In this document: piece by piece, positions 1 through 64,000 of the stretch
Numbering within the stretch: position 1 is the stretch's first letter
Layout of the letters: each line of letters starts with the position of its first letter
Virus record (IMG/VR): IMGVR_UViG_3300017725_000001
Location: 32,001 to 96,000 of that record
Strand: one strand, 5' to 3'
Length of the DNA: 64,000 bases
Source: a virus
Notes under the pieces: generated by a model
Told to the model about the DNA's origin: nothing
The model's database searches: none
Seen by the model: the letters and a program-made list of their open reading frames with translations, nothing else
Position numbers and translations under genes: made by a program

Positions 1-230
1 GGTGTTTCTTCTGATATAAGATCAGCCGCCGCTTTAATTAATGTTTCTTGAATATCTGCACTCTCAATTCCATTATAAAATTGTAAGTGACTTTTAATTT
101 CTACTTCACTAGCACTTACACCTGTAATATTTTCGCAGGCGTAAAATACAACCTTATGCATCTTCTCAAGGTCAAGTTCTTCTTCTGTACCATCTCTTTT
201 TTTGATTATTGTTTTTATTGCTGTCATCAT
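1..230 (-). CDS. nrdA: Ribonucleotide reductase class Ia alpha subunit, N-terminal ATP-cone (runs off the left edge)
   Basis: Not in the ORF track. My translation is MMTAIKTIIKKRDGTEEELDLEKMHKVVFYACENITGVSASEVEIKSHLQFYNGIESADIQETLIKAAADLISEETP, closely resembling the NrdA N-terminus. AGGA RBS at 233-236. Confidence 0.93.
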   Translation of the reverse strand, partial: MMTAIKTIIKKRDGTEEELDLEKMHKVVFYACENITGVSASEVEIKSHLQFYNGIESADIQETLIKAAADLISEET

Positions 231-282
231 TGTCCTAAATCTCAAATAGTCTTGTATTTACATCGGCTGTAGCTATAGATAA

Positions 283-720
283 CTATTTGCTTAATGTACT
301 AACATCAATATCTTTTAAAACTTCTAGTTCTTTGTCTATAATGTCAGTGGTGTCTATATTGTTATAATTATAGTTTAAAACGTACTTGTTGTCAACTAAA
401 ACTATTAACTTTATATCATTTTTTTCCACAGTTTGTACAAGCAATATTCTACAGGCTATATTACTATAGTGTAACGTGTATGCCATACCCAACGACACAA
501 CATTTTCGTCGTAATCATTCTGATGTAGCATTTCCCAAGGTGTACTCCATGTTGACTCATCAAATGGATCAACTTTTCTAGTACCTACTGGTGTTGTATT
601 CCAAAAGTCTAAAACAACTTGTAATTGTTCTAAAATATTGGAAACACCACAAATCCGTTTCCTTAATTCACGCCACCTTTGAATTCTTTGTCTAGGAGGC
701 AATTGCCATACTTCGTCCAT
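283..720 (-). CDS. Hypothetical protein, possibly a degenerate transglutaminase-like (BTLCP-type) fold
   Basis: WSTPWEML...SLGMAYTL...LIVLVDNKYVLN recalls BTLCP motifs but lacks the catalytic Cys/His. Confidence 0.45.
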   Translation of the reverse strand: MDEVWQLPPRQRIQRWRELRKRICGVSNILEQLQVVLDFWNTTPVGTRKVDPFDESTWSTPWEMLHQNDYDENVVSLGMAYTLHYSNIACRILLVQTVEKNDIKLIVLVDNKYVLNYNYNNIDTTDIIDKELEVLKDIDVSTLSK

Positions 721-724
721 TTAT

Positions 725-1480
725 TTAAAATGATTTTTGTACGTATTTTAATGTGTGTACGGTATCAAGATCTGTAGTATCAAACATTAAACTAAATTTG
801 TCTGTACTATTATGTGAAAGACTAAAGACTAAAGGCATTGCGCCATTGCTGATGTCATATACGTCTTTGATTGAGCTTGTTGTAGGAACGCCAGCATTGT
901 CATCAATTAGGATTGATAACTGTCCGTGTCTTGAAGCTGACGTTGTTGTTAAACTATAATCAATAGTAATCTTATCTTTATTTGCACAAATAAATTCAAT
1001 TCCTGATTCTTTAGGTCCTGCAGAATCTGCTGTCAGTTTGTTTAGACTTTGAGACTGTACTGGATTTGGGAATGCTTCTGCATGGTAGCCAACTTCTTTA
1101 TTATAGTAAAGTTCAAAAACTGTACTAGATGTAGGAGTTGAAGATAAGCCATGCGAGAATGATGCAACTGCATCCTTGAATGTTATGTTATTACCTGTTA
1201 TAGAAATATTATCACTTGCTGGGTTAACTGTGATTCCATAAGTATACTGATCTAAATTAGCGATTAAATCTAAATCAATAGGATCGCCGTTTGCTGAAGT
1301 AAATTCTACTTTAGCTGTCGTTGCATCACTATTACTTACTTGGCAAGTTCCATTTACTGAAGCTTGTCCTATGAATAATCTTTGAATGTCTTGTGCAAGT
1401 CCAAATTCACCTGGTAGTAATTTTGGCAAATCTGCCAAATTACCTTTTCTAACTGTCATTCTAGCTGTCGTTGTTGTCAT
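725..1480 (-). CDS. Virion structural/fibre protein
   Basis: N-terminal RKGNLADLPKLLPGEFGLAQDIQRLFIG is an Mtd_N/hyaluronidase-like fibre motif. Late promoter at 1502-1508. Confidence 0.65.
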   Translation of the reverse strand: MTTTTARMTVRKGNLADLPKLLPGEFGLAQDIQRLFIGQASVNGTCQVSNSDATTAKVEFTSANGDPIDLDLIANLDQYTYGITVNPASDNISITGNNITFKDAVASFSHGLSSTPTSSTVFELYYNKEVGYHAEAFPNPVQSQSLNKLTADSAGPKESGIEFICANKDKITIDYSLTTTSASRHGQLSILIDDNAGVPTTSSIKDVYDISNGAMPLVFSLSHNSTDKFSLMFDTTDLDTVHTLKYVQKSF

Positions 1481-1510
1481 TGTTTATTCCTTAATATAAT
1501 GTATTTATCT

Positions 1511-2191
1511 TTATAGATTATAAAATTGTTCTAAACGTTCGGCCCATTTAAGTTCCCATTGTTTAAATTCTGTACTATCTGCTTCAAATAATTGAAACTC
1601 ACCTGCTCTACTGCACATAAAAACAGCTATGTTTGATATGTTTGTTCCATACATTTCATTGTGGGCGTTTGCATAGGCCGCTCCTTGTAGGAAATAATCA
1701 TCAATCCATTCACGTTTTTTAGGTTTATTGGTCTGTTTAAAGTCCATGATAGTTTGTTTACCTTTATATACTCCAACTAAATCTGTTGTACCTGCATATA
1801 AATCTTTTGCTACTAAATTAACCTCTGATCCCCACACTTCGCTAATATCAGGTTCCACATTGTCTATTACAACTTGTGCCATACCTTTTGCTTGTTTATG
1901 GACCATATTGTTTCCTGGATTGTATTCTTCATTTTTAAACCATTTTTCTAATATATTATGCATTACAGATCCAACATTAGATGCTTCAGTTACAATACGT
2001 TGTGCTTCAGCATCTCCTACACGTTTTTTCCATCTAGCCAATCCTGCTTTTTTATCTGCTGATTGGGTTGCACTTAAAATAGTGGTTACACTTGGAACAG
2101 GATCGCCCCAAGGATTCTCATATAGACGTTTCCCGTCTACTGAGGTTCTTTTAAATTCTTTATAATCATAAGGGGATTTTATTTTTAACAT
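1511..2191 (-). CDS. PD-(D/E)XK exonuclease (MGME1/Cas4-like phage nuclease)
   Basis: PSVTTIL, G-x-x-MH, E..YAGTTD, MDFKQ and Q-x-x-AY motifs. Start 2191 chosen from promoter geometry (track start 2197). Confidence 0.88.
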   Translation of the reverse strand: MLKIKSPYDYKEFKRTSVDGKRLYENPWGDPVPSVTTILSATQSADKKAGLARWKKRVGDAEAQRIVTEASNVGSVMHNILEKWFKNEEYNPGNNMVHKQAKGMAQVVIDNVEPDISEVWGSEVNLVAKDLYAGTTDLVGVYKGKQTIMDFKQTNKPKKREWIDDYFLQGAAYANAHNEMYGTNISNIAVFMCSRAGEFQLFEADSTEFKQWELKWAERLEQFYNL

Positions 2192-2197
2192 ACTCAT

Positions 2198-2226
2198 AGT
2201 ATATGTGCCTTCTATAGAAATGTCAA
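2198..2226 (-). promoter_or_regulatory. Sigma70-type promoter, leaderless geometry
   Basis: TTGACA-17 nt-TATACT-6 nt-ATG. Confidence 0.8.
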
Positions 2227-2249
2227 TGAGTTATTTGAGATTTTGTTGA

Positions 2250-2867
2250 TTACCAATATACATACCATTTAAAAGTTTTACTGGTATTAGTATTAGTTAG
2301 TCTTTCTATTTTGTATCCTAGGTTTTGAAAATATTTAATTACTTGTTCCATTTGATTTGTTAGTCCACGATCAGTGGCAGTACCTTGCCAAATATTAAAA
2401 TAATCAACACTTGTAGGATTAGATATACTGTATACACCTGCTACAAATCCTAGAGCTGTATTTGCAGTTCCTGCACCTATCTCATATGACCAAGTTGAAC
2501 CTTGTGGCTCAGTTATAGTAAGTATCAAGTAATTACTATCCTTTGAAGCCGTTAAACCTGCAACTCCTGCATCGTTGATATCTGCTACTATTGCGTTTAA
2601 TGATGTTCCTGTAGTGCCTAATGTTATTGTATTATTATCAAAAATTAAAGTGTCACCTACTGTTATTGTTGGATTTAGTGCAGTTCCTATTTTTTGAACA
2701 CTTGGCGTAGCTTCTGTCATTGTTGTAGTATCATCTACATATGCTTCAAAATTACCTAATGCACTCTGTGAAATAATTTCTTTCATTATTTCTTGTGTTT
2801 CAGTAAACACAATCATATCTTGTGATGCTTTTGATCTAGCTTGTGCCGCGTTTAGTCCTACACTCAT
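2250..2867 (-). CDS. Hypothetical virion protein
   Basis: Thr/Gly-rich beta segment (TSLNAIVADINDAGVAGLTAS) typical of structural proteins; last gene of a late operon. Confidence 0.55.
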   Translation of the reverse strand: MSVGLNAAQARSKASQDMIVFTETQEIMKEIISQSALGNFEAYVDDTTTMTEATPSVQKIGTALNPTITVGDTLIFDNNTITLGTTGTSLNAIVADINDAGVAGLTASKDSNYLILTITEPQGSTWSYEIGAGTANTALGFVAGVYSISNPTSVDYFNIWQGTATDRGLTNQMEQVIKYFQNLGYKIERLTNTNTSKTFKWYVYW

Positions 2868-3193
2868 TTGTTTAACTCTTTTTTAACTTGCTTCTTAGCC
2901 ATATTAGTTACGGTCTTATCTGCTTTTTCGGGGTCAACCTTGTTTAAATTACTAGCATCAAGACTTGAAGTATTAAAATAAACCATTCCATCTTTTATAT
3001 TATTAACTATAGGTAAATTTGATATCTCATCAAATAATGATTCGTTATCAGCATCAACACCCATAGCTTTAAGTTCTTTAACTAAAGATTCTAGAGGAAT
3101 ACTATCTACACCTTCACTACTTAGAATTGAGAGTAGATCAATAACTTTTGAATCTACTTCAGAATTTAATTCGAAGAGTTGAGAGTACCTCAC
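2864..3193 (-). CDS. Hypothetical protein, probable head-internal protein
   Basis: N-terminal MRYSQLFE resembles a capsid-targeting/prohead-protease signal. Confidence 0.5.
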   Translation of the reverse strand: MRYSQLFELNSEVDSKVIDLLSILSSEGVDSIPLESLVKELKAMGVDADNESLFDEISNLPIVNNIKDGMVYFNTSSLDASNLNKVDPEKADKTVTNMAKKQVKKELNK

Positions 3194-3198
3194 GTTAA

Positions 3199-3966
3199 TT
3201 ACCTCTTTAGTTCCGCAAATGCTTTTTTAAGAACGTCTTTGCTAATTTTACCTTCTGATTGTGCTTCTTTAACCATCTTGATTGCTTTTAGGTAAGGATC
3301 AACTGATTCTTCTTTCATCTCTCTACCTTCAGCATCTGACTCTGCACTAGCGGCATCAGCACCTTCAAAATCATCACCAGCTGGTTCTTCAGCAGGTGCA
3401 TCAATTGCATCCATATCCATAGGTGCTTCAGGTGCAGGCTCCATACTCATATCTGTTGCTGGTGCTTGACCTTGTGCTACTAATACTGCGTTACTTACAT
3501 CATCATTGGCTTTTTTAACTGCATCAAGAGCTGTACCAATTGCCATTTCAGCACTCTGTGAGAATGCTTCAGCTTCAGCAGTACCAACTTCTTCTTTCAT
3601 TGCGTTAGTAATACTCATTAGTTCTTCTACTTGCATACTTGCTAAATTTTCAGCCATTTTTTGTAAGTCGTCAGCCATTTGTTTTGCGGCTAGAAGTACT
3701 TCAGCTTGGTCCAATTCGCTTTCCATTACTGGTTTATTTGACATAGCTTCTTTTATACCTTCTAATACTAACAATAACTTCTGATATTGTTTGTCATTTA
3801 CTGCGATACCATTATCACGTAATGACTTGATTTTAGATTCTGTAAATGTCTTAACTTTTTGTAGTTTGGCACCGTCTGCACCAAAGTTAAAGTTAACACC
3901 AAATACTTCTTTTAGAACTGAATCTAATTTCGTTATTTTGTTTACTTCTAAATTTTTTAAATCCAT
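3199..3966 (-). CDS. Probable prohead core/scaffold-like protein
   Basis: Acidic coiled coil with an Ala/Pro/Glu linker and VMES/MKEE candidate cleavage sites. Late promoter at 4001-4007. Confidence 0.5.
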   Translation of the reverse strand: MDLKNLEVNKITKLDSVLKEVFGVNFNFGADGAKLQKVKTFTESKIKSLRDNGIAVNDKQYQKLLLVLEGIKEAMSNKPVMESELDQAEVLLAAKQMADDLQKMAENLASMQVEELMSITNAMKEEVGTAEAEAFSQSAEMAIGTALDAVKKANDDVSNAVLVAQGQAPATDMSMEPAPEAPMDMDAIDAPAEEPAGDDFEGADAASAESDAEGREMKEESVDPYLKAIKMVKEAQSEGKISKDVLKKAFAELKR

Positions 3967-4009
3967 AATTTGACCCCTTCAGGTTTTTCTTAATATATTG
4001 TATTTATGC

Positions 4010-4618
4010 TTATAGGCAGGATTTGATCTGTTTTTTGGCTTCGTTCATCTTCTGAACCGCTTGACCTTGCTTGGCCATTGCTAAATCTAGCTTAAATCCT
4101 TCACTTACTTTGGATTTTTGCTTGTAAAACGCCGCTTCAGCTAGTTGACTACCATAACGTACATCTAAATCAAGTAATTGTTTAATATTACTTGTCTTGC
4201 CATGCATCATACCTTTTACTATTCCCATTGCCGTTTCAAATAATGCAATTTGTTCGTGCAATACTTTACCATCTTCCTTGATAGTATAAAACATCTTTTT
4301 AATACCTGGAACAACTTGTTCTTTGTCCATAGTGATCTCATATTCTGCAATCTTTACACTATTTCCTTGCTTTGTTGCTACAGCCATTGTAGGATCTTCA
4401 TATGTTTCTTCTACTGCTTCTTTAGCCACTTGTGTTGTAGCTTCGTCTAGTTTTTGCAGTATGTCATACATACCTTTAGCATTTTTGCTAACACTATTCA
4501 ACAAATTTGCTTTTAATTCTGGATTGCTTTTTTGTTCAGTTTCTGTAGGAACTTTTGAACTCTCATTTAACTTTTGAATAAGTTCTTTCATTCCTTTTGT
4601 TTCTTCGTGTGTTGGCAT
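4010..4618 (-). CDS. Hypothetical protein (head-protein block)
   Basis: 202-aa ORF, coupled to its neighbours. Confidence 0.6.
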   Translation of the reverse strand: MPTHEETKGMKELIQKLNESSKVPTETEQKSNPELKANLLNSVSKNAKGMYDILQKLDEATTQVAKEAVEETYEDPTMAVATKQGNSVKIAEYEITMDKEQVVPGIKKMFYTIKEDGKVLHEQIALFETAMGIVKGMMHGKTSNIKQLLDLDVRYGSQLAEAAFYKQKSKVSEGFKLDLAMAKQGQAVQKMNEAKKQIKSCL

Positions 4619-4827
4619 TATAGGCTCCCTTTCATTCTTTCATAGAATACTTTATTATTCTCAACTATTTTTTTAACAACATTTTTGTTAACCAAGTTTT
4701 GAATTAAAATTAAATCTCGTTCGTTTAGATCGTCTTTGCATTTACGTTCTAACAAATTCTCATAACATTCACTTTCGTGAACTGAGATGAATACTGGAAT
4801 GCCTCCGGGTTGTTCAATCGTTTTCAT
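4618..4827 (-). CDS. Small hypothetical protein
   Basis: 69 aa, stop/start overlaps on both sides. Confidence 0.65.
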   Translation of the reverse strand: MKTIEQPGGIPVFISVHESECYENLLERKCKDDLNERDLILIQNLVNKNVVKKIVENNKVFYERMKGSL

Positions 4828-5339
4828 TAACGACCTCCCATTGCCAATTGTTTAAGTCTTTCAATTTCTTGTGCATTTATATTTGATTGTTGCTGGTTTG
4901 CATCTGATTTATATTTGTTTTCAGCTCTTTCAATATCATCTGGATCTGCACTACCTGCTCTTACTGCTCCTTGACCAGTTGGTTGTTTATTTGAACCCGC
5001 TACATATCTTTGTGGGTTACTTGAATCTCTTTTTGCATCTTGTTGTGCATTAGTAAAGTCTCTTTGATCATTGCCGTTGTTTGATGCTCTAATTGTAGCA
5101 TTACTTGGCTTGGCTGTTTGTATTGTTCCATACCCAGCTTCATTGACTCTACTTAAATCTATAATTGATGAAAATTTATCATTGTCTTCATTTTTAATTG
5201 AATCTAATAAGTTAAGTGTATCGCCAAAAGATAACCCTTTTAATTGTTCCATGATGTCATCTTTTTTAAGTTCTAATCCGAACTTAACGTTAGCATAATC
5301 TATTACACTATCTACTGTACTATTATTTACTATTTCCAT
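4827..5339 (-). CDS. Hypothetical protein, probable head-internal protein
   Basis: VNE candidate cleavage site; C-terminal EIERLKQLA motif. Confidence 0.55.
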   Translation of the reverse strand: MEIVNNSTVDSVIDYANVKFGLELKKDDIMEQLKGLSFGDTLNLLDSIKNEDNDKFSSIIDLSRVNEAGYGTIQTAKPSNATIRASNNGNDQRDFTNAQQDAKRDSSNPQRYVAGSNKQPTGQGAVRAGSADPDDIERAENKYKSDANQQQSNINAQEIERLKQLAMGGR

Positions 5340-5340
5340 C

Positions 5341-5628
5341 TTAACCTCTAGCTTTGTTTAATCTAGCAACAATACGACTTGCAGGATTTAACCTTTTAGA
5401 ACGTACTGCCGCCTTTTGCATACGAGCACCTTTTTGTGCTCTTGTTTTTCTCATTACGAATCTCTTTTTGAGATCCATAGGTGCCGCACATTGACTAGGA
5501 TTTGCTACAATTCTATTCTTACGAATACCAACTGTGCAACGAAACTTCCTAGTTACAGCTTTACCTCTTCTAGCAAAAATTAATTTTGCTTCAGAAATTA
5601 CTGTATTGTACGACTCATTTAATAACAT
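5341..5628 (-). CDS. Small, very basic protein, prohead-core (gp68-like) or DNA-condensing candidate
   Basis: MLLNE/ISE propeptide-like start followed by an Arg/Lys-rich body. Confidence 0.5.
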   Translation of the reverse strand: MLLNESYNTVISEAKLIFARRGKAVTRKFRCTVGIRKNRIVANPSQCAAPMDLKKRFVMRKTRAQKGARMQKAAVRSKRLNPASRIVARLNKARG

Positions 5629-5915
5629 TAACCTGCACCCAATAACGGAGTTACTGTATTTAAATTTAGTAACAACAATACTATTGTTGAGAGCAATCCT
5701 GCAATAACCGTTGCCGCGGCTCCAATGATTAGCTTGTTACTAGACATACTTGCTGATGTTTGCTTTTCTGCTACTTTACTCATAGCCGTAGTTAAGCCAT
5801 CCACTTTAGTTTCTAATCTATTTAATTTTTCTTCCAACACGCGATACCTTTCCGCACACAGATCAACGTGTGCCTCTAGATTTTCACGCTCAAGCCTTGA
5901 CTGATTCATTGCCAT
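5628..5915 (-). CDS. Coiled-coil protein with a C-terminal transmembrane helix (holin/XhlA-like candidate)
   Basis: Heptad coiled coil followed by LIIGAAATVIAGLLSTIVLLLL. Confidence 0.5.
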   Translation of the reverse strand: MAMNQSRLERENLEAHVDLCAERYRVLEEKLNRLETKVDGLTTAMSKVAEKQTSASMSSNKLIIGAAATVIAGLLSTIVLLLLNLNTVTPLLGAG

Positions 5916-5991
5916 ATTATGTTCTCACATTCTTTGACAGCGTCTTATTAAGAGCTGATTTGTATGAGTACAATCATTCGTACTCTACTAC

Positions 5992-5999
5992 TATTTATA
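5992..5999 (-). promoter_or_regulatory. T4-type late promoter TATAAATA, representative of about 20 ATAAATA sites
   Basis: Exact TATAAATA here, at 25337-25344 and at 49736-49743. The ATAAATA core lies before genes at about 1502, 4001, 8646, 11921, 23744, 27390, 29940, 31112, 33681, 34498, 36568, 41291, 50070, 51765, 53574, 55757 and 60710. Confidence 0.8.
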
Positions 6000-6453
6000 T
6001 GTTTTCACTATATTTAAAGTAAGTATTTTTCTTATTCACTGTATTTGTGTCAATTATCTCTGGATCAATGCTTATTGTTTCGTTTAAATCTTCGTGTATT
6101 GGCATTTTATCAAAGTCTTCTTTTAACATATAAACGTCATTATTATCTTTTTTCCATGCATCTGCTGTCTCACTAGCAAATTTTAACACCCATACGGTAT
6201 GAGTGCCTGTAAAATTTGTGCCAAATTCATATTTGCTTATATCTTGCGAATCTAAAATTTGTACACTACTTAAAACTGGTTGAGATCTTAGACTAATACT
6301 TTGGATAAATGTATTCAAGTTCTGTGCTTGGAAATACCCACTTGCACTTGTTTTTGGACTTACTACACCAGAATCTGTTATATCAATCAAGGTGTAAACC
6401 GTATAAAAATCAGTTGAGCCTGTTAATACTTCAACTGGCCTTGAAACTGCCAT
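5995..6453 (-). CDS. Hypothetical virion-associated protein
   Basis: 152-aa ORF in the late operon (YTLIDIT...QNLNTFIQSISLRSQP). Confidence 0.6.
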   Translation of the reverse strand: MAVSRPVEVLTGSTDFYTVYTLIDITDSGVVSPKTSASGYFQAQNLNTFIQSISLRSQPVLSSVQILDSQDISKYEFGTNFTGTHTVWVLKFASETADAWKKDNNDVYMLKEDFDKMPIHEDLNETISIDPEIIDTNTVNKKNTYFKYSENI

Positions 6454-6454
6454 A

Positions 6455-7219
6455 TTACATACCTGTCATTTTACCAGCAGTATATCCAGCCGCAAATGCC
6501 GCCGCTCCACGTGCAATACGTTTACCTATACTACCTTTTTTCTTATTGTCTATCTCTAATCCTGCTTCGTTTGCATACTTTGTAAATATTGGATTTAAAT
6601 CACTTCTTCTAGCATTTAATCTAAAATATTTTGTTAATTGTGTAGCCGCTAATTGTCTTTGAGTAGTATTTAAAGTATCCCACTCACCTACTAGTCTTCT
6701 AGCCGCTTTTAGTTTTGGATCTTGTATTGCTAAATTTTTTTCTAATCTATAAAAGAAAGCCTGTGCTTGTCCTGTGTTTATCTTTCCTGATTCAATTTGT
6801 TTTAAAAAGTTTCTAATTCTTTTTTGTTCTACATTAACTTTAGCAAGTAATAACTTATCTGCTTCTGAATCAGCTAATCCTGTGGGTTTTAATGTAGAGT
6901 GTATTGTTTGATATAAATCTGTTCCACTAGGACTAGGTTTATTCCAATTTGAAAACATACTTGTTCTACGTGCATATTCTTTTGCTACTGGTGCATATTT
7001 GTAATCATTTGCCATTGCGTATAAACTCATCATACTTACAAAAACATGATCTGTTAATGATCTAGCACCTTGAGCTTTAATCATATCACGAGTTCGAAAC
7101 ATTCTAGCTTCGCCTAATGAATTAATAAATTCTAAATACGGCTCTTCGCTATCTTTGGGCATTTCGTGTCCGCCTTGCATTGCCGAATATTGTTCTAATG
7201 TATATTTTTCTTTGCTCAT
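6455..7219 (-). CDS. Hypothetical protein, probable head-internal protein
   Basis: LGEAR candidate cleavage site; C-terminal GAAAFAAGY hydrophobic/glycine-zipper segment. Confidence 0.55.
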   Translation of the reverse strand: MSKEKYTLEQYSAMQGGHEMPKDSEEPYLEFINSLGEARMFRTRDMIKAQGARSLTDHVFVSMMSLYAMANDYKYAPVAKEYARRTSMFSNWNKPSPSGTDLYQTIHSTLKPTGLADSEADKLLLAKVNVEQKRIRNFLKQIESGKINTGQAQAFFYRLEKNLAIQDPKLKAARRLVGEWDTLNTTQRQLAATQLTKYFRLNARRSDLNPIFTKYANEAGLEIDNKKKGSIGKRIARGAAAFAAGYTAGKMTGM

Positions 7220-8367
7220 GGATTATTCCTTGCAAAATTTGCTTGTGAGAATGTTGATCTATTAACCAACTTAACATCTTTATCTACTACATAACCTTCG
7301 CCATCTTTTACTGCTTGTATATCAGCTTTTTGATTATCTAATAATTCAATTACTTTATTTTTTACAGTCTTAATTCCCTTAATAAAACTAAATGTAGCAT
7401 TAAAGCCTTTTGCTTTAGTATTTACATAATCTAATAATCTCTCTTTTTTAGGTTCAGATAAATTACTACTTTGTACCCATTGTACAAAATTTGCTCCTAG
7501 ATTATCTAGTGATTTATTTTTTACACTAGCATTTATATATTGATAAAGTATCTCACCAAAATTTTTCATTTTAAGTTCTGCTGGTACATTGAATAAATCA
7601 TCTATTGCTTTTGCATTCTTATTTAAATAATTTTCTAATTCATCTACTTGAGGTAGATCTACTCCAGGTGATTTTTGCATTGTAACTGGTGGCATAATCA
7701 TTGTTGCTCCTTGTTGGAACTGTCCCATATCAACATTGCTAGTAGTACCATCTAATCCTATAGCTTTATGTATTACAACTCCTACTTCACTTGCGAGTAT
7801 CTTTTTGCCAATATCACTATTAGCAACAACTTCATACTTTGTAGTATTTGGCATAAGAGTAATTTTATTATTTTCTTCAGTAGGCTTGTTCATCCATAAT
7901 AGGTCACCTATAACGTAACCTCTGAATCCTTCTGGAACTGTGCTTTCTACTTTATCCCATATACCACCCATTGTTTTTGCAAAGTCTGCATTATCTGGGT
8001 TTCTGTTAACTATCATATCTTCTAGTCCTTTAGAACTAGTTACTCTACCATTATATTTTACTGCACCAAATCCTGATTTATCAGTTAAAACAAATTCACC
8101 TTTTTCATTACGCCCAAATACTATTGCTGGTCTTCCGTCCCATTTAATAGTAACTGAACCAGGATTTTGTTCAACTTGATGTAGTGTACTGATTGCTTTT
8201 TTACCGCCTGCTACCCCATCACGAAGAATTAAATCTTCAAGATGTTGTATTCTTGCGTTTTCTTTAAGATTTGCTTTGTACAAATCTTTTTGAATAATTC
8301 TGTGTTTTCTGTTATCTCTGGATTTACGTTTCTTAGACCCAACAAATAGTATTTCTTTTATTTTCAT
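7216..8367 (-). CDS. DUF6267-like protein with ligase-superfamily nucleotidyltransferase motifs
   Basis: ARIQHLED, TIKWDG (KxDG), VIGDLLW, GEGYV and VKLVNR. Confidence 0.65.
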   Translation of the reverse strand: MKIKEILFVGSKKRKSRDNRKHRIIQKDLYKANLKENARIQHLEDLILRDGVAGGKKAISTLHQVEQNPGSVTIKWDGRPAIVFGRNEKGEFVLTDKSGFGAVKYNGRVTSSKGLEDMIVNRNPDNADFAKTMGGIWDKVESTVPEGFRGYVIGDLLWMNKPTEENNKITLMPNTTKYEVVANSDIGKKILASEVGVVIHKAIGLDGTTSNVDMGQFQQGATMIMPPVTMQKSPGVDLPQVDELENYLNKNAKAIDDLFNVPAELKMKNFGEILYQYINASVKNKSLDNLGANFVQWVQSSNLSEPKKERLLDYVNTKAKGFNATFSFIKGIKTVKNKVIELLDNQKADIQAVKDGEGYVVDKDVKLVNRSTFSQANFARNNP

Positions 8368-8612
8368 CTTGATGTCCTGATTTTTTTGATACCTCGATTA
8401 AAACGTTCGGGATCTCTATTTTTAATACTTAACATAATCCTTTTGTTTAAATCTTGAGCTGTTTCAGAATCAAAATTTGCATCAATCATTTCAAGAATAT
8501 TGATAATACTACTGATAGCATTGGTACCTCTACTCTCAAGGATTGCGTTTTTATCTTTCTTAGGTGCTAAAGAGTTTATTTCCTCTAACAAGCTACGAGT
8601 GCGTTTTTTCAT
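8364..8612 (-). CDS. Small hypothetical protein
   Basis: 82 aa, GGAG RBS, late promoter at 8646. Confidence 0.65.
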   Translation of the reverse strand: MKKRTRSLLEEINSLAPKKDKNAILESRGTNAISSIINILEMIDANFDSETAQDLNKRIMLSIKNRDPERFNRGIKKIRTSR

Positions 8613-8652
8613 TGTATCTCTCCAGTAATAATTTACTTATAACTGTATTTAT

Positions 8653-10059
8653 CTAATTATTACTTCTTTTCAGCATACTTCGAAGTTTGTCGTGTCCAGA
8701 TAATGTGTTCTCTACTACACTATTTTCAGCTATACTCTTCTCTTGATGGGTTACTTTGTTCTGTGCTTTAATTTTTTCAAACATAGCACTAGGTTGATTA
8801 GCTACAGATCCTTGCTCTTCTTCTGCTAAATCGCTAATACGAAGCCCAGATACGTCAAATGCTAGGTCTACTTTTTGCCCCACTCCACTACTACTTCTAG
8901 TCTTCATAAACTGTATTTGATATCTGCCTCTTTCACGCATTGCTTGGCTACTAAAAATACCAATAACGTTATCTGCTGTCTGAATTTTACTTAAACCACC
9001 AGCAATATGAGAGTGATCAAATTCTACTTCTTCTACTGCACTTCTGTTTAACTGAGATGCTGTCGCTAGTAATATATCATTTTCTACTGCAAAATTACGC
9101 AATTCTTCTGATACAAACTTGTCTTTAATAAACAGATCACTTGGACTTACTTTGCTCTGTGCTGGCATCATTAAGTCTAAGTAATCAACACATACTCCAT
9201 CAATTTTTATATTGTTTTTTACTTCATACTCTTTAATAAAACTTGTAATAGTGTTAACTGTAATACCATTAGGTAATTGTACAATTTGCAATTTACCCGC
9301 ATCTTTACCTTGCATACGAACTTTTAAATCTACATCATCTGCATTTTTAAATACTTCTCTGGTATTCATTCCTGTTAGCATACTATCTAATCGCATACTA
9401 CATAGTTCTTCACTTAATTCTAAACTAATATAAATTACATTTTGCCCTGCTAGTGCCCAGTTCAATGCCAAATTCTGTAAGAACAAACTTTTACCACCAC
9501 CTGACGGTGCGGCAAATATATTTAATTCTCCTCTGTTAAATCCACCATATAGTTTTTTATCTACTTCAGCCCAACCTGTGCTAATACCACCTCTTTGATT
9601 TCTTATACGTTCAATACGTTCAGCTGGACTTTTCCAATAATCTGTACCCATATGTTTTGCTAAACCTAATTGTACTGCTTCTTTTACCATTCTTTCTACA
9701 GGACCATATTCGCCCTTTTCTAAAAGATCAGCACTTTTTAAAATTGCACTTTCTAATGCTTTATGTCTACAAAATATTTCAAACTCATCTATAAACCATT
9801 TCTTATGTCTATCATCAACATCTTTTAATGGCTGTAGTTCTAAATTTGAGATTGCTTTAATTTGATCTAGTGTAGGCAATGCTTGATATTCTGTTGCATG
9901 ACTTTGTACAAATTCGACGGTTTTACGTAGCTCTCTGTCAAAGAATTCAGGATTTAATATTGCATTTACTCTAACAAATAAATCTTGATCTTGTGACAAG
10001 AATTCTACAAACAATCTTTGTAGATCTACTGAATATTCTTTACCTTCGTTCATTTGCAA
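8653..10059 (-). CDS. Replicative DnaB-type helicase (T4 gp41-like)
   Basis: Walker A APSGGGKS, LELSEE, VDYLDL, TASQLNR and KIQTAD. Confidence 0.93.
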   Translation of the reverse strand: MQMNEGKEYSVDLQRLFVEFLSQDQDLFVRVNAILNPEFFDRELRKTVEFVQSHATEYQALPTLDQIKAISNLELQPLKDVDDRHKKWFIDEFEIFCRHKALESAILKSADLLEKGEYGPVERMVKEAVQLGLAKHMGTDYWKSPAERIERIRNQRGGISTGWAEVDKKLYGGFNRGELNIFAAPSGGGKSLFLQNLALNWALAGQNVIYISLELSEELCSMRLDSMLTGMNTREVFKNADDVDLKVRMQGKDAGKLQIVQLPNGITVNTITSFIKEYEVKNNIKIDGVCVDYLDLMMPAQSKVSPSDLFIKDKFVSEELRNFAVENDILLATASQLNRSAVEEVEFDHSHIAGGLSKIQTADNVIGIFSSQAMRERGRYQIQFMKTRSSSGVGQKVDLAFDVSGLRISDLAEEEQGSVANQPSAMFEKIKAQNKVTHQEKSIAENSVVENTLSGHDKLRSMLKRSNN

Positions 10060-11060
10060 ACCTTCCTCATTAATAGTTCAATTTTTGTTGGATTTTTGTG
10101 CCTACTATTTATAATACTTCTTATTGTATACAATCTTCCGTATTTTGTCAAGGCATCACTTGCATCTTTACAATCTTTCCATTCTGGAAAGGATACACTG
10201 AAACCATGTTTTATAGCAGACTTACACATCATTTTACCAGGTTCATCTAAATCTGGTAATACTATAATTTCTTTATCAAGGCTTTTTAATATCTCAGCCT
10301 GTTCTTCGTTTATATTATTTCTACCTGTAGCACAACCATCTGTTACTATAGCATCAAGTTGACCTTCTGTAACTATAACCATTTCTCTATTTCTTGTTTG
10401 CCTATCAAGCCCATATACAAAATCTGCTTTAGGTTGTTGATTATAATATTTTGCTACTTCCTTAGGTGGAGTTCCTATCCATCTAGCAGTATAGCCTACT
10501 ATATCATTCTTATACGTAAATGGTATAATAAATCTTCTGTTCATTCTACCAAATTGTTTACTAGGGCTATACATAAGTCTAGAGTCAGTTACATCAAATC
10601 CTCTACTAGTTAAATATGATACTGCATCAATCCAATTTTGATCAGGATCTTTAAATTCCATAAACGGCTTTGCACCCTCTGGTAAATCTTTTTTATCCCA
10701 ACCAATATTTAATTGCTTTGGTTTTTCTTTTTTAATTAATAACGTAGCAACATCTTGCTCACGTAATAACTCTAGTTGAATACGATGTATATCGTTTTCA
10801 TCTGCACCTAATATAGTTAATAATTTTTTTAATTTGTTTGTTATTCTATTATGTTGTGTATACCCTGTTTTATAATTGCAATTAAAACAATTATATTGAA
10901 AATGATCTTCTTCAAAATAAAAACCACCTCTGCCTTTTGTATCTGGCCTGCTTTCACCGTTTCTTACACACATAGGACAATTACCAGAAACCCACCCATT
11001 GGGGTTACTTCGCCAGTTAGTAGGTATCAGAGTTCGAACGTAGTCATTCATTAAAGTCAT
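10050..11060 (-). CDS. DNA primase (T4 gp61-like)
   Basis: Zn-binding CPMC...CFNC; TOPRIM motifs VTEGQLDA and PDLDEPG; CKDASD. Confidence 0.9.
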   Translation of the reverse strand: MTLMNDYVRTLIPTNWRSNPNGWVSGNCPMCVRNGESRPDTKGRGGFYFEEDHFQYNCFNCNYKTGYTQHNRITNKLKKLLTILGADENDIHRIQLELLREQDVATLLIKKEKPKQLNIGWDKKDLPEGAKPFMEFKDPDQNWIDAVSYLTSRGFDVTDSRLMYSPSKQFGRMNRRFIIPFTYKNDIVGYTARWIGTPPKEVAKYYNQQPKADFVYGLDRQTRNREMVIVTEGQLDAIVTDGCATGRNNINEEQAEILKSLDKEIIVLPDLDEPGKMMCKSAIKHGFSVSFPEWKDCKDASDALTKYGRLYTIRSIINSRHKNPTKIELLMRKVCK

Positions 11061-11066
11061 AAGTGT

Positions 11067-11095
11067 ATATTACACTCTAATTACGACTTTGTCAA
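11067..11095 (-). promoter_or_regulatory. Sigma70-type promoter, leaderless geometry
   Basis: TTGACA-17 nt-TAATAT-6 nt-ATG of the primase gene. Confidence 0.75.
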
Positions 11096-11903
11096 GTGTT
11101 CCTGCTGATTGAGTAAATTTTGCTCTTAGATATTTAACGTTTGTTCGAAAAGTCCAAGGATCTATACCTGTATGGTTTAAATATGGAAAATATGTTTGAG
11201 TATTTGTACCAAGTGTGATATCAAACCAATCTGGTTCTGTAGGGTTATCACTTAAAGTACCTTGCATATAAAAATTACCAGTATAACCTGTACCATATAC
11301 TCCTATTGTTACTAATCCATTTGGTTTATCATAATAACCTGTTGCTTTTAATGAACTACTGTAATAGAATGTTTGATTGTTTACTGTTTGTTGTTGAAAG
11401 TTCTCATCTGCTTGTGTAGTAAGTGGTAATGCGTCACCTTCTTCACTTACATCTACAGTAAAGTTAGGTCTCATATTTAAATCACAAAATAATGGAACTG
11501 TTAGTCCTGTATCCGTAGTATAACTAAACACTAAATCATAATGTCCTTGTGAAAATCTTCCACTTTCACCTACTGTTATTATTACTTTAATACCACCTTG
11601 TATATAATCTGTGATAATTGCTTTCTTACTTATTGTAGTTGACCTATCGTCTCTATCAATAAAAGAACAATATACTGTTGTACCTTGTAACATTACTGGT
11701 TTTCTATCTTGATTTTTAATAAAAAAGAAAAACTCATTATCAAATCCACGAAACAGTTTTAAGAATCTATAATTCATAGGACTATTAACTGCGGTACCTT
11801 TTGCACCTGCGTATTTTGCTTGTCCTGCTGGTGTTCCGTGATCTTCTAATGTATAAAGATCGCCTTCTTGATTAACTTGGTATGTAGTTCCGTAATTTGA
11901 CAT
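11070..11903 (-). CDS. Virion structural protein (BppU-N-like baseplate/adaptor candidate)
   Basis: Beta-rich; F-F-IKNQDRKPV-L Ig-like pattern; late promoter. Confidence 0.5.
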   Translation of the reverse strand: MSNYGTTYQVNQEGDLYTLEDHGTPAGQAKYAGAKGTAVNSPMNYRFLKLFRGFDNEFFFFIKNQDRKPVMLQGTTVYCSFIDRDDRSTTISKKAIITDYIQGGIKVIITVGESGRFSQGHYDLVFSYTTDTGLTVPLFCDLNMRPNFTVDVSEEGDALPLTTQADENFQQQTVNNQTFYYSSSLKATGYYDKPNGLVTIGVYGTGYTGNFYMQGTLSDNPTEPDWFDITLGTNTQTYFPYLNHTGIDPWTFRTNVKYLRAKFTQSAGTLDKVVIRV

Positions 11904-11964
11904 ATATTGCTCCTATGTAGTATTTATCCAAAGTGGAGATTTCAAAAGGCTAAATACCTATAGA

Positions 11965-12336
11965 ATGCAAACCAAACATCAGAAACTCTTAGAGCAATAT
12001 CCATTCTTAACCGTCATTGAGTATGCCAACAACGAATACCTGGGTATAATGCAGAATATAGATAGTCACGTGGCTAGTATGTACATCTACGATCGTCTTA
12101 GCGAAGAGTATGAAAAAATGAAATTTTTAGAATTAGGTGAAGAATGGTGGTGGGAAACTAATAGAAAACTTCCAATAAACATTGCATTACTTAATAGATG
12201 GAACTTTGCCCATTGTGTACAAAGTTTTAATGTTAAACAAATGGAAGTAATTGCTGGGCCCGAAGTTAGATTAAGTAATAGTATTACTAAACGTATAAAA
12301 CGTAGAAGTATTAATCTTGTAAAGAAAGGCCCGTAG
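11965..12336 (+). CDS. Hypothetical protein, lone plus-strand gene
   Basis: 123 aa (YPFLT...ELGEEWWWETNRKLPINI) with TAAATAC upstream. Confidence 0.75.
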   Translation: MQTKHQKLLEQYPFLTVIEYANNEYLGIMQNIDSHVASMYIYDRLSEEYEKMKFLELGEEWWWETNRKLPINIALLNRWNFAHCVQSFNVKQMEVIAGPEVRLSNSITKRIKRRSINLVKKGP

Positions 12337-12895
12337 CCATCATATTTAATTGTAAGACAATAGCTAATGCATATGCATGAGCATGAGCTTTTTTAAAAAA
12401 GTATTCATCGCCTGATGGCTTTTTCCAAACATTTTCATTTATATTATTCCAATTTTGTTTTAACAAATGACGTTTAGCAGGTCTTATTACTGCTAGTACT
12501 GCCGCTAATTGTTCAACACTTTTAGGTTTTAAAGTGTTAACTATATCAAAATGTTTATGTATATGAAAGCATTTTTCTACTACCTCTTTATGCTCTAACA
12601 ACTCCCACATTGGCTCCATTGCTAACAGTTGATTAAGATGTTCTTTTGATTTTATATCTTTATACAAGCCAACATTAAGTACATCAATTTTAAAGTAACC
12701 CATATCTTCTGCTTCTTTGTAGTCTACACTAGATAGTCCTGTAAATGGATTACTAGGCATATCATGAAAGTATACGCCTGTATTATGTTTTGTTTGTTTG
12801 TTTTCTTTTAATATCATAGCAGTAGTACCTTTAATTAATTTTAAAAGTCTGTTTCTATCTGCTACATCAATATCAATATCTGTATTAACTATCAT
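12311..12895 (-). CDS. Stand-alone DNA polymerase III alpha (DnaE)-like catalytic core
   Basis: DIDID, KHNTGVY, GYFKIDVL, LAVIRP and FKKAHAHAYA match DnaE palm/fingers motifs; only 194 aa. Confidence 0.85.
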   Translation of the reverse strand: MIVNTDIDIDVADRNRLLKLIKGTTAMILKENKQTKHNTGVYFHDMPSNPFTGLSSVDYKEAEDMGYFKIDVLNVGLYKDIKSKEHLNQLLAMEPMWELLEHKEVVEKCFHIHKHFDIVNTLKPKSVEQLAAVLAVIRPAKRHLLKQNWNNINENVWKKPSGDEYFFKKAHAHAYALAIVLQLNMMATGLSLQD

Positions 12896-12977
12896 TTGGA
12901 TCCTCTTTATTCATTTTGTATAACAAGTATACAGGAATTATAAAACAACACAATATACAAAGTATTGGTATTATCAT
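12885..12977 (-). CDS. 30-aa membrane micro-protein (not in the ORF track)
   Basis: MIIPILCILCCFIIPVYLLYKMNKEDPNDS; ATGA overlap with the upstream stop; fills the gap exactly. Confidence 0.6.
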   Translation of the reverse strand: MIIPILCILCCFIIPVYLLYKMNKEDPNDS

Positions 12978-13645
12978 AATTCTGCTTTTTGCAATATCTC
13001 CGTAACCCATCTACTATCTTGTGGGTTTACACTCATGGCTCTTTGCCAATAGTCTATTTCTAAAAATTCATTAACCATTTTTAATTGTTCTGTACTAAAA
13101 TTATCAATCATAACTTGTGCTTCGCTACTATGAAACAATACCCAAGGAGATATCTTTCCACTACAAATATGAAATACGGCTAAATTTGTAGATATTTTTG
13201 TAAAATATTTGTTATAGGTTGTATCGTTTTCTTTTGCCCATTCTTGTAAAAATAATATAGTACGTTCTACACCTCTATCTACACTTTCTGTTTTTAAACG
13301 TTCTTTCATCCACTTCTTAAATTGTGAATCTCTATTCCAATGATCTAGCCTTACTGAATTCCTAACTAGCCATTCTGTAAATGCTGGAACATCATCTATT
13401 CCAATATCTCTACAATAATAACCAAATTTTACAAATGCAGTATAATATGGACTTGTTGCAAATTCATCATATGTCTTTTCATTTTTAGAATTAGTACCTA
13501 TTCTATAAAATAATTGATAAGACCTAAATCCTAATTGTACGTGCTTTTCATCTTTTTGCATGAACCTACGTTTTTGTTCACACATATGTACTGATAGTGT
13601 GCTTTCTTTTGCAAATGATTTTCCACAATAGTTACACTTAAACAT
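12974..13645 (-). CDS. Zinc-finger (C2H2/C2HC-type) protein
   Basis: FKCNYCGKSFAKESTLSVHMC at the N-terminus. Confidence 0.75.
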   Translation of the reverse strand: MFKCNYCGKSFAKESTLSVHMCEQKRRFMQKDEKHVQLGFRSYQLFYRIGTNSKNEKTYDEFATSPYYTAFVKFGYYCRDIGIDDVPAFTEWLVRNSVRLDHWNRDSQFKKWMKERLKTESVDRGVERTILFLQEWAKENDTTYNKYFTKISTNLAVFHICSGKISPWVLFHSSEAQVMIDNFSTEQLKMVNEFLEIDYWQRAMSVNPQDSRWVTEILQKAEL

Positions 13646-13971
13646 TAATGATTCCTTTTGCCATCAAATACACAAACAAAATATAAACCTTGTGGTCCAC
13701 ATTTGACTCTATGATGCACTCCATCTTCAATTAACACAACATCACCAGCTTGTACAAACATCTCTTTATCATCTAGCCACATAGTACCAGCTCCTTTAAC
13801 AAAGTAATATACTTCTTCTTGTCCACTATGGTTATGCCCACGTGTTGACTTATATGGGTGTAATTCTGTACTGCTTAATACTAGGTTGTTTAATAACTTG
13901 TTATCTTTTAATATGTAAGTTTCGTTATCTTTAATAACTTCTCCACCAATATCCATTATATTGTATTTCAT
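13645..13971 (-). CDS. Cupin-domain protein
   Basis: HNHSGQEEVYY...GDVVLIEDGVHHRV. Confidence 0.88.
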   Translation of the reverse strand: MKYNIMDIGGEVIKDNETYILKDNKLLNNLVLSSTELHPYKSTRGHNHSGQEEVYYFVKGAGTMWLDDKEMFVQAGDVVLIEDGVHHRVKCGPQGLYFVCVFDGKRNH

Positions 13972-14426
13972 TTTAATAACTCTTTTATTTCTTTTTTAGT
14001 CATTCCGTATTCCTCAAATAACTCAATAAAGTCTTCTTTAGTTTTATTGCTTATAAAAATATCAACTTCGTCATCATTTAATTGACTGTAGTTTTTAACT
14101 ACCCACTCTTGTATCTTATTTTTCTTACCTCGTTTACCCGGTGCTATCCAAGGATGAAATGTAGGTTTGCCAAGTCCTACTAATTGTAATAGTTTAAACT
14201 GTAATTCAGGATGTTGTCGTAATTTATTAAAATGAACATTGACTACTTCATTAGTCCATTCTAAGTAATGCTCTGTAAAGTTTTTATCACCTGCACTACT
14301 TGTATATCTCATTAACGGCCAAAGACTTAATTTACCTTTTTCTTCATCTGTAAGACTATTGTACCATTTTCTATCTTTGGTATCAATTGCTCTCATTTCA
14401 CTCTTAATATCTAGCTTACTCATCAT
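13968..14426 (-). CDS. Clamp-loader small subunit (T4 gp62-like)
   Basis: Size and the LMRY-S...HPELQF-LL...HPWI pattern; replication context. Confidence 0.6.
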   Translation of the reverse strand: MMSKLDIKSEMRAIDTKDRKWYNSLTDEEKGKLSLWPLMRYTSSAGDKNFTEHYLEWTNEVVNVHFNKLRQHPELQFKLLQLVGLGKPTFHPWIAPGKRGKKNKIQEWVVKNYSQLNDDEVDIFISNKTKEDFIELFEEYGMTKKEIKELLK

Positions 14427-14619
14427 TTGCCTTTATGTCTTGTGCTATCATATCGTATATGCTACTGTAACACCATTCACAAAATGTAACTGGTAATATA
14501 CCAAAGTGTCCTTGTATTCCACCTGCATCTTCATTGTACTTACTATCACATATGCTACAAGTATCTTTTGGTTTAAATGGATCTTCTTGTTGTTTCTTCA
14601 TAATACTACCAAAGTTCAC
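14416..14619 (-). CDS. Small Zn-ribbon protein
   Basis: CSIC...CEWC. Confidence 0.7.
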   Translation of the reverse strand: MNFGSIMKKQQEDPFKPKDTCSICDSKYNEDAGGIQGHFGILPVTFCEWCYSSIYDMIAQDIKANDE

Positions 14620-15106
14620 TTATGTCAAGTACCTCCGGTAGTTTATTTGCTTCTTTAACAAATAATACACATGGTGCATTTGGTTTATCACTTAATGGAA
14701 CATTTAGTAAATGTCCAAATTTTAATTTAGGTGCATACCATTTTACGTCAGTATAAATATTGGTAATTTGAATATCCATAAACTTGGGTGTATATCCTGT
14801 AATAGGATTAAATGCAAATACACTAAATCCTCTATCGTTTAAGCTCATTAAACTTACTACTTCTGGATCTCCAACACTTGGATCGCATATTACTACACTC
14901 CAGTCTAATGGCATAGTAATTTGGTATTCACCAATTTTAAGTACTGCCGCTGGTGCATAAAAACTTTCTAAGAATACAAGTGGTATAAAATAATAATCTA
15001 TATGACTAGGATTACTATAATCTAAAATACTGTATCTTAAATCTTCTATTGTATCTGGTATGTCGTCAAGTTCATACGTATTGTTGTCTACTGTTAATAT
15101 TTTCAT
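14606..15106 (-). CDS. Hypothetical protein, possible degenerate Hint-fold
   Basis: 166-aa beta-rich ORF immediately downstream of uvsW (see findings). Confidence 0.55.
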   Translation of the reverse strand: MKILTVDNNTYELDDIPDTIEDLRYSILDYSNPSHIDYYFIPLVFLESFYAPAAVLKIGEYQITMPLDWSVVICDPSVGDPEVVSLMSLNDRGFSVFAFNPITGYTPKFMDIQITNIYTDVKWYAPKLKFGHLLNVPLSDKPNAPCVLFVKEANKLPEVLDISELW

Positions 15107-15115
15107 TTTTATTCC

Positions 15116-16567
15116 TTAAAGCCAATTTACTTTTTCAATAGTAAATGGATAATTTGCTTCTTTGTAAAATTTCTTACGTTCTGTAAGATGTCTTTTACTA
15201 AATTTAGCTGAACTTGTAATATCCCATATCTGCACATTATCTTTGTCTTCTGCTTTTCTAATACCACGTCCAATACTTTGTATTACTCTAACAAAGCTCT
15301 TTCCTGGTTCTATTAAAACAAGATTAAATATACGTGGAATATTAATACCTACTGCCGCAACACCATATGTTGCTACAACAATTTGATTAGTTCCCTCATT
15401 AATGTCGTCATAATGATCTTTACGTGTAGTAGTTTTCATCTCACCACTAACAAAGTTAGCTTCAGCTATATTATCGCATATTAGCTGACCTGCTTTGATT
15501 CTATCTACTAATACAAGAGTATTACCAGAAGCAGATACTTTTTTAATTAAACCACTTATATACTTCATACGTGAAGCATTAGTAGTTAGGTAAGTTAGTT
15601 CGCTTTGATAATTGTTGTATTCTGATACTTCTTTTAATTGCACTACATTAACATGACATTGACTTAGAACTTCTTTTTCTTGTAGTTCACTTGCCGCCAG
15701 TTTGTGTGTAACTTCTCCTAAACAAGCCTGTAAACTAACCTTCTCATGATCAGCTTTTGGTATAGTGCCTGTTAAACCCCATCTTAGTGGAATGTTTGAA
15801 AAATCTTTTGTTAGTAATTCTTTTAATACTTCTGCTTTTGCTTGATGTACTTCGTCAACTATTACACATACTACATCTTCTGCAAAATCTACTAAACTTA
15901 AATCTGATTCTCCTTCTTTAAATCTTTTTCTTATACTGTTTAAACTCTGCCAAGTACAAATAGTATGGGTGTGTCCTAATTCTTTTTTGTCGCCATAATA
16001 AACGCCAACATCTAATCCTAAATTTGCATAATCAGCATATGTTTGTGTAACTAAATCTTTATTAGGTACAATAACAATGCTCCTTCCATACTTTTCTACT
16101 TTGTTGCTTAATGCCGCGGTTATTAACGTCTTACCGGCACCTGTAGCTATCTCCTGTAGACAATGTGGTGTTGCTAGATACTTGTTAATAATTTCTACTT
16201 GATAGTCTCTTAAAATTACAGGCTCGCCTGCAACAACATGACCTTCTGGCCACACTTTGTTTTCAAATGTGTTTTCATCTACAGGATCAAATTGAAAGTC
16301 ATATTTAAAACGTAAGTCATTTAGATCTATTTCATAACCCTGTCCCATAATAATAGGCAATACTTTATCTAATAGGTTAGTATACGTAATTCCACCTATA
16401 GTGAAATAAGACGTACATCCATCCCATCTACCTAGCTTAAAAGCTGGTACGTGATATGCATAAGGAAGAAAAAACTTTAATTCTTTTTCACACTTTCTAC
16501 GTGTGTCTATATCTAAGCCTTCTACTTTGCAATTCACTTCATCTTTCAGAGTTATCTTACATTTCAT
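15116..16567 (-). CDS. uvsW: SF2 DNA helicase UvsW
   Basis: LRDYQ, ATGAGKT, DEVH, GLTGT and QSIGRGIR. Confidence 0.9.
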   Translation of the reverse strand: MKCKITLKDEVNCKVEGLDIDTRRKCEKELKFFLPYAYHVPAFKLGRWDGCTSYFTIGGITYTNLLDKVLPIIMGQGYEIDLNDLRFKYDFQFDPVDENTFENKVWPEGHVVAGEPVILRDYQVEIINKYLATPHCLQEIATGAGKTLITAALSNKVEKYGRSIVIVPNKDLVTQTYADYANLGLDVGVYYGDKKELGHTHTICTWQSLNSIRKRFKEGESDLSLVDFAEDVVCVIVDEVHQAKAEVLKELLTKDFSNIPLRWGLTGTIPKADHEKVSLQACLGEVTHKLAASELQEKEVLSQCHVNVVQLKEVSEYNNYQSELTYLTTNASRMKYISGLIKKVSASGNTLVLVDRIKAGQLICDNIAEANFVSGEMKTTTRKDHYDDINEGTNQIVVATYGVAAVGINIPRIFNLVLIEPGKSFVRVIQSIGRGIRKAEDKDNVQIWDITSSAKFSKRHLTERKKFYKEANYPFTIEKVNWL

Positions 16568-16573
16568 ATTTAT

Positions 16574-16602
16574 ATATTACAGTACTTATGTTGAATTGTC
16601 AA
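16574..16602 (-). promoter_or_regulatory. Sigma70-type promoter, leaderless geometry
   Basis: TTGACA-17 nt-TAATAT-6 nt-ATG of uvsW. Confidence 0.75.
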
Positions 16603-16629
16603 TGAATTTGAGAAAAAACATTGAAAAGC

Positions 16630-16654
16630 GAAGAGGGGAATTTCACCCCTCTTC
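16630..16654 (-). terminator. Probable intrinsic terminator hairpin
   Basis: GAAGAGGGG / CCCCTCTTC inverted repeat after the ATPase gene. Confidence 0.65.
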
Positions 16655-16672
16655 TATAGTTAGAAAACTGTT

Positions 16673-17536
16673 TTAAGAAACAGTTCGCCTCATACAAGTA
16701 ACTTCAGCGGTTCTTTTCCACTTGTCACCCATAGACTTTTTAAGATCTGCAAGTTTGGTAACCATTCTCAAACTTATTTCTCTCATCTTATCTTTGTTAT
16801 CGATCATGAAATTCATTACATCATCTTTTTCAGCTTCGCTGAACATATACTCGTTAAGCATACCGTCTTTAACTATTTGCTTACATCTAAGAACTTTCTC
16901 CCTAGTTGTATCCATAGTAAGATCTAAGTAATGACATCTTGACATTATAGCATCAAGGTGATCTTTAATTTTACCTCTTACATTATCAAACTTAAGGTTA
17001 GTGATGAATATAACTGAACCATTAAATTCAAATGTATCAGGTATACCTTCACGTCTTAATAGAGCTGAATCTGTATTCCAACATAGCTTTCTTTTCTTAC
17101 TAGAATCCAAAGCCGCTTTCAACAAGTTCAAACTAGTTTCATCATATAGTACTGTATCACAGTCATCAAGTACTAATACGTTTGATTTGTCTGCATTATT
17201 GTAAAGAACTTTGTACAAACCTATTGCACTTGAAGCACCCTTTACAGTTTCAAATTTTGCTTTATTACCACCTAGTACATCAAACAATGAATTCTTTTCT
17301 AGAACTTGTTCAACACCAAATGATTTACCTACGCCTGGAGGGCCTGTTACTACCATACCTCTAACAACACCATCTATTGAAGCTTGTGTCATATCATCAA
17401 GTATAGAGAACCTTTCTCTCATACGTTCTATGATTTGCTCATCAGTCTCGTTAGGATTGTCTTTTACTTTAGTAGGAAGAACTTCAACGATTGTCTCGCC
17501 TTTTTTGTTTTTTCTTTGTCTTTTTAATTGTGCCAT
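16673..17536 (-). CDS. AAA+-type ATPase
   Basis: Walker A GPPGVGKS, Walker B VLVLDDCD, FITN sensor and SRC arginine finger. Confidence 0.85.
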   Translation of the reverse strand: MAQLKRQRKNKKGETIVEVLPTKVKDNPNETDEQIIERMRERFSILDDMTQASIDGVVRGMVVTGPPGVGKSFGVEQVLEKNSLFDVLGGNKAKFETVKGASSAIGLYKVLYNNADKSNVLVLDDCDTVLYDETSLNLLKAALDSSKKRKLCWNTDSALLRREGIPDTFEFNGSVIFITNLKFDNVRGKIKDHLDAIMSRCHYLDLTMDTTREKVLRCKQIVKDGMLNEYMFSEAEKDDVMNFMIDNKDKMREISLRMVTKLADLKKSMGDKWKRTAEVTCMRRTVS

Positions 17537-17558
17537 TTACGACTCCTATTTCTTAATG

Positions 17559-17672
17559 TTTATTTCTAACTATACATATATAATAAGATATCTTGGTAGA
17601 AAAGTCAACCTTTTTATGCACTTTTTTTTAATTTTTTTTGGAGTGTAAACCCTTGATTTTATTGGGTTTTTT
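17559..17672 (-). promoter_or_regulatory. Sigma70-type early promoter with palindromic operator-like site
   Basis: TTGACT(17603-08)-17 nt-TATTAT; AAGATATCTT in the spacer; elements shared with 38460-38552. Confidence 0.7.
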
Positions 17673-17682
17673 GTTTTTCATA

Positions 17683-17714
17683 GAAAAAGGCCCAAAAAAA
17701 ATGGGCCTTTTTTC
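17683..17714 (-). terminator. Intrinsic terminator
   Basis: AAAAAGGCCCA / TGGGCCTTTTT hairpin with T-tracts on both strands. Confidence 0.8.
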
Positions 17715-17728
17715 TGTTAGTAACTTAA

Positions 17729-17989
17729 TTATGCTACTACTCTTCTTCTTGGAATTGAATATTCCATCTCAGGTCTGCCTACTGCGCCTGAATCAACTGC
17801 TTTAGCTTTTACGTTAAAGCCAGCTTCTTTTAGCTCAAGTAACCTTGCCGCTGGAGAAGCAATATCTAAGTCATTTCTTAGATCGTTCATTGTGAACGTA
17901 CTTCCTGTACCCCAGAAATTAGCTAGGATTCTTTGATTTTGTGTACCTTCTGAAAAGAAAGTAGCACCTTTTGCATTTGATCTTGCCAT
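17729..17989 (-). CDS. Small winged-HTH DNA-binding protein
   Basis: TQNQRIL...FTMNDLR..L-IASPAARLLELKEAGF-V...GRPEMEYSI; strong GGGAG RBS; own promoter and terminator. Confidence 0.75.
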   Translation of the reverse strand: MARSNAKGATFFSEGTQNQRILANFWGTGSTFTMNDLRNDLDIASPAARLLELKEAGFNVKAKAVDSGAVGRPEMEYSIPRRRVVA

Positions 17990-18044
17990 TTTATTTCTCC
18001 CTTGTTTTTATTAAATTAATTTAATAAATTAAATTAACTATTAC

Positions 18045-18073
18045 TATATAATAAAATGCGAAATATGTCAAGC
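18045..18073 (-). promoter_or_regulatory. Sigma70-type promoter of the HTH gene (coordinates approximate)
   Basis: TTGACA-17 nt-TATAGT. Confidence 0.65.
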
Positions 18074-18394
18074 AATTATTTTTGCTAGGATTGCCATCAT
18101 TATACCAACACCTGTTGCACTAGAAATAAGTGCTACCCAAAATCCACCTGGATAAAACCAAATGAATAAAGGAAAGAAAACTAGGCTTACCAATACAAAG
18201 TATACGGTTTGATAACTAAATGTTTTTAAAGTTTGAAAATCTACTCCACTATAATGCATAATTACCAATGTAATAAAACTTACCAATGGTATTCCCATTA
18301 TAAATGCACCGGCTGTTGGATTCTTTTGTGCTAATGTACTTACTATACCAATTAGTAATCCACCTACAACAGATTTTATAAGTATATCAACCAT
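18068..18394 (-). CDS. Small multi-TM membrane protein (DUF3147-like)
   Basis: IKSVVGGLLIGIVSTLA...GAFIMGIPLVSFI; about four hydrophobic helices. Confidence 0.65.
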   Translation of the reverse strand: MVDILIKSVVGGLLIGIVSTLAQKNPTAGAFIMGIPLVSFITLVIMHYSGVDFQTLKTFSYQTVYFVLVSLVFFPLFIWFYPGGFWVALISSATGVGIMMAILAKIIA

Positions 18395-19107
18395 TATGCA
18401 ATACTTAAAATTTTAACACGGTTTACCATAGTTTCTTTAGCACCTGTATATTTAGATAGTTCATGCTTGTTAACTGTAGCACGAATCTTAATAGTTTTGT
18501 TAGCAATAATATCACTAATATCTGGTTGATCTCTCCACCAAAACTTAACAATATCTTTTTCTGCATAACAAGTAGAAATCATATAGACATTACTAGTTTG
18601 AATAAATTTAACATCAAGTACTTCTACATCAATATCAAAACGTTTACCTTTTTCACCAAAATATTGGCTACTGTGTTTTAGACCTGACATACGATCTGCA
18701 ATAACTTCACGTTTTTTGTCAATACTAACACTATGTGGTAAACTTGCAATAATGCTTATTGAAAACTTATTCACGTCAGCTTCTGATAATGCTTTAACAA
18801 CATTGCTCTCAAAATTGTTAAGAGTATTTGTCATCTTTTTTAGCATTAATTTACCATTAATACTATTAATTAGATTATTAGCTTCTTCTACAGTTTCTGT
18901 TGTGAAATTTGTTTTACCAGCATCTTTTGCTTTTAATAGAGATAACATCATAGTTTTATTATCATCTATTTTTACTGGTTCACCACTCGCATGATCAGTA
19001 TCTGTATAACCATGTCCACTTTTAATGAATCCTTGTGACTTGTATACTTCAACAGAAGCACACATCACATCTAATGTAGTGATATTATTAAATAAATTTT
19101 TTGGCAT
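18394..19107 (-). CDS. Hypothetical protein with a C-terminal OB-fold
   Basis: SQYFGEKGKR...IKIRATVNKH...ETMVNRVK. Confidence 0.6.
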   Translation of the reverse strand: MPKNLFNNITTLDVMCASVEVYKSQGFIKSGHGYTDTDHASGEPVKIDDNKTMMLSLLKAKDAGKTNFTTETVEEANNLINSINGKLMLKKMTNTLNNFESNVVKALSEADVNKFSISIIASLPHSVSIDKKREVIADRMSGLKHSSQYFGEKGKRFDIDVEVLDVKFIQTSNVYMISTCYAEKDIVKFWWRDQPDISDIIANKTIKIRATVNKHELSKYTGAKETMVNRVKILSIA

Positions 19108-19163
19108 AGTTTGCTCCTGTGTTTGGGATGTCCGCCCTGTTGGTTTTTACAATCTATACGTTA

Positions 19164-19192
19164 ATTATACGGCTTAAAAAAATTTTTGTCAA
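19164..19192 (-). promoter_or_regulatory. Perfect-consensus sigma70 promoter
   Basis: TTGACA-17 nt-TATAAT. Confidence 0.88.
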
Positions 19193-19206
19193 CCAATAAT
19201 ATGGCG

Positions 19207-19665
19207 TTATAACGAAATATCTTCTAAACCAGCCGCTCTTAGCTTAACTATGTTGTTTATTTGAAATCCTTTAGCTTCTAAAGCCTTAATAATTCCTATG
19301 TATCGATTACGTACTAAACTAAAATCATTGATTAGGTACTGCAAATCAACCACTTCTTGTTCTCCATCCACATACTTTTCTGCATCTCTACTGCTTAATG
19401 CTTTATTATAATTTTCCAAGTATTTTCTGAACGTTTTAGCACGTAGTTTTCTCATTTCAGTATTGAGAAACTCTAGTATTGCTTCTACTTCCTGTAACTG
19501 ATTAAATCTATGCTCCACAACACCAGGCATCTCTCTACTATGCTTTTCGAGATTACCTTTCATTCCACATTCAAAACGAGCTTGATCAATTTCTTTCTCA
19601 AAATGAGAAATAGTTTCAACTATCTCGCTTAAATTTGCAGTTACTTTACGATACCATACACTCAT
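19207..19665 (-). CDS. uvsY: Recombination mediator UvsY-like
   Basis: Helical 152-aa protein with SSRDAEKYVDG and KGFQINNIVKLRAAG; downstream of uvsX. Confidence 0.75.
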   Translation of the reverse strand: MSVWYRKVTANLSEIVETISHFEKEIDQARFECGMKGNLEKHSREMPGVVEHRFNQLQEVEAILEFLNTEMRKLRAKTFRKYLENYNKALSSRDAEKYVDGEQEVVDLQYLINDFSLVRNRYIGIIKALEAKGFQINNIVKLRAAGLEDISL

Positions 19666-19667
19666 AA

Positions 19668-19946
19668 TTAATATTGCTCATCGTCATCATCACTATAGCC
19701 TTCACTATAGTCATCATACGGATCTTCATCATCATCGTTGTTTTCTATATATTCGTCCATTGCATCTGCAAGGTAATCACAATGATCAGCTATTTCTTTT
19801 GCCGCAGTTTTAATTTCAAAACCATAGTCAGCTAGATGATAAACGAATTTATTAGCAAATTCAGGTTTATCCTTTTCACTAATAAATTCTTTAGCTTCAT
19901 CATACAGATTAAACAATAATTCAAAGTCTCCATCTGTTATATTCAT
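19668..19946 (-). CDS. Small acidic protein
   Basis: Asp/Glu-rich C-terminus; lies between uvsX and uvsY. Confidence 0.7.
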   Translation of the reverse strand: MNITDGDFELLFNLYDEAKEFISEKDKPEFANKFVYHLADYGFEIKTAAKEIADHCDYLADAMDEYIENNDDDEDPYDDYSEGYSDDDDEQY

Positions 19947-19948
19947 CT

Positions 19949-21040
19949 TTACTCCTCTGTTACTTCAGGTGCTTCTTGTTCTGGAAGTGCATCTTGCACA
20001 TCTTGAGGTTGCTTATCCCATTCCGACATAACTAGATCCAAGTGATCTGCTTCATTACTTGCCCAAGCCTTACGGAACTTTGTTACTACTTCTCCTGTAA
20101 CAGGACTAGTATATTCTAATCTGTTTCCAGTTTTTTTGAGGGCACCTTTACCTTCAAAGAAGTCTACTAAACCACTGTGTGGACTCATTCCTGTTTCATA
20201 AGGAATTTCAACTTGTACACTTTCAAATGGTTTACTATATCTTGTTTTCATTACTTTACAGGCCGCTCTAATACCATGTACTTCACTGGTCTTATTACCG
20301 TCTGCATCAACTTTTAATTTGAGTTTACGCATTGCAATAACAATACTACTTGCATAGATAAAGCCTTGTCCACCTGATATTTTATCATCTGGATCAAACA
20401 TATCTTGCGATGCATATGTATGGTTAGTACACAACATACCAACATTATATTCACCAAACATATTAACAGTATTTCTAACAAGTGATGTTAGTGCTTTAGG
20501 CTTACGACCCATGTCACCTTTCATATCACCTTTTTGAAACTGATCAACATCTGTTGGTGTTAACAACATACCCAAACTATCTACAACAAACAACACCTTA
20601 GGTCTTTCTTCTTTTTCTTTTTCAGCATATTCTGCTTTGTAATCTCTCATAAAGTCACTAACTGTTTTAGCAACATCATCAATCATACTCATGTTTAGTT
20701 TTAGTAGTTTATCTGGATCTGTATTTACGTCCAAGGCGTGTAGCCATTTCTCATCTAGTGCATTCTCACTATCAATTAGAATAACAAATATGCCTTGGTC
20801 TTGTGCATTTTTTACAACATTTCCTGCCGCAATAAATGATTTACCAGCACCTGATTCTCCTGCAAGTACTGTTACCTTACCAAGTGGAATACCTTTATGA
20901 AAGTCATCACTGATAAGTTTATTTAATGTATAATTTCCTGTAGATATCCAAGTGTCAGGATCATTAAAGCCTACTGAAAGACCTGGAACTGACTTTGTAA
21001 TACTCTTACGGAATTTACTTACGTCAAATGGTTTTGCCAT
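19949..21040 (-). CDS. uvsX: RecA-like recombinase UvsX
   Basis: GESGAGKS, IDSENALD, VVDSLG, TNHTY and SGGQG. Confidence 0.93.
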   Translation of the reverse strand: MAKPFDVSKFRKSITKSVPGLSVGFNDPDTWISTGNYTLNKLISDDFHKGIPLGKVTVLAGESGAGKSFIAAGNVVKNAQDQGIFVILIDSENALDEKWLHALDVNTDPDKLLKLNMSMIDDVAKTVSDFMRDYKAEYAEKEKEERPKVLFVVDSLGMLLTPTDVDQFQKGDMKGDMGRKPKALTSLVRNTVNMFGEYNVGMLCTNHTYASQDMFDPDDKISGGQGFIYASSIVIAMRKLKLKVDADGNKTSEVHGIRAACKVMKTRYSKPFESVQVEIPYETGMSPHSGLVDFFEGKGALKKTGNRLEYTSPVTGEVVTKFRKAWASNEADHLDLVMSEWDKQPQDVQDALPEQEAPEVTEE

Positions 21041-21058
21041 ATGTTTTTTCTCCTTGTT

Positions 21059-21085
21059 AAAAGAGTGTAGCCGAAGCTACACTCT
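21059..21085 (-). terminator. Intrinsic terminator with a C(UUCG)G tetraloop
   Basis: Minus strand AGAGTGTAGC-TTCG-GCTACACTCT followed by a T-run. Confidence 0.88.
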
Positions 21086-21093
21086 AGATTTAA

Positions 21094-22116
21094 TTACTGC
21101 TTTCTATTTCTAATAGCCGCTAAAATGTCTTGAGCACTCGGTGCATCACCTGCTGGTGCCGCAGTAGCAGTTGCCATTTCTGGTTCCTTGTTAACTACTG
21201 GTGCCGCTGGTGCTGGCGTTGGCGTTGGAGCAACGGGTGCTACTGGCGCCGGTTGAGGTGCTGGTTGCGGTGTACTAGCAGTAGTTTCAATTACCTTAGC
21301 TTCTGGCTTAGGTGAACTACCACTTGGTGCATCTACACCATATGGACGATAATAAGAACCAAAACGTTCTGGATCATATAGTTGTCCATCTACACTCGCT
21401 TCAAACATTTCAAAAATTGCATTTAGCGATTCTGCATCTGGCTTCTTAGGAAGGAAGTCATTTAGATTAAACAAACCGTGTTTTGCAATAGCATCACGTT
21501 CTGCTTGATCTAGACTACGTTCTCTACGAGCCCAATTAGATGTTGAATAATCAGCATACTGACCTTTGGTAGATTTCTTAACTGTGAAATCAGTACCTGC
21601 TTCGTAATCAGTTGGTATCTCCTGAAATTCAGGATCCATTAATGCTGAGCTGATAATTTTATAAATCTGTGGTGAAATAACAAATCGTCTGATTGGATTT
21701 TCTGGAAGACTGTCTTCTTGCATATCACTTGCAGTTACAAAACCTTGGAAAATGTATGAACGTTTTTTCCAATATTTACGACCCATATCTTCCATAGTCG
21801 TATCTTTAAACCAAGGACGGATTTCTGCATGAACTGGGCATTGTTCTCCCCACATTTCCACACACGGAACCTGTACTGTTACTGGTTTAGTTTCGTCTTG
21901 ACCCTTTACACCAGGAAAACTCAAACGAATCATTTGTCTTTCTTTCCAAAAGAAAGTATTGTTCTCGTCTGCGTCTGGTAAGAATCTAAGTGTTGCTGAT
22001 GTGCCCTCTGGTATGTTCCAGTGAGCGAAGATGGCGTTATCTGACGCCATGTTAGAGCTTGTGCTCTTTGTTTCTTGTGCCTGTAATTTAGCACGGATAT
22101 CTGCTAAAGATGCCAT
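21094..22116 (-). CDS. Single-stranded DNA-binding protein (T4 gp32-like)
   Basis: ATLRFLPD, CPV, YWKKRSY and YADYSTS motifs; Pro/Ala linker. Confidence 0.9.
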   Translation of the reverse strand: MASLADIRAKLQAQETKSTSSNMASDNAIFAHWNIPEGTSATLRFLPDADENNTFFWKERQMIRLSFPGVKGQDETKPVTVQVPCVEMWGEQCPVHAEIRPWFKDTTMEDMGRKYWKKRSYIFQGFVTASDMQEDSLPENPIRRFVISPQIYKIISSALMDPEFQEIPTDYEAGTDFTVKKSTKGQYADYSTSNWARRERSLDQAERDAIAKHGLFNLNDFLPKKPDAESLNAIFEMFEASVDGQLYDPERFGSYYRPYGVDAPSGSSPKPEAKVIETTASTPQPAPQPAPVAPVAPTPTPAPAAPVVNKEPEMATATAAPAGDAPSAQDILAAIRNRKQ

Positions 22117-22212
22117 AATGTATCTCCTTTATTAGCCTATAATAGTAAGTTAACTCTGTGTTAACTTTTTAGTGTAATCTATTGATTACGTTTGCCTTTG
22201 TTAGCCTGTACA

Positions 22213-22241
22213 GTATACAGTTTATAGTACTTACTGTCAAG
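22213..22241 (-). promoter_or_regulatory. Sigma70-type promoter of the SSB gene (coordinates approximate)
   Basis: TTGACA-17 nt-TATACT. Confidence 0.75.
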
Positions 22242-22247
22242 TACTTT

Positions 22248-23723
22248 TTACGCAACTTTTCTACGTAAACTTTTTACCGATGATTCTACTATGCTTTCAG
22301 CTGGTGCTTGTTCTTTAGACGGTGCTTTATAATGCTTGTCTAAGAATATAGCCATTTTGTTTACCAGACTAAGTTTTTGTTGTGGTAAACGATGTAATTC
22401 GCTACCAATTAAACTTAAATGGTTAAATGCTTCATCATTCTTACTGTTCATAGCAAGGTAAGATAGTAAACTACTTAATTTTGCTTGAGCACCCATTCCA
22501 CCTGAGTATTTAATAGGATCTTCGTTATCTGGATGATCCGGATCTGCTGGATCAATATTAAGTTTAAAATCAACTTTATCTTTGATCATTCCGTATAACT
22601 TCATAATTGCGTCATTAACCATATCATCCATAGAATCTGCTTCCTTTACTATACGAGCTATTGTTTCAAGAACTGCATTCATATCTGCATTCTTAAACGT
22701 ATTGTACATGAATTTATCCGCAATGTCAACCGGTTTATCTGAATTTTCAACGATTGGAGTTTTAGCTTCAAAATTACTGTAACCTTTTGATGTTTGTAAA
22801 CTTTCTATAGTATGTTTTAAACCTTTTAATTTGCTCTTACAAGTTTCTACAATTTTTTCGTTAGTTTCGTTAACTAATTTGTTTGAACGAACGTGTTTAA
22901 CAAATGTATTCACTTGAGCTATTTCTTCACAAAGTTGTAAAATTGATTCACCAATTGCATCATATGGTGTACCACCATGACTTACATGGTTGGCCATAGC
23001 TTTTGCACCATTTAAATATTTGTATGGGAATTTAAATCTTTCACCTGTTGAATTTTCAATAAACAAGCCTTTGATGTTACGTGATCTACTACCACGTACT
23101 TCTTCATCTACTGCTTTATTGTGTCTGATAACTAATCTTGTTGATTCTGGAAACATAACATAACTTGATTTTAATGTACCTGTTGCTTTTCTATATGCTT
23201 CATTTACTGTTTCAGTAAAATCATTCATTCCATAATAGTCTGTATCTTTAGCAATAGGTGGTGCTTTGTAAATATCTGGTTCAGCTTGTATAGCTTCTCT
23301 AGCTGATTGTACATCAGCTTTACCACCTTCAATGTATAATGTTCCATTATTAAAGAAACCATCTAGTCCTGCATCTTTAATAGTATTTAAACAAGTTTTT
23401 TCATAGCCTTCAGCTACAAAGTCTTTTGGAACTATGTTTTTATCAAATTTTCTTACGTTATATTCTGCCATGGCGTTATGTCCTGCTTTCTTTATACTGT
23501 CAAGCATGGCTTTGTTTTTATCAAAACTAAAGTCTGCACCTGCTTGAACTACAATTTCAGTATCTTCATTTTCAATTCTTTTTGTTACTAAAAAGTCATC
23601 TTCGTATGCATAAAATCTAGATGCTGATTCAGGATCTAGTGTTTTAGCACCCATTGCATCAAAAAGTTTTAATTTGATATTAGCGCCTTTTAGTATATTA
23701 AAAATTTCTGTCGATAATTCCAT
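22248..23723 (-). CDS. Virion structural protein
   Basis: RSRNIKGLFIENSTGERFKFPYKYLNGAKAMANHVSHGGTPYD; late promoter; lies between TerL and SSB. Confidence 0.65.
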   Translation of the reverse strand: MELSTEIFNILKGANIKLKLFDAMGAKTLDPESASRFYAYEDDFLVTKRIENEDTEIVVQAGADFSFDKNKAMLDSIKKAGHNAMAEYNVRKFDKNIVPKDFVAEGYEKTCLNTIKDAGLDGFFNNGTLYIEGGKADVQSAREAIQAEPDIYKAPPIAKDTDYYGMNDFTETVNEAYRKATGTLKSSYVMFPESTRLVIRHNKAVDEEVRGSRSRNIKGLFIENSTGERFKFPYKYLNGAKAMANHVSHGGTPYDAIGESILQLCEEIAQVNTFVKHVRSNKLVNETNEKIVETCKSKLKGLKHTIESLQTSKGYSNFEAKTPIVENSDKPVDIADKFMYNTFKNADMNAVLETIARIVKEADSMDDMVNDAIMKLYGMIKDKVDFKLNIDPADPDHPDNEDPIKYSGGMGAQAKLSSLLSYLAMNSKNDEAFNHLSLIGSELHRLPQQKLSLVNKMAIFLDKHYKAPSKEQAPAESIVESSVKSLRRKVA

Positions 23724-23761
23724 TGTTTAGTTATCCTTTAATGTATTTATCATTTTAAGCA

Positions 23762-25318
23762 TTATAGTAGGCTAAATGGCATTGGTTCCATACCGTCATC
23801 ATCTTCAAAGTCGTCATTAAGGTATTCAAATGCACTTTCTTCGTATTTTGATACTTCCATACTCATACGTACTATTAATACTAATGACATTACCAAGTCA
23901 TCATTTTCGCCATCTTTAGCTGAATAGCTATTTCCTCTAGCTATAAATGTTTTTAATTCTCTTAATAGAGGCTTACTTGCTACCTCTAACTTATCAGTTT
24001 CAATCCAATGCTTTAGTTTAGCACAAGCTGATATTTTTGATTTATGTGTTGTAGTAAAGCCTCTTCTGTATCTTCTAGCATTTCCATGCTGTCTTGTTTC
24101 AGTTAAAAATGTACCAGGAAAGTTTTCTTCTCCTTGTTCTTCTACTGTAACCAGAGCCGCTTCACCAAGTGTATTATTTTCCATGCTATAATATATTTCA
24201 CAATCGTTATTTGTTTCACTTTCAATGTATTGTGCAATCTCACGTAAAATTTTAATCTGTCCTTGTACAGTAGTTCTATTGTGCATCCACTCTGCCATTT
24301 GTTTCATTCCTGGCATTTGATAAACTTGTATAGCACTATTATCTCCTCCTGTGCCTAAACTTGGATCCAATGCTATCATATAAAGTTTACCTTTTGCTAA
24401 TGGTGCATACCACCTAACTTGACCTGCTGTTGCGTAAGGGTCCCTTGCTTCCATATTTGCAAGTCTAATACTATCAATTAGTGTTTCATCAAATGCAATA
24501 AATTCACATTTATGTTCACGTCTAAATCTTTCTTCGCCAATTTTTCCTAATTCAACTTCAGCCCAATCTTCATCTCTATCTGGGTGAGCTTCCCAAGTTG
24601 CTTGATAATGAGCAAATCCATTTATACCAGTAGCAGTTTCGTTTCCAAATTCATCTTGATTCTTTAATGAGTCTCGCCAAATTTGTGCAAACTGATCGTC
24701 ATCCATGTTTGGTGTACTTGTAATAATACATTTACCACCTGTTGCTAGTGTAGGTGAAAGTGAGGTCCAAAACTCTTTAGCTATGTTTGGTCTAACAAAT
24801 GCAAACTCGTCTAAGTATACTAATGAAATAGATAAACCTCTACCTGTGTTTTCTGTTGTTGACTGTGCAATAATACGACTACCGTTATCAAACTCTAAAC
24901 TACCTTTATTGTAACTTGTTACACCAGCACGTATAAAGTCTGGAAGTGTTTCGTATGCAAATCTAACACGTTGCATAATTTCACTAGCACCTGCATATTT
25001 GTGTGCCGCTACTAAAATTGTTTGATCAGGATTAAACATAGCATACCATAACAGGTAACCTGCCGCACAGGTACTCTTACCCATTTGTCTGGCTAACATA
25101 CTAATACTGTATCTATTTTTATGATATACGTCTACTAGCTCGTCTTGAAAATTATATAGATCAAATTTTAGACGTCCTTGAGTAGGATGTTGAATATAAC
25201 AATGCTCCCTCATAAAATATTTTGGGTCATTGGCACATCTAGCTAACTCAGTAAGTTGAGCTTCTGTATATTTTTCTTTTCTATAAGGGGTTTTGGTTAA
25301 TTTTGTGTCTACTGCCAC
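23762..25318 (-). CDS. Terminase large subunit (T4 gp17-like)
   Basis: ARQMGKS, YLDEFAF, ITSTPN, LDPSLG and NDDLVMS. Confidence 0.95.
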   Translation of the reverse strand: MAVDTKLTKTPYRKEKYTEAQLTELARCANDPKYFMREHCYIQHPTQGRLKFDLYNFQDELVDVYHKNRYSISMLARQMGKSTCAAGYLLWYAMFNPDQTILVAAHKYAGASEIMQRVRFAYETLPDFIRAGVTSYNKGSLEFDNGSRIIAQSTTENTGRGLSISLVYLDEFAFVRPNIAKEFWTSLSPTLATGGKCIITSTPNMDDDQFAQIWRDSLKNQDEFGNETATGINGFAHYQATWEAHPDRDEDWAEVELGKIGEERFRREHKCEFIAFDETLIDSIRLANMEARDPYATAGQVRWYAPLAKGKLYMIALDPSLGTGGDNSAIQVYQMPGMKQMAEWMHNRTTVQGQIKILREIAQYIESETNNDCEIYYSMENNTLGEAALVTVEEQGEENFPGTFLTETRQHGNARRYRRGFTTTHKSKISACAKLKHWIETDKLEVASKPLLRELKTFIARGNSYSAKDGENDDLVMSLVLIVRMSMEVSKYEESAFEYLNDDFEDDDGMEPMPFSLL

Positions 25319-25349
25319 GTTAATCCTCCTGCATTGTATTTATATGAAT

Positions 25350-25379
25350 TAACCGTGCAGTTAATACACCGCACGGTTA
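25350..25379. terminator. Hairpin, probable terminator
   Basis: TAACCGTGC / GCACGGTTA inverted repeat. Confidence 0.55.
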
Positions 25380-25398
25380 TTTTTCGGGAGGGAAAATG

Positions 25399-26874
25399 TT
25401 ATTTCTTGTCTTTTTTATCTTTTTTTGACTTCTTATATGCTTCTTTGATATCTTCAACTTTATGTTCTTTTAAGCCTACTTTGAAATCTTCTGCATCTAA
25501 GTATTTTTTCAAACTTAAATTAACTGATTGTGCAAAATTCTCATATGGTTCACCATGACTAGTTTCTTTGTCTTCTGATGCACCTACTTCTGGTGTGTTT
25601 GCCCACTCGTCAACTCTTTGTTTGATCTCAGCTTCAGTTAAACCTGAATTTTTAAGAAGTGTAATTAGTTGTGTTGTATCCATAGTTGGAGCCTCTTCAA
25701 TTGTTTCTTCTTCTTTTTCTACTTTATCTTCTTCATTCATGCCTTTTGGCATATCTTTAAATCTGTTTGGTTTGTAGTTTGCGAAAGCTTCTGATTTGAT
25801 ACTATCATTCATCATACCTTCCATACTAGCTAAACCGTCTTCTTGCATACCTTGTTCTGTAAAGCCTACTTCAAAACCAACTAGTTCAGAAATTGCTTTT
25901 TCAAAACCTGAGTCTGTGTAGATGTCCCAAGGTCCATCATGTTCAACGGTTACTGATCTATAACTATCGTCTTCTTCGTCGTTCATATATCCGCCATCTT
26001 CATATGGATTCATAATAGTAATTGAATCTACTTTAACTTGTTTTGGGTTTTCACCTTCTTTATCCCAGATACTATCTCCTGCTAATGGAATTAATTTATT
26101 AACTGGAATAGATTTATTTGCTTCTTGTACTGGTGCTTCTTCTGCTGGAGTTTCTTCTGCTGGAACTTCTTCTACTGGAACTTCTTCTACTGGAGTTTCT
26201 TCTTCAATTGAAGACATTCCTGAAAGCTCTCTTAATCTGTTTGCTTCTTTAACCCAGTTGTCTTGACTTGCGTCATGTGCATCATTTGGGCAATCGCAAC
26301 CTGGTTTAGGGTTGTCTATAATACAACCACAGTCTTCGCATTTACCAGTTGCTTCTTCAATTTCTTCTACTGATTCATCTTTTTTAGCTTCTTTTTCTTC
26401 TTTGTCTTTAATAGCTTTTTGTAATGCTGGTGGTAATGTTTTTTGTTTATCAGTAATTTCTTCTAAATCATCTTCTTCTAAATCATCAATAAATTCTTCT
26501 TTTTTAACTTTATATTTTTCACCATCTACTTCAAACTCATCTTCGCCATCTTTTTTTGCTTGTGCTAATTCGCCTGAAAATTTATTACCTTCTTCTGTTG
26601 ATGGTTCAGTTGGTTCAACTGACTCTTCTGTATCATTCATTTCATGATGACGTCTAAAATCTGCTACAAAATCTTTAATTTGATCGCCGCTCATATATCT
26701 GATTAATTCATCTAATACTGGGTTATTAGCATCTGCACCTAATTCATCAATTAAATCATAAATTGGTTTTGCAAACTCACCTACGGCTTCTTTGAATTCT
26801 CTATTATCTGTTTCTTGAGTCTGGTTCTGAGCGTTCATTCCAGACAGCTTTAGTAATCTATCTAAATCACTCAT
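25399..26874 (-). CDS. Highly acidic probable head-internal/core protein
   Basis: Glu-rich with EETPVEE repeats; RLLKLSG and RLRELSG motifs; CEDC/CDC module. Confidence 0.6.
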   Translation of the reverse strand: MSDLDRLLKLSGMNAQNQTQETDNREFKEAVGEFAKPIYDLIDELGADANNPVLDELIRYMSGDQIKDFVADFRRHHEMNDTEESVEPTEPSTEEGNKFSGELAQAKKDGEDEFEVDGEKYKVKKEEFIDDLEEDDLEEITDKQKTLPPALQKAIKDKEEKEAKKDESVEEIEEATGKCEDCGCIIDNPKPGCDCPNDAHDASQDNWVKEANRLRELSGMSSIEEETPVEEVPVEEVPAEETPAEEAPVQEANKSIPVNKLIPLAGDSIWDKEGENPKQVKVDSITIMNPYEDGGYMNDEEDDSYRSVTVEHDGPWDIYTDSGFEKAISELVGFEVGFTEQGMQEDGLASMEGMMNDSIKSEAFANYKPNRFKDMPKGMNEEDKVEKEEETIEEAPTMDTTQLITLLKNSGLTEAEIKQRVDEWANTPEVGASEDKETSHGEPYENFAQSVNLSLKKYLDAEDFKVGLKEHKVEDIKEAYKKSKKDKKDKK

Positions 26875-27368
26875 TGTCCATTCTCCTTTTGGTCTTTCTT
26901 ACGTAACTTTAAAAGTTCTTCAATAAATTTCGATTTATGATCTTCACCATAATGATCTTTATGGTCGACTTTTTCTTGTTCTGAATATTTTTCATCTGCT
27001 AACTTAACTTTATATTCTTCTTGCTTACCTGCTGGAATTTCTTCATCCGGTTCGTGTTCGCCTTTTACTTTAAAGCCTGTATGCGATACTCCCATCATAT
27101 TACGGATATCATTTTGTATTTGCCATCCACTTGCTACTCTATCAGTTTCAAATTCATATGTAAATACTTCATATCCTTTATGATTAGGGAAATCACGTGG
27201 TGCACTTTGTAGTATTGTTTTCTTCACAGCACCAAGTCCTGTTGAGTCATACTTTGTAAGGTGCTTCTCAATACGATCACATTGTTCGTCGGTAAGTTCA
27301 TGTACAGTTTTAATTTTAAACTTCCATGATTTTTTAGATTCTGTTAAATATTCTTTAAACGTCTTCAT
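26871..27368 (-). CDS. Head-internal protein with a T4 capsid-targeting-sequence-like N-terminus
   Basis: MKTFKEYLTE resembles the T4 IPIII CTS MKTYQEFIAE. Confidence 0.65.
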   Translation of the reverse strand: MKTFKEYLTESKKSWKFKIKTVHELTDEQCDRIEKHLTKYDSTGLGAVKKTILQSAPRDFPNHKGYEVFTYEFETDRVASGWQIQNDIRNMMGVSHTGFKVKGEHEPDEEIPAGKQEEYKVKLADEKYSEQEKVDHKDHYGEDHKSKFIEELLKLRKKDQKENGQ

Positions 27369-27388
27369 TACGTATTTCTCCTATAATA

Positions 27389-27931
27389 CTATTTATCATT
27401 TTCAGGAAGATTTTTCATAATTTCTGCCAACATTGCAGTTCTATCGCCAATAATACGTCCTTCGGCTATTTCTTCTTCATCTAATCCTGCTTCTCTGCGT
27501 CTAGCCTGCACATATGCATCTATTTTTTCGCTATCTTTAATAAGTCTAGCTTGACGCATTTGTAATTCTATCATTTTCATCTTTTTAGTCATTTTAGCTT
27601 CTTTAGCCTGTAGTGCCGCAGTTAACATTTTACTTGCACTATCAAATATAGGAGCCGCGTGTCTGTCTTCAACATTTTTACCAAGATCAACTAAATCTTC
27701 AAATGTATCCATTGCTTTACCTGCATATTCATCCATTTCTCTATCTAGTTGTTCTAAACCTTCTACTGTTGGTAGTGCCGCATCTGCTCTTTCAACCATA
27801 CTTAGGTCGCCTTTATACTTTTCAATTTCTTGTTTAATTTCGTCAGCAGTTGGTGCTTTTTCAGGTTCATCGTCAGGAAGTAATTCTTCCAAACTTGGTA
27901 AGTTTAATTCTTCCTCTAATTTTTTTGTCAT
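27389..27931 (-). CDS. Probable terminase small subunit (gp16-like)
   Basis: Helical hairpin core and IIGDRTAML tail; lies between the gp4-like gene and TerL. Confidence 0.5.
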   Translation of the reverse strand: MTKKLEEELNLPSLEELLPDDEPEKAPTADEIKQEIEKYKGDLSMVERADAALPTVEGLEQLDREMDEYAGKAMDTFEDLVDLGKNVEDRHAAPIFDSASKMLTAALQAKEAKMTKKMKMIELQMRQARLIKDSEKIDAYVQARRREAGLDEEEIAEGRIIGDRTAMLAEIMKNLPENDK

Positions 27932-28374
27932 TTTCGTTTCCTTTTAGAATTCTGCGGTTTATTAAAGATTTGTTTTTCAGTTATTACTCTAAAACCCATG
28001 CCTTTAGCTTTGCAGTATGCATTAGCCGCTTTCCACTTTTCGTGATTAACTACTGCCGCCGCTTTTTGTGCCTGTGTTTTTGCTTCACCTAATGTTTGAC
28101 TTGCTGGTTTTATCTCTACAAACTCTGCGTGGTTTGTACCTTTTTTATCTTTATAGACAATTAGCAAGTCTGGCACATATGTACTCTGTTTACCAGTAAG
28201 TGGATTCTTATATGGAATTCTGTGTGTTTCACTACCCCAACCTAATATAGAAGGATGATTATCACACATTCGCATAACTGCAAGTTCCCATCCACTTCTG
28301 TACTTTGGAACTCTTTTACCTAAGTATTTAGCTGGGTTACTAGGTGTGTATTGTCCTTGTTGAAATTTTTTCAT
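27928..28374 (-). CDS. Head completion nuclease (T4 gp4, TnsA-like)
   Basis: NPAKYLG..YRSGWE, YVPD, EIKP and NHEKWKAA. Confidence 0.9.
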   Translation of the reverse strand: MKKFQQGQYTPSNPAKYLGKRVPKYRSGWELAVMRMCDNHPSILGWGSETHRIPYKNPLTGKQSTYVPDLLIVYKDKKGTNHAEFVEIKPASQTLGEAKTQAQKAAAVVNHEKWKAANAYCKAKGMGFRVITEKQIFNKPQNSKRKRK

Positions 28375-28387
28375 TTACCTAACCTTA

Positions 28388-29269
28388 TTATCTTTTAATT
28401 GGTGCAGGTACTATATATGATACTCCATTAATGTTTCTAATTGCTTCACCTGTCTTGAGTTTACCTTTAAATCTCTTTAGGTTGTCTGGATTAGAAGTTT
28501 CATTAACATCCGGTAACTCTTTTAACTGTTTCTGATTACTAGTTACTTTACCTGTTGTTTTTAAGTCTTCAATATTTTCAGCATCATTTTTATCAACTTC
28601 ATACTCTGCAAAGTCATCAACTTCTACAAATCCATCATCAGCAGTAGCCGCATTTGCAAATTCTTCTGCTTGTAATATTTCAGCTTCTGTTGTAGCTTGA
28701 CCTTCACTTAAAATTTTAAAACCTTCATATGTAAATGTAAGTCTATAAATTGCTGGAGAACTATCTGAATAATCTAATGTATCAGCATCAATATTTGTAA
28801 TGTATGGATTATATATTTCAATAACGTTTTCTAGATTTTTTGCATCTTTTCTAGTAATAATTATGCTTCTTATAAAGTTTCTAGATTCAGGAGTTTTAAT
28901 TCCTTTTGGATTAGTTAAGAATGCACTATAATCGTCGTTGTTTAAAGGACCATCAACATAATGAGCTGTATAGTCTTTTAAAAACTTTTCTAAAACTGCG
29001 TCTTTAGTATCATATGCGGTAAGAGTTATAGGAGTATAATCAATACCAGTAAGAACAGTTTTCTTTGCGTTATATGCATTCAGTGTTTGCGACCTATAAA
29101 CATAGGTTGGTATCTGCACGTTTGCAATTCTAACAAGACTCAACGGAGTTGGGCTGTCTATATAATTTAATGAAACAGTAAAAGAATATTTATTTCTTGG
29201 TACTGCGTCGATTTCACCTCTTCGCTGATCTTGACTATAGACTTTATATGCTGAGTCGCCGATTGCCAT
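28388..29269 (-). CDS. Tail tube-like baseplate/tube initiator (gp54/gp48-like)
   Basis: Tube-fold motifs YN-K...IDY-PI-LT and NP-IT-ID-DTLDYSD. Confidence 0.7.
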   Translation of the reverse strand: MAIGDSAYKVYSQDQRRGEIDAVPRNKYSFTVSLNYIDSPTPLSLVRIANVQIPTYVYRSQTLNAYNAKKTVLTGIDYTPITLTAYDTKDAVLEKFLKDYTAHYVDGPLNNDDYSAFLTNPKGIKTPESRNFIRSIIITRKDAKNLENVIEIYNPYITNIDADTLDYSDSSPAIYRLTFTYEGFKILSEGQATTEAEILQAEEFANAATADDGFVEVDDFAEYEVDKNDAENIEDLKTTGKVTSNQKQLKELPDVNETSNPDNLKRFKGKLKTGEAIRNINGVSYIVPAPIKR

Positions 29270-29285
29270 CAGTGGTTCCTATCTG

Positions 29286-29894
29286 TTATCTAGTAGCGCC
29301 AGATTGTGCTGAGTCGCTAGATGCAGATTTTTCACTTAATGCGTCGTTACCATCGATTGAATGAACCGCACTATCATATCTTAATTGGATAGTTACTTGG
29401 ATCATTGTTGAATCTGCATAGTTTAGATCACCGTACTGAACGTTAGCAATATAACAACCTTGCAATTCCCACTTATCAAATACAGTTGGTGATGTACTAC
29501 CATTTGCACCATCTAGTGTTTCTAATGTTACACCAAATTTATATGCATTACCTGAAATTGAACTGTGTTGATCTGCATGGTCAACTTGTCTATTTAATTG
29601 GTTACCAATTTTCTTAATAACATTTGATTTCATGTCATCTCTGAATACGATTGAAATTGGTTCCCAGGCGTGTTTACCTGCAAGATACATTTTTGAGTTG
29701 TAAGAATCTACTACGACTTCTTCATGTGTCATTGACGGTCTGCCTGCACTAATAACGTTCTGAGTTACTTCATCTGTTGATGTTGCACCACCAAGATCTT
29801 CAAAGGTAACTCTGAACCTATAACTTAATTTAGGCATTAAAGTTGTTCCTGCTGAAGAGTCTGTTGGTACTCCAAAATTTGTAATTACAGCCAT
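29286..29894 (-). CDS. Tail tube protein (gp19-like)
   Basis: PKLSYRFRV, YLAGKHAWEPI and WELQGCY...LNY...LRYD. Confidence 0.88.
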   Translation of the reverse strand: MAVITNFGVPTDSSAGTTLMPKLSYRFRVTFEDLGGATSTDEVTQNVISAGRPSMTHEEVVVDSYNSKMYLAGKHAWEPISIVFRDDMKSNVIKKIGNQLNRQVDHADQHSSISGNAYKFGVTLETLDGANGSTSPTVFDKWELQGCYIANVQYGDLNYADSTMIQVTIQLRYDSAVHSIDGNDALSEKSASSDSAQSGATR

Positions 29895-29959
29895 TTTATT
29901 TCTCCTATATACTACTGTAGTATTGTTTATCTTATATTGTATTTATCAAATCAGTGTTC

Positions 29960-30033
29960 AAAAAGATAGGCTTCAGTAAAAGAAGCCTATTTTTAGGTAA
30001 TTTGACAGGCTACTAGTTGTAACCTGCCAAATT
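29960..30033 (-). terminator. Tandem hairpins/terminators
   Basis: ATAGGCTTC/GAAGCCTAT with a T-tract (29960-29994) and a second imperfect hairpin at 29999-30033. Confidence 0.65.
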
Positions 30034-30044
30034 GTGTAATAATA

Positions 30045-30359
30045 TTATGCTAAAAATCCGTATGTAGGGAAGGACTCGTGATCCATTCCTAATCTACCCG
30101 GAGTATCGCCAAGATCAATGCCAGCGTCTAGTATGTATTGTCTAAATGCTAGTCTTGCATCTTCGTCGTCAAAATCATATCTTACCCATACTGATCCTTC
30201 ATATAATTTATATGAAACATATACAGTACCTACTGATTCAGGTTTTCCTGCTACTGCATTTGTGATTGTAGTAAATGCAGGAGATGCTTTAAAAGCGTCA
30301 ACTGATGCGTGAGGATTACCTGGGGCTTTTCTGATTCTAAATCTAAATTCATCGGCCAT
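30045..30359 (-). CDS. Hypothetical protein
   Basis: 104 aa, strong AAGGAG RBS. Confidence 0.75.
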   Translation of the reverse strand: MADEFRFRIRKAPGNPHASVDAFKASPAFTTITNAVAGKPESVGTVYVSYKLYEGSVWVRYDFDDEDARLAFRQYILDAGIDLGDTPGRLGMDHESFPTYGFLA

Positions 30360-30370
30360 TTTAGTTCTCC

Positions 30371-31039
30371 TTAGTTTCTTGCACAGTCAACACCCTTACG
30401 GTCTGTTGCTGGGTGAGCATATGGTAATTTGTCTAATAACCATTCTACTGTGTTTGCACGTAAATTGTCATCGAGACTTAATGCACACGATAAGTGATAT
30501 ACACCATCAACAAAAGAAAATCCATAATGAACTTTTCTTGTGTTAATTGCATACCATCTACGTGCTTCTGGTTTGAAAATTTTACCGTCAACTACAAAAT
30601 GAAATTCTGCAGAATTAGTATGATTTAAATGGCAAATCATTCTAAATGAATCGCCTGTTATTCCGTCTGGAGTTACTTGTCTCCACTTATCTCTATGTGG
30701 TGCAAGATAATCACCTTTGTTGTAAATTAAACAACCTAGTGATTCTGTGTGTGCTGGTAAATCCCAATTTTCTGGAATTACACTATATTCATGACCTTCT
30801 TTAGGACCATTATAATCGCCACTTACACGAGAACGTAGAATTTTTGCTGGGTCAGCATTCATAGCATCAATTTGCTCGACTGCGTTGTTAGGTACCCACG
30901 CATCTAATTCAATGATGTCACCTGCTGAACCAAAAAGGAAGTTTGTATCAAACGCCATATCAGTTGTCTTCGCTGGATTAAAAGTTAATCCTTCAGAAAC
31001 TGGAGTAGCGATGATTTTGTTTTGTTCTATTTTTACCAT
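30371..31039 (-). CDS. 2OG-Fe(II) oxygenase (AspH-like)
   Basis: LAPHRD (HxD) and INTRKVH. Start MVKIEQ with an AGGA RBS (the track start 31108 is probably too long). Confidence 0.75.
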   Translation of the reverse strand: MVKIEQNKIIATPVSEGLTFNPAKTTDMAFDTNFLFGSAGDIIELDAWVPNNAVEQIDAMNADPAKILRSRVSGDYNGPKEGHEYSVIPENWDLPAHTESLGCLIYNKGDYLAPHRDKWRQVTPDGITGDSFRMICHLNHTNSAEFHFVVDGKIFKPEARRWYAINTRKVHYGFSFVDGVYHLSCALSLDDNLRANTVEWLLDKLPYAHPATDRKGVDCARN

Positions 31040-31134
31040 GGTATTGTCCTTTTTAATTTTTAAAAAAAACTGTAGTCCATCTGAACTACAATGCATTGCA
31101 ATTTGCATTAGTATTTATCAGAAAGTACTAAAAG

Positions 31135-31167
31135 AAAAAGGCTACTATTAAAAAATAGTAGCCCTTT
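31135..31167 (-). terminator. Intrinsic terminator after the sheath gene
   Basis: GGCTACTATT / AATAGTAGCC with a T-tract on the minus strand. Confidence 0.75.
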
Positions 31168-31190
31168 AATTTATTATTGTAAGTGTCTTA

Positions 31191-33620
31191 TTAGCTTAAT
31201 TCGCCAGTGTTTACAATTCTAATTGGAATGTAAATAAACTCTGCCGCTTTAGTTGGCTCAATAGCAACATCAATGTAAAATTCATTGGCGTCTATTCTAG
31301 CCGGCGTATTGTTTGTTGTATCACAAACTACTGCAAAGTCATATATTCCACGTTGTTGTAAAATATTAGCTAGGAAACCGTCAAATACTTGTTTAGCATT
31401 TGCTCTAGTACTAGTATCATTTGGCTCAAACAAGAACGGTCTTGAAATAACTGCAAAACGTTCTCTTAGGTAAGCTGTTAATCTAGCAACATTAACTCTG
31501 TCTAATGCTGAGGCACTCGCGTGTAATGATTTTTGTCCAAATACTACAACACCTTCTGCAGGAAATTTAGCTATTGGGTTTAATTTTTTATCATACATTG
31601 AGTCTCTTTGACCTTGAGTTACTGCTAGTGACACAAACTCATCTTCGCTATTTAAGTATCCAACATTTGATGCATTTTGTACAACACCACGTGTTAGACC
31701 AGCTGGTGCAAACCATTGAAATGATACATTGTCACTATACGCATAAGTGTATAATGCAATGTGTGATGCTGGTGCTACAACGTTATCACCTGTTACAGGA
31801 TTAGTTGTGTATGCGTGTGGATAATAAACTGCTGAGTAAGTATTCTTTGTTACTAGGCCGTTTTCACCATTTGTAGTTGCGCCTGTTCCTTGAATCCAAG
31901 ATACTGCTTCTGTTGGATTTAAACGGAATGGTGCATCAACAATGATAAATGCAGTTTCATCTCTATTACTGTTCAATGAAACCATTTCATCATATAGTTC
32001 AGGATAACCTGGTGCCGCAAGTAAACGGAATTGAATTGTATCTTGTTGTAGTTCACTTACACCTGCCGAAGCCTGCATAGCTGTTACTACTACTTTTCTT
32101 TGTGCAATTCTACCAAATGAACCACTGCCATCTGCTTGATTACCTGCTTTGTTTCTCCATTTCCAAGTTGTAGTTAGAGCTGAATTATATTCTCTAACTG
32201 TTCCACCTGATCTACACATATTAAGTCCAGTAATTCCTACTGGGTGTGTTAATGGATCTGGTGCACCTGCTAATAGAGTTGCTTCAAATGCGCCTGCTGT
32301 CGTATCATTTGCAGTAATATCTCCAAATACTACGCCTGCCGCAGTTGATTGATCTGCTTTATCTTTTGCTACCCAAGCAGTACCATTGTGTCTGTAAATT
32401 ACAGGATACCCTGAAGCATCTGTATCTATCCAATAGTCACCTGCTGATAAAGAACCGCCTGAACCATCTGTTGTTGGTGCAGTTGTAACGTATTGTACGT
32501 CTGATGCTCTTTGCCATTTTTGTGTTCCTGAATCGCTTACTACTTCGTAAACTGCTAATTCATTTACATCTGGGTCAAACCATAGTGTACCATTTACTGG
32601 TGCACCTACTGGTTCTGTTGTTTTAACTTCCATTACATAACCGCCAGTTGCTACTGATGGATCTGTTGCAACCTGATCAAAACCATTTCCAATACTATCA
32701 TATCTGTTTAAGATTAATGATGCATCAGTTGAAGAAATATCCATCCAGATATCTCCATCAATTAATGTTCTTGCAGTTGCTGAAGTACCGTCTGCAAATA
32801 CATCCGAAGTTGTACCTGCCGGTGCTGTGTCTTGTACATAAACTACACTTTGTTTAACAAAGTTACCTGCTGATGTTGTAAATAATTGAACGTCTAAGTC
32901 CAATCCACCACCTGGTTTTGTAGTTTTAATCCAAACGTCACCATCTGATGGTGAACTTGGTGCTGAATAGTGTGGTGCCATTGTTGGGCCAAAGTTATCA
33001 ACCCATGCTCCGCCACTAGCCGCAAAATATTTTATTGTTGTTCCAGCTGAACCATTTTCTAATACAACGTGATATCCACCTGTTACTACTGACGCAGTAG
33101 GTGCACCACTTGATGTAATTTCAACTGTTGGAGTTTGTTCTTCCCAAGCAGTATTTGCAGTACTATACTTCCAAATACCAAATGATGAAGTTGAAGGTTT
33201 AATCCAGTATGTTAAATTTGCTGGATCTCCTGTTGGCTCTGATGAAGCCGGTCTTAATTCATTTAAATCAACATCTGCACGTGAGATGTATGCCGCTGAG
33301 GCTTGACCTAAGAATGAGTATGCCGCTAATAAACCATATTCGTTAGTTTCATCACCTTGTTGTACTGTTCCACTTACCTTACGGAAGTCAACATTACCAA
33401 AGTATTGAGTTAATTCTCTCTGTGATGTAACTAATATTGGCTTGTTTGCATTAGCAGACTTTGTATATTTCGCTATGCCGTCTGACTCAGTAAGGGTTGG
33501 ATCAACCTTGTCCTGACCAGTGGCAATAAACAACATTGGAACCGTACCAGCGCCTGCTGGGCCGTATACTGATTCGTCTGTTACTGTTACCTGTACGCCA
33601 GGTGAAACAAGATTTGCCAT
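31191..33620 (-). CDS. Contractile tail sheath protein (gp18-like)
   Basis: LVSPGV, WFAPAGLTRG, LNPI, GQKS...SALDRVNVARL, FEPND and PTKAAEFI. Confidence 0.95.
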   Translation of the reverse strand: MANLVSPGVQVTVTDESVYGPAGAGTVPMLFIATGQDKVDPTLTESDGIAKYTKSANANKPILVTSQRELTQYFGNVDFRKVSGTVQQGDETNEYGLLAAYSFLGQASAAYISRADVDLNELRPASSEPTGDPANLTYWIKPSTSSFGIWKYSTANTAWEEQTPTVEITSSGAPTASVVTGGYHVVLENGSAGTTIKYFAASGGAWVDNFGPTMAPHYSAPSSPSDGDVWIKTTKPGGGLDLDVQLFTTSAGNFVKQSVVYVQDTAPAGTTSDVFADGTSATARTLIDGDIWMDISSTDASLILNRYDSIGNGFDQVATDPSVATGGYVMEVKTTEPVGAPVNGTLWFDPDVNELAVYEVVSDSGTQKWQRASDVQYVTTAPTTDGSGGSLSAGDYWIDTDASGYPVIYRHNGTAWVAKDKADQSTAAGVVFGDITANDTTAGAFEATLLAGAPDPLTHPVGITGLNMCRSGGTVREYNSALTTTWKWRNKAGNQADGSGSFGRIAQRKVVVTAMQASAGVSELQQDTIQFRLLAAPGYPELYDEMVSLNSNRDETAFIIVDAPFRLNPTEAVSWIQGTGATTNGENGLVTKNTYSAVYYPHAYTTNPVTGDNVVAPASHIALYTYAYSDNVSFQWFAPAGLTRGVVQNASNVGYLNSEDEFVSLAVTQGQRDSMYDKKLNPIAKFPAEGVVVFGQKSLHASASALDRVNVARLTAYLRERFAVISRPFLFEPNDTSTRANAKQVFDGFLANILQQRGIYDFAVVCDTTNNTPARIDANEFYIDVAIEPTKAAEFIYIPIRIVNTGELS

Positions 33621-33723
33621 GATATGCTCCTTTTTAAAATATTAGATTATTCTAATTGTTTAGTAATCTCTTATATGTAGTATTTATTTAAAATCGTGTA
33701 AAAACCCCGGTTACAGAGTTAAA

Positions 33724-34476
33724 TTATGTTTTAATTGTGCTTAATAGACGATCAAAACTACGACAAATTAGATCTTCAAACCCTTCTCCCCAATGACCGT
33801 GAACGATCATGTGTATTCTATTTTTATCACTATTGTTAATGACTGAATGATGCCTACCTACGTCTATTCCTCTTACATCTCCGGGTTTCCACGGAACTAG
33901 TCCTGCGTCTTGCATGGCAAACTCTACACCGTCTGGGTTTGTTATTGCTATATTGAATGCGGCTAATTTTCTTTGTTTAAAATCTACGTGTGGTTTTATA
34001 TAACCATTTGGTTCTAACAACATAAATCTACATCTGTGTAACTTCTCAAATGGCCATTTCTTTAACCACTCTACAGTTACAGGACATTGATCAGCTATAT
34101 CGGTCCAATCAAATGGTGGACTGTCTTCTTTTGTAAATACTCCTTGTTCTATATAAGCATCTGGTGAATCAGTATATTGAGAACCTTGTCCATGTACTGC
34201 AATACTTGCCCAACCAGGATGTATATCTCCTCTATGTTTAATATATCTATCTAATAATGCTTCAGCTTCTTTAGCTACTTCTTTATGTGGAAATTCTATA
34301 TCAAGTAATAATGTAGGACAATTTGATTCAGTCATAATCCATTTACAATAGTCACGTTTTACTCGTGGATGTTCTTGCCATCCAACAAAATAATCTGGTA
34401 CTGGTTTTAAAAATTGATAATGTTGATACTGTTTACAATCGTTAATAAAGTCTTTAACTTTAGTTAAGTTGTCCAT
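33724..34476 (-). CDS. Aspartyl/asparaginyl beta-hydroxylase-like 2OG-Fe(II) oxygenase
   Basis: RCRFMLLEPNGYIKPHVD...HSVINNSDKNRIHMIVH. Confidence 0.85.
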   Translation of the reverse strand: MDNLTKVKDFINDCKQYQHYQFLKPVPDYFVGWQEHPRVKRDYCKWIMTESNCPTLLLDIEFPHKEVAKEAEALLDRYIKHRGDIHPGWASIAVHGQGSQYTDSPDAYIEQGVFTKEDSPPFDWTDIADQCPVTVEWLKKWPFEKLHRCRFMLLEPNGYIKPHVDFKQRKLAAFNIAITNPDGVEFAMQDAGLVPWKPGDVRGIDVGRHHSVINNSDKNRIHMIVHGHWGEGFEDLICRSFDRLLSTIKT

Positions 34477-34500
34477 ACTATAAATCCTTCTTTATAGTAT

Positions 34501-35139
34501 TTATTCTATAATTTTACTGATTGTCTGTGTTTTAAATGATTCTAATGTTGAGTTATTATCTAATTGTAAATCGAAATCCCAACCTGCCCAGCTCCATTCA
34601 CTTTTGTGTACATCTGGATAATTTGATTTCATACTATCTACCATATTTGATTTCTTTTTGTAGTTAGCATGATTTAGCTCTGAAGCATTGTGCCACCATT
34701 CTGGTTTTTCTTCTCTCCATACTACTACAGTTCGGCCACCCATGTTTTGAATTGCATCAAGTTCATTAAAAAATCTACAATCACTTATAACTACATTTTT
34801 TTCTGTCTGTTGTACTTGTCTTTCACAAGCCGCTACCCATATGTCTGGATGAAAATGTGTTCTTAATACATCTGTACCAACATACTGAAGTGCATAACGT
34901 GGTGTAAAGTTAGGTATATCTAAACGTTTACTCCACCATTCATCTGTTTGTTCTCTAAATGCTCTACTTTCAGTGGTGTTGCCTTCTAGAAGTATTCTAT
35001 CCCAACCAAATATATTAGCACAGGCATCTTTTAATACTCCAGCAAAACTTACTCTTTGAAATCCTTCTTCAATTAGGAATCCTGCGGCTGTATCTTTTCC
35101 ATGACCAATAAGGCCACATATACCTATTACTTTTTTCAT
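34501..35139 (-). CDS. Deoxynucleoside monophosphate kinase (T4 gp1-like)
   Basis: GLIGHGKDT, TPRYALQYVGTD, ISDCRF-NE and HKSE. Confidence 0.92.
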   Translation of the reverse strand: MKKVIGICGLIGHGKDTAAGFLIEEGFQRVSFAGVLKDACANIFGWDRILLEGNTTESRAFREQTDEWWSKRLDIPNFTPRYALQYVGTDVLRTHFHPDIWVAACERQVQQTEKNVVISDCRFFNELDAIQNMGGRTVVVWREEKPEWWHNASELNHANYKKKSNMVDSMKSNYPDVHKSEWSWAGWDFDLQLDNNSTLESFKTQTISKIIE

Positions 35140-35145
35140 ACTATT

Positions 35146-35174
35146 ATTATAATGAGTTTTGGGTTAATTGTCAA
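35146..35174 (-). promoter_or_regulatory. Perfect sigma70 promoter, leaderless geometry
   Basis: TTGACA-17 nt-TATAAT-6 nt-ATG. Confidence 0.85.
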
Positions 35175-35796
35175 TCACAAAGTTTTTATTTTTTAGTTTT
35201 TCTACTACGTTTTCAAACTTTTCTCCTAAGACTTTAATTCTTAGGTATATTCTCTCTCTAGATATCTTTGGAACACCATGTACAATCATTCCGTTGAAAA
35301 GGGTAGGGTGTTTATTACTATAGTAATGGTTGTATTCTATGTCTTCGTCAGTCCAACCTCTTTTTTCATAGTTTACATTACGTTCTGGTTCTTGACCTTC
35401 TCTACTATAAAAACTAATTGGCTCACCTGCATCTTCTGGCTCAATAGGAAACATTATACCACACCACATATAATGATCAGTATGTGGATGAAATGAGTAT
35501 CCTGGATCATAATGTAGTAAATCAATATCACGTGGAGCAATGGGTTGTGCAAAATTAAACATATCCACATATTTTTTCACTACAGGATATTCTAGTAAAT
35601 CTTTACCTTCAGTTTTTTGAACTGCAATAGCATTCATACCATCACGTCCTTTAAATTCTCTTTTTTCTGGAGATAGATATTGCATATAATCACCAAATTG
35701 CATTATGTTATGTCTATGTTGATTTACAAATTCTAATAACTCATTACGGTCATACGTAATCTCATCTATAGTACAGTGGTATTTGCCTAATTGCAT
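35164..35796 (-). CDS. 2OG-Fe(II) oxygenase
   Basis: FHPHTD...IVHGV...ERIYLR. Confidence 0.75.
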   Translation of the reverse strand: MQLGKYHCTIDEITYDRNELLEFVNQHRHNIMQFGDYMQYLSPEKREFKGRDGMNAIAVQKTEGKDLLEYPVVKKYVDMFNFAQPIAPRDIDLLHYDPGYSFHPHTDHYMWCGIMFPIEPEDAGEPISFYSREGQEPERNVNYEKRGWTDEDIEYNHYYSNKHPTLFNGMIVHGVPKISRERIYLRIKVLGEKFENVVEKLKNKNFVIDN

Positions 35797-35800
35797 TTGA

Positions 35801-36541
35801 TTATCCTATTACAAAACCTAAACCTGTACTACCATCGTTGTATAATGTTAGTTCAGTTTCAAGTTTATCAATCTCAGCCTGTGCATCAGCTCTTAATTGA
35901 TCTGCGTTCATTGTAGTTCCACCTTGTGGACCTGCTATTTGAGTAAACTTACCTCTTGCTTCTGATAAAATCATCTTAGCATGAGCAAAGGCATAGTCTT
36001 TTAGCCAAGGACTTGCATAAGTGTCTTCTAATAAACTTTCAGTTGGTCTGTAATTGTAACAATGCAGAACTGCATTGTCATCTGCTTTAATTTTTCTATG
36101 TAGGATTAACTTTTTATCTTGAGGTCTCCAAGTAAACAATAATTCTGCACCAAAAAGTCTACCCATTGTTTCTCTATTTTGTTGTAAAAAATCAAAACTT
36201 GATAATCCACCATTACGTGTACTACCTAATAGGTATGTATTTAGATACGCCGCTTGGAAAGGCTCAATATCGTTACCAGTACCACTGCTTACGCCTGTTG
36301 TACGTCTGTAAATGTCTTTAACTTCCATTACTTCTTCTGGTAATGTGTATTCTGCTTGACCTTCAATCATTTCAAGAATCATTAGACTCTCTTCAACTGC
36401 ATTTTCTGCACGTTGACGGTATTTTTGTAATGACTTGTTTATTGCTAGTTCATAATGTTCCGGATCTAGCTCAACATCAATCATTCCTCCACCCATACGA
36501 AGTTCTATTTCTTTTTGAAGTTTGTTAAATGCATTCGCCAT
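35801..36541 (-). CDS. Neck protein (T4 gp13-like)
   Basis: LRMGGGMIDVEL...WLKDYA-A-AK...ARGKF...GPQGGTTMN. Confidence 0.88.
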   Translation of the reverse strand: MANAFNKLQKEIELRMGGGMIDVELDPEHYELAINKSLQKYRQRAENAVEESLMILEMIEGQAEYTLPEEVMEVKDIYRRTTGVSSGTGNDIEPFQAAYLNTYLLGSTRNGGLSSFDFLQQNRETMGRLFGAELLFTWRPQDKKLILHRKIKADDNAVLHCYNYRPTESLLEDTYASPWLKDYAFAHAKMILSEARGKFTQIAGPQGGTTMNADQLRADAQAEIDKLETELTLYNDGSTGLGFVIG

Positions 36542-36580
36542 ATGTTAGTTTCTCCTACTACGTATTGTATTTATCAGATT

Positions 36581-37888
36581 TTACTTATCGTAGCAGGCTA
36601 ATAGGATGGTCTCGTTGTTAATTCTACCGTTTAGTTTGGTTTGAGTTGTTTTGAGAGTCTCAAATTGCTTCTCAAACTTATGTCTAGTAGCTTTTTTGAT
36701 TTCTGGTAAGAATTCACTTGGTTTTCGTAGTGTCATTTGTATACTTTTGGTCTCATCATAACCTGTTATTGTAGTTCCTTTAACACTTAACCCTGTACCA
36801 GGTCTTCTAGCATTAAGTGGGTCTACATTTTTAGCATAATAAGCTCCTAGCTTACGATTCTTTGTATTAAACACTACTAAGATACGTGTATAAGGTATAT
36901 TACTAGGTTCTACACTAGCCAAACCATGTGTTGTATCGCTTTGTTTAAATTTAAGTTTTTTAACAATGTCTTCTGGACTTTTTAATCTAACTTTACGTGT
37001 TTTACGATTAGCTTTTCCTTCAGCTTCTAGTATATCACAAGCATCAACGATTTTTCTAAAACATTGTAGAGCTAATTTTTTTTGTTTACTATCTAAATGG
37101 TCATATCCTTCTTGTAACTGTTCTGCAATGTCTTTTTCTTTTTCATCCATTTTATCAAGTTGAGCTTTTGTAGGAGGACTATTTAAATCTTCCATTTCTT
37201 GCAACCCAGGAGTATAGTAATTTCTTATAATTCTAGCATGAGCTGTTTTTACACCCAGTCTACGAAACAGTTTAGCTGGATCAAAATCGTCTAATGCTTT
37301 TTTATCATAATTAGTATACCAACTATCTAAAAATTCTTCAATAGGCAATGTCATTTCTAAAGAAGCATGATGAAGACGGTCTTGTATACTAGGCTGTTTC
37401 TTTATAGCCAGTTTACGTTCTTCTTCAGCTTTCTGTTTTTCTGCTTCTTCTACTTTTTCTTCTCCATCTATCATTGCTTTTTTAATTTGTTTATGTAAAA
37501 AATCAGATGTGGGTTGCATTTTACCCATTGTACCTGGTAAACTATCCCAATACTGATCTTCTTTTTCATTATAATCCGGTTTACCTAATGTCAACTGTCT
37601 ACAATTATAACCTACTACTGCTGATAGGTGAACTGCACCTGCTTTAGCTTTACGAATATGTTGCTTATCATATCCATTAGCCAACATCCAAGGCCAAATG
37701 TGTTCTTGTAGTTCACTAGTTTTATAATGTTCATAATACCAGCTATTAGCTGAACTAGATGCTCGATGAAATTGTTCACCAGACCATTCTTCCCAACCAT
37801 CCCATTTAGGTTCTTGTAGTTTAGATTTAGGTGTGCGATATACTGAAGCTCTTGGCTTCTTTCTTTTCGCGGACTTTAATAGTCCCAT
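36581..37888 (-). CDS. Hypothetical protein of T4-like phages
   Basis: C-terminal VFNTKNRKLG...GLSVKGTTI...TLRKP...NGRIN; function unknown. Confidence 0.7.
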   Translation of the reverse strand: MGLLKSAKRKKPRASVYRTPKSKLQEPKWDGWEEWSGEQFHRASSSANSWYYEHYKTSELQEHIWPWMLANGYDKQHIRKAKAGAVHLSAVVGYNCRQLTLGKPDYNEKEDQYWDSLPGTMGKMQPTSDFLHKQIKKAMIDGEEKVEEAEKQKAEEERKLAIKKQPSIQDRLHHASLEMTLPIEEFLDSWYTNYDKKALDDFDPAKLFRRLGVKTAHARIIRNYYTPGLQEMEDLNSPPTKAQLDKMDEKEKDIAEQLQEGYDHLDSKQKKLALQCFRKIVDACDILEAEGKANRKTRKVRLKSPEDIVKKLKFKQSDTTHGLASVEPSNIPYTRILVVFNTKNRKLGAYYAKNVDPLNARRPGTGLSVKGTTITGYDETKSIQMTLRKPSEFLPEIKKATRHKFEKQFETLKTTQTKLNGRINNETILLACYDK

Positions 37889-37904
37889 CAGAAATCTCCT
37901 TTAG

Positions 37905-38099
37905 TTATTTTTTGTATATATCATCTTTGGCAGAAAAATGGTTGTTTACGTCTAAATCTTGCAATTCTCGGTCAATCATGGATGATACATGACCAGCAAG
38001 TGTGGACCATTTAGTTACTAAGATGTTTGCGAATTCTTGTTTGCTTTCGTGATCTAAACGAGCAATAGCTTCAACTACTTCTTCAGGTTGGAGTTTCAT
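37905..38099 (-). CDS. Small hypothetical protein
   Basis: 64 aa, TAATG coupling to the upstream gene. Confidence 0.65.
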   Translation of the reverse strand: MKLQPEEVVEAIARLDHESKQEFANILVTKWSTLAGHVSSMIDRELQDLDVNNHFSAKDDIYKK

Positions 38100-38449
38100 T
38101 ATACTACCTCTTGGAAACCTAAACTAGCAACAACGTGTTTGTTACCTTCAGGATCAACAACAATATCACCTACTGAAGTTGAATACATAGGGTGAAGTCT
38201 TTCAATATTTTCTTCTGGACCAATATTACCTACTTCAAATACACCTTCAAGACCTTTTTCAGTTGTAATATTTGAAACGTGTGTATAATAACCTTTGTCA
38301 AATGCTTCTTTAGCAATTGATGAAGTATTATCTCTAGCGAAAGACATATCAAGTTTAAGTTTATGCTTTTCTACAGAATTATGACCTTCAGCATTAATTT
38401 TATCATGCTCTGCTTTTGTAACGTGAATTTGAAAAAGTTTATATTTCAT
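38099..38449 (-). CDS. YodL-like hypothetical protein
   Basis: LEGVFEVGN...MYSTSVGDIV; strong AAGGAG RBS. Confidence 0.6.
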   Translation of the reverse strand: MKYKLFQIHVTKAEHDKINAEGHNSVEKHKLKLDMSFARDNTSSIAKEAFDKGYYTHVSNITTEKGLEGVFEVGNIGPEENIERLHPMYSTSVGDIVVDPEGNKHVVASLGFQEVV

Positions 38450-38459
38450 TTATTGCTCC

Positions 38460-38552
38460 TTTATTTCTAACTATACTTACAGTTTACAGTAAGACGTCTT
38501 ATATGTCAACCTTATTCAGCAGAAAAAAACCCTTAAAAATCAAGGACTTACA
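38460..38552 (-). promoter_or_regulatory. Sigma70-type early promoter with palindromic operator-like site
   Basis: TTGACA(38504-09)-17 nt-TAAACT; TAAGACGTCTTA in the spacer. Confidence 0.72.
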
Positions 38553-38573
38553 TCTTTTTTTGTTTTTTGTTGA

Positions 38574-39776
38574 TTATTTTCCGGAAAAATGCTTGAAATT
38601 ATCGTAGTAAAGAGCTAGTGTTGCCCATATAGCATCGGGATAAAGATTAGTATATTTGTTTCCAGTCTTTTTATAGTGTTCCCATACAGTTTCACTCATA
38701 TCCATATCTGTATATTCTTTCCAGAAACTTGTATCGTCTCTGTTAGATAATGCATAGTGATGTAATATGTAATCACTGTTTTCTTTCCAAACTCTGTTGA
38801 TCATTCTATTGTAAGTTTTGGCGTCATATTCGCGTTTTAAGCACTCTACAAGCGTCGTAATACTATATTGTATCATAAACAATGCATTTGATTCTAATGG
38901 GTCAATAAAGCCTTGACTAAGCCCTATAGCAACCGTATTGCCTGCCCATGGATTCTTTAACCAATTAGGATTCCATTTAATATTACGTGGTTGTTTACCC
39001 ATAAATGGTGTTAAGTCTTTTGTATAATCTTTAAACTCTTCTAGTGCATCTTCATTACTAATATGCTTATCACTATAAACATAACCAGTACCAATACGAG
39101 AAGTTAATCCAATTTTAAATTGCCAACCATAATCACGTGCTATACTTCTAGTATATGGAATATGTTCATCTAGCTCAAACGGACAAACCCAAGCACTATT
39201 AACTAAATGCTTTTCATGTATTTCTACTTCAGTTTTATCGTTGACAAATTGTCTACGGAAACCTGTACAATCAATATATAAGTCATACCCCTCTGGTCTT
39301 TTATCAAGTGTTTGTACAATATGTTTTACATTTTTACAATTTTCTTTTACTATACGCCCTGCTTCTTCTGCGTGTAAATGATATGCTACTGCTCTCCAAC
39401 CTTTGGCATCATACAGTTCTTCGTTGATTTGATGTTTTGTAACTTCACCTGCTTTGTACTTCTTATACCAATCTTCAAATACATTATCATCATTAAACCA
39501 AAATGTAAATTTAAATTCATCACCATCTGGTTTATCCCAACCTTGTTTTATATTACCATGTTTGTGTATAGCATCACATTTTGACATCCATGTTTCTTCT
39601 TGCATACCAAAACTATCAAAAAAAGTTTTGATCATAGGAAGTGTACTTTCACCTACGCCAACTATTGGTATATCACTACTTTCAATAAGTGTTATATCAT
39701 AATCTGGAAAGTTATGCTCTATGTAACCAGCGGCCCACCATCCTGTAGTTCCGCCTCCTATGATGCAAATCTTCAT
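38574..39776 (-). CDS. Flavin-dependent (tryptophan-halogenase family) halogenase
   Basis: IIGGGTTG, VGEST, candidate catalytic Lys in AIHKHG, IDCTGF, GWQFKI and FIDPLES. Confidence 0.9.
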   Translation of the reverse strand: MKICIIGGGTTGWWAAGYIEHNFPDYDITLIESSDIPIVGVGESTLPMIKTFFDSFGMQEETWMSKCDAIHKHGNIKQGWDKPDGDEFKFTFWFNDDNVFEDWYKKYKAGEVTKHQINEELYDAKGWRAVAYHLHAEEAGRIVKENCKNVKHIVQTLDKRPEGYDLYIDCTGFRRQFVNDKTEVEIHEKHLVNSAWVCPFELDEHIPYTRSIARDYGWQFKIGLTSRIGTGYVYSDKHISNEDALEEFKDYTKDLTPFMGKQPRNIKWNPNWLKNPWAGNTVAIGLSQGFIDPLESNALFMIQYSITTLVECLKREYDAKTYNRMINRVWKENSDYILHHYALSNRDDTSFWKEYTDMDMSETVWEHYKKTGNKYTNLYPDAIWATLALYYDNFKHFSGK

Positions 39777-39777
39777 A

Positions 39778-40272
39778 TTAATAATTTCCTATACTTTTTA
39801 TTCTTGTCAGATGTCTACCACCTTCAAATTTAGTAGTAAAAAATGCTTCGCATATTTTCTTTGCTTGAGCAAAACTTGTAAAATCTGCACCTAAACATAA
39901 TACATTAGCGTCATTATGTTTACGAGACATTTCTGCTTCTTTTGCACTTCTACATACTACAGACCTTATTAACGGATGCCTGTTAGTTGCTATTGACATA
40001 CCAAAACCAGATCCACATATAAGTATACCTGCATTGTATACTTGCCATCCTGCTTTTATTTTATCTGGTGTTGCATAATCTTTTAAAAAGGTTTCAACTA
40101 CTCTAGGATAGTTAACTTTCTTTTTATCGTCGTATGGTCCAATATCATGAAATAGATCTATATTAAATCTAGTTCCAATATCGCTATCAATTGGTATTAA
40201 CCATTTTGATATTTGATCTTTTAGTTTCATTCCTCTATGGTCTGATCCTATGGATAGACTAATTTGTTTCAT
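39778..40272 (-). CDS. rpiB: Ribose-5-phosphate isomerase B
   Basis: GSDHRG, ICGSGFGMSIA-N, HNDANVLCLG and FEGGRH. Start MKQIS with a GGAG RBS. Confidence 0.92.
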   Translation of the reverse strand: MKQISLSIGSDHRGMKLKDQISKWLIPIDSDIGTRFNIDLFHDIGPYDDKKKVNYPRVVETFLKDYATPDKIKAGWQVYNAGILICGSGFGMSIATNRHPLIRSVVCRSAKEAEMSRKHNDANVLCLGADFTSFAQAKKICEAFFTTKFEGGRHLTRIKSIGNY

Positions 40273-40288
40273 AAAATCTCCTATATGA

Positions 40289-41257
40289 TTATTTAGTGAT
40301 TTGTCTTTCAAATTCACGTAAACGTTTATATACACTTGCAAGTTCAATAATTGTAGGCCATGCTTTAAGTAAATATTGCAACGACCCTTCTACTCTTCCA
40401 AATGCTCTTATTATTTGTTGCATAACGCCAAGTGTTACTACACCTGCAACAATGGCTGGTGCTAAAAATACATAAGCAGATAAAACATTAGCTTGTAAAT
40501 AAGCAATTCTGCCTACATTAAAATATAAGTATCTTATATATGATTTAAAGTGAATTGTTCTAACGTCTGCAAATAATTCATCTATTCTTTTTGGTCTAAC
40601 AGTATCGTCATCTTCTGCTATAACTAGTATCTTTCTATAGGCCGCTTCTTTCTTTTGTAGATCATATTCTACACCCACGAGTCTAAGTAGCCATCCTAGT
40701 CCTATTAAAAATAAAGTGCCTCCAACACTCCATACTATTGCACCTGTAATCAATCCGTACTGCCAATCTCCAAAGAAGAAGATAGGAATACCTACTGATA
40801 GTCCAAATAATATAGGTACAAACTGTACCATAACCATAATTGATTCAATTAAACTTGTACCAAGTGATTCCATTATTCTGGAAAACTTAATAGTATCTTC
40901 TTGAACCCTTTGTGCCGCTCCTTCAATTTTTCTTGCTTTATCATATACTGCATGATACCACTCTACCATTGCAGTTCTCCATCTAAATAAGAAGTGTGCA
41001 GTAAAATAACTTATCACTACTGCTAGTGCGACATATATCATTGCTAGATATATAAAAGTTCCTAAACTAGCCCAATACTCACCTATAGTGATTGCATTAG
41101 GTGTAGCTAGTGCTTTTTGGATCATATCGTAAAATTGGCCAAACCATTCGTTTATTTTGACATCAATTTTAACTTGAACCCATAATGATGATAAAATGAT
41201 TGCTGAACCTATCCAAGCCCATAGTAACCATTTTCTTTCTGTGTAAAATCTAAACAT
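40289..41257 (-). CDS. SbmA/BacA-family peptide transporter
   Basis: INEWFGQFYDMIQKAL, FRWRTAM, IEGAAQRVQEDT, EAAYRK-LV-AED and W-TIIEL-SVYKRLR-FE. Confidence 0.9.
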   Translation of the reverse strand: MFRFYTERKWLLWAWIGSAIILSSLWVQVKIDVKINEWFGQFYDMIQKALATPNAITIGEYWASLGTFIYLAMIYVALAVVISYFTAHFLFRWRTAMVEWYHAVYDKARKIEGAAQRVQEDTIKFSRIMESLGTSLIESIMVMVQFVPILFGLSVGIPIFFFGDWQYGLITGAIVWSVGGTLFLIGLGWLLRLVGVEYDLQKKEAAYRKILVIAEDDDTVRPKRIDELFADVRTIHFKSYIRYLYFNVGRIAYLQANVLSAYVFLAPAIVAGVVTLGVMQQIIRAFGRVEGSLQYLLKAWPTIIELASVYKRLREFERQITK

Positions 41258-41348
41258 ATTGTTTTCCTTATATTATGTGGGTATATAATATTTATCCATA
41301 TCACATTGGGTTCAAAAGGCATAAATACAACATAACAAGGAAAACCAT

Positions 41349-42419
41349 ATGCCACGTTTTACACTATATAAGCCTTATAAAGGTAATGATTACAAATTCA
41401 TGGACAGAACTATACGAGAACAGTTCGATATAGGCGGTACGGCTATACACGTCCATAAGTATTTGGGTCCACAACCTCAACAAGGCAATAATGATCCTAG
41501 TGAGCCGAACTACGGCAGTGGTTTAGAAATAGACAATACAACCGGAGAAGAAATAAATCCAGAAGGTATAATTGATGAAACAAATATTCAAGACTTACTG
41601 TTTATGGAAAATAGAGATCGTAAATATGATCCTGATATTTTTGATCTTCGTGGAGTATATAATGTTAGTGACAATGACTTTGATTTAACTCAATTTGGAT
41701 TATTCTTAACCAACGATACTTTGTTTATAAGTTTTCATATCAATGATATGGTAGAAAAATTAGGTAGAAGATTAATGCCAGGTGATGTTATTGAATTGCC
41801 TCATTTAAGAGATGAACTTTTATTAAGCAACGACAGAGATGCTATTAATAAATTTTATGTAGTTCAAGATGCCGCTAGGGGTAGTGAAGGATTTTCACAG
41901 ACTTGGTATCCACATATTTGGAGAATTAAAGTAGCACCATTAACAGATACACAAGAATACAAAGATATACTTGGTAGTGCTAAAGATCCAGGAAGCCTTA
42001 AAAATAAAGTTAGTGCTTACAAAACAGAACTTAATATCAGTAATGCTATTGTGAAAAGTGCTGAAGAAGCTGATCCATTAGGTTTGCCACTTGCTGAACA
42101 TTTATTTGGCCAAGAAGAAGTTGATAACGAATACAAACACGGTGAAGCTTTACAACAAGGTGACCAGTTTCCAGGAAATCCCAAAGATGGAGAATATTTT
42201 ATTAGAACAGACTTTACTCCTAATAGACTATTTGTAAGACGTGGAAGCAAATGGCATAGATTATATGACAATGTTACTGAACAAACTTGGAGTGATAGAA
42301 CTTACAATGCTAGTAGCTTTATTAATAATAAGGCTACAACAATTATTGACGATCAAGAGTTTCCAGAACGTCAGCCTCTATCCCAAGTTATTAAACCAAA
42401 AAGTGATTTTAACAAATGA
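41349..42419 (+). CDS. Neck protein (T4 gp14-like)
   Basis: IQDLLFMENRDRKYD, DFDLTQFGLF and GRRLMPGDVIELPHL. Confidence 0.8.
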   Translation: MPRFTLYKPYKGNDYKFMDRTIREQFDIGGTAIHVHKYLGPQPQQGNNDPSEPNYGSGLEIDNTTGEEINPEGIIDETNIQDLLFMENRDRKYDPDIFDLRGVYNVSDNDFDLTQFGLFLTNDTLFISFHINDMVEKLGRRLMPGDVIELPHLRDELLLSNDRDAINKFYVVQDAARGSEGFSQTWYPHIWRIKVAPLTDTQEYKDILGSAKDPGSLKNKVSAYKTELNISNAIVKSAEEADPLGLPLAEHLFGQEEVDNEYKHGEALQQGDQFPGNPKDGEYFIRTDFTPNRLFVRRGSKWHRLYDNVTEQTWSDRTYNASSFINNKATTIIDDQEFPERQPLSQVIKPKSDFNK

Positions 42420-43777
42420 GCCAACAATACTTTTATGATAAACAAATAAGAAGATACATTCAACAATTTATAAGATTGTTTAGTGGCTTCAGTGTACAAA
42501 TGGGTAAAAATGAAGAATCAGGTCTTCCAGTATTTCATAAAGTTCCAGTACGTTATGGTGATATAAACAGAATGGCGGCTCACATAACAAGAGAGAACAG
42601 TGAAAACATTATGAATACTGTTCCATTTATAAGTTGTTATGTAACAAATTTAAATTTAGTACCAGAAAGACGTACATATCAAGATCATGTAGATAAAGTT
42701 CAAGTATACGAAAAAAAGTATGACCAAACTACTGGAGAATATAAAAACGAAAAAGGCAATAGCTATACTGTAGAACGTCATGCTCCAGTTCCTTACATAA
42801 TGCAAATGAACGCAGATGTATGGTCATCAAATACAGATCAAAAATTACAGTTACTAGAACAAATGCTTGTTTTATTTAATCCTACATTAGATATTAGAAC
42901 AAATGCTAGTCCACTAGACTGGACTGCGTTATCTCACGTAGAACTTACTAATACTACCTGGAGTACAAGAAGTGTTGGATCAAGTATTGACGATATTATT
43001 GATGTAGCTACAATGTCATTTGATATACCAGTTTATATAAATCCTCCTGCAAAGGTAAAACAACAAAAACTAATTCATACGATTATAAGTGAACTTTATA
43101 ACTTAGATGATGAAAACTTAGATCTATTTAAAGCTGAACAACCATTTAATAACGAAACTTTACAATATACAGTTGTAACATATGAAGATAGAAAAGTAAA
43201 ATATGAAAACAACAACCTTCAACTATTAAATGCTAATGGAAGCAATTTAGATGATGACGGTAATGTATTAGAATGGGCCAAAGAACTTACTCCATTTGGA
43301 GTATTACGACCTGGAATAAGTCAACTAAGACTTAGAAAATCAAAAGATCCAGGTGCTAAAGATGAAGATATTATAGGACGATTAGACGAACATCCAAGTG
43401 ATCCTAATTTACTAATCGTAGATATTGATCCTTCAACTTTACCTACTAATACACTAAATGCCGTAAATGCTATTTTAGATCCATCAATTAATTATCCAGG
43501 CGATGGAACTGTTCCTAGTGCTGTCACTGGACAACGTTACATACTAATTAATCCTATTCCTTCTACACCAATATGGAGTGGGTTAGTAGCTAATAAATAT
43601 GATGTTATTGAATATAACGGTTCAACTTGGAATGTTAGTTTTGATAGCAGTAGTGTAAGTGATACCCAACACGTTACAAACTTATCAAGTAGCGACCAAC
43701 TAGAGTGGAATGGTTCAGAGTGGGTTAATAGTTATGAAGGCGTATATAATGCAGGTTTCTGGAGACTTTACTTATAG
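42416..43777 (+). CDS. Tail sheath stabiliser/terminator (T4 gp15-like)
   Basis: YFYDKQIRRY, KVPVRYGD, PVPY and QKLQLLEQ-LVLFNP. Confidence 0.85.
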   Translation: MSQQYFYDKQIRRYIQQFIRLFSGFSVQMGKNEESGLPVFHKVPVRYGDINRMAAHITRENSENIMNTVPFISCYVTNLNLVPERRTYQDHVDKVQVYEKKYDQTTGEYKNEKGNSYTVERHAPVPYIMQMNADVWSSNTDQKLQLLEQMLVLFNPTLDIRTNASPLDWTALSHVELTNTTWSTRSVGSSIDDIIDVATMSFDIPVYINPPAKVKQQKLIHTIISELYNLDDENLDLFKAEQPFNNETLQYTVVTYEDRKVKYENNNLQLLNANGSNLDDDGNVLEWAKELTPFGVLRPGISQLRLRKSKDPGAKDEDIIGRLDEHPSDPNLLIVDIDPSTLPTNTLNAVNAILDPSINYPGDGTVPSAVTGQRYILINPIPSTPIWSGLVANKYDVIEYNGSTWNVSFDSSSVSDTQHVTNLSSSDQLEWNGSEWVNSYEGVYNAGFWRLYL

Positions 43778-43822
43778 TTGTGATGACCCACACGACGATT
43801 GTTCACATTGGATAACAAAAAT

Positions 43823-44254
43823 ATGATTACAGCCGCAGGATGTATATTTCTTAGCACAGATACAGGAAGAGTTATGCTTCAACACCGTAGTGGTGAAGTT
43901 AACCACCCTAGAACGTGGGGCTTCTTTGGAGGAAAATCAGATAATAATGAAAAACCAATTGATACGTTGTATAGAGAAATTGAAGAAGAACTAGGATTAG
44001 TTCCGGATATTAAAAAAGTTATACCTATTAATAAATTCACAAGTCCTAACAAAAAATTTATATACCATAGTTTTGTTGTAACTGTAGAAGAAGAGTTTAT
44101 TCCTATACTGAATAATGAAAGTGATGGTTATTGTTGGGTTAAAATAGGTAATTGGCCTAGACCATTACACCCTGGTGCTAAAATACAATGTAATTCAAAA
44201 CAATTTATAAAGAAAATAAAAACTGTGTTCGAGCAACACTCTACGAAGTTATAA
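43823..44254 (+). CDS. NUDIX hydrolase
   Basis: Nudix box GGKSDNNEKPIDTLYREIEEELG; LHPG. Confidence 0.9.
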   Translation: MITAAGCIFLSTDTGRVMLQHRSGEVNHPRTWGFFGGKSDNNEKPIDTLYREIEEELGLVPDIKKVIPINKFTSPNKKFIYHSFVVTVEEEFIPILNNESDGYCWVKIGNWPRPLHPGAKIQCNSKQFIKKIKTVFEQHSTKL

Positions 44255-44954
44255 TACCCATTTCTTTTCTAGTAAACATTTCATCTAAGAAAGCATTATA
44301 AACTTCTTCATTATCATTTTTGTGTATTTTATCAAAATCTGGATCAAGTTCCATTATTTCTGATATAGTTCTTATATCTGTGGATAAGCCTAATTGTGTT
44401 ACTGCTTCTTTCCAACCAGCATAACGTTTTAAATCAAAGAAATCTTTTATATTATTATTTTCTATACCAATTTGTTGCATCATTCTATCATCATCAACAT
44501 ACCACGTATAATTTGGAAAGTATATATCCCAACCGCCTACGTGATGCCACCATTCAAAACATTCTTTATCTTTTTCATAAAACGACCACATAGTAGCTTT
44601 TGGAAACATTTGTCTTAGTTGAGGTAAGTGATATGCAAACCAATGACTCTTAATAATCTTCTTTCCTGTATCCCAATCAGCAAACGGTTCTTTAAATTCT
44701 TTTAATACTTCTTCTTTAGATAGTGTGTTAAGTTTATCAAACTTATGTCCATATTGATTATGTGGACCCCAATATGCACCCCTATGCCAACCAATTACTT
44801 TACCTTCTGCATCTCTTTTTTCATAAACACGTCTAGGTGTGTTATCAGTCATATTAATATCTTTACATATAAGACTTAATAAACGTATAACTCCACTCCA
44901 TCTAGAACCTGGAGCTCCTGTTACTATAATTAGATCTTCACCTTGATAATTCAT
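44241..44954 (-). CDS. P-loop protein, sulfotransferase/kinase-like
   Basis: IIVTGAPGSRWSG and IIKSHWF. Confidence 0.6.
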   Translation of the reverse strand: MNYQGEDLIIVTGAPGSRWSGVIRLLSLICKDINMTDNTPRRVYEKRDAEGKVIGWHRGAYWGPHNQYGHKFDKLNTLSKEEVLKEFKEPFADWDTGKKIIKSHWFAYHLPQLRQMFPKATMWSFYEKDKECFEWWHHVGGWDIYFPNYTWYVDDDRMMQQIGIENNNIKDFFDLKRYAGWKEAVTQLGLSTDIRTISEIMELDPDFDKIHKNDNEEVYNAFLDEMFTRKEMGIITS

Positions 44955-45747
44955 TAATAATTTTCTCTGTTAAATATTTGTGTGTTTTTGGACCAGGATG
45001 TGTTTGATCTCTAGCCAGGTCTATCATTTCTTCTTGTGTGTAATATATTGATTTAATATCTTTTGGCTCGTAATCATAAAACCAATGCTTTCGTCTTTCA
45101 TTAGGTTGTAGTATAAAATACTTTGAATTTGGAAATGTTTGTTTTAATGCTAGTTCGAACATTTTAAATATTTTACCATTACTGTTTTTAAAAGTTTCTC
45201 TTACTTCTTTTACTACTTTTGTATCTTTTTCTTTTGGTATCCAATAACGCATAAGCCAATTGGTATCATTTATACCCCAGAAGTCATTTAATATAATATA
45301 CTTTGGATTTAAGTTTGTCAAGTCAAATAACTTATCTGCCATATCTGTAAGAGTATCAAAGTCACTTAAATTGAAATGATCTAATCCAAGTTCTTTTGAA
45401 ACTAAATAAGGTATTGATTTTTCATATGGTAATCCTGTACCAAGTAGTAAACTTGATCCTGCAAATAGTATTCCTATATTGGTTAAATCATCTGGTCCTC
45501 TATATCCATATTTGTTCCATGTATACTCAAAGTCTAATTTTGGATCGTTATCCCAATCAAGTTCTTGTATAGCACCATGTGTAAAATGATCTGATCCACC
45601 TTCACCTACTTTACACTTGTTTCCTGTATCATGTCTTCCGTAATACTTTGTACTAGTATTTGGTTCTCTTATTTGTTTTTCAGGCCTTAGTGTTTGTTTG
45701 TAGTGATATCGTGAGTCTTGTTTATCTGGAAAGTCTTTTTCTATCAT
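44938..45747 (-). CDS. SGNH/GDSL-like hydrolase or acyltransferase
   Basis: YTWNKYGYRG, FAGSS (GxS) and C-terminal ARDQTHPG (DxxH). Confidence 0.7.
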   Translation of the reverse strand: MIEKDFPDKQDSRYHYKQTLRPEKQIREPNTSTKYYGRHDTGNKCKVGEGGSDHFTHGAIQELDWDNDPKLDFEYTWNKYGYRGPDDLTNIGILFAGSSLLLGTGLPYEKSIPYLVSKELGLDHFNLSDFDTLTDMADKLFDLTNLNPKYIILNDFWGINDTNWLMRYWIPKEKDTKVVKEVRETFKNSNGKIFKMFELALKQTFPNSKYFILQPNERRKHWFYDYEPKDIKSIYYTQEEMIDLARDQTHPGPKTHKYLTEKIINELSR

Positions 45748-46697
45748 ACTTTTATAATTCTGTTAGGATCTGGGTTATCAATCATATGTTGTACTTTATC
45801 ACTTACAAAGCCTGTAAATTGAAATGTTACTCTTGGAGTAAATCCAAAGTTGGCTGTACCATGTGGCATATTACACCAATCGTAAGTTATACAAGTACCT
45901 GCTTTATATCCTTGATGGTAAGTGTTACCAAACTGCCATACATGACCATAATCCCAATCTTGTAAATGAACTAGGAATCTTCTTAATTTTAAAGGATTCT
46001 TGTCTGCACCTGCATCAGTCCATACTTTACGCCAACCTGGTCTTGCATATCTCATTTGTTGATCAATATGTATAGGTGTAACTTGTCCTAATTTTTGTAT
46101 ATGCATTCTTGACTGATGTACTTCTACTTCTAATGTATCAATCATTCGTAATAATATTTCATACTCTGGTGCAGGGTTACGTTGAGCATAATAATTCTCT
46201 TCACCTTCTTTAAACCTACTTCTTACAATCATATCATGATACATACTACTTACATCTTCTTTACCAGATGCATTTAGAACGTCTTGTATCTCACCGTCAT
46301 GCAAGTCTTTGTCTTGTTTGCTTAAATTTCTATTTCTATAGTTTCCTATAGTCATTTCTTTTGAATGTTCTACTGCATATCTAACTGCTGGTTCAAAGTC
46401 TCCTTCAAATCTACAAGGTATTACAAAGGTTTCTTCGTTTGGATCTGCAAATGGATCAAAATGCCAATTAGCACGTAATTTATTATGTTCCCATCTACTT
46501 GGAACCCCATCTACTTTAAAGATGTTATCCATCTTCTTATGTTCTTCCATTTGTTCGTCACTATACATTACTTTTTCGTATGACTCGTCTTGTTGCGTTA
46601 CACCTTCTTGTTTTGTATGTTCTGCTTTTTTAACTGCATCAACTAAATCATCAATTTTTTCACCACTATAATAATTTTTATCTGTTTTTTCTTTCAT
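45744..46697 (-). CDS. 2OG-Fe(II) oxygenase
   Basis: TPIHID...MPHGTANFG-TPRVTFQFTG. Confidence 0.8.
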   Translation of the reverse strand: MKEKTDKNYYSGEKIDDLVDAVKKAEHTKQEGVTQQDESYEKVMYSDEQMEEHKKMDNIFKVDGVPSRWEHNKLRANWHFDPFADPNEETFVIPCRFEGDFEPAVRYAVEHSKEMTIGNYRNRNLSKQDKDLHDGEIQDVLNASGKEDVSSMYHDMIVRSRFKEGEENYYAQRNPAPEYEILLRMIDTLEVEVHQSRMHIQKLGQVTPIHIDQQMRYARPGWRKVWTDAGADKNPLKLRRFLVHLQDWDYGHVWQFGNTYHQGYKAGTCITYDWCNMPHGTANFGFTPRVTFQFTGFVSDKVQHMIDNPDPNRIIKV

Positions 46698-47284
46698 TAT
46701 CTTTCCTTACAGTTTGGTAACGAATTTATAATTGTTTTAAGGTTAGCTTCAGTTAAATATAAGCTCATTAATATATGATATATTCCACCTTCCATTGCAA
46801 AACTTCCATGTTGCTTACGAGTATTTAATACATACGGAACACCTGGTTTAAATTCTACACGTCTTTCTTCGTATAAAAAATTCCATTGATGTATTTCTGT
46901 TTTATTAAGTGGAATAAAAATTCTTATTTGTGGATTAAATCTAAATGCGTCTCTGTGCATAGTAAAGAAGCTACCAGCTTCTAATTTTACTGCTCTGCAT
47001 CTAGCTAGGTCTGACCATTGTGTAAAAAAATCATATAATGCAGTACATTTTAATAAGTTTTCATTTACTGGTTGATCTTGCTCGTGTTTATTTTTATCTT
47101 CAAGTCCAAGTCCTTTTTCTGGACCTGTTAAGTTAATACCTTGTTTACCGTTAGGTCCTTTTTCCCATTCTAATCTCTCAAGTTCTTTTATTACTTGATC
47201 TGAATCTAACTTCTGGTTTAATTCTACTATATCGCCATAACTATTCAGTAGGGTTAATAGATTTATTGGATTTATATCGTTCAT
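46697..47284 (-). CDS. AspH-like 2OG-Fe(II) oxygenase
   Basis: FFTMHRD...RIFIPL...LNTRKQHG. Confidence 0.8.
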   Translation of the reverse strand: MNDINPINLLTLLNSYGDIVELNQKLDSDQVIKELERLEWEKGPNGKQGINLTGPEKGLGLEDKNKHEQDQPVNENLLKCTALYDFFTQWSDLARCRAVKLEAGSFFTMHRDAFRFNPQIRIFIPLNKTEIHQWNFLYEERRVEFKPGVPYVLNTRKQHGSFAMEGGIYHILMSLYLTEANLKTIINSLPNCKER

Positions 47285-47534
47285 TTTTTGGTATCTCTCT
47301 TAATTTGTCCATTTTAGCAATATGTTCTATTCTCATAATTTGATGATACATTTTAATAACACCTTTAGGTGCATCTGCCTTCCATATCCAAGGAAATAAT
47401 CCGTGTACTAAACTTTTAAATGCTATTACTAATAAAGACCATGTATTTTGAATACTATGCCACAAGTGATAAAAGTAGCCCCAACCTGTTTCTACTTTTA
47501 AATGATGAATTGCATTTCGAAACCATTGTGTCAT
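47241..47534 (-). CDS. DUF6356-like small protein
   Basis: HL-ETGWGYF-HL...LVHGLFPW. Confidence 0.6.
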   Translation of the reverse strand: MTQWFRNAIHHLKVETGWGYFYHLWHSIQNTWSLLVIAFKSLVHGLFPWIWKADAPKGVIKMYHQIMRIEHIAKMDKLREIPKNERYKSNKSINPTE

Positions 47535-48626
47535 TTACTGGTCAGTGACCCTCTTTTTCATACTAGCAACAAATTGTTCACGTAACCATTCAAAGTCATT
47601 AATTTTAGTTAATGCTTCGTTATCGTCTTTGTTTGCTATTCCATATTCCTTGCCTTCTAATGCACCTTTTAAACAGTAACGACCAAAACGAGCTCCAACA
47701 TCTGTGGTACACCATGTTTCTAATCTTTCATCTGTTTCTTTTTGTTTTTGGTTAGGATTAACTGAACTTGCTAGTTTAACACATTCACGGAATGCACTAC
47801 GCCATGTTCTATATGGATCTTTATTAAATCTTGTAATGTTTGATACATCTGCAATAGGTTGATAAAAACTTGCACCAGTTGTATAATCTGGTAATTCGTG
47901 CCCTAGCTCTAATAATTGAACTTTTGGAAATAATTTAACACCACCATATCCATACTCTAATCCATTTACTGGATTTCTAGCACTCCATACATATGTTGTA
48001 TTTTTTCTTTTACTCATTGGTGGAATATAGTCAAAACTAAAGTCACCCATAATGTCTGCATCTGCATCAACAATATAAACCATTTCAGTTTTTGCTAATT
48101 CACCTACACGTTTATGAGCATTACCAATACCTTCAACGTTCTTTACGTGTTGTGCATCTTTAAATCTGTTTTTTAACTTTTGAAAATTCTCATCTGCTTC
48201 AGCTTCGTGGTAACTAATCATAAAGATATCAAATTCTGCAACGTGAAAACTTGCTACCAATTTATTTTCTACCTCACCATGAGAAACTCCGTTAGTAGGA
48301 ACTAATCTAACATCTCCCCAACTTACTGGTCTGTTTGTTCTTTTAACTACTCTAGGAAACGTGTGAATAACTTTTTTACCTAAATCACTTGGCCTATAGT
48401 GCCAAGGAAATTTTGGGTTAACTTCAATTTCATCAAACACAACCCAAGCCATGTCTGCTTCATCTTTATACTTTTTTGCTAAATCTAAAATATCGTCTTC
48501 ATCTTTTAATCTTATTGGTGTTTTAATAATTGGGTAACTTCCAAACATAAATTTTTTGAGTCTATCCCAAGGTGTGACAACGTTCTGTCCTGTAAATTCT
48601 CTTTGGTTATTTTTTATATTAATCAT
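47535..48626 (-). CDS. GT-A-fold glycosyltransferase
   Basis: DIFMISYHE, YIVDADA (DxD), YGYGGVKLF and WRSAFRECVKL. Likely start MINIK. Confidence 0.8.
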   Translation of the reverse strand: MINIKNNQREFTGQNVVTPWDRLKKFMFGSYPIIKTPIRLKDEDDILDLAKKYKDEADMAWVVFDEIEVNPKFPWHYRPSDLGKKVIHTFPRVVKRTNRPVSWGDVRLVPTNGVSHGEVENKLVASFHVAEFDIFMISYHEAEADENFQKLKNRFKDAQHVKNVEGIGNAHKRVGELAKTEMVYIVDADADIMGDFSFDYIPPMSKRKNTTYVWSARNPVNGLEYGYGGVKLFPKVQLLELGHELPDYTTGASFYQPIADVSNITRFNKDPYRTWRSAFRECVKLASSVNPNQKQKETDERLETWCTTDVGARFGRYCLKGALEGKEYGIANKDDNEALTKINDFEWLREQFVASMKKRVTDQ

Positions 48627-49269
48627 TGCAATCGCCTTTAACTGTAAATGCACGTGTTCCTATATGTGCTATCTTGTCACTCAGTTCGTGACTTACATAT
48701 ACTTCATATCCTGCCTCATTAGCTCTTGTACAAAAATATACGTCCTCTCCTATTAAACTTGAATAATCCTCAGAGTATTCAATCTTATAAAAAGGCGAAG
48801 ATAGTTTTTTATAAACTTCTCTTTTTACTAACATCATTCCACTTCCAACAGCCCATACTTTTTCTACGCCTGTACCAGTAAAAACTCTGTCATCTAAATT
48901 GTTCTTACTTCTAAAAGCAACAGGTCTATGTGGTGGAACTCTTGTTGAATAATTTCCAGCAACAATATCTTTGTCTGCCGCTAATAATATATTTAGGGTA
49001 TCTACTGGAAAGTTCATATCAGAATCAATCCACATAATGTGGGTACAATTTGTTTCTAATGCTTCAGATACTAACTGTTGTCTTTGCATAGTAACTTCAC
49101 TACCCATATTAAAATGGAGAGAAGTTGCTAATCCAGCCTCACCACACTTTCGTTGAAGCATAGCAAGACTGTAAGCAAAAACCGCAGTAACATTATCTCG
49201 CACAGGAACGCAAATAGCTACATTAGCGGAGTTGTTTTTTTTATGATAAAATGATGGTGTTGATACCAT
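48619..49269 (-). CDS. Glycosyltransferase family 2
   Basis: ICVP, WIDSDM (DxD), GSGMMLV and GEDVYFC. Confidence 0.88.
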   Translation of the reverse strand: MVSTPSFYHKKNNSANVAICVPVRDNVTAVFAYSLAMLQRKCGEAGLATSLHFNMGSEVTMQRQQLVSEALETNCTHIMWIDSDMNFPVDTLNILLAADKDIVAGNYSTRVPPHRPVAFRSKNNLDDRVFTGTGVEKVWAVGSGMMLVKREVYKKLSSPFYKIEYSEDYSSLIGEDVYFCTRANEAGYEVYVSHELSDKIAHIGTRAFTVKGDCND

Positions 49270-49274
49270 TCAGA

Positions 49275-49694
49275 TTATTTTGCAGATGCTAAATCTGCTT
49301 GAAGTTCAGCTTCAATTTGTTGAACCTCATAATTTAATTGTTTAGCAATACTTGTAGCTTCTTTAACCGATGCCTTAAAAGCTTCATCTGGCAATGCAAC
49401 CATATAAGCCATATGCTCTGGTTGTACCTTACCAATTGTAAGAATATCAATTGCCGCTAGTTTTGCTAATCTGTGTACCCAATATTCTTCTTCAGTGGAT
49501 TCAATATCTTTTGTAAGATCTTCTACATTATGTTCTGCAGAAAAATCTTTATAAATTGCTTCTAGTACTGGAAGATCTGGGTGTGATGTTTCACGAGCTT
49601 TCATTAGCTCTTGTGTAAGTACTTGTGCCTTTCTGGCTGGAGACGGGTGTGCTCCAAGTACGAACGTTTCAATCTCGTATCGAGTTCTAATCAT
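49275..49694 (-). CDS. Helical hypothetical protein (fibre-tip chaperone/adaptor candidate)
   Basis: TRYEIETFV...EEEYWVHRLAKLAAIDIL; CAGGAG RBS before MIRTR. Confidence 0.6.
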   Translation of the reverse strand: MIRTRYEIETFVLGAHPSPARKAQVLTQELMKARETSHPDLPVLEAIYKDFSAEHNVEDLTKDIESTEEEYWVHRLAKLAAIDILTIGKVQPEHMAYMVALPDEAFKASVKEATSIAKQLNYEVQQIEAELQADLASAK

Positions 49695-49735
49695 TGTTTT
49701 CTCCTGTGTTGAGTTTACTCTACTATTAGTCATAG

Positions 49736-49802
49736 TATTTATATAGTGTATTTATTTTACATTAAAGTAAGCACGTTGTCAAGTATAAACAACGTGCTTA
49801 CT
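49736..49802 (-). promoter_or_regulatory. Hairpin overlapping a sigma70 promoter, followed by a late promoter
   Basis: 14-bp stem (49766-79/49789-802); TTGACA(49777-82)-17 nt-TAAAAT; TATAAATA at 49736-43. Confidence 0.7.
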
Positions 49803-49823
49803 AAAATTATTTTATACAATTTC

Positions 49824-50012
49824 TTATGGGTGACCACCAGTTGCTGACGGATACTGCCAACCACCAAAGGTAGCTGAAAGTTTGATATTTGACGTCACTG
49901 ACGGTGATATTGTGTTACCTAATTGGCTCAGTGATACTGTACCACTTAATCCAAAATAGTTACGCACAGTTGACATTGAAATTGTTGAACCGGTTGCTGG
50001 TAATGTCGACAT
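49824..50012 (-). CDS. 62-aa mini fibre-tip protein (gp38-adhesin N-domain-like)
   Basis: TLPATGSTISMSTVRNYFG...SLS resembles the attachment domain that follows S74 fibres. CAGGAG RBS and its own late promoter. Confidence 0.7.
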   Translation of the reverse strand: MSTLPATGSTISMSTVRNYFGLSGTVSLSQLGNTISPSVTSNIKLSATFGGWQYPSATGGHP

Positions 50013-50102
50013 ATTATTCTCCTGTCAAATTGTAATTAACGTTAATTACAAGCATATTGCTTGTAGTATTATTTATCTATATAGCTCGTGTTATATAGCA
50101 GT

Positions 50103-51746
50103 TTATAATCTTTTCTTTAATTCTTCTATCTCTTTTTGTTGCTCTTTTATAGCTTCTATTAAAATACCTACTATATTACCATATGCTACTGATTTCATTC
50201 CATCTGGAGCTGTATGTACTACTTGAGGCAATATTTCTTCTACTTCTTGTGCTATTACACCAGTACTATTTCTACCATCTTTTTCAAAATGTACACCACG
50301 TAATTTACTTACTGTATCTACTGCATTTGTAATAGTTTCAATATTTCTTTTTAATCTTTTATCTGAGTATGCTGTAACATCACCAGTTGCTGTAAAGTCA
50401 CCTGTGTAACTACCACTCATTAAAAATTCTGTTCCACTTAATGATAATCCATTGCCTGCTGTATATGTTGTGTTTGTATCAGTTGTAACATATCCTGCAC
50501 CATTTGCTAATTGATTATTGTCTGTTGGAATTGTTGGTTTATTACTAAGGTCGCTATAATCACCTGACGTTGCTACTGTTGCAAAACTAGGAACACCTGA
50601 TAAAGAGCTATAGTTTCCATCAAATACTTCACTTGCATTAGCTAGTTCTACCCAGTTACCTGCATGAGCAAAATATCCTTTGCCTGTTGCGTGTACATGA
50701 GCAAACATTCCATGATATGTACTTGCACTTGGAAGATCACCTATTGTTGCATAGACGTTAGCAAATAAAACTTTATTACCGTTCATATCTAAATCTGAAT
50801 TTGTAATTGTTCCACTTGCGTTTGCTGTTATTCTAGAATCTACTCTAGCATCTGTATAATATAAATTAGAGCCTTCTGCTAAATCTCCTGTATCTTTAGT
50901 ACCTAACCAAGTATCTGCTGTACTTGTAAAATCTGCTGTAGCTAATTTTGTTGCTATTGAAGTTGTTATTGTTGTTGAGAAGTTTGCATCGTCACCAAGT
51001 GCCGCCGCTAATTCATTTAATGTATCTAATGTTGTTGGAGCTGTATCAACTAAATTTGATATTGCTGTATCTGTATATGTTTCATATGCTGTAGTTATTG
51101 CTACTTCTCTAGTATCTGTATAAGTGTTAGCTGTACTAATTGCATCTGCTTCAGCTGTATCTGTATAAGTTTGATATGCTGTAGTTATACTTGCTGTAGC
51201 TGTAGCAATTTCTGTATCTGTATATGAGTTTGCCGCTGTACTACCACTTGATGTAGATGACGCTATAGCTGATGTATATGCTGTAGTAATTGCTGTTTCA
51301 CGTGTATCTGTATATGCTTTTGCATCTACTAGTGTGTTTGCTATTGCTGTAACATTATTATTAATTGCTGTTTCGTTGTTTATAATAGCTGTAGCATTAT
51401 TTGATATCGCTGTAGCATTATTTGTAATGGCTGTAGCATTATTTGATATCGCTGTAGCATTATTTGATATTGCTGTAGTATTATTTGATATCGCTGTAGC
51501 ATTAGATGCAATATTTGCTGTATTAGTAGCAATGTTTGCTGTATTAGTATTAACACTTGCTGTTAAACTTGCATTTGTTGCATTTTGAGATGGTATCTCA
51601 ACATTCTGTAATGTAACTGTAGTACCATCATGCGTGAACACATCTACTCCATTAATTTGTAACTGATCTAAATTACTGTTTGTTAATAATGTTGCACTAG
51701 GATCTGCGTCGTGTAATACTATTTTGTTTCCAATTTTAAATGCCAT
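50103..51746 (-). CDS. Tail fibre with a C-terminal peptidase S74 intramolecular chaperone
   Basis: Heptad stalk, APTTLDTLNELAAALGDD, and TAYSDKRLKRNI...GVIAQEVE...LIEAIKE. Confidence 0.9.
   Translation of the reverse strand: MAFKIGNKIVLHDADPSATLLTNSNLDQLQINGVDVFTHDGTTVTLQNVEIPSQNATNASLTASVNTNTANIATNTANIASNATAISNNTTAISNNATAISNNATAITNNATAISNNATAIINNETAINNNVTAIANTLVDAKAYTDTRETAITTAYTSAIASSTSSGSTAANSYTDTEIATATASITTAYQTYTDTAEADAISTANTYTDTREVAITTAYETYTDTAISNLVDTAPTTLDTLNELAAALGDDANFSTTITTSIATKLATADFTSTADTWLGTKDTGDLAEGSNLYYTDARVDSRITANASGTITNSDLDMNGNKVLFANVYATIGDLPSASTYHGMFAHVHATGKGYFAHAGNWVELANASEVFDGNYSSLSGVPSFATVATSGDYSDLSNKPTIPTDNNQLANGAGYVTTDTNTTYTAGNGLSLSGTEFLMSGSYTGDFTATGDVTAYSDKRLKRNIETITNAVDTVSKLRGVHFEKDGRNSTGVIAQEVEEILPQVVHTAPDGMKSVAYGNIVGILIEAIKEQQKEIEELKKRL
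51388..51503. repeat. 21-bp tandem repeat (about 5.5 units) encoding NNATAIS heptads
   Basis: GCTGTAGCATTATTTGATATC units start at 51388, 51409, 51430, 51451, 51472 and 51493. Confidence 0.9.
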
Positions 51747-51767
51747 TTATATATCCTCTACTACTAT

Positions 51768-53546
51768 TTATGGTGTACTTTGAAATTGAGAAGGTACAAG
51801 TTGTTGCCAATCTAGTCCATCCCAACCCTCAAACATCCTTGTTTCTGTGTTAAAATACATTTGTCCTTCTACTGGACTTGCTGGTCTTTGTGCTGTAGTT
51901 CCTTTTGGTAAAACAAAGCTAGTTGATATTCTTGCATCTACTCTAGCATCTGTATAATATTTTCTAGTAGTACCTTCTGCTAAATCGTCTGTGGTACGAG
52001 TTGATAAATCTGCTGGTAACCCAGTTATTGTAGCACCTGTGAAATTAACACTACCACTAAATGTTGATGCACCATTTGAATCTATATCACCTGATACATT
52101 TCCGCCAAAGTTTGGAGTTCCACTTATTGAACCGTTATCTAGTACAGGGTTTCCGTTAGAGTTATAAATTACACCTTGTAATACCCCTACTACATTACCT
52201 GTATAAATTGGTGTTGAGTATTGCATATCAATTACTTTGGCACCAGTAGTTGGGTGAATTACTTCACCATGTAAGTCACCGTCAAATTCATCAAAAGATG
52301 CTGTTTTGCCACCAATGCCTACATTGCCACTGGTGTTGTCCATAATAACATTGCCATTGGTATCATATAGTTTACCTTCAAATGCAGTAGCACTAATACT
52401 ACTACCAAATGAAACGTGGCTACTATTTGTAGAGGCAATTCTAGCATCTGCATATGCGTTAACTTCATTTGCAAAATTTACATATCCAAATTTACTTGTG
52501 CTACTGTCATATAAAAGAAAGTCTCCATTAGCAACGGTGTCGCCTGTAAAACCAATATCTGATAAACTTGTTGCAGTTAAACTATTATTGTTTGCTGTAA
52601 TACGTGTATTGATTTCATCTTCATAGTTTACAAGTCCCCATTGTGATCCATCATACAATAGCATATCACCAGTAGCAGATGTATCTGTACTATCAACATC
52701 TGATAAACTTTGTATTCCATGATTTGAAATATCTGATACAGTACCTGTAACATTACCATCTAAGTCTGCATGAACAATAGGTCCTGGTGTTGCATCATCT
52801 TCAATGATAAGTGTGCTACCAGTTCTATCATAAACTGCACCGTTCCAATTACCTAATGTACTTGTTCCAGTAAAATCTACACTACCTCCAGTAAATGTAG
52901 CAATGCCACTAATATTAGTAGTACCTGCATTTAATGTTGTTGCGGTTGCTGTATCAACTGTTAGGGCAGAATCTAAATTACCGGTTCCGCTTTCTAAAAT
53001 TTTATTTGCACCAGTTATATCGTAAACCGAACCGTTCCAATTACCTAGTGTAGTTCCATTAGTAGCATCAAACATTCCAGTAAGTGTAACTGTACCTGTA
53101 TGCAAACCTGTTGAATTACCTATGTATTCAGCAGGTGTATTTGCATTACCAACTGTTAAAATATGTTTTGATGTATCTGTTGGATCTGCTGGCCAATAGC
53201 CAATATTTTCTGTTACTAAATTTGTTGTATGTATTGCACCACTTGGACTTGTTACATATATTGTTGTAGCATTTAGAGAATTTAATTCTAGTGTACCTTT
53301 TGTTAATGTACCATCTACTGCACTAATATCATTAAGAGAGTTTGATACTAAATTAATTCCTTCAATTAAAAAGAACTTTGCTGTAGATGAGTCACGAACA
53401 AGCCCAGAATATGTGCTTATACCTCTCTTTGATAAAAAACCAGAATCAACATCTTCTGATGAATCTTGATTAAGTATTAGTAAAGGGTCTTTGACAGCAG
53501 ATTCTGTGCTTTGTAAATTACTTACTTGTATCTTTCTAAATGCCAT
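51768..53546 (-). CDS. Tail fibre/fibre-joint protein
   Basis: G/T/N-rich beta repeats, TTDDLAEG, and C-terminal LPKGTTAQRP...GQMYFNT...FEGWDG. Confidence 0.8.
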   Translation of the reverse strand: MAFRKIQVSNLQSTESAVKDPLLILNQDSSEDVDSGFLSKRGISTYSGLVRDSSTAKFFLIEGINLVSNSLNDISAVDGTLTKGTLELNSLNATTIYVTSPSGAIHTTNLVTENIGYWPADPTDTSKHILTVGNANTPAEYIGNSTGLHTGTVTLTGMFDATNGTTLGNWNGSVYDITGANKILESGTGNLDSALTVDTATATTLNAGTTNISGIATFTGGSVDFTGTSTLGNWNGAVYDRTGSTLIIEDDATPGPIVHADLDGNVTGTVSDISNHGIQSLSDVDSTDTSATGDMLLYDGSQWGLVNYEDEINTRITANNNSLTATSLSDIGFTGDTVANGDFLLYDSSTSKFGYVNFANEVNAYADARIASTNSSHVSFGSSISATAFEGKLYDTNGNVIMDNTSGNVGIGGKTASFDEFDGDLHGEVIHPTTGAKVIDMQYSTPIYTGNVVGVLQGVIYNSNGNPVLDNGSISGTPNFGGNVSGDIDSNGASTFSGSVNFTGATITGLPADLSTRTTDDLAEGTTRKYYTDARVDARISTSFVLPKGTTAQRPASPVEGQMYFNTETRMFEGWDGLDWQQLVPSQFQSTP

Positions 53547-53607
53547 TTTTGCTCCTACAGCTAATTATAATACTATTTATCGCTTTTTAAAGTATTGTAT
53601 AGTCATT

Positions 53608-53640
53608 AAAAAAGCGAGTGTAATTTCTTACACTCGCTTT
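53608..53640 (-). terminator. Intrinsic terminator
   Basis: AAAGCGAGTGTAA / TTACACTCGCTTT. Confidence 0.85.
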
Positions 53641-53658
53641 AATATATTAGTAATATAA

Positions 53659-55704
53659 TTACTTGTTAGCTTTAAGTTCTGCTACTTGAGCTGATAATTC
53701 CTTAACCGCTTCAATTAGTAGACCTGTAATGTTACCATATGCTACTGATTTTAAACCAGTTGCATCAGTGTGTACTGCTTCTGGAAGTACTGCTTCTAAT
53801 TCTTGGGCAACAACACCTGTTGCTCTTGAATCATCTGCAATTCTGTTCCAAGTGTAACCACTAATATTCTCTACTTTTCCTAGAGCACCATCAATTACTT
53901 GAATGTTTCTTTTTAAGCTCTCATCTGAGTATGCTGTAACATCACCAGTTGCTGTAAAGTCACCAGTATATGAACCTGACATAGCTATGCCATCTGCACT
54001 TACTGTGATACCATTTCCGCCACCGACGTTAAATGTACGATCACTTGCTAGTGTACCACCACCTGTTAAGCCGTTACCAGCTATCATGTTAGTACCTGTT
54101 GCCGCTTTACTTGCTAGGTTGTTAGTCATTGTTGTACTAAAGTTAGCATCATCACCCATTGCCGCCGCTAGTTCATTCAATGTATCTAAAGCACCTGGTG
54201 CTGAATCTACAAGGTTGTTAACCGCAGTTGTAAGATCTGATTGTTTAGCTAGTTCCACCCAGTTACCTGCGTGAGCAAAAACAGCTTTTCCACCATCATG
54301 TACGTGAGCAAACATACCGTGGTATGTACCCGCCGCTGGTAGATCGCCGTCTGTCGCGTAAACGTTAGCAAATTTAACTTTACCAGTTGTAGTAATATCA
54401 TTAGCACCCATGTCTAGAGCATTGCCTTTAATATTAGCTACTGCTGTTGTAATCGCATCTGCTTCTGCTTGGTCTGCATATGCTTGAGTAGCCATGTCTG
54501 AACCACCAACTGACATACCGCCACCTGAAGCTGAAATGTCTACACCACCTAGGTCAATTGTTGAACCTTTTAGGAATAGTTTATTCCAACGATTTGTTGC
54601 TGAACCTAAGTTGTAAGTTTCAGTTGTTGCAGGAAGAATGTCTGCGCCAACTGTACCTAATGCAGTATCTACTCTTGCGTCAGTAAAGTATACATTAGTT
54701 GGTGATCCTGATTCAGGAACATCATCAGTTGTAAGTACTGATATTGCACTAGTATAAGCTGTTGTAATTGCAGTTTCTCTACCGTCTGTATATAAGTTAG
54801 CAGAAGTAACAGCATCTGCTTCAGCTGTATCTGCATAACTTTGTAGTGTAGATGTTAATGCCGCGTCTTGTGAATCAACATAAGTCTTCGCCGCTTTTAA
54901 ACCAATGTCTGCAGTTGCAGATGTTTCAAAAGCTACCCTAGCTGTAGTTTCTGCCGCTAGGTTTGTAGTTAAAGTGGCTTCTGCCGCTCTAGCTGTAGTT
55001 GCTTCAGAAGATATAGCTGTTGTATTAGCAATAATATCTGCTTGAGCTGTAGTCATTGCAGTACCATTATTGCTACTTGTAGTTTGTAGAGCAGTAATAG
55101 CACTTGCGTTTGCCGCAATGTTATTAGTTATTGTAGTTGAGAAATTAGCGTCATCACCTAAGGCGTTTGCTAATTCGTTCAATGTATCTAACGCACCTGG
55201 TGCACCGTTGACTACGTTTGAAATCTGTAAGTCCACATAAGTTTTGTTAGAAACGTCCCCACCGTCTGTCGGATTTGGAACATTTATTATCTTGTTTGAA
55301 TTCATGTCAATTTTGTCACCAAAACCAACTGAAGTTCCACCACTTGAAGTGATGTTTTTGCCATCTAGCATCTGTAAAGTACCAGCGACATTTACTGTTT
55401 GTGTTGATTGCAGGGTAATTACTCCTGTGCCCTCAGTTTTAACAGTTAAGCCTTGGTCCGTATCTGCTTTAAGAACGATTGTACCTGAATCATCATGGAT
55501 TACTTTTTGGTTATTAATGTAAAGTGATCCTTGAGAAAGGTATAAATCTTTCCATTTTGCAGTAGTAGAACCCAAGTCGTAACCAGTTGTACCATCCGAA
55601 TCAACGTCAGGTAGGATTGAACCACCCATCGTTAAATTGGCTAGTAATTCTGAGGCGTCATCAGTTTTAAAACCACCGTCAATTATAAATTTTCTTTGTG
55701 CCAT
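53659..55704 (-). CDS. Second tail fibre with a peptidase S74 chaperone
   Basis: APGALDTLNELA twice, YDLGS-T--W motifs, and TAYSDESLKRNI...GVVAQELE. Confidence 0.9.
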   Translation of the reverse strand: MAQRKFIIDGGFKTDDASELLANLTMGGSILPDVDSDGTTGYDLGSTTAKWKDLYLSQGSLYINNQKVIHDDSGTIVLKADTDQGLTVKTEGTGVITLQSTQTVNVAGTLQMLDGKNITSSGGTSVGFGDKIDMNSNKIINVPNPTDGGDVSNKTYVDLQISNVVNGAPGALDTLNELANALGDDANFSTTITNNIAANASAITALQTTSSNNGTAMTTAQADIIANTTAISSEATTARAAEATLTTNLAAETTARVAFETSATADIGLKAAKTYVDSQDAALTSTLQSYADTAEADAVTSANLYTDGRETAITTAYTSAISVLTTDDVPESGSPTNVYFTDARVDTALGTVGADILPATTETYNLGSATNRWNKLFLKGSTIDLGGVDISASGGGMSVGGSDMATQAYADQAEADAITTAVANIKGNALDMGANDITTTGKVKFANVYATDGDLPAAGTYHGMFAHVHDGGKAVFAHAGNWVELAKQSDLTTAVNNLVDSAPGALDTLNELAAAMGDDANFSTTMTNNLASKAATGTNMIAGNGLTGGGTLASDRTFNVGGGNGITVSADGIAMSGSYTGDFTATGDVTAYSDESLKRNIQVIDGALGKVENISGYTWNRIADDSRATGVVAQELEAVLPEAVHTDATGLKSVAYGNITGLLIEAVKELSAQVAELKANK

Positions 55705-55807
55705 TTTTATGACTCCTTTTTGATCAAAAAAGTTATTGCCACATTGAGTAGCAAAGTATTTATTCTTTTTCTAGCAGTATTATCAACTTTGATAATAAAG
55801 CTACTTT

Positions 55808-55842
55808 AAAAGAGGCGTAACCTTAATTTGTTACGCCCCTTT
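55808..55842 (-). terminator. Intrinsic terminator
   Basis: AAAAGAGGCGTAAC / GTTACGCCCCTTT. Confidence 0.75.
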
Positions 55843-55873
55843 AAGTTTGGTTACTTAAGAAGCGATATACTCC

Positions 55874-58800
55874 TTACACATCAATGTAAGTAGCGATCAC
55901 TTTAACTGTAGCTGTACCACTTGTCGGAGTGTAAGTTAATTCAACTTGGTTTCCGTTCATAGTAACACTTGCATCACCAATTAAGTCTGCACCAGTATAA
56001 ACCATTGCGTACTCTGTAATGTATGCAGTACTACCATCATGTACTACTAAAGCTTCACGTGTCTCATAGTTACCTGCGCCGTCATCAACCTGCATGATGT
56101 ATTTCGCTGAACGATACAACGCACCGTTGAATGAATCAACTGTAGTTGAACCGGAAGCTGATACTTCACCTTTTTGTACGTATGCTTTAATATCAGCCGC
56201 TAGTTTGTCGAATGATACTGAGTTAGCAAGTAGTACTGGGTTAAGTCCTGCACCTGGTGATAACACAACAATTTGTGTACCAACTGGTACTGCTGAGTTA
56301 AACGTGATAGTTTTCGCCGCACTATCGATAGTGTAGTGAGTTGATGGATCCTGAATAACACCACCAACAAAAACCATTGCTTGGTCTTGTGTTGTAGTGA
56401 AAGTTAATGAATACTGCGTTGCAGATCCATCACCATTAATTGTCATTCTCTCTTGTGTTGAGAAAACATTTAACGGGTTTTTCAGTTCCATACCGTCTTC
56501 ATTTGAGTTAACTGCTAATACGTATCCGTCTTTGTTAGTGTAATCTGTATCAGATACATCTGTTAAGTCTAGGACTGATTCGTTAGTGTCAACCGAGATA
56601 ACACCTGTGCTGTTATCGTAGCTTACTAAGCCTGCGCCTGCAACGTCATTAACACTAATTGCCGCTCTGCTTCTGGCATCAGTGTAGTATAGGTTTGAAC
56701 CTTCAGCTAAGTCATCTGTAGTATTAGTAGAGATGTCTTGTGCTGAAATTGCCGCATCTAGTACTGCTTTAGATACTGCGTCACCTGGATTGGCCGCTGT
56801 TCCTAAACCTGTTACTAGTTGACCGCCCATAGCAATATCGCCACTCATTGTTCCACCAGCAAGTGCTAGTTTAGTTGCGATTACTGTGTCTTGAGCCGCA
56901 TCAGCCGCCGCAAACTCAGTACGGATAGCCGCCCTGTCAGTTGTCGCCGCCGCGTGGTCTGTGTCGTTGTCATTTACTTCGCTTGTTAAAGCTGTACTTA
57001 GGTTAGTAATGGCAGTTGCGTTTGCCGCTACTGTACCTGTTAGTGTGCTGTCTGCATTTTGGAAAGCAGTAACGATTTCAGTTAATGAATCTAGCGCCGC
57101 TGGATCCGTGTTACTGATAATATCGTTAACTGTGACTACTAAAGCGTCTGTACGTGTCACTTCTGTTGCCAAGTCTGTTGCTACTGTTGAAATAGACGTT
57201 GCATTAGCCGCTTCCGCCGCTGTTGCTCTAGCTGTTTCTGTAGCAATATCTGCCGCATTAGCTTGTTCTGCAGTTTGAGCTCTAGTTACTTCAGTTGCTA
57301 GGTTTGTAGTTAACACACCTTCTGCCGCTGTAGCTCTAGTTTCTTCTGCTTTAACAGCCGCATCTAACTTGTTATCAGCATCTTTCAATGATGATGCAGT
57401 TGAGATGTAGTCTGCTGTTGCATTTGCTGAATATGTACCATCAACACCTAAACCTGCGCCAGCTTGTGTAGCTGTAATTTCAGTTAAGTTGTCTGCGATA
57501 TCAGTTGCATTTGCCGCTTCTGCCGCTTGAGCTCTTGTTGACTCATTTGCGATAGCTGTTGCATTTGCTTGTTCAGCCGCTCTTGCTGTAGTTGCTTCTG
57601 CTGTAATTGCGTTTGCATTCGCTGATTCTGCCGCTCTAGCTGTACTTGCTTCAGACGCTATGTCTGCCGCGTTAGTAGAGATGTCAGATGCATTAGTTGC
57701 GATTGCTGTTGCATTAGTTGCAATGTCTGCTGTATTACCAGAGATTGCTGTTGCATTTGCTGAAACATTTGTAGTTAGTGTTGCTTCTGCCGCTTCAGCT
57801 CTTGTTTTTTCAGCTAGGATTGCCGCATCTAATTTAGAGTCTGCATCATGTAATGATGAAGCTGAATCAATTGCGTGTGTTCCTGAGTGTGCTGAGTAAG
57901 AACCGTCACTTTGTAAACCTGCACCAGTTTCTACTGCATCAATTGCGTTATTAACAGAAGTTAAATCAGCCGCTGTACCTGAGTTCAGTTCGTTGATCGC
58001 TTCTGATAACGTTTGTGCAGTTGTCTGTAGTGCCGCACTACCTGCTTGTGTTTCTAAAGTAGATACTTTGCCTTCTTCAGCTGTTAGACGTGTGTCTAAT
58101 GCTGTGTCAGCCGCCGCAAATTCAGTACGAATTAACGCTCTGTCTGTTGAAGCAGTATTACTTAGACTTGTGATTGCACCATTGATTGTACTATCAGCAC
58201 TTTGGAATGCTGAAACAATTTCAGTTAGTGAATCTAACGCCGCCGGATCCGTATTAGTTAGGATTGAATCAATTCTAGCTGTTTCCGTGTCGATGTTACT
58301 TTGAAGTGTCGCTTCAGCTGTTGTTGCTCTAGCTACTTCGTTATTGATACTTGTTAAGTTAGTAGCAATATCGTTAGTGTTAGTTGCAATGTTAGCTGTG
58401 TGCGTTGAATCAGCAGTAGTTGAACGAGATACCTCGTTTGCTATTGCTGTTGCGTTTGCCGCTTCTGCCGCAAGTGCTCTTGTTTCTTCTGCTGTTACCG
58501 CTTGTGCGTTAGCAAGTTCTGCCGCTCTAGCTGTTGACGCTTCATTTGAAATAGCAGTAGTTAGAGTTGCGTCACCCGCAATTCTGTCTGCTGTTTCTGT
58601 TGCAATGTCACTTGCGTTAGTTGCAATGTCTGTCGCGTTAGTTGCTATATCACCAGTGTTAGCTGTAATAGCTAGTGTGTTTGCCGCTTCTGCCGCAAGT
58701 GCTCTAGTCTTTTCAGTTAGAACTTCTTGGTCAGTATAAGCTTCTGCTGTTGCTTCTGCACCCGCTTTAGCTGTTGCAATTCTATCTGTTACAGTATTAC

Positions 58801-60603
58801 CTGCTGTACCGTCTAGTGTTGCATCACCCATTAGTGCTACGTCTGCCGCATCACTGTCTGCGATTGCATTTGCTTCTGCCGCATCTGCTTTTGTAGTTGC
58901 ATCAGCCGCCGCAGTTGAAATCGCGTCTGCTTCAGCTGTATCAGCATATGCTTGTGCTGATGCTAAAGTTGATGCATCTCCTGCTTGTCTGTTTGTTGTT
59001 TCTGCCGCTATTGCCGCCGCATTAACACCTTCAGCCGCTTGTGCTCTTGTAGACTCCGCATTGATATTTGTTTGTAATGCCGCGTCACCAGTTGTGATGT
59101 CTGAAGCATTCTGCGAAATAGCAGTTGCGTTTGCGTTAATTGCCGCTGTTGCCGCTGAATCACCAGCTTGGAAAGCTGTAACGATTTCAGTCAGTGAGTC
59201 AAGTGCCGCTGGGTCTGTGTTAGTTAGAATGTTATCAATTCTAGCTGTTTCAGTTGCAATGTCAGCTGTATTAGTTGCGATATCAGCTGTGTTAGTTGCA
59301 ATATCTGTAGTGTTAGTATCAATCTCACCGTGAAGTTCGTTGATAGCCGCACCAATTGATGTTGCTGTAGTATCAAGTGGTGTATTTGCTACATCACCAA
59401 CTACTGTTTCTAACGCACTAATATCTGAAGCATTTGTAGTAACTTTAGCGTCAACTACTGCTACCGCTGTATTGATAGCCGCTGTCTCTGCCGCTGATAC
59501 TGTATCTGCGTGTGCTTCAGCCGCCGCTTGTGCCGCGTCTGCTTTTGTAGTTGCATCTGCCGCCGCTGTAGCGATTGCATCTGCTTCTGCTGTATCTGCG
59601 TATGTTTGTGCTGATGCTAAAGTTGTTGCATCTGCTGTTGCAAAGTCTGTTCTTACCGCTGTATCTGCATTTGCTCTTGCAGTCGCTTCGTTTGCAATGT
59701 CTTGTGCATTTGCTAATTCAGCTCCTGATGCACGTGTAACTTCTGCCGCTAAGTCGGTTTGTAGTTGTGAAACTTCACCGTCTGTAGCAGATATTTCCGC
59801 CGCCAATCCAGTTGTTAGTGTAGTAATGTCACCTTCATTAGCAGTTACTCTAGCATCAAGTGCATTTTCAGCCGCTCTAGCAGTTGCCGCTTCTGTTGAA
59901 ATATCAGATGCGTTAGTTCCTTCAGCGCCTTGTGCTCTTGTTGCTTCTGTACTAATTGCAGTTGCATTTGCTTGTTCTGCAGTTTGAGCTCTAGCTGTCT
60001 CGTTTGTAATTAAAGTCGAGTTAGCTGTTATTGCCGCAGTCAATGCACTATCTTGAGATTGAAATTCTGCAACAATTTCAGATAAACTGTCTAATGCCGC
60101 AGGGTCAACGTTTGATATAATGTTTGTTATTTGAGTTTGTAATCCAGCATCTGCCGCTTTATAAGCTGTATCTAGAGCGGATTCTGCCGCTGTAGCTCTG
60201 CTTATTTCACTTGCGATGTCCGTCGCATTTACACCCTCTGCCGCTGTCGCTCTTGACGTTTCAGCCGCGATATCATTTGCGTTCTGAAGTTCAGCCGCAC
60301 GTGCTATCACTGCTTCTGCCGCCACTGCTGTAGCAATGTCTGCCGCTACTGCTGATTGAGCTTTTGCATCTGTAAAGTATTCATTACTTGAACCTTCGGT
60401 AATATCATCAGTTGTAATGAACCAATAAAATTTGCCGCTGTAATACTTTTCAGAGCTGAAGTCGCATTGTCGTGTAAAAGGAAAGCATCTAAGTTGTTTG
60501 CTGATGTAGTTGCAGTTTGGCCTGAAACTGAACTCGCATCAAGTTTGGTATCGATAACCGCTTGGTTAGCCAACGCCGGACTCTTAATTTGTCTAAAAGC
60601 CAT
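55874..60603 (-). CDS. Giant Ala/Thr-rich coiled-coil fibre (about 1575 aa), split by a -1 frame break near 60413-60433
   Basis: The RBS-bearing MAFRQIK ORF joins in the -1 frame to TTDDITEGSSNEYFTDAKAQ, which is continuous with the 1483-aa ORF. Four DPAALDSL-EIV repeats; C-terminal YRSAKY domain. Confidence 0.8.
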
Positions 60604-60751
60604 AGAGATTTCTCCAATCAAATATATTTGATTTGCCTATAATCTTTATAAGCAAAAGAATACGTACATAAAGTAAGTATTCTGCATAGGCCGTAAAACC
60701 CATACAATGTATTTATTCAATATTGCTGTTTATTATATATTATGATATTGT

Positions 60752-61942
60752 TTAAATTGGAAGAAATCTGAAGTCTACAACCGCTCCAGTTGATGGAGCA
60801 TTATTAAGAGTTAATGTAGCTCCTAGTATACTATAATCTGTAGGAGGAAGTATTGCTCCATCTACAATTACTAATATACTATGTACAGTATGACCAGTTG
60901 GAATAGTATATTGTGTTGTACTATTGTCGCCAGCATACTGACTACTATTATATATCAAGTTTAGATGTCTATTTTCTATGCAGTTATCAGGAAATGCTGT
61001 AATACTTGCAAAATGAAATCTATACTTTACATATATATCTGCACCATTATCTGGTGTAACATTAAATACTAGTTTTTTATTTGAATCTATTGAGAATACA
61101 TCTGGTCTTTGTAATACATCGTCTACGTATACATCAATAGCTTCTACTGAAGGTAAATCACTAGCTGTTAATTGATATTCTGTTGTTGTGCCATCACCTG
61201 TAAATGTTTGTGCTGGCTCTATACTAGTTGATGGGAATGCTAAATCATTTCTTAATAGTGCTTCTAAGTCAGTTAATTCTGTGCTTGTTGCGAATGCACT
61301 ATCAGCGCCTTGAAAGGCTGTAACAATTTCACTCAAAGAGTCAAGTGCCGCTGGATCAGTATTTTGAATGATACTATCAATTTGATCTTGTAAGCCTTGC
61401 GTTACTGTTGCATCACCTACACCAAATCTACCTTGATATACTGCTCCACTTATATATACACTTTTACCTGTAAATGATTTACCATTTGGTAAACTATCAC
61501 CAATAAAGTTTAGTACACCAGATTGATAATCAAAGAACCATTCGTCATTATTACCACTACCTGTTACAAATACTTTGTTAGCTAAACTTTCAGCACCTGC
61601 TGAATCGTTAGTATCATGTATGTAAACACTTACTAGATATGTACTACCAAATTCTGGAGTTATCCAATCTGTAATACTTGTTTTCCATGTTCTATTTCCT
61701 GTTGATGTAATATCTTCTGAACACTCAACAGCATTATATAATTTTACCTGTGTTGTATCTGCTGATGGTTTTACTGCTGGTATGCTACCTGCTTCTGCCC
61801 AAACTTTATCACCACGTAATAAAAGTGGACTTGCTATTGCTTCGTTGGCCGCTAACTTATTGGCATTAATATCTGTTTTAGTAGCACCATAACCAATCTT
61901 CTTAAATAGGTAGTCAATTTTTTGATTATCACTAATTGCCAT
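60752..61942 (-). CDS. Virion structural/fibre-base protein
   Basis: WFFDYQSGVL, TDPAALDSLSEIV and two GDG-TT-Y-type beta domains. Confidence 0.75.
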   Translation of the reverse strand: MAISDNQKIDYLFKKIGYGATKTDINANKLAANEAIASPLLLRGDKVWAEAGSIPAVKPSADTTQVKLYNAVECSEDITSTGNRTWKTSITDWITPEFGSTYLVSVYIHDTNDSAGAESLANKVFVTGSGNNDEWFFDYQSGVLNFIGDSLPNGKSFTGKSVYISGAVYQGRFGVGDATVTQGLQDQIDSIIQNTDPAALDSLSEIVTAFQGADSAFATSTELTDLEALLRNDLAFPSTSIEPAQTFTGDGTTTEYQLTASDLPSVEAIDVYVDDVLQRPDVFSIDSNKKLVFNVTPDNGADIYVKYRFHFASITAFPDNCIENRHLNLIYNSSQYAGDNSTTQYTIPTGHTVHSILVIVDGAILPPTDYSILGATLTLNNAPSTGAVVDFRFLPI

Positions 61943-63999
61943 TAGTTAGACTCCCCTATTTGTAAATTTGTAATTTGTTTTCCTGCTTCTAATGCTATTC
62001 TAATCAATACAACATTATTAGTTGCATTACTCATATTCTCACTACCTAATGTCATTGTATAAGTTGAGTTAATACTTGAATTAGTTGGAATAACGTCTGC
62101 ACCTGTTAATGCACAACCATCACTACCATTACCACCTGAGCCTGTGTTACTACCTGGAACACCAACACCTGCGTATTGAGCTGTACCATCTATCCAACCA
62201 TTTAATCCACTTGCACCGTCAACGGTAGTACCTGGTGCCGCAATCCATAATCCACTTATTCCATTTGTATTAATTGTAATACTAAAGTTAGCTACAACCT
62301 GTCTACGGAATGCGAATGTAAAATATTGTGTTCCTGTGTCTGCACTTCTATCAGGGCCAACTGGAAGATACCCAGTTGAATAATCTGTTGTATTGTGTTC
62401 TAATGTTCCCCAACGTACAGTTGCTTCTTGTGTTCCACTTACACTTACTGCACCAGTAAATGGTGTAGCTGTATAATCTGTTGAACCTACTATTGTTGGA
62501 TTGTCTGTACTATCTGAAACAAAATCTGCTATACGTATTGCATTATCTGTTATTGTTCCATTACCTAAACTACCCGCTACAGGAATACTATCTTCTATTA
62601 CACCTGTTGGATTAGATCTATGTACTTGTACTTTTGTATCAAATTCTGTATAACTACTTGTTCCGTTAACATTTTTTATTCTAGCTTTAATAGTTTCTAT
62701 TGCCGCAATATTTGATTGTGTAATATCAATAGTTTGATCAGCAAACGAATAACTTAATGTGTTAGCTGTTGGTATACCACTTACTAGATATGAAGCATCT
62801 TCTAAGTCCGCATAGTCTTTAAATTGTGTTTGAATTGTACCAGCTGAGGTACCTTCTACATTAGTACCATTACTAATTTCTAAAACATTATTAGTATCTC
62901 TATATGCTTGTCCTATCCAATTTGATACATTTAATCCAGATAATATTAATTTTGGATTTCCTGTATTATAATATGGTATACCTGATATGTATCTATAAGT
63001 TCCTGAAACACTTTCAGAAAGAATAGAACTAGTATTATCAAGTGTAGGTACGTCTGTTAGATCATCACACATAACTGTTACGTAATTTGTTTCACCTGTT
63101 GTACTATGTTCTATTCTCTGATCATTAACACCAATAGCATACTCTGCAAATGGTTTAGAAATTTTTGAATCAAATGTTTGATAGAAACCAGTTGGGTATG
63201 TTGAAGCACTTATTGTATTGTGAGCATCATCTTGTTGAGTGATCACTAAATCATTAAATGTACCAGTTTCATTGAGGGAAGTAGAAAAGGTTGTTGATCC
63301 ATTTGGCGTACCATTTACTATTGCAGTTACAGTACCCGCTAATCCATTATATGCATTTTCAGCTATTGTTGTGTCAAGTGTTCCACTAGTATATCTTCTT
63401 GCAGTATTTGTATCCAAATCATCACCTGCTGTTAATGGTGACGTTGCACTATTATCTGTGAAATTATATGCTAATTTTGGATCAGTACCTTGTGCAGGAT
63501 CTACTAGTGAAATTGTTTTATTTCCAAGTCCGTCTGGAGCAGTAGGAACTGCATGAACTTGAAACGTTAAATTCTGTGTATCTGTTTGAGCTGTTATATC
63601 TGGTGTACCACTAGCTGTATAATCTAGTTGATAGTTACCAGGTGTTTTGCCTGAGAAGTCATGTTGTATAGATCCTTCAGTAGTTGTTGTATCATTAGAA
63701 CTTCCATCATTCCAATTAAATTCAGCACTATCTTTATTTTCTGAAGTATCTGTGACTTCTACTATTGCTCTGTTATTACCTAAATAATCAAATCCATCAT
63801 AAACATCAAACTGGTTATCTCCATTCTTGTCTGATACTTGTACTGCCGTTCCAGATATGTTTGCTCTTACGTCTGGCTCAACGTGTATACTAAACGACGA
63901 ACTTGTAAATGGACTGCTTGAGTGTCCACTTATTACTTGTAAATTACCTGTATAATCTTGAGGTGTATTATTATTTGTTAATGTATATTTGTGTGTTAT
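61942..63999 (-). CDS. Large virion protein with PKD/Ig-like domains (5' end outside the window)
   Basis: The frame stays open from the window end (ITHKYTLTNN...FNWNDGS...HDFSG); the track start at 63417 is internal. Confidence 0.8.
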   Translation of the reverse strand: MTHKYTLTNNNTPQDYTGNLQVISGHSSSPFTSSSFSIHVEPDVRANISGTAVQVSDKNGDNQFDVYDGFDYLGNNRAIVEVTDTSENKDSAEFNWNDGSSNDTTTTEGSIQHDFSGKTPGNYQLDYTASGTPDITAQTDTQNLTFQVHAVPTAPDGLGNKTISLVDPAQGTDPKLAYNFTDNSATSPLTAGDDLDTNTARRYTSGTLDTTIAENAYNGLAGTVTAIVNGTPNGSTTFSTSLNETGTFNDLVITQQDDAHNTISASTYPTGFYQTFDSKISKPFAEYAIGVNDQRIEHSTTGETNYVTVMCDDLTDVPTLDNTSSILSESVSGTYRYISGIPYYNTGNPKLILSGLNVSNWIGQAYRDTNNVLEISNGTNVEGTSAGTIQTQFKDYADLEDASYLVSGIPTANTLSYSFADQTIDITQSNIAAIETIKARIKNVNGTSSYTEFDTKVQVHRSNPTGVIEDSIPVAGSLGNGTITDNAIRIADFVSDSTDNPTIVGSTDYTATPFTGAVSVSGTQEATVRWGTLEHNTTDYSTGYLPVGPDRSADTGTQYFTFAFRRQVVANFSITINTNGISGLWIAAPGTTVDGASGLNGWIDGTAQYAGVGVPGSNTGSGGNGSDGCALTGADVIPTNSSINSTYTMTLGSENMSNATNNVVLIRIALEAGKQITNLQIGESN

Positions 64000-64000
64000 C

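What the first reader, a model, noticed from the sequence alone, without database searches (positions are those of the whole stretch)
1..64000. Apparent window-wide avoidance of GCWGC: Ala-Ala is forced into GCS-GCN
Seen: Ala is normally GCA/GCT in this AT-rich genome, yet every Ala-Ala pair I inspected starts with GCG or GCC. There are dozens of GCCGC on the plus strand in 55874-60345, more at about 6490-6505, 21158 and 28056, and also in plus-strand genes at 41871, 42574 and 43832. I found no GCAGC or GCTGC by eye, though my scan was not exhaustive. Known: GCWGC is the target of TseI/ApeKI-type restriction-modification systems. Inference: long-term selection by a widespread host defence, or another sequence-specific factor, recognising GCWGC. 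This could serve as a host fingerprint.
Basis: partly seen in the sequence, partly recalled or inferred. Interest (0 to 1): 0.75.

Follow-up and report, generated by a model that had tools for sequence, protein, structure and literature searches.

The report
Phage DNA purged of GCWGC sites
This fragment of an abundant uncultured marine giant phage has silently rewritten its genes so that the restriction-enzyme word GCWGC never occurs, a clean example of a known anti-restriction strategy.

Summary
GCWGC occurs 0 times in the 64-kb window (about 74 expected) and 0 times in the whole 124-kb contig (172 +/- 7 expected under synonymous codon shuffling). All 209 of 209 Ala-Ala pairs start with GCG or GCC.

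The contig is a roughly 34%-complete piece of an uncultured marine T4-superfamily jumbo phage, found in seawater runs of 19 studies. RCATGY is also absent (0 vs 58). GCGC, GCWWGC and ACGCT are removed except where a G lies directly 5' of the word.

Relatives show that this is selection, not a general codon-pair habit:
- The closest ones share the purge.
- Many at 87-89% TerL identity keep GCA/GCT-GCN.
- The state changes at least 10 times on an 80-row TerL tree.
- 167 of 167 GCWGC sites of unpurged relatives are altered here.

Best explanation: avoidance of host Type II restriction targets (TseI/ApeKI- or BbvI-like for GCWGC). The host and its enzyme are not identified, so the 'host fingerprint' idea stays unproven. 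No methylase, DpdA or restriction-like gene was found in the fragment.

This scan already holds 212 notes on GCWGC avoidance in at least 158 other genomes. This is a new member of a known kind. The flank rule remains unexplained.

The parts
1..64000 (.). Whole window without any GCWGC or RCATGY on either strand. It holds 15 GCGC sites.
   Evidence: 0 GCWGC against 74.4 +/- 8.1 expected. ACATGT, ACATGC/GCATGT and GCATGC are all 0. (contig level): every surviving GCGC is GGCGC or GCGCC.
55874..60325 (-). Gene for a 1483-aa Ala-rich fibre-like protein, holding 67 Ala-Ala pairs, all written GCG-GCN (= GCCGC on the plus strand).
   Evidence: translation, and 67 of 67 first codons are GCG; 67 GCCGC and 0 GCGGC on the plus strand in 55874-60345; only a weak PHROG hit of unknown function.
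6455..7219 (-).
   Evidence: No Pfam family was found.
21094..22116 (-). gp32-like ssDNA-binding protein gene with GCCGC at 21116, 21158 and 21203.
41349..44254 (+). Three plus-strand genes (unknown function, gp15-like tail sheath stabiliser, NUDIX). Their Ala-Ala pairs are GCC-GCN at 41871 and 43832, and GCG-GCN at 42575.
   Evidence: In plus-strand genes of the contig the split is 7 GCG to 4 GCC, so the purge is independent of gene strand.
23762..25318 (-). Large terminase gene, used as the marker to find and order relatives.
   Evidence: PHROG terminase, E 8e-132.
31191..33620 (-). Tail sheath gene. It places the contig in the T4 superfamily and gave handles to related contigs.

Best explanation
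The contig belongs to a virulent marine T4-superfamily jumbo phage whose DNA is apparently not protected at GCWGC. Its lineage has been selected by nucleases that cut at short words, most likely host orthodox Type II restriction enzymes.

Proposed mechanism:
- For GCWGC the enzyme would be TseI/ApeKI-like, or a BbvI-like Type IIS enzyme reading GCAGC. The two cannot be told apart from the sequence.
- For RCATGY it would be an NspI-like enzyme.
- Every genome copy carrying a site was at a disadvantage, so sites were lost one by one, almost always by silent changes.
- GCA/GCT-GCN became GCG-GCN. This fits the phage's own tRNA-Ala(UGC), which reads GCA and GCG.
- CAG and CTG were replaced when they lay between G and C, and NGC-WGC pairs were recoded.

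Shown: the complete, codon-aware, lineage-specific purge and its substitution pattern.

Inferred: that the agent is a host restriction enzyme, and which enzyme it is.
For: (1) Size of the effect. GCWGC is 0 vs 171.8 +/- 6.8 and RCATGY is 0 vs 57.7 +/- 5.9 under synonymous shuffling. GATC (340 vs 344.5) and GGCC (78 vs 76.3) are untouched.

(2) All three reading frames are purged by silent choices, and GCSGC rises four-fold as compensation.

(3) GCWGC is a documented Type II target. TseI cuts G^CWGC (abstract of PMC3643589, seen in the listing). GCWGC methylation is reported in Microcystis and lake Chloroflexi (passages read).

(4) The distribution among relatives is patchy:
- L005-L008 (TerL 95-96% identical) and whole contig G001 share the purge (GCWGC 0/57, RCATGY 0/73).
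- Most relatives at 87-89% identity do not.
- On an 80-row TerL tree the GCWGC state needs at least 10 changes, RCATGY 2, GCWWGC 3 and HGCGCD 8. The words therefore behave as independent traits.

(5) Direct recoding. 167 of 167 GCWGC sites and 93 of 93 RCATGY sites of 8 unpurged relatives are changed at the aligned position here; 117 of the 167 differ by one base. The commonest changes are central A>G (66) and T>G (18). Orthologous sites of the 8 relatives are counted repeatedly.

(6) It is not a general codon-pair habit:
- In 10 unpurged loci, 281 of 389 Ala-Ala pairs start with GCA or GCT.
- In Melnitz, HTVC008M, P-SSM2 and Syn9 (first 50 kb each), GCWGC is at or above expectation.

(7) It is not an assembly artefact. 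20 runs from 19 studies hold at least 87% of the sampled words of window 20000-28000.

(8) The phenomenon is established. About a tenth of phage genomes eliminate orthodox Type II sites, mostly non-temperate dsDNA phages (PMC6286503; abstract and passages read).
Against: - No host is known and no GCWGC- or RCATGY-specific enzyme was found anywhere, so the agent is inferred.
- The one candidate host chromosome available is the 1.02-Mb contig of a Methylophilaceae bin that also holds a related phage contig. A 160-kb sample of it shows no avoidance (GCWGC 218/159), and the search of that bin (G010) found no C5-methylase. The binning link is itself weak.
- None of the four cultured marine T4-like phages tested purges GCWGC, so no known host is tied to this word.
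- The contig is only about 34% complete by CheckV, and 79 of 149 ORFs were not scanned against a protein-family library. A phage-borne nuclease or methylase therefore cannot be excluded.
- Three other purged words obey a flank rule that a plain restriction-enzyme model does not predict.
Confidence: 0.78

Rival explanations
1. Self-avoidance. The phage itself, or a co-infecting element, makes a GCWGC-specific nuclease with no partner methylase, for instance to destroy host or competitor DNA. The phage stays safe by carrying no sites.
For: - Earlier notes of this scan propose this for other phages (e1-5406559, e1-5336854). These are unchecked leads.
- The fragment does encode nucleases of unknown specificity: an SNase-like protein (L002 1242-1712) and a stand-alone 141-aa GIY-YIG protein (L003 17824-18249).
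- A patchy distribution among relatives fits a mobile gene as well as it fits a host enzyme.
Against: - No restriction-endonuclease family was hit among 60 ORFs scanned with Pfam and 10 more scanned with PHROGs, out of 149 ORFs.
- The GIY-YIG family occurs in 782 cultured phage records, including Melnitz, which is not GCWGC-purged.
- At least five different words are purged independently. That would need several such genes.
Confidence: 0.1
2. Mutational decay. GCWGC is methylated at cytosine (by host or phage), and 5-methylcytosine deamination erodes the sites without selection by cleavage.
For: GCWGC methylation exists in nature.
Against: - Deamination predicts C>T at position 2 or G>A at position 4. 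Among 167 recoded sites these are 8 and 18, against 84 central W>G changes.
- Decay does not reach 0 of 172 while keeping the protein sequence.
- No C5-methylase was found in the contig or in five large relatives.
Confidence: 0.02
3. A general codon-pair or translational preference (Ala-Ala read better as GCG-GCN), shared with the host and unrelated to DNA cleavage.
For: The strong preference for GCG over GCC (190 to 19) follows the coding strand, and the phage carries tRNA-Ala(UGC). Translation therefore shapes which escape codon is chosen.
Against: - The word is also absent in the two other reading frames and in the 7.6 kb not covered by ORFs.
- Relatives with 87-89% identical TerL, and cultured phages, use GCA/GCT-GCN freely.
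- A candidate host chromosome has GCWGC above expectation.
Confidence: 0.02
4. Artefact of sequencing, assembly or masking.
For: None found.
Against: - Near-identical sequence is present in contigs of 20 runs from 19 studies.
- Four independent IMG/VR contigs (L005-L008), from different samples by their record numbers, show the same absence.
- The frames are intact throughout.
Confidence: 0.01

Closest known systems
Restriction-site avoidance (elimination of orthodox Type II targets) in non-temperate dsDNA phages; survey by Rusinov et al. 2018, PMC6286503
   Same: Complete loss of short, mostly palindromic Type II-type words by silent changes, in a virulent-type dsDNA phage, with other words left untouched. 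Several words are purged at once.
   Different: The host and cognate enzymes are unknown here, whereas the survey starts from known host enzymes. Three of the purged words are spared when a G lies directly 5' of them. The passages I read do not mention this; the paper's supplements were not seen.
TseI / ApeKI (G^CWGC) restriction-modification systems and GCWGC methylases (M.AbaBS3I, Microcystis methylome)
   Same: The recognition word equals the purged word. Such systems exist in aquatic bacteria.
   Different: No such gene was found in any sequence linked to this phage. A BbvI-type GCAGC enzyme (recalled, not from a call) would leave the same footprint.
DpdA-dependent 7-deazaguanine DNA modification at GA and GGC (phage CAjan, PMC7544227; iggy, PMC10484667)
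   Same: It works like the flank rule would need. A mark on the G of GGC or GA blocks enzymes whose site includes or abuts that G (passages read; abstract). Here a G directly 5' of GCGC, GCWWGC or ACGCT goes with survival of the site.
   Different: - No TGT/DpdA, QueC or FolE family gene is in this contig.
- No TGT family gene is in five large relatives.
- TCGA, which contains GA, is still half depleted.
- GGCWGC is not spared (0 vs 28).
This phage is not a member on present evidence.
Melnitz-like and pelagimyophages of streamlined marine heterotrophs (PMC9004378)
   Same: - Marine T4-like myophages of about 34-37% GC with glutamine riboswitches.
- One protein is 78.8% identical.
- They share the depletion of unflanked GCGC and of GCWWGC.
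   Different: - TerL identity to any cultured phage is at most 53.7%.
- Melnitz and HTVC008M do not purge GCWGC or RCATGY, but purge GATC, AGCT or TCGA instead.

Membership tests
Restriction-site avoidance in virulent dsDNA phages | The missing word is a recognition sequence of known Type II enzymes | tested here: met
   GCWGC = TseI (abstract of PMC3643589). GCGC = HhaI (passage). RCATGY = NspI is recalled, not from a call.
Restriction-site avoidance in virulent dsDNA phages | Strong under-representation against composition- and codon-aware nulls | tested here: met
   0 vs 74.4 under dinucleotide shuffles. 0 vs 171.8 +/- 6.8 under synonymous shuffles.
Restriction-site avoidance in virulent dsDNA phages | Sites removed mainly by synonymous change, in all reading frames and on both strands | tested here: met
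   There is a small protein-level cost: the Ala-Ala observed/expected ratio is 0.73 here against 1.15 in unpurged relatives.
Restriction-site avoidance in virulent dsDNA phages | The host encodes a cognate restriction enzyme | not testable with these tools
   The host is unknown. One weakly linked candidate bin shows no avoidance and no C5-methylase.
Restriction-site avoidance in virulent dsDNA phages | The phage lacks another protection (own methylase, hypermodified bases) for that word | tested here: inconclusive
   No PF00145, PF01555, PF02086 or PF01702 in the contig. But the contig is about 34% complete.
DpdA / 7-deazaguanine DNA modification | DpdA (TGT-family) transglycosylase gene | tested here: not met
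   PF01702 is absent from the contig and from five relatives up to 56% complete. Divergent DpdA2 forms and the missing genome parts are not excluded.
DpdA / 7-deazaguanine DNA modification | preQ0 pathway genes (FolE, QueC, QueD, QueE) | tested here: not met
   QueC and FolE are absent from the contig. A QueC-like gene lies beside terL in 22 of 82 related loci, without correlation to purge state. FolE is found only in G007. QueD and QueE were not searched.
DpdA / 7-deazaguanine DNA modification | Words containing or abutting the target G are spared from purging | tested here: inconclusive
   Spared: GGCGC, GGCWWGC (partly) and GACGCT. Not spared: GGCWGC (0 vs 28). TCGA is half depleted.
Self-avoidance of a phage-borne site-specific nuclease | Restriction-type nuclease gene without a methylase, tracking the purge in relatives | tested here: inconclusive
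   None was found among the 70 of 149 ORFs scanned. Gene-content correlation was not possible with partial contigs.

The most novel reading that the evidence does not exclude
The words purged to zero and the words spared beside a 5' G may together record two layers of defence.

First layer: marine T4-like phages of this and neighbouring clades may carry an undescribed shield acting at G-purine steps (GGC, GA). It could be a DNA mark made by enzymes outside the known DpdA or methylase families, or a shared half-site rule of a family of host nucleases.
- In this phage the shield would suffice against enzymes reading GCGC, GCWWGC and ACGCT.
- It would not suffice against the GCWGC and RCATGY enzymes, so those words had to be erased in every context.

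Second layer: relatives such as G004, L030 and L069 still keep GGCWGC. They would face a GCWGC enzyme that the shield does block.

If this is true, purge profiles would tell both which nucleases circulate in uncultured marine hosts and where the phage DNA is modified.
Probability: 0.25. Interest if true: 0.7.

Novelty: new member of a known kind. Interest (0 to 1): 0.4.

Why it matters
For an abundant, uncultured ocean phage with no known host, the set of erased words is one of the few direct readouts of the defences it meets. That set is GCWGC, RCATGY, unflanked GCGC, GCWWGC and ACGCT.
- A host candidate should carry, or recently have carried, enzymes for these words.
- Relatives with the same set are candidates for sharing a host population. 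G002 is one such case, despite only 70% TerL identity.
- The fast turnover (at least 10 state changes among 80 close TerL sequences) and the small protein-level cost (fewer Ala-Ala pairs) show how strong and how local restriction pressure is in the plankton.

The phenomenon itself is textbook, and this scan has met it in many other genomes. The value here is as a very clean, well-controlled case, and as one more independent instance of the unexplained flank rule.

Tried and rejected
- Cyanobacterial host. The tandem glutamine riboswitch first suggested a cyanophage. But Melnitz-like and pelagimyophages also carry it (PMC9004378, passages), and the region's only matches among cultured phages were short ones, the best to Melnitz. 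The clue was dropped.
- DNA-strand asymmetry of GCCGC (a Type III-like orientation effect). The GCG preference follows the coding strand. Rejected.
- TGCGCA as an FspI-type target. It is part of the wider unflanked-GCGC purge.
- PRMT-like methyltransferase (L003 3451-4344) as a DNA methylase. Its nearest solved relatives are protein arginine methyltransferases. Rejected.
- QueC-like gene beside terL (a lead from earlier notes). It is present in 22 of 82 related loci across all purge states and absent from this phage's own clade. No correlation.
- FolE cluster of G007. It has no homologues in G000-G005 apart from a cytidylyltransferase-like gene. The 353-aa neighbour has no solved relative. Its family is unnamed, with one member carrying a glycosyltransferase domain. 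Not pursued, and not folded.
- GIY-YIG protein as the cause of the GCGC purge. The carriers FelixO1 and S-RIM2 show only a weak to moderate bias on a dinucleotide null. Inconclusive.
- Megablast of window 31000-37000 against cultured phages: no match.
- TerL in species genomes: only two hits, in MAG bins.
- Not used: structure prediction, complex prediction, read laying, the protein atlas and the representative-protein search.
- Supplements of papers were not available. Rusinov's per-genome tables might list GCWGC cases that I could not see.


Full report
**What the sequence is**

The window is bases 32001-96000 of a single 124,177-bp IMG/VR virus contig. The contig is linear and CheckV estimates it at 34% complete.

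It has 34.2% G+C. A crude ORF call gives 149 ORFs covering 94% of the DNA, 136 of them on the minus strand. Its genes include a large terminase, tail sheath, gp15-like, gp32-like and RecA/UvsX-like proteins, DnaB-like and other helicases, fibres with T4 long-tail-fibre-type tips and a T4 baseplate protein. This places it in the T4 superfamily.

No cultured phage is close. The best TerL identity is 53.7% (Pseudomonas jumbo phage PA5oct group) and the best sheath identity about 41%; megablast finds nothing. TerL has at least 587 relatives in IMG/VR, on contigs up to 205 kb.

Contigs of 20 sequencing runs from 19 studies hold at least 87% of the sampled words of window 20000-28000. All are labelled seawater, marine or viral metagenome. 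This is therefore an abundant, uncultured marine jumbo phage.

**The observation**

GCAGC and GCTGC are absent from the window. Dinucleotide-preserving shuffles give 74.4 +/- 8.1. They are also absent from the whole contig.

Shuffling synonymous codons within each ORF (200 shuffles) predicts 171.8 +/- 6.8 sites, lowest 150; the observed count is 0. GCSGC is 216 against 52.7.

| Codon context | Result |
|---|---|
| Ala-Ala pairs (209) | 190 GCG-GCN, 19 GCC-GCN, 0 starting with GCA or GCT |
| Ala codons before other codons | GCA and GCT make up about 90% |
| CAG between a codon ending in G and one starting with C | 0 of 27 Gln |
| CTG in the same position | 0 of 58 Leu |
| NGC followed by WGC | 0 of 466 relevant pairs |

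The 'dozens of GCCGC' in 55874-60345 are 67 Ala-Ala pairs of a 1483-aa Ala-rich fibre-like protein on the minus strand, that is, GCG-GCN on the coding strand. Without that gene the ratio is still 123 GCG to 19 GCC.

The preference for GCG follows the coding strand, not the DNA strand: 183:15 in minus-strand genes and 7:4 in plus-strand genes. The phage encodes tRNA-Ala(UGC). That this tRNA reads GCA and GCG is general knowledge.

**More than one word is missing**

Under the synonymous-shuffle null:

| Word | Observed | Expected |
|---|---|---|
| RCATGY | 0 | 57.7 |
| GCWWGC | 2 | 34 |
| GCGC | 25 | 76 |
| AGCGT/ACGCT | 19 | 94.5 |
| TCGA | 63 | 141 |
| CTTAAG | 5 | 17 |
| GATC | 340 | 344.5 |
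| GGCC | 78 | 76.3 |

GCGC shows a sharp flank rule. All 25 survivors are GGCGC or GCGCC.
- The unflanked class [ACT]GCGC[AGT] is 0 against 42.9 +/- 5.6.
- The flanked class is 25 against 34.
- 19 of the 25 survivors are GGC-GCN, that is, Gly-Ala.

So TGCGCA = 0 is not a separate FspI-type signal.

The same rule holds for two other words:
- GCWWGC: unflanked 0 vs 26.3, flanked 2 vs 7.6.
- The asymmetric word: AGCGT[AGT] is 7 of about 91 on a dinucleotide expectation, while AGCGTC, that is G-ACGCT, is 15 of 16.4.

The rule does not hold for GCWGC, where GGCWGC/GCWGCC is 0 against 28. Nor does it hold for RCATGY, which is 0 in every context.

**Relatives**

In the 80 TerL-centred IMG/VR loci (up to 21.5 kb each) the purges are patchy.
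- L005-L008 (TerL 95-96% identical) have 0 GCWGC and 0 RCATGY.
- Most loci at 87-89% identity have both words near expectation.
- 0 GCWGC reappears in L039, L063, L064, L066, L068, L071 and L073.
- A third state exists in which only unflanked GCWGC is removed. Examples, given as unflanked then flanked observed/expected: L030 1/10.7 and 5/4.7; L069 1/15.7 and 5/6.8; L075 0/18.1 and 4/8.1.

I built an 80-row TerL tree (quick IQ-TREE). L061, L083 and L086 were left out because under 450 aa aligned. The fewest state changes are at least 10 for GCWGC, 2 for RCATGY, 3 for GCWWGC and 8 for unflanked GCGC. The GCWGC classes were 56 unpurged, 11 full, 7 flank-conditional and 6 unclassed. The TerL tree need not represent whole genomes.

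Whole contigs confirm this on a dinucleotide expectation:

| Contig | Size | TerL identity | GCWGC | RCATGY | Unflanked GCGC | GCWWGC |
|---|---|---|---|---|---|---|
| G001 | 71 kb | 96% | 0/57 | 0/73 | 0/29 | 1/37 |
| G002 | 86 kb | 70% | 0/83 | 0/92 | 0/49 | 3/53 |
| G004 | 89 kb | 68% | 12/95, all flanked (unflanked 0/66) | 57/118 | 18/71 | 45/61 |
| G005 | 35.5 kb | 65% | 0/44 | 28/49 | 0/22 | 28/27 |
| G003 | 123 kb | 88% | 38/127 | 73/165 | 0/72 | 4/83 |

G002 has the same purge set as this contig despite the distance. In G003, 17 of the 38 GCWGC sites sit within 2.7 kb (59127-61849), and outside 45-80 kb only 3 unflanked sites remain. It is a purged backbone with an imported segment.

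Wherever 8 unpurged relatives align to this contig, all 167 of their GCWGC sites and all 93 RCATGY sites are altered here.
- 117 of the 167 differ by a single base.
- The commonest changes are central A>G (66) and T>G (18). T>C occurs once.
- Position-2 C>T (8) and position-4 G>A (18) are minor, which argues against methyl-cytosine deamination.
- Orthologous sites are counted once per relative, so these are not independent events.

Ala-Ala pairs themselves are somewhat rarer in purged genomes. The ratio of observed pairs to a within-gene residue-shuffle expectation is:

| Group | Ala-Ala observed/expected |
|---|---|
| This contig (G000) | 0.73 |
| G001 | 0.79 |
| G002 | 0.81 |
| G005 | 0.93 |
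| Flank-conditional contigs | 0.92-1.07 |
| 10 pooled unpurged loci | 1.15 |
| Four cultured phages | 0.96-1.15 |

Different genome regions are compared here, so this is indicative only.

**Cultured phages and a candidate host**

I took the first 50 kb of each of four cultured phages. Results on a dinucleotide null:
- Melnitz (OM43 host), HTVC008M (SAR11), P-SSM2 (Prochlorococcus) and Syn9 (Synechococcus) all have GCWGC at or above expectation (55/34, 65/34, 67/27, 93/62).
- Each has its own purge set. Melnitz loses GATC (4/175), HTVC008M loses TCGA (0/65), and P-SSM2 loses GGCC (4/59) and RCATGY (6/46).
- Melnitz and HTVC008M share the bias against unflanked GCGC (3/17 and 4/15, with 16 and 19 GCGC in all) and a GCWWGC deficit.

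Host clues for the present phage are weak:
- The riboswitch region matches Melnitz (77.6% over 76 nt).
- A stand-alone GIY-YIG protein is 78.8% identical to a Melnitz protein.
- A relative (L086, TerL 72%) is binned with a 1.02-Mb Methylophilaceae contig of identical G+C.

A 160-kb sample of that chromosome shows no avoidance (GCWGC 218/159, unflanked GCGC 98/93, RCATGY 76/112), and the search of that bin (G010) found no C5-methylase. The bias is therefore not a property of that genome.

**Search for phage-borne causes**

Six-frame family searches found the following:
- No C5, N4/N6 or Dam-type DNA methylase, TGT/DpdA, QueC or FolE in the contig.
- No C5-methylase or TGT in five related contigs up to 56% complete.

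I scanned 60 ORFs with Pfam and 10 more with PHROGs, out of 149. No restriction-type nuclease appeared. The nucleases seen are SNase-like and GIY-YIG. The one methyltransferase is PRMT-like.

**Literature**

- Rusinov et al. 2018 (PMC6286503; abstract and passages) document that elimination of orthodox Type II sites occurs in about a tenth of phage genomes, mostly non-temperate dsDNA phages.
- TseI cuts G^CWGC (abstract of PMC3643589).
- GCWGC methylation is reported for Microcystis panniformis (PMC4730716, passages) and for lake Chloroflexi (PMC6329791, passages).
- CAjan DpdA places preQ0 at GA and GGC and blocks enzymes at such sites (PMC7544227, passages).
- A full-text search for GCWGC + phage + avoidance found only the Rusinov paper and an archaeal review. 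I therefore found no printed account of GCWGC purging in marine phages within that library.

**This scan's earlier notes**

The scan holds 212 notes in at least 158 genomes on GCWGC avoidance. Several follow-ups describe the same flank rule. I took these as leads and tested them on this DNA. The rule holds here for GCGC, GCWWGC and ACGCT, and fails for GCWGC and RCATGY.

**Verdict**

The best-supported explanation is classical avoidance of restriction targets under strong, strain-variable pressure. Translation, through the phage's own tRNA-Ala(UGC), decides which escape codon is used.

The identity of the nuclease and of the host is unknown, so the 'fingerprint' use is a reasonable but untested proposal. 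A phage-borne nuclease remains a minor rival because two thirds of the genome is missing.

The flank rule is unexplained. A shield at G-purine steps resembles CAjan-type modification, but its defining genes were sought and not found.

Noticed in passing
L003 2332-2441 (-) = contig 98332-98441, about 2.3 kb beyond the window's end: Two tandem glutamine riboswitch aptamers (Rfam RF01739, 65.7 and 58.6 bits). The region matches the riboswitch-bearing ssrA region of OM43 phage Melnitz at 77.6% over 76 nt.
   Followed up: partly
L003 3451-4344 (-) = contig 99451-100344: A 297-aa methyltransferase whose nearest solved relatives are protein arginine methyltransferases (PRMT9, CARM1; E about 1e-9). 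It lies just upstream of the riboswitch-controlled small ORF. It is not a DNA methylase.
   Followed up: partly
L001 1700-11405 (contig coordinates are the same): A cluster of host-like genes on the phage: GMP reductase/IMPDH-like, cytidylyltransferase-like, class-I glutamine amidotransferase, translation initiation factor IF3, ClpX, ClpP and an HD-domain protein.
   Followed up: no
L003 17824-18249 (-) = contig 113824-114249: A stand-alone 141-aa GIY-YIG protein (Pfam SegE_GIY-YIG, 119 bits). It is 78.8% identical to a Melnitz protein, far above the TerL level, and its family is in 782 cultured phage records, often mislabelled 'NAD synthetase'. This suggests possible gene exchange with OM43/SAR11 myophages.
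   Followed up: partly
whole contig; examples at window 55874-60325: The escape codon for Ala-Ala is GCG ten times more often than GCC (190:19). Before other G-starting codons the two are equal (32:29). At aligned sites even GCT went to GCG (18) rather than GCC (1). The phage encodes tRNA-Ala(UGC) at L002 2702-2777.
   Followed up: partly
whole contig: The non-palindromic word AGCGT/ACGCT is depleted five-fold (19 vs 94.5). AGCGTA is 0 in the ORFs (22 expected under synonymous shuffling; 1 in the whole contig), while AGCGTC is at expectation. I know of no enzyme for this word.
   Followed up: partly
G003:C1:59127-61849 (relative, TerL 88%): 17 of that contig's 38 GCWGC sites lie in one 2.7-kb stretch of an otherwise purged genome. 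This looks like a recently imported gene segment from an unpurged lineage.
   Followed up: partly
L119 1495-2190 (G003) and 21 other related loci: A 231-aa QueC-like gene (Pfam 23.4 bits, C-terminal part only) lies immediately upstream of terL in 22 of 82 related loci. It is absent from this phage's clade and unrelated to purge state.
   Followed up: yes
L121 4531-14057 (G007, relative with TerL 66%): A cluster with GTP cyclohydrolase I, a YhhQ/Vut_1-type transporter, adenylosuccinate synthetase, a phosphoribosyltransferase, a PnrA-like binding protein, two 2OG-Fe(II) oxygenases and two unknown ORFs. It could serve purine or 7-deazapurine salvage.
   Followed up: partly
G010 (MAG holding L086): The bin consists of one 1,017,602-bp contig with an rRNA operon and a cobalamin riboswitch, plus the 89.5-kb phage contig. 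Both have 34.2-34.5% G+C. This is a possible but unproven host link to Methylophilaceae.
   Followed up: partly
window 55874-60325 (-): A 1483-aa protein made largely of Ala/Thr/Asn/Glu-rich repeats such as 'ATNxxDIATNT' and 'DPAALDSLTEIV', with a globular C-terminal part. It is probably a long fibre. Only a weak PHROG hit of unknown function was found.
   Followed up: no

Follow-up and report, generated by a model that had tools for sequence, protein, structure and literature searches.

A stand-alone anchor-type module, a linked glycosyltransferase pair and a separable five-gene cassette at the tail-fibre locus of a marine jumbo myovirus

The genes following an S74 tail fibre in a 64,000-nt stretch of viral DNA (IMG/VR record IMGVR_UViG_3300017725_000001, positions 32,001 to 96,000; hereafter the window) form three separable units: the 62-aa protein p62, the trio p152, p216 and p372, and a five-gene cassette running from p97 to p237 (Table 1). 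The reading we favour, tentatively and at somewhat less than an even chance, is that p62 is a fibre-associated anchor module, that the linked helical protein and glycosyltransferase pair probably glycosylate fibre proteins, and that the cassette is a separate mobile module. The original prediction had placed the eight genes after p62 in one operon; in its stead we find a conserved trio and an accessory cassette of five genes.

Organisation of the locus

The window derives from an uncultured marine jumbo myovirus, in which the locus lies at the distal end of the tail-fibre module. Downstream of p62, the window ORFs are minus-strand genes that abut or overlap one another.

Table 1. Position and assignment of the features discussed in the text.
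Feature	Position in window	Strand	Basis
fib547, tail fibre with C-terminal S74 intramolecular-chaperone domain	50103..51746	-	Pfam PF13884, PHROG
ATAAATA, T4-late-promoter-like motif upstream of p62	50070..50076	-	consensus match only
p62, 62-aa stand-alone anchor module, phrog_30374-like, Ser/Thr-rich	49824..50012	-	PHROG match, conservation, dN/dS
12-bp stem-loop, terminator-like, directly 3' of p62	49767..49801	-	sequence read
sigma70-type promoter TTGACA-17-TAAAAT	49754..49782	-	consensus match; -35 box in hairpin loop and 3' arm
TATAAATA late-type motif, 42 nt upstream of corrected p152 start	49736..49743	-	motif match
p152, "EEEYW" helical protein, 139 aa	49275..49694	-	phrog_1409, conserved leader and RBS
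p216, GT-A/GT2-like glycosyltransferase (Anp1-like), DSD motif	48619..49269	-	Pfam Anp1 below cut-off, PHROG
p372, GT-A glycosyltransferase core with N-terminal beta domain and C-terminal helical domain	47535..48626	-	AF2 model, Foldseek, VIA
p97, DUF6356 protein, first cassette gene	47241..47534	-	Pfam PF19883
p195, probable AspH-like (cupin) 2OG oxygenase	46697..47284	-	HxD...H motif, family Pfam matches
p317, 2OG-Fe(II) oxygenase, prolyl/aspartyl-hydroxylase-like fold	45744..46697	-	AF2 model, Foldseek, VIA
p269, SGNH-like hydrolase or acyl-esterase candidate	44938..45747	-	motif blocks, weak PDB profile match
p237, sulfotransferase-like, last cassette gene, convergent with NUDIX	44241..44954	-	Atlas feature score

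The gene order p62-module, p152, p216, p372, NUDIX, gp15, gp14 is kept in all relatives with enough sequence, and also in 10 loci whose gp14 and gp15 are only 32-42% identical to those of the window. In lineages at this distance the succession of S74 fibre, p62-module protein, helical protein and two glycosyltransferases survives, although the p62 slot may be filled by a 675-aa protein that joins the module to a propeller. The gap between the p62 and p152 genes is 10-55 nt in the lineages L198, L209 and L212 and 233 nt in L208. PA5oct, with a similar neck-gene identity, keeps gp14, gp15 and NUDIX; the block of p62 and trio is absent from it. Comparison of neighbourhoods, which the original prediction had proposed as a check, gave a divided answer: the p62-module gene and the trio co-occur across deep divergence, and the cassette assorts apart from p62. 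A lack of co-occurrence between p62 and the enzymes, named beforehand as evidence against a common system, was found in part, and for the cassette half only.

The predicted S74 fibre is present, residues 461-511 of fib547 matching PF13884 (Peptidase_S74) above its gathering score (E 1.3e-13, 51.4 bits against a cut-off of 22). Thirty-eight PHROG tail-fibre families match the same protein, which carries an SDKRLKRN motif and whose predicted mature end is residue 460. In 42/56 distinct close contexts the end of an S74 domain lies within the 400 nt upstream of p62; in the other 14 none does. Such a domain is also found just upstream of the p62-module gene in the distant lineages L198/L200, L208, L209/L210 and L212.

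ATAAATA occurs 52-95 nt upstream of p62 in 47/48 distinct relatives' contexts, and a long hairpin, of differing stem sequence, follows the p62 stop codon in 48/48 (raw count), in keeping with the prediction that p62 is separately promoted and terminated. Between p62 and p152, TTGACA-N16/17-TAnnnT is present in 33/43 distinct intergenic sequences of relatives, and the window holds 15 sigma70-type motifs where 5.2 would be expected, with a bias in strand. Most relatives do not conserve the TATAAATA motif before p152, and the window shows no enrichment for it, with 6 copies against 12.2 expected, so it is called "late" by analogy with T4. Sigma70-type promoters are typical of early genes. As far as motifs can tell, a late-type signal for p62 against an early-type one for the trio would be compatible with a target in the host and with one on the virion.

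The p62 module and the conserved trio

Relatives of p62, highly conserved, were found in 67 viral loci. Their median dN/dS against the window is 0.14 (50 comparisons), and RNA-library contigs identical to the window span p62 in 4/4 runs. Judged by sequence comparison, p62 is a real gene under purifying selection. As anticipated, it is very rich in Ser and Thr (34%, 21/62 residues). A profile search returned 45 representatives carrying a module of ~55 aa, which in ~20 of them is the N-terminal head of a longer protein. The C-termini behind it are of F5/8-type-C (lectin), PKD, PD40-propeller or Gly-rich type (the last in P0118, P0123 and the L069 protein), and one of the longer proteins stands at the end of the tail module in an unrelated phage. 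The view of p62 as an attachment-like module without a binding domain is supported by these larger proteins. The label "gp38-like" is not: no Pfam family, GP38 included, matched p62 at E<=0.1, nor did any NCBIfam family. Residues 5-46 do match profile positions 25-67 of phrog_30374 (E 4.6e-5), a family also matched by the L069 protein (1.2e-9), P0125 (6.3e-11), P0120 and P0118.

The helical protein expected after p62 follows the p62-module gene in all relatives with enough sequence. We corrected its start to M14 of the listed ORF (49694), the leader and RBS before MS/IRTR being conserved in relatives. p152 matches phrog_1409 at 2.6e-13; the C-terminal portions of Syn19_045 and S-RIM2 SWTG_00016, both encoded in cyanomyovirus tail-fibre clusters, share 28-30% identity with it.

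Both predicted glycosyltransferases were recovered, p372 by fold and p216, less firmly, by family profile. For p216 the assignment is GT2/Anp1-like, the window protein scoring under the Pfam Anp1 cut-off (1.4e-5, 25.1 bits against 28.8) and its L198 relative over it (29.9 bits); PHROG matches include glycosyltransferase families at 1.8e-5 and 0.0019, and phrog_1574 at 1.2e-29. The start of p372 was corrected to M10 (48626), giving 363 aa. Its AF2 model (pLDDT 79.4) has a Rossmann-like GT-A fold, with the core at residues 128-270. Foldseek returned 14 matches at E<=1e-3, all of glycosyltransferase type (probability 0.97-1.0, best E 1.4e-4), and VIA Z values are 8.7-11.2, the best having an rmsd of 3.0 over 135 aligned residues. 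The structural neighbours include PBCV-1 A64R, STIV A197, the peptide glycosyltransferases SunS/ThuS and GalNAc-T2, with polysaccharide and teichoic-acid transferases at equal VIA Z. D187-A188-D189, the putative catalytic DxD, is invariant in 27 sequences.

The five-gene cassette

The genes p97, p195, p317, p269 and p237 make up a 3.3-kb cassette that is present or absent as a whole. It is carried by 10/46 variants, and 36/46 keep p62 without the five tailoring genes. The cassette is also found in unrelated viral contigs without p62, fibres or glycosyltransferases, p216 included. This distribution suggests a separate, horizontally mobile tailoring module whose substrate would be independent of p62, and it speaks against the original proposal that the five enzymes decorate p62 or the fibre. 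In L139-L141 and L143 the cassette also encloses a halogenase homologue, which in L140 is 76% identical to the window halogenase; the suggestion that the halogenase shares a pathway with these enzymes fits this arrangement.

The individual assignments differ in how directly they are backed. p97 is a DUF6356-like protein as predicted (PF19883, E 2e-7, 31.5 bits, over the cut-off of 24.4), and is always paired with p195. The call of two 2OG-Fe(II) oxygenases stands for p317, by fold and triad, and is backed indirectly for p195. The AF2 model of p317 (pLDDT 93.5) has the DSBH fold and HxD...H iron triad of 2OG-Fe(II) oxygenases, and H210, D212, H279 and R289 are invariant in 31 sequences. Foldseek gave 148 matches at E<=1e-3, every one of those listed being a 2OG oxygenase or cupin, and by VIA the fold is nearest to free-proline, prolyl and aspartyl hydroxylases; p317 had no Pfam match. 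In p195, H110, D112 and H159 are invariant in 27 sequences, of which four match PF05118 (Asp_Arg_Hydrox; best E 3.4e-6), the window protein itself having no Pfam match.

Indirect backing was likewise obtained for the SGNH-like and sulfotransferase-like calls. SGNH hydrolases share block I (GxS), block III (GxN) and block V (DxxH). The AG(S/G)S, GxN(D) and DQTH blocks of p269 are conserved in 7 sequences (alignment A2), and block I gave a weak PDB profile match to an SGNH esterase (E 0.16); nothing matched in Pfam or NCBIfam. Sulfotransferases bind PAPS through the 5'-PSB and 3'-PB motifs. In p237, GAPGSRWSG and RKxMGII are invariant and YHLP is conserved. Its Atlas feature score is 0.95, with 26/30 hits in sets carrying Sulfotransfer_3/_1/_4 Pfams, and searches of Pfam, NCBIfam and PDB gave no match.

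Possible targets of the enzymes

Under the favoured reading, p62 would be a small virion-associated protein, probably with its own late promoter, and would consist of only the ~55-aa N-terminal module that anchors variable ligand-binding domains in other phages. With no protein receptor-binding domain of its own, it would most likely dock, as a cap or adaptor, on a fibre, in most cases the S74 fibre whose gene lies immediately upstream. The trio would be a unit of ancient origin, linked to the gene for the p62 module; in it, p216 and p372 would most likely O-glycosylate fibre proteins, be it p62 or the Ser/Thr-rich fibres, while these are still in the cytoplasm and not yet assembled, with p152 as a chaperone or targeting subunit. 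The cassette would add a DUF6356 protein, two hydroxylases and the SGNH-like and sulfotransferase-like enzymes, supplemented elsewhere by a halogenase. Because p62 is anchor-only and stands beside two glycosyltransferases, sugar-coating of the fibre is possible; that p62 or the fibre is decorated we purely infer. The order of NUDIX, gp15 and gp14 is conserved too, and the synteny of p62 and trio may therefore mirror a frozen structural module rather than shared function. In that event each gene could act separately, with nothing but conserved gene order in a structural region to join them, and the terminator and promoter between p62 and the trio in the window's lineage would agree with this. 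We consider such independence unlikely, given that PA5oct has gp14, gp15 and NUDIX without the block, and that only 10-55 nt separate the p62-module and p152 genes in three distant lineages.

The enzymes might instead act on the infected host, with the glycosyltransferase pair (and cassette enzymes where present) modifying its LPS, capsule or lipids so as to exclude superinfection or keep progeny from adsorbing again; p62 would then be an unrelated fibre accessory next door. We regard this as rather doubtful. The sigma70-type promoter before p152 in 33/43 relatives and the mobility of the cassette, independent of p62 and fibres, favour it; moreover, PF05118, matched by some p195 relatives, also holds lipid hydroxylases such as LpxO, which points the same way. 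The GT-A neighbours of p372 include TarS/TarP, RmlT, WrtF and chondroitin/heparosan synthases, and the literature, to go by an extract of PMC12801897, usually takes marine-phage glycosyltransferases as envelope-modifying. Against this, even deeply diverged lineages keep p62 and the glycosyltransferases linked and tightly spaced, and a pattern scan of 185,579 species' genomes gave no p372 or p317 relatives. A RiPP-like or small-molecule pathway, by which the cassette and halogenase, perhaps with the nearby SbmA transporter, hydroxylate, halogenate and sulfate a peptide or metabolite, would make p62 the precursor or call for a separate, unrecognised substrate. Both the halogenase embedded in the cassette and the hydroxylase-like fold of p317 agree with this, and a table in PMC10040529 offers a lead in listing sulfotransferase, aspartyl beta-hydroxylase and glycosyltransferase clusters beside lasso-peptide genes. 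However, p62 is equally conserved in the 36/46 variants without the cassette, the cassette occurs elsewhere with no p62 nearby, and the p62 module forms the N-terminal domain of large proteins that look structural. Among the nine locus proteins we found no leader/core organisation, RRE/PqqD, protease or cyclase; the "RiPP-style" element of the original prediction is not supported, and we judge this pathway distinctly unlikely. Hypermodification of phage DNA bases against restriction strikes us as most improbable. Phage glycosyltransferases and TET/JBP-type 2OG enzymes are known to modify DNA (extract of PMC12619734), and a TET structure and AlkB are among the lower Foldseek matches of p317. 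The TET structure ranks 35th, none is among the 50 VIA rows, where prolyl hydroxylases are on top, and the genes are located in the fibre module. PF00303 (thymidylate synthase/hydroxymethylase) was absent from G000 and two relatives' records (205-222 kb), weak evidence because all three are only 34-60% complete.

Several known systems resemble parts of the locus. phrog_30374 is an unannotated PHROG family with a profile of 197 positions, and p62 corresponds to its N-terminal quarter only. As in T-even gp37-gp38, a small gene with an N-terminal attachment-type module directly follows the fibre gene; unlike gp38, p62 has no C-terminal domain, and the upstream fibre has its own S74 chaperone. p317 shares with P3H, PHD2 and AspH the DSBH fold and HxD...H triad (VIA Z 10-11.2), at an identity of only 9-16%, and some p195 relatives match PF05118. 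The p372 core, DxD motif included, superposes on chlorovirus PBCV-1 A64R (VIA Z 8.7-8.8) and STIV A197 (10.0), viral GT-A enzymes tied to capsid glycosylation, over ~130-138 aligned residues, with only 6-13% identity and a Z tied with many non-viral GT-A enzymes. p372 has extra N- and C-terminal domains, and A64R and A197 belong to eukaryotic and archaeal viruses, whose capsid proteins they target.

Lastly, the locus recalls the glycosylated virions of mycobacteriophages (Freeman et al. 2023), for which the extract of PMC12619734 describes glycosyltransferase genes beside structural genes and a proposed Ser/Thr-rich acceptor; here, too, glycosyltransferase genes adjoin structural genes, with a Ser/Thr-rich candidate acceptor. 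The glycosyltransferase families appear to differ. The candidate acceptors here would be a fibre or a 62-aa anchor-only protein, whereas the mycobacteriophage glycans, according to the same extract, have been shown experimentally on the C-termini of capsid and tail-tube subunits, and a shielding role has been proposed for them.

The p62 module and its signals

The gene for p62, the 62-aa protein encoded after the S74 tail fibre fib547, is a real, separately organised gene. Relatives were found in 67 viral loci, giving 48 distinct protein sequences with a nearly fixed consensus, and dN/dS to the window copy was low (median 0.14, median dS 1.2, n = 50 comparisons). The Ser and Thr content of p62 is 34%, against 9-25% in the neighbouring proteins. 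All relatives are metagenomic, and distinct contexts as counted here lack phylogenetic independence. ATAAATA lies 52-95 nt upstream of the gene in 47 of 48 distinct contexts, and all 48 have a long hairpin after the stop codon, with a stem that varies by lineage; the sequences are related and both counts are without a shuffle control. The TATAAATA motif is not enriched in the window (6 found against 12.2 expected) and therefore the label 'late' for the p62 motif is only an analogy with T4. Of 43 distinct intergenic sequences, 33 have TTGACA in the loop and 3′ arm of the hairpin and, after 16-17 nt, TAnnnT. In these relatives the p62 terminator overlaps a sigma70-type promoter for p152, the helical 'EEEYW' protein encoded next. 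Across the whole window TTGACA-N16-18-TAnnnT was found 15 times, with 5.2 +/- 2.3 expected, and host-type promoters are apparently numerous in this phage. Of the 15 sites, 14 lie on the coding (minus) strand, and most stand just upstream of gene starts.

Coordinates of features in the window.
Feature	Position	Strand	Remark
S74 tail fibre fib547	50103-51746	-	
p62	49824-50012	-	62 aa
Nested terminator/promoter	49754-49801	-	kept in 33/43 distinct relatives (L004-L115) despite differing stems
Span of two RNA-library contigs	~49791-50081		one from each of two studies
Fold-back RNA-library contig	49207-50051		run X16, record 9; p152 and p62
Flavin-dependent halogenase	38574-39776		
245-aa ORF	30371-31108	-	

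RNA-library contigs identical to the window span p62 and p152 in 4/4 runs, one contig bridging the two genes; such contigs neither rank expression nor give transcript ends. Two of similar span around p62, with the promoter motif inside their upstream ends, hint only weakly at a separate p62 RNA. Some runs left parts of the five-gene cassette downstream without contigs, a gap that carries no weight as evidence. The fold-back contig, in which the same 845 bases occur on both strands of a 1668-base record, probably arose as an artefact of the assembly or the library.

A profile of 36 p62 sequences was searched against 1.84 billion representative proteins and matched 45 at E<=1e-3. Stand-alone forms of 36-89 aa account for 24 of these and longer proteins for about 20, most of which begin with the module and continue into unrelated C-terminal parts. 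The latter include PD40 propeller repeats in P0099 (679 aa), F5/8 type C in P0124, a PKD-like domain in P0125 and Gly-rich regions in P0118 and P0123, and a 262-aa Gly-rich protein with the module closes the tail-gene module of an unrelated contig. We infer that the p62 module anchors receptor-binding proteins, since an N-terminus that stays constant while the ligand-binding C-termini are exchanged is what such an anchor should show. It would then be a previously unannotated anchor, common to mini-proteins and to lectin-, propeller-, PKD- or Gly-rich proteins, and could help to locate the receptor-binding proteins of uncultured phages. The comparative data support the original prediction of an attachment-type module lacking a binding domain and tied to fibres. 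Its likening of p62 to gp38 was dropped, there being no detectable gp38 match in Pfam.

In PHROGs, p62 matches phrog_30374, a family of unknown function, and tblastn against phages returned no match. A word-indexed search found no longer homologues; these came to light later in the exhaustive profile search. Some relatives extend C-terminally to a total of 73-85 aa (L023, L046, L066, L067, L084-L088, L104, L105, L110), so the 'tail' after FGGWQNPN is variable among the sequences compared. Gly, Asp and Pro abound in the extensions, as in ...GVDPTTDEPTHP. A complex predicted for p62 and fib547 residues 316-460 (3 copies each) scored 0.13 against a mark of 0.32, with no controls, and counts neither way.

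The fibre, the trio and an old core block

All nine genes are on the minus strand, as first described. The C-terminus of fib547 is a Peptidase_S74 domain (Pfam, E 1.3e-13); beyond this, the Pfam results for the nine proteins were DUF6356 in p97 and a sub-threshold Anp1/GT2 match for p216, leaving six without a match, and NCBIfam gave nothing except a sub-threshold GrpE match for p152. PHROGs assigned glycosyltransferase families to p216 and phrog_1409 (unknown function) to p152. The start of p152 was corrected to M14, downstream of a leader and RBS conserved in relatives, and that of p372, the second glycosyltransferase, to M10. Relatives of p152 form the C-terminal part of ~280-293-aa proteins in cyanomyovirus tail-fibre clusters (L001, Syn19_045; L002, S-RIM2 SWTG_00016). 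Near the former, Syn19_049 carries an ALK/LTK-type glycine-rich domain; p62 has no similarity to this Gly-rich protein.

The p372 model, built with 27 relatives (pLDDT 79.4), has a GT-A core at residues 128-270. All 14 Foldseek matches at E<=1e-3 were glycosyltransferase-type, VIA Z was 8.7-11.2 to B4GALNT1, STIV A197, WrtF, ThuS/SunS, PBCV-1 A64R and GalNAc-T2, and D187-A-D189 is invariant among the relatives. Nothing significant was found by PDB sequence/profile search, and a scan of cellular genomes (A5) recovered no p372 relatives, a weak result limited by the pattern used. The sole isolate phage with a p372 relative is the Ralstonia jumbo phage RsoM2USA (L116), whose genes 348 and 350 are two paralogues (GT core plus C-terminal domain; 47% and 29% identity) within a long operon of hypothetical genes. 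The neighbours of these genes yielded nothing beyond a weak radical-SAM match alongside.

The order p62, p152, p216, p372, then NUDIX, gp15 and gp14 was found in every relative with enough sequence. Moreover, ten loci from about four further lineages (L197/198/200, L208, L209/210, L211-214) keep the order S74-type fibre end, p62-module protein, p152-like, p216-like, p372-like, NUDIX, gp15, gp14. Their identities to the window are 32-36% for gp15, 40-42% for gp14, 47-51% for p62, 40-44% for p216 and 29-45% for p372. Here the p62 slot holds a 51-60-aa, 177-aa or 675-aa (module plus propeller) protein, separated from the p152-like gene by 10-55 nt in L198, L209 and L212 and by 233 nt in L208, and the p372-like product is 359-880 aa long. 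Of 56 distinct contexts in the close lineage, 42 have an S74 domain ending <400 nt upstream of p62 and 14 do not. The core block is, on this comparative reading, old. The predicted linkage of a helical protein and two glycosyltransferases to p62 has thus proved persistent.

The neck genes adjoining the locus are gp14-like and gp15-like (PF16724; phrog_11196), and their nearest isolate relatives are in the jumbo phages Phosso (37%), PA5oct (36.5%) and Atu_ph07 (34%). PA5oct keeps gp14, gp15 and NUDIX without the block of p62 and the trio. The source record is 124 kb long and 34% complete by CheckV estimate; since the contigs of close relatives, at 205-222 kb, are estimated to be only 56-60% complete, the whole genome probably far exceeds 300 kb. 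The stretch is present in seawater and marine metagenome runs, GC across the locus is 31-35%, and blastn of the 7.5-kb stretch against phages gave short fibre-repeat matches only.

An optional cassette of tailoring enzymes

The remaining genes, p97, p195, p317, p269 and p237, behave differently from the core. All five (3.3 kb) occur in 10 of 46 distinct p372-NUDIX intervals, always together, and none occurs in the other 36, where p372 nearly abuts NUDIX in 33 and unrelated inserts of 287-845 nt lie in three. The five recur in viral contigs L139-L160 in shuffled order and orientation (p317 identity 48-69%), and a p237-like/p317-like pair is kept in still more distant contigs. Around the L139-L160 cassettes no S74 domain, p62, p152 or p216 was found; the sole exception is L148, which has a p372-like fragment at its edge. 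Because it is all-or-none in 10/46 intervals and recurs elsewhere without p62, the cassette is, judged by its distribution, a mobile module with a function independent of p62. The single operon originally proposed is therefore composite, with p62 and the trio constant and the cassette optional, and the data do not favour placing its five tailoring enzymes in a p62/fibre system.

Within ~9 kb of the L139-L160 cassettes, no other window genes were found except a homologue of the 245-aa ORF and occasional single weak matches. Such homologues, 24-45% identical, lie inside or beside the cassette in L140-L144, L150, L152, L154-L157 and L160, overlapping the p195-like gene in some contigs and separate from it in others; the ORF may be either a paralogue of p195 or one more member of the cassette. 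Homologues of the window's halogenase are found inside or adjoining the cassette in L139-L141, L143 and L153, and are inserted within it in L139-L141 and L143. That of L140, 76% identical to the window's, sits between p195-like and p317-like genes. The window halogenase itself is 5 kb from the cassette, behind SbmA, known as a lasso-peptide importer, and RpiB. Among isolate records p317 was absent from phages and p237 was found only in two 'Marine virus AG-345-D19' records; a pattern-limited, and so weak, scan of cellular genomes (A6) found no p317 relatives.

For p317, Foldseek gave 148 matches at E<=1e-3 to the model (31 sequences, pLDDT 93.5), which is that of a 2OG-Fe(II) dioxygenase. Its top VIA rows are effectively tied (proline 3-hydroxylase, Z 11.2; PHD2, 10.8; proline cis-4-hydroxylase and AspH, ~10), and H210, D212, H279 and R289 are invariant. 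In p195 an HxD...H motif is invariant and PF05118 matches 4/27 family members (best E 3.4e-6); pairwise profile comparison detected no relation of p195 to p317 or to two cyanophage 2OG oxygenases. SGNH-type blocks are kept in p269 (PDB profile match E 0.16). For p237, a protein-language-model look-up placed 26/30 nearest named clusters in sets with sulfotransferase Pfams (score 0.95), with no HMM match in Pfam, NCBIfam or PDB profiles. PDB sequence/profile searches for p237 and p195 (two p195 profiles) gave nothing significant. The five- or six-gene cassette (two hydroxylases, SGNH-like, sulfotransferase-like, DUF6356, with or without halogenase) would add a new candidate to the auxiliary pathways of marine viruses.

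Possible fibre glycosylation and its rivals

As the p62 attachment module is tied to fibres and persistently accompanied by the helical protein and the glycosyltransferase pair, the trio could plausibly glycosylate fibre proteins, a tentative reading that we put at rather less than an even chance. The sigma70-type promoter before the trio would also suit glycosyltransferases directed at the host, a role that we hold less likely than fibre glycosylation, and DNA modification looks unlikely. For the half of the locus formed by the cassette and halogenase, a peptide or small-molecule pathway is a fair rival. In one gene-cluster table of PMC10040529, bacterial sulfotransferase, aspartyl beta-hydroxylase and glycosyltransferase clusters adjoin lasso-peptide biosynthesis genes, and this table is a lead to peptide tailoring by a similar enzyme set.

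Fibre glycosylation could also form part of a wider scheme in which, in one clade of marine jumbo phages, the fibre tip is built chemically, although anchor cap, glycosylation and cassette edits together make an improbable whole. In such a scheme p62, a receptor-binding protein of which only the docking module is left, would cap the S74 fibre after chaperone release and would next be glycosylated by the conserved unit of p152 and two glycosyltransferases. In cassette-bearing strains the glycan or peptide would be further hydroxylated, acyl-edited, sulfated or halogenated, so that the host ligand or shield would be a post-translationally made group, not a protein domain.

Literature searches, which covered text outside supplements, returned for tail-fibre glycosylation one paper, merely suggesting it for archaeal viruses, and nothing on this system for a sulfotransferase/2OG-Fe/glycosyltransferase/tail fiber phage system. 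Were fibre glycosylation by the trio true, it would offer a small, defined and expressible system of a 62-aa acceptor candidate and three genes. Should the glycosyltransferase pair act on fibre proteins, phage virion glycosylation would reach the tail fibres of jumbo phages that abound in the sea. Its experimental proof has so far come, as cited in PMC12619734, from the capsid and tail-tube proteins of mycobacteriophages, whose virion glycosylation is the closest analogue established by experiment.
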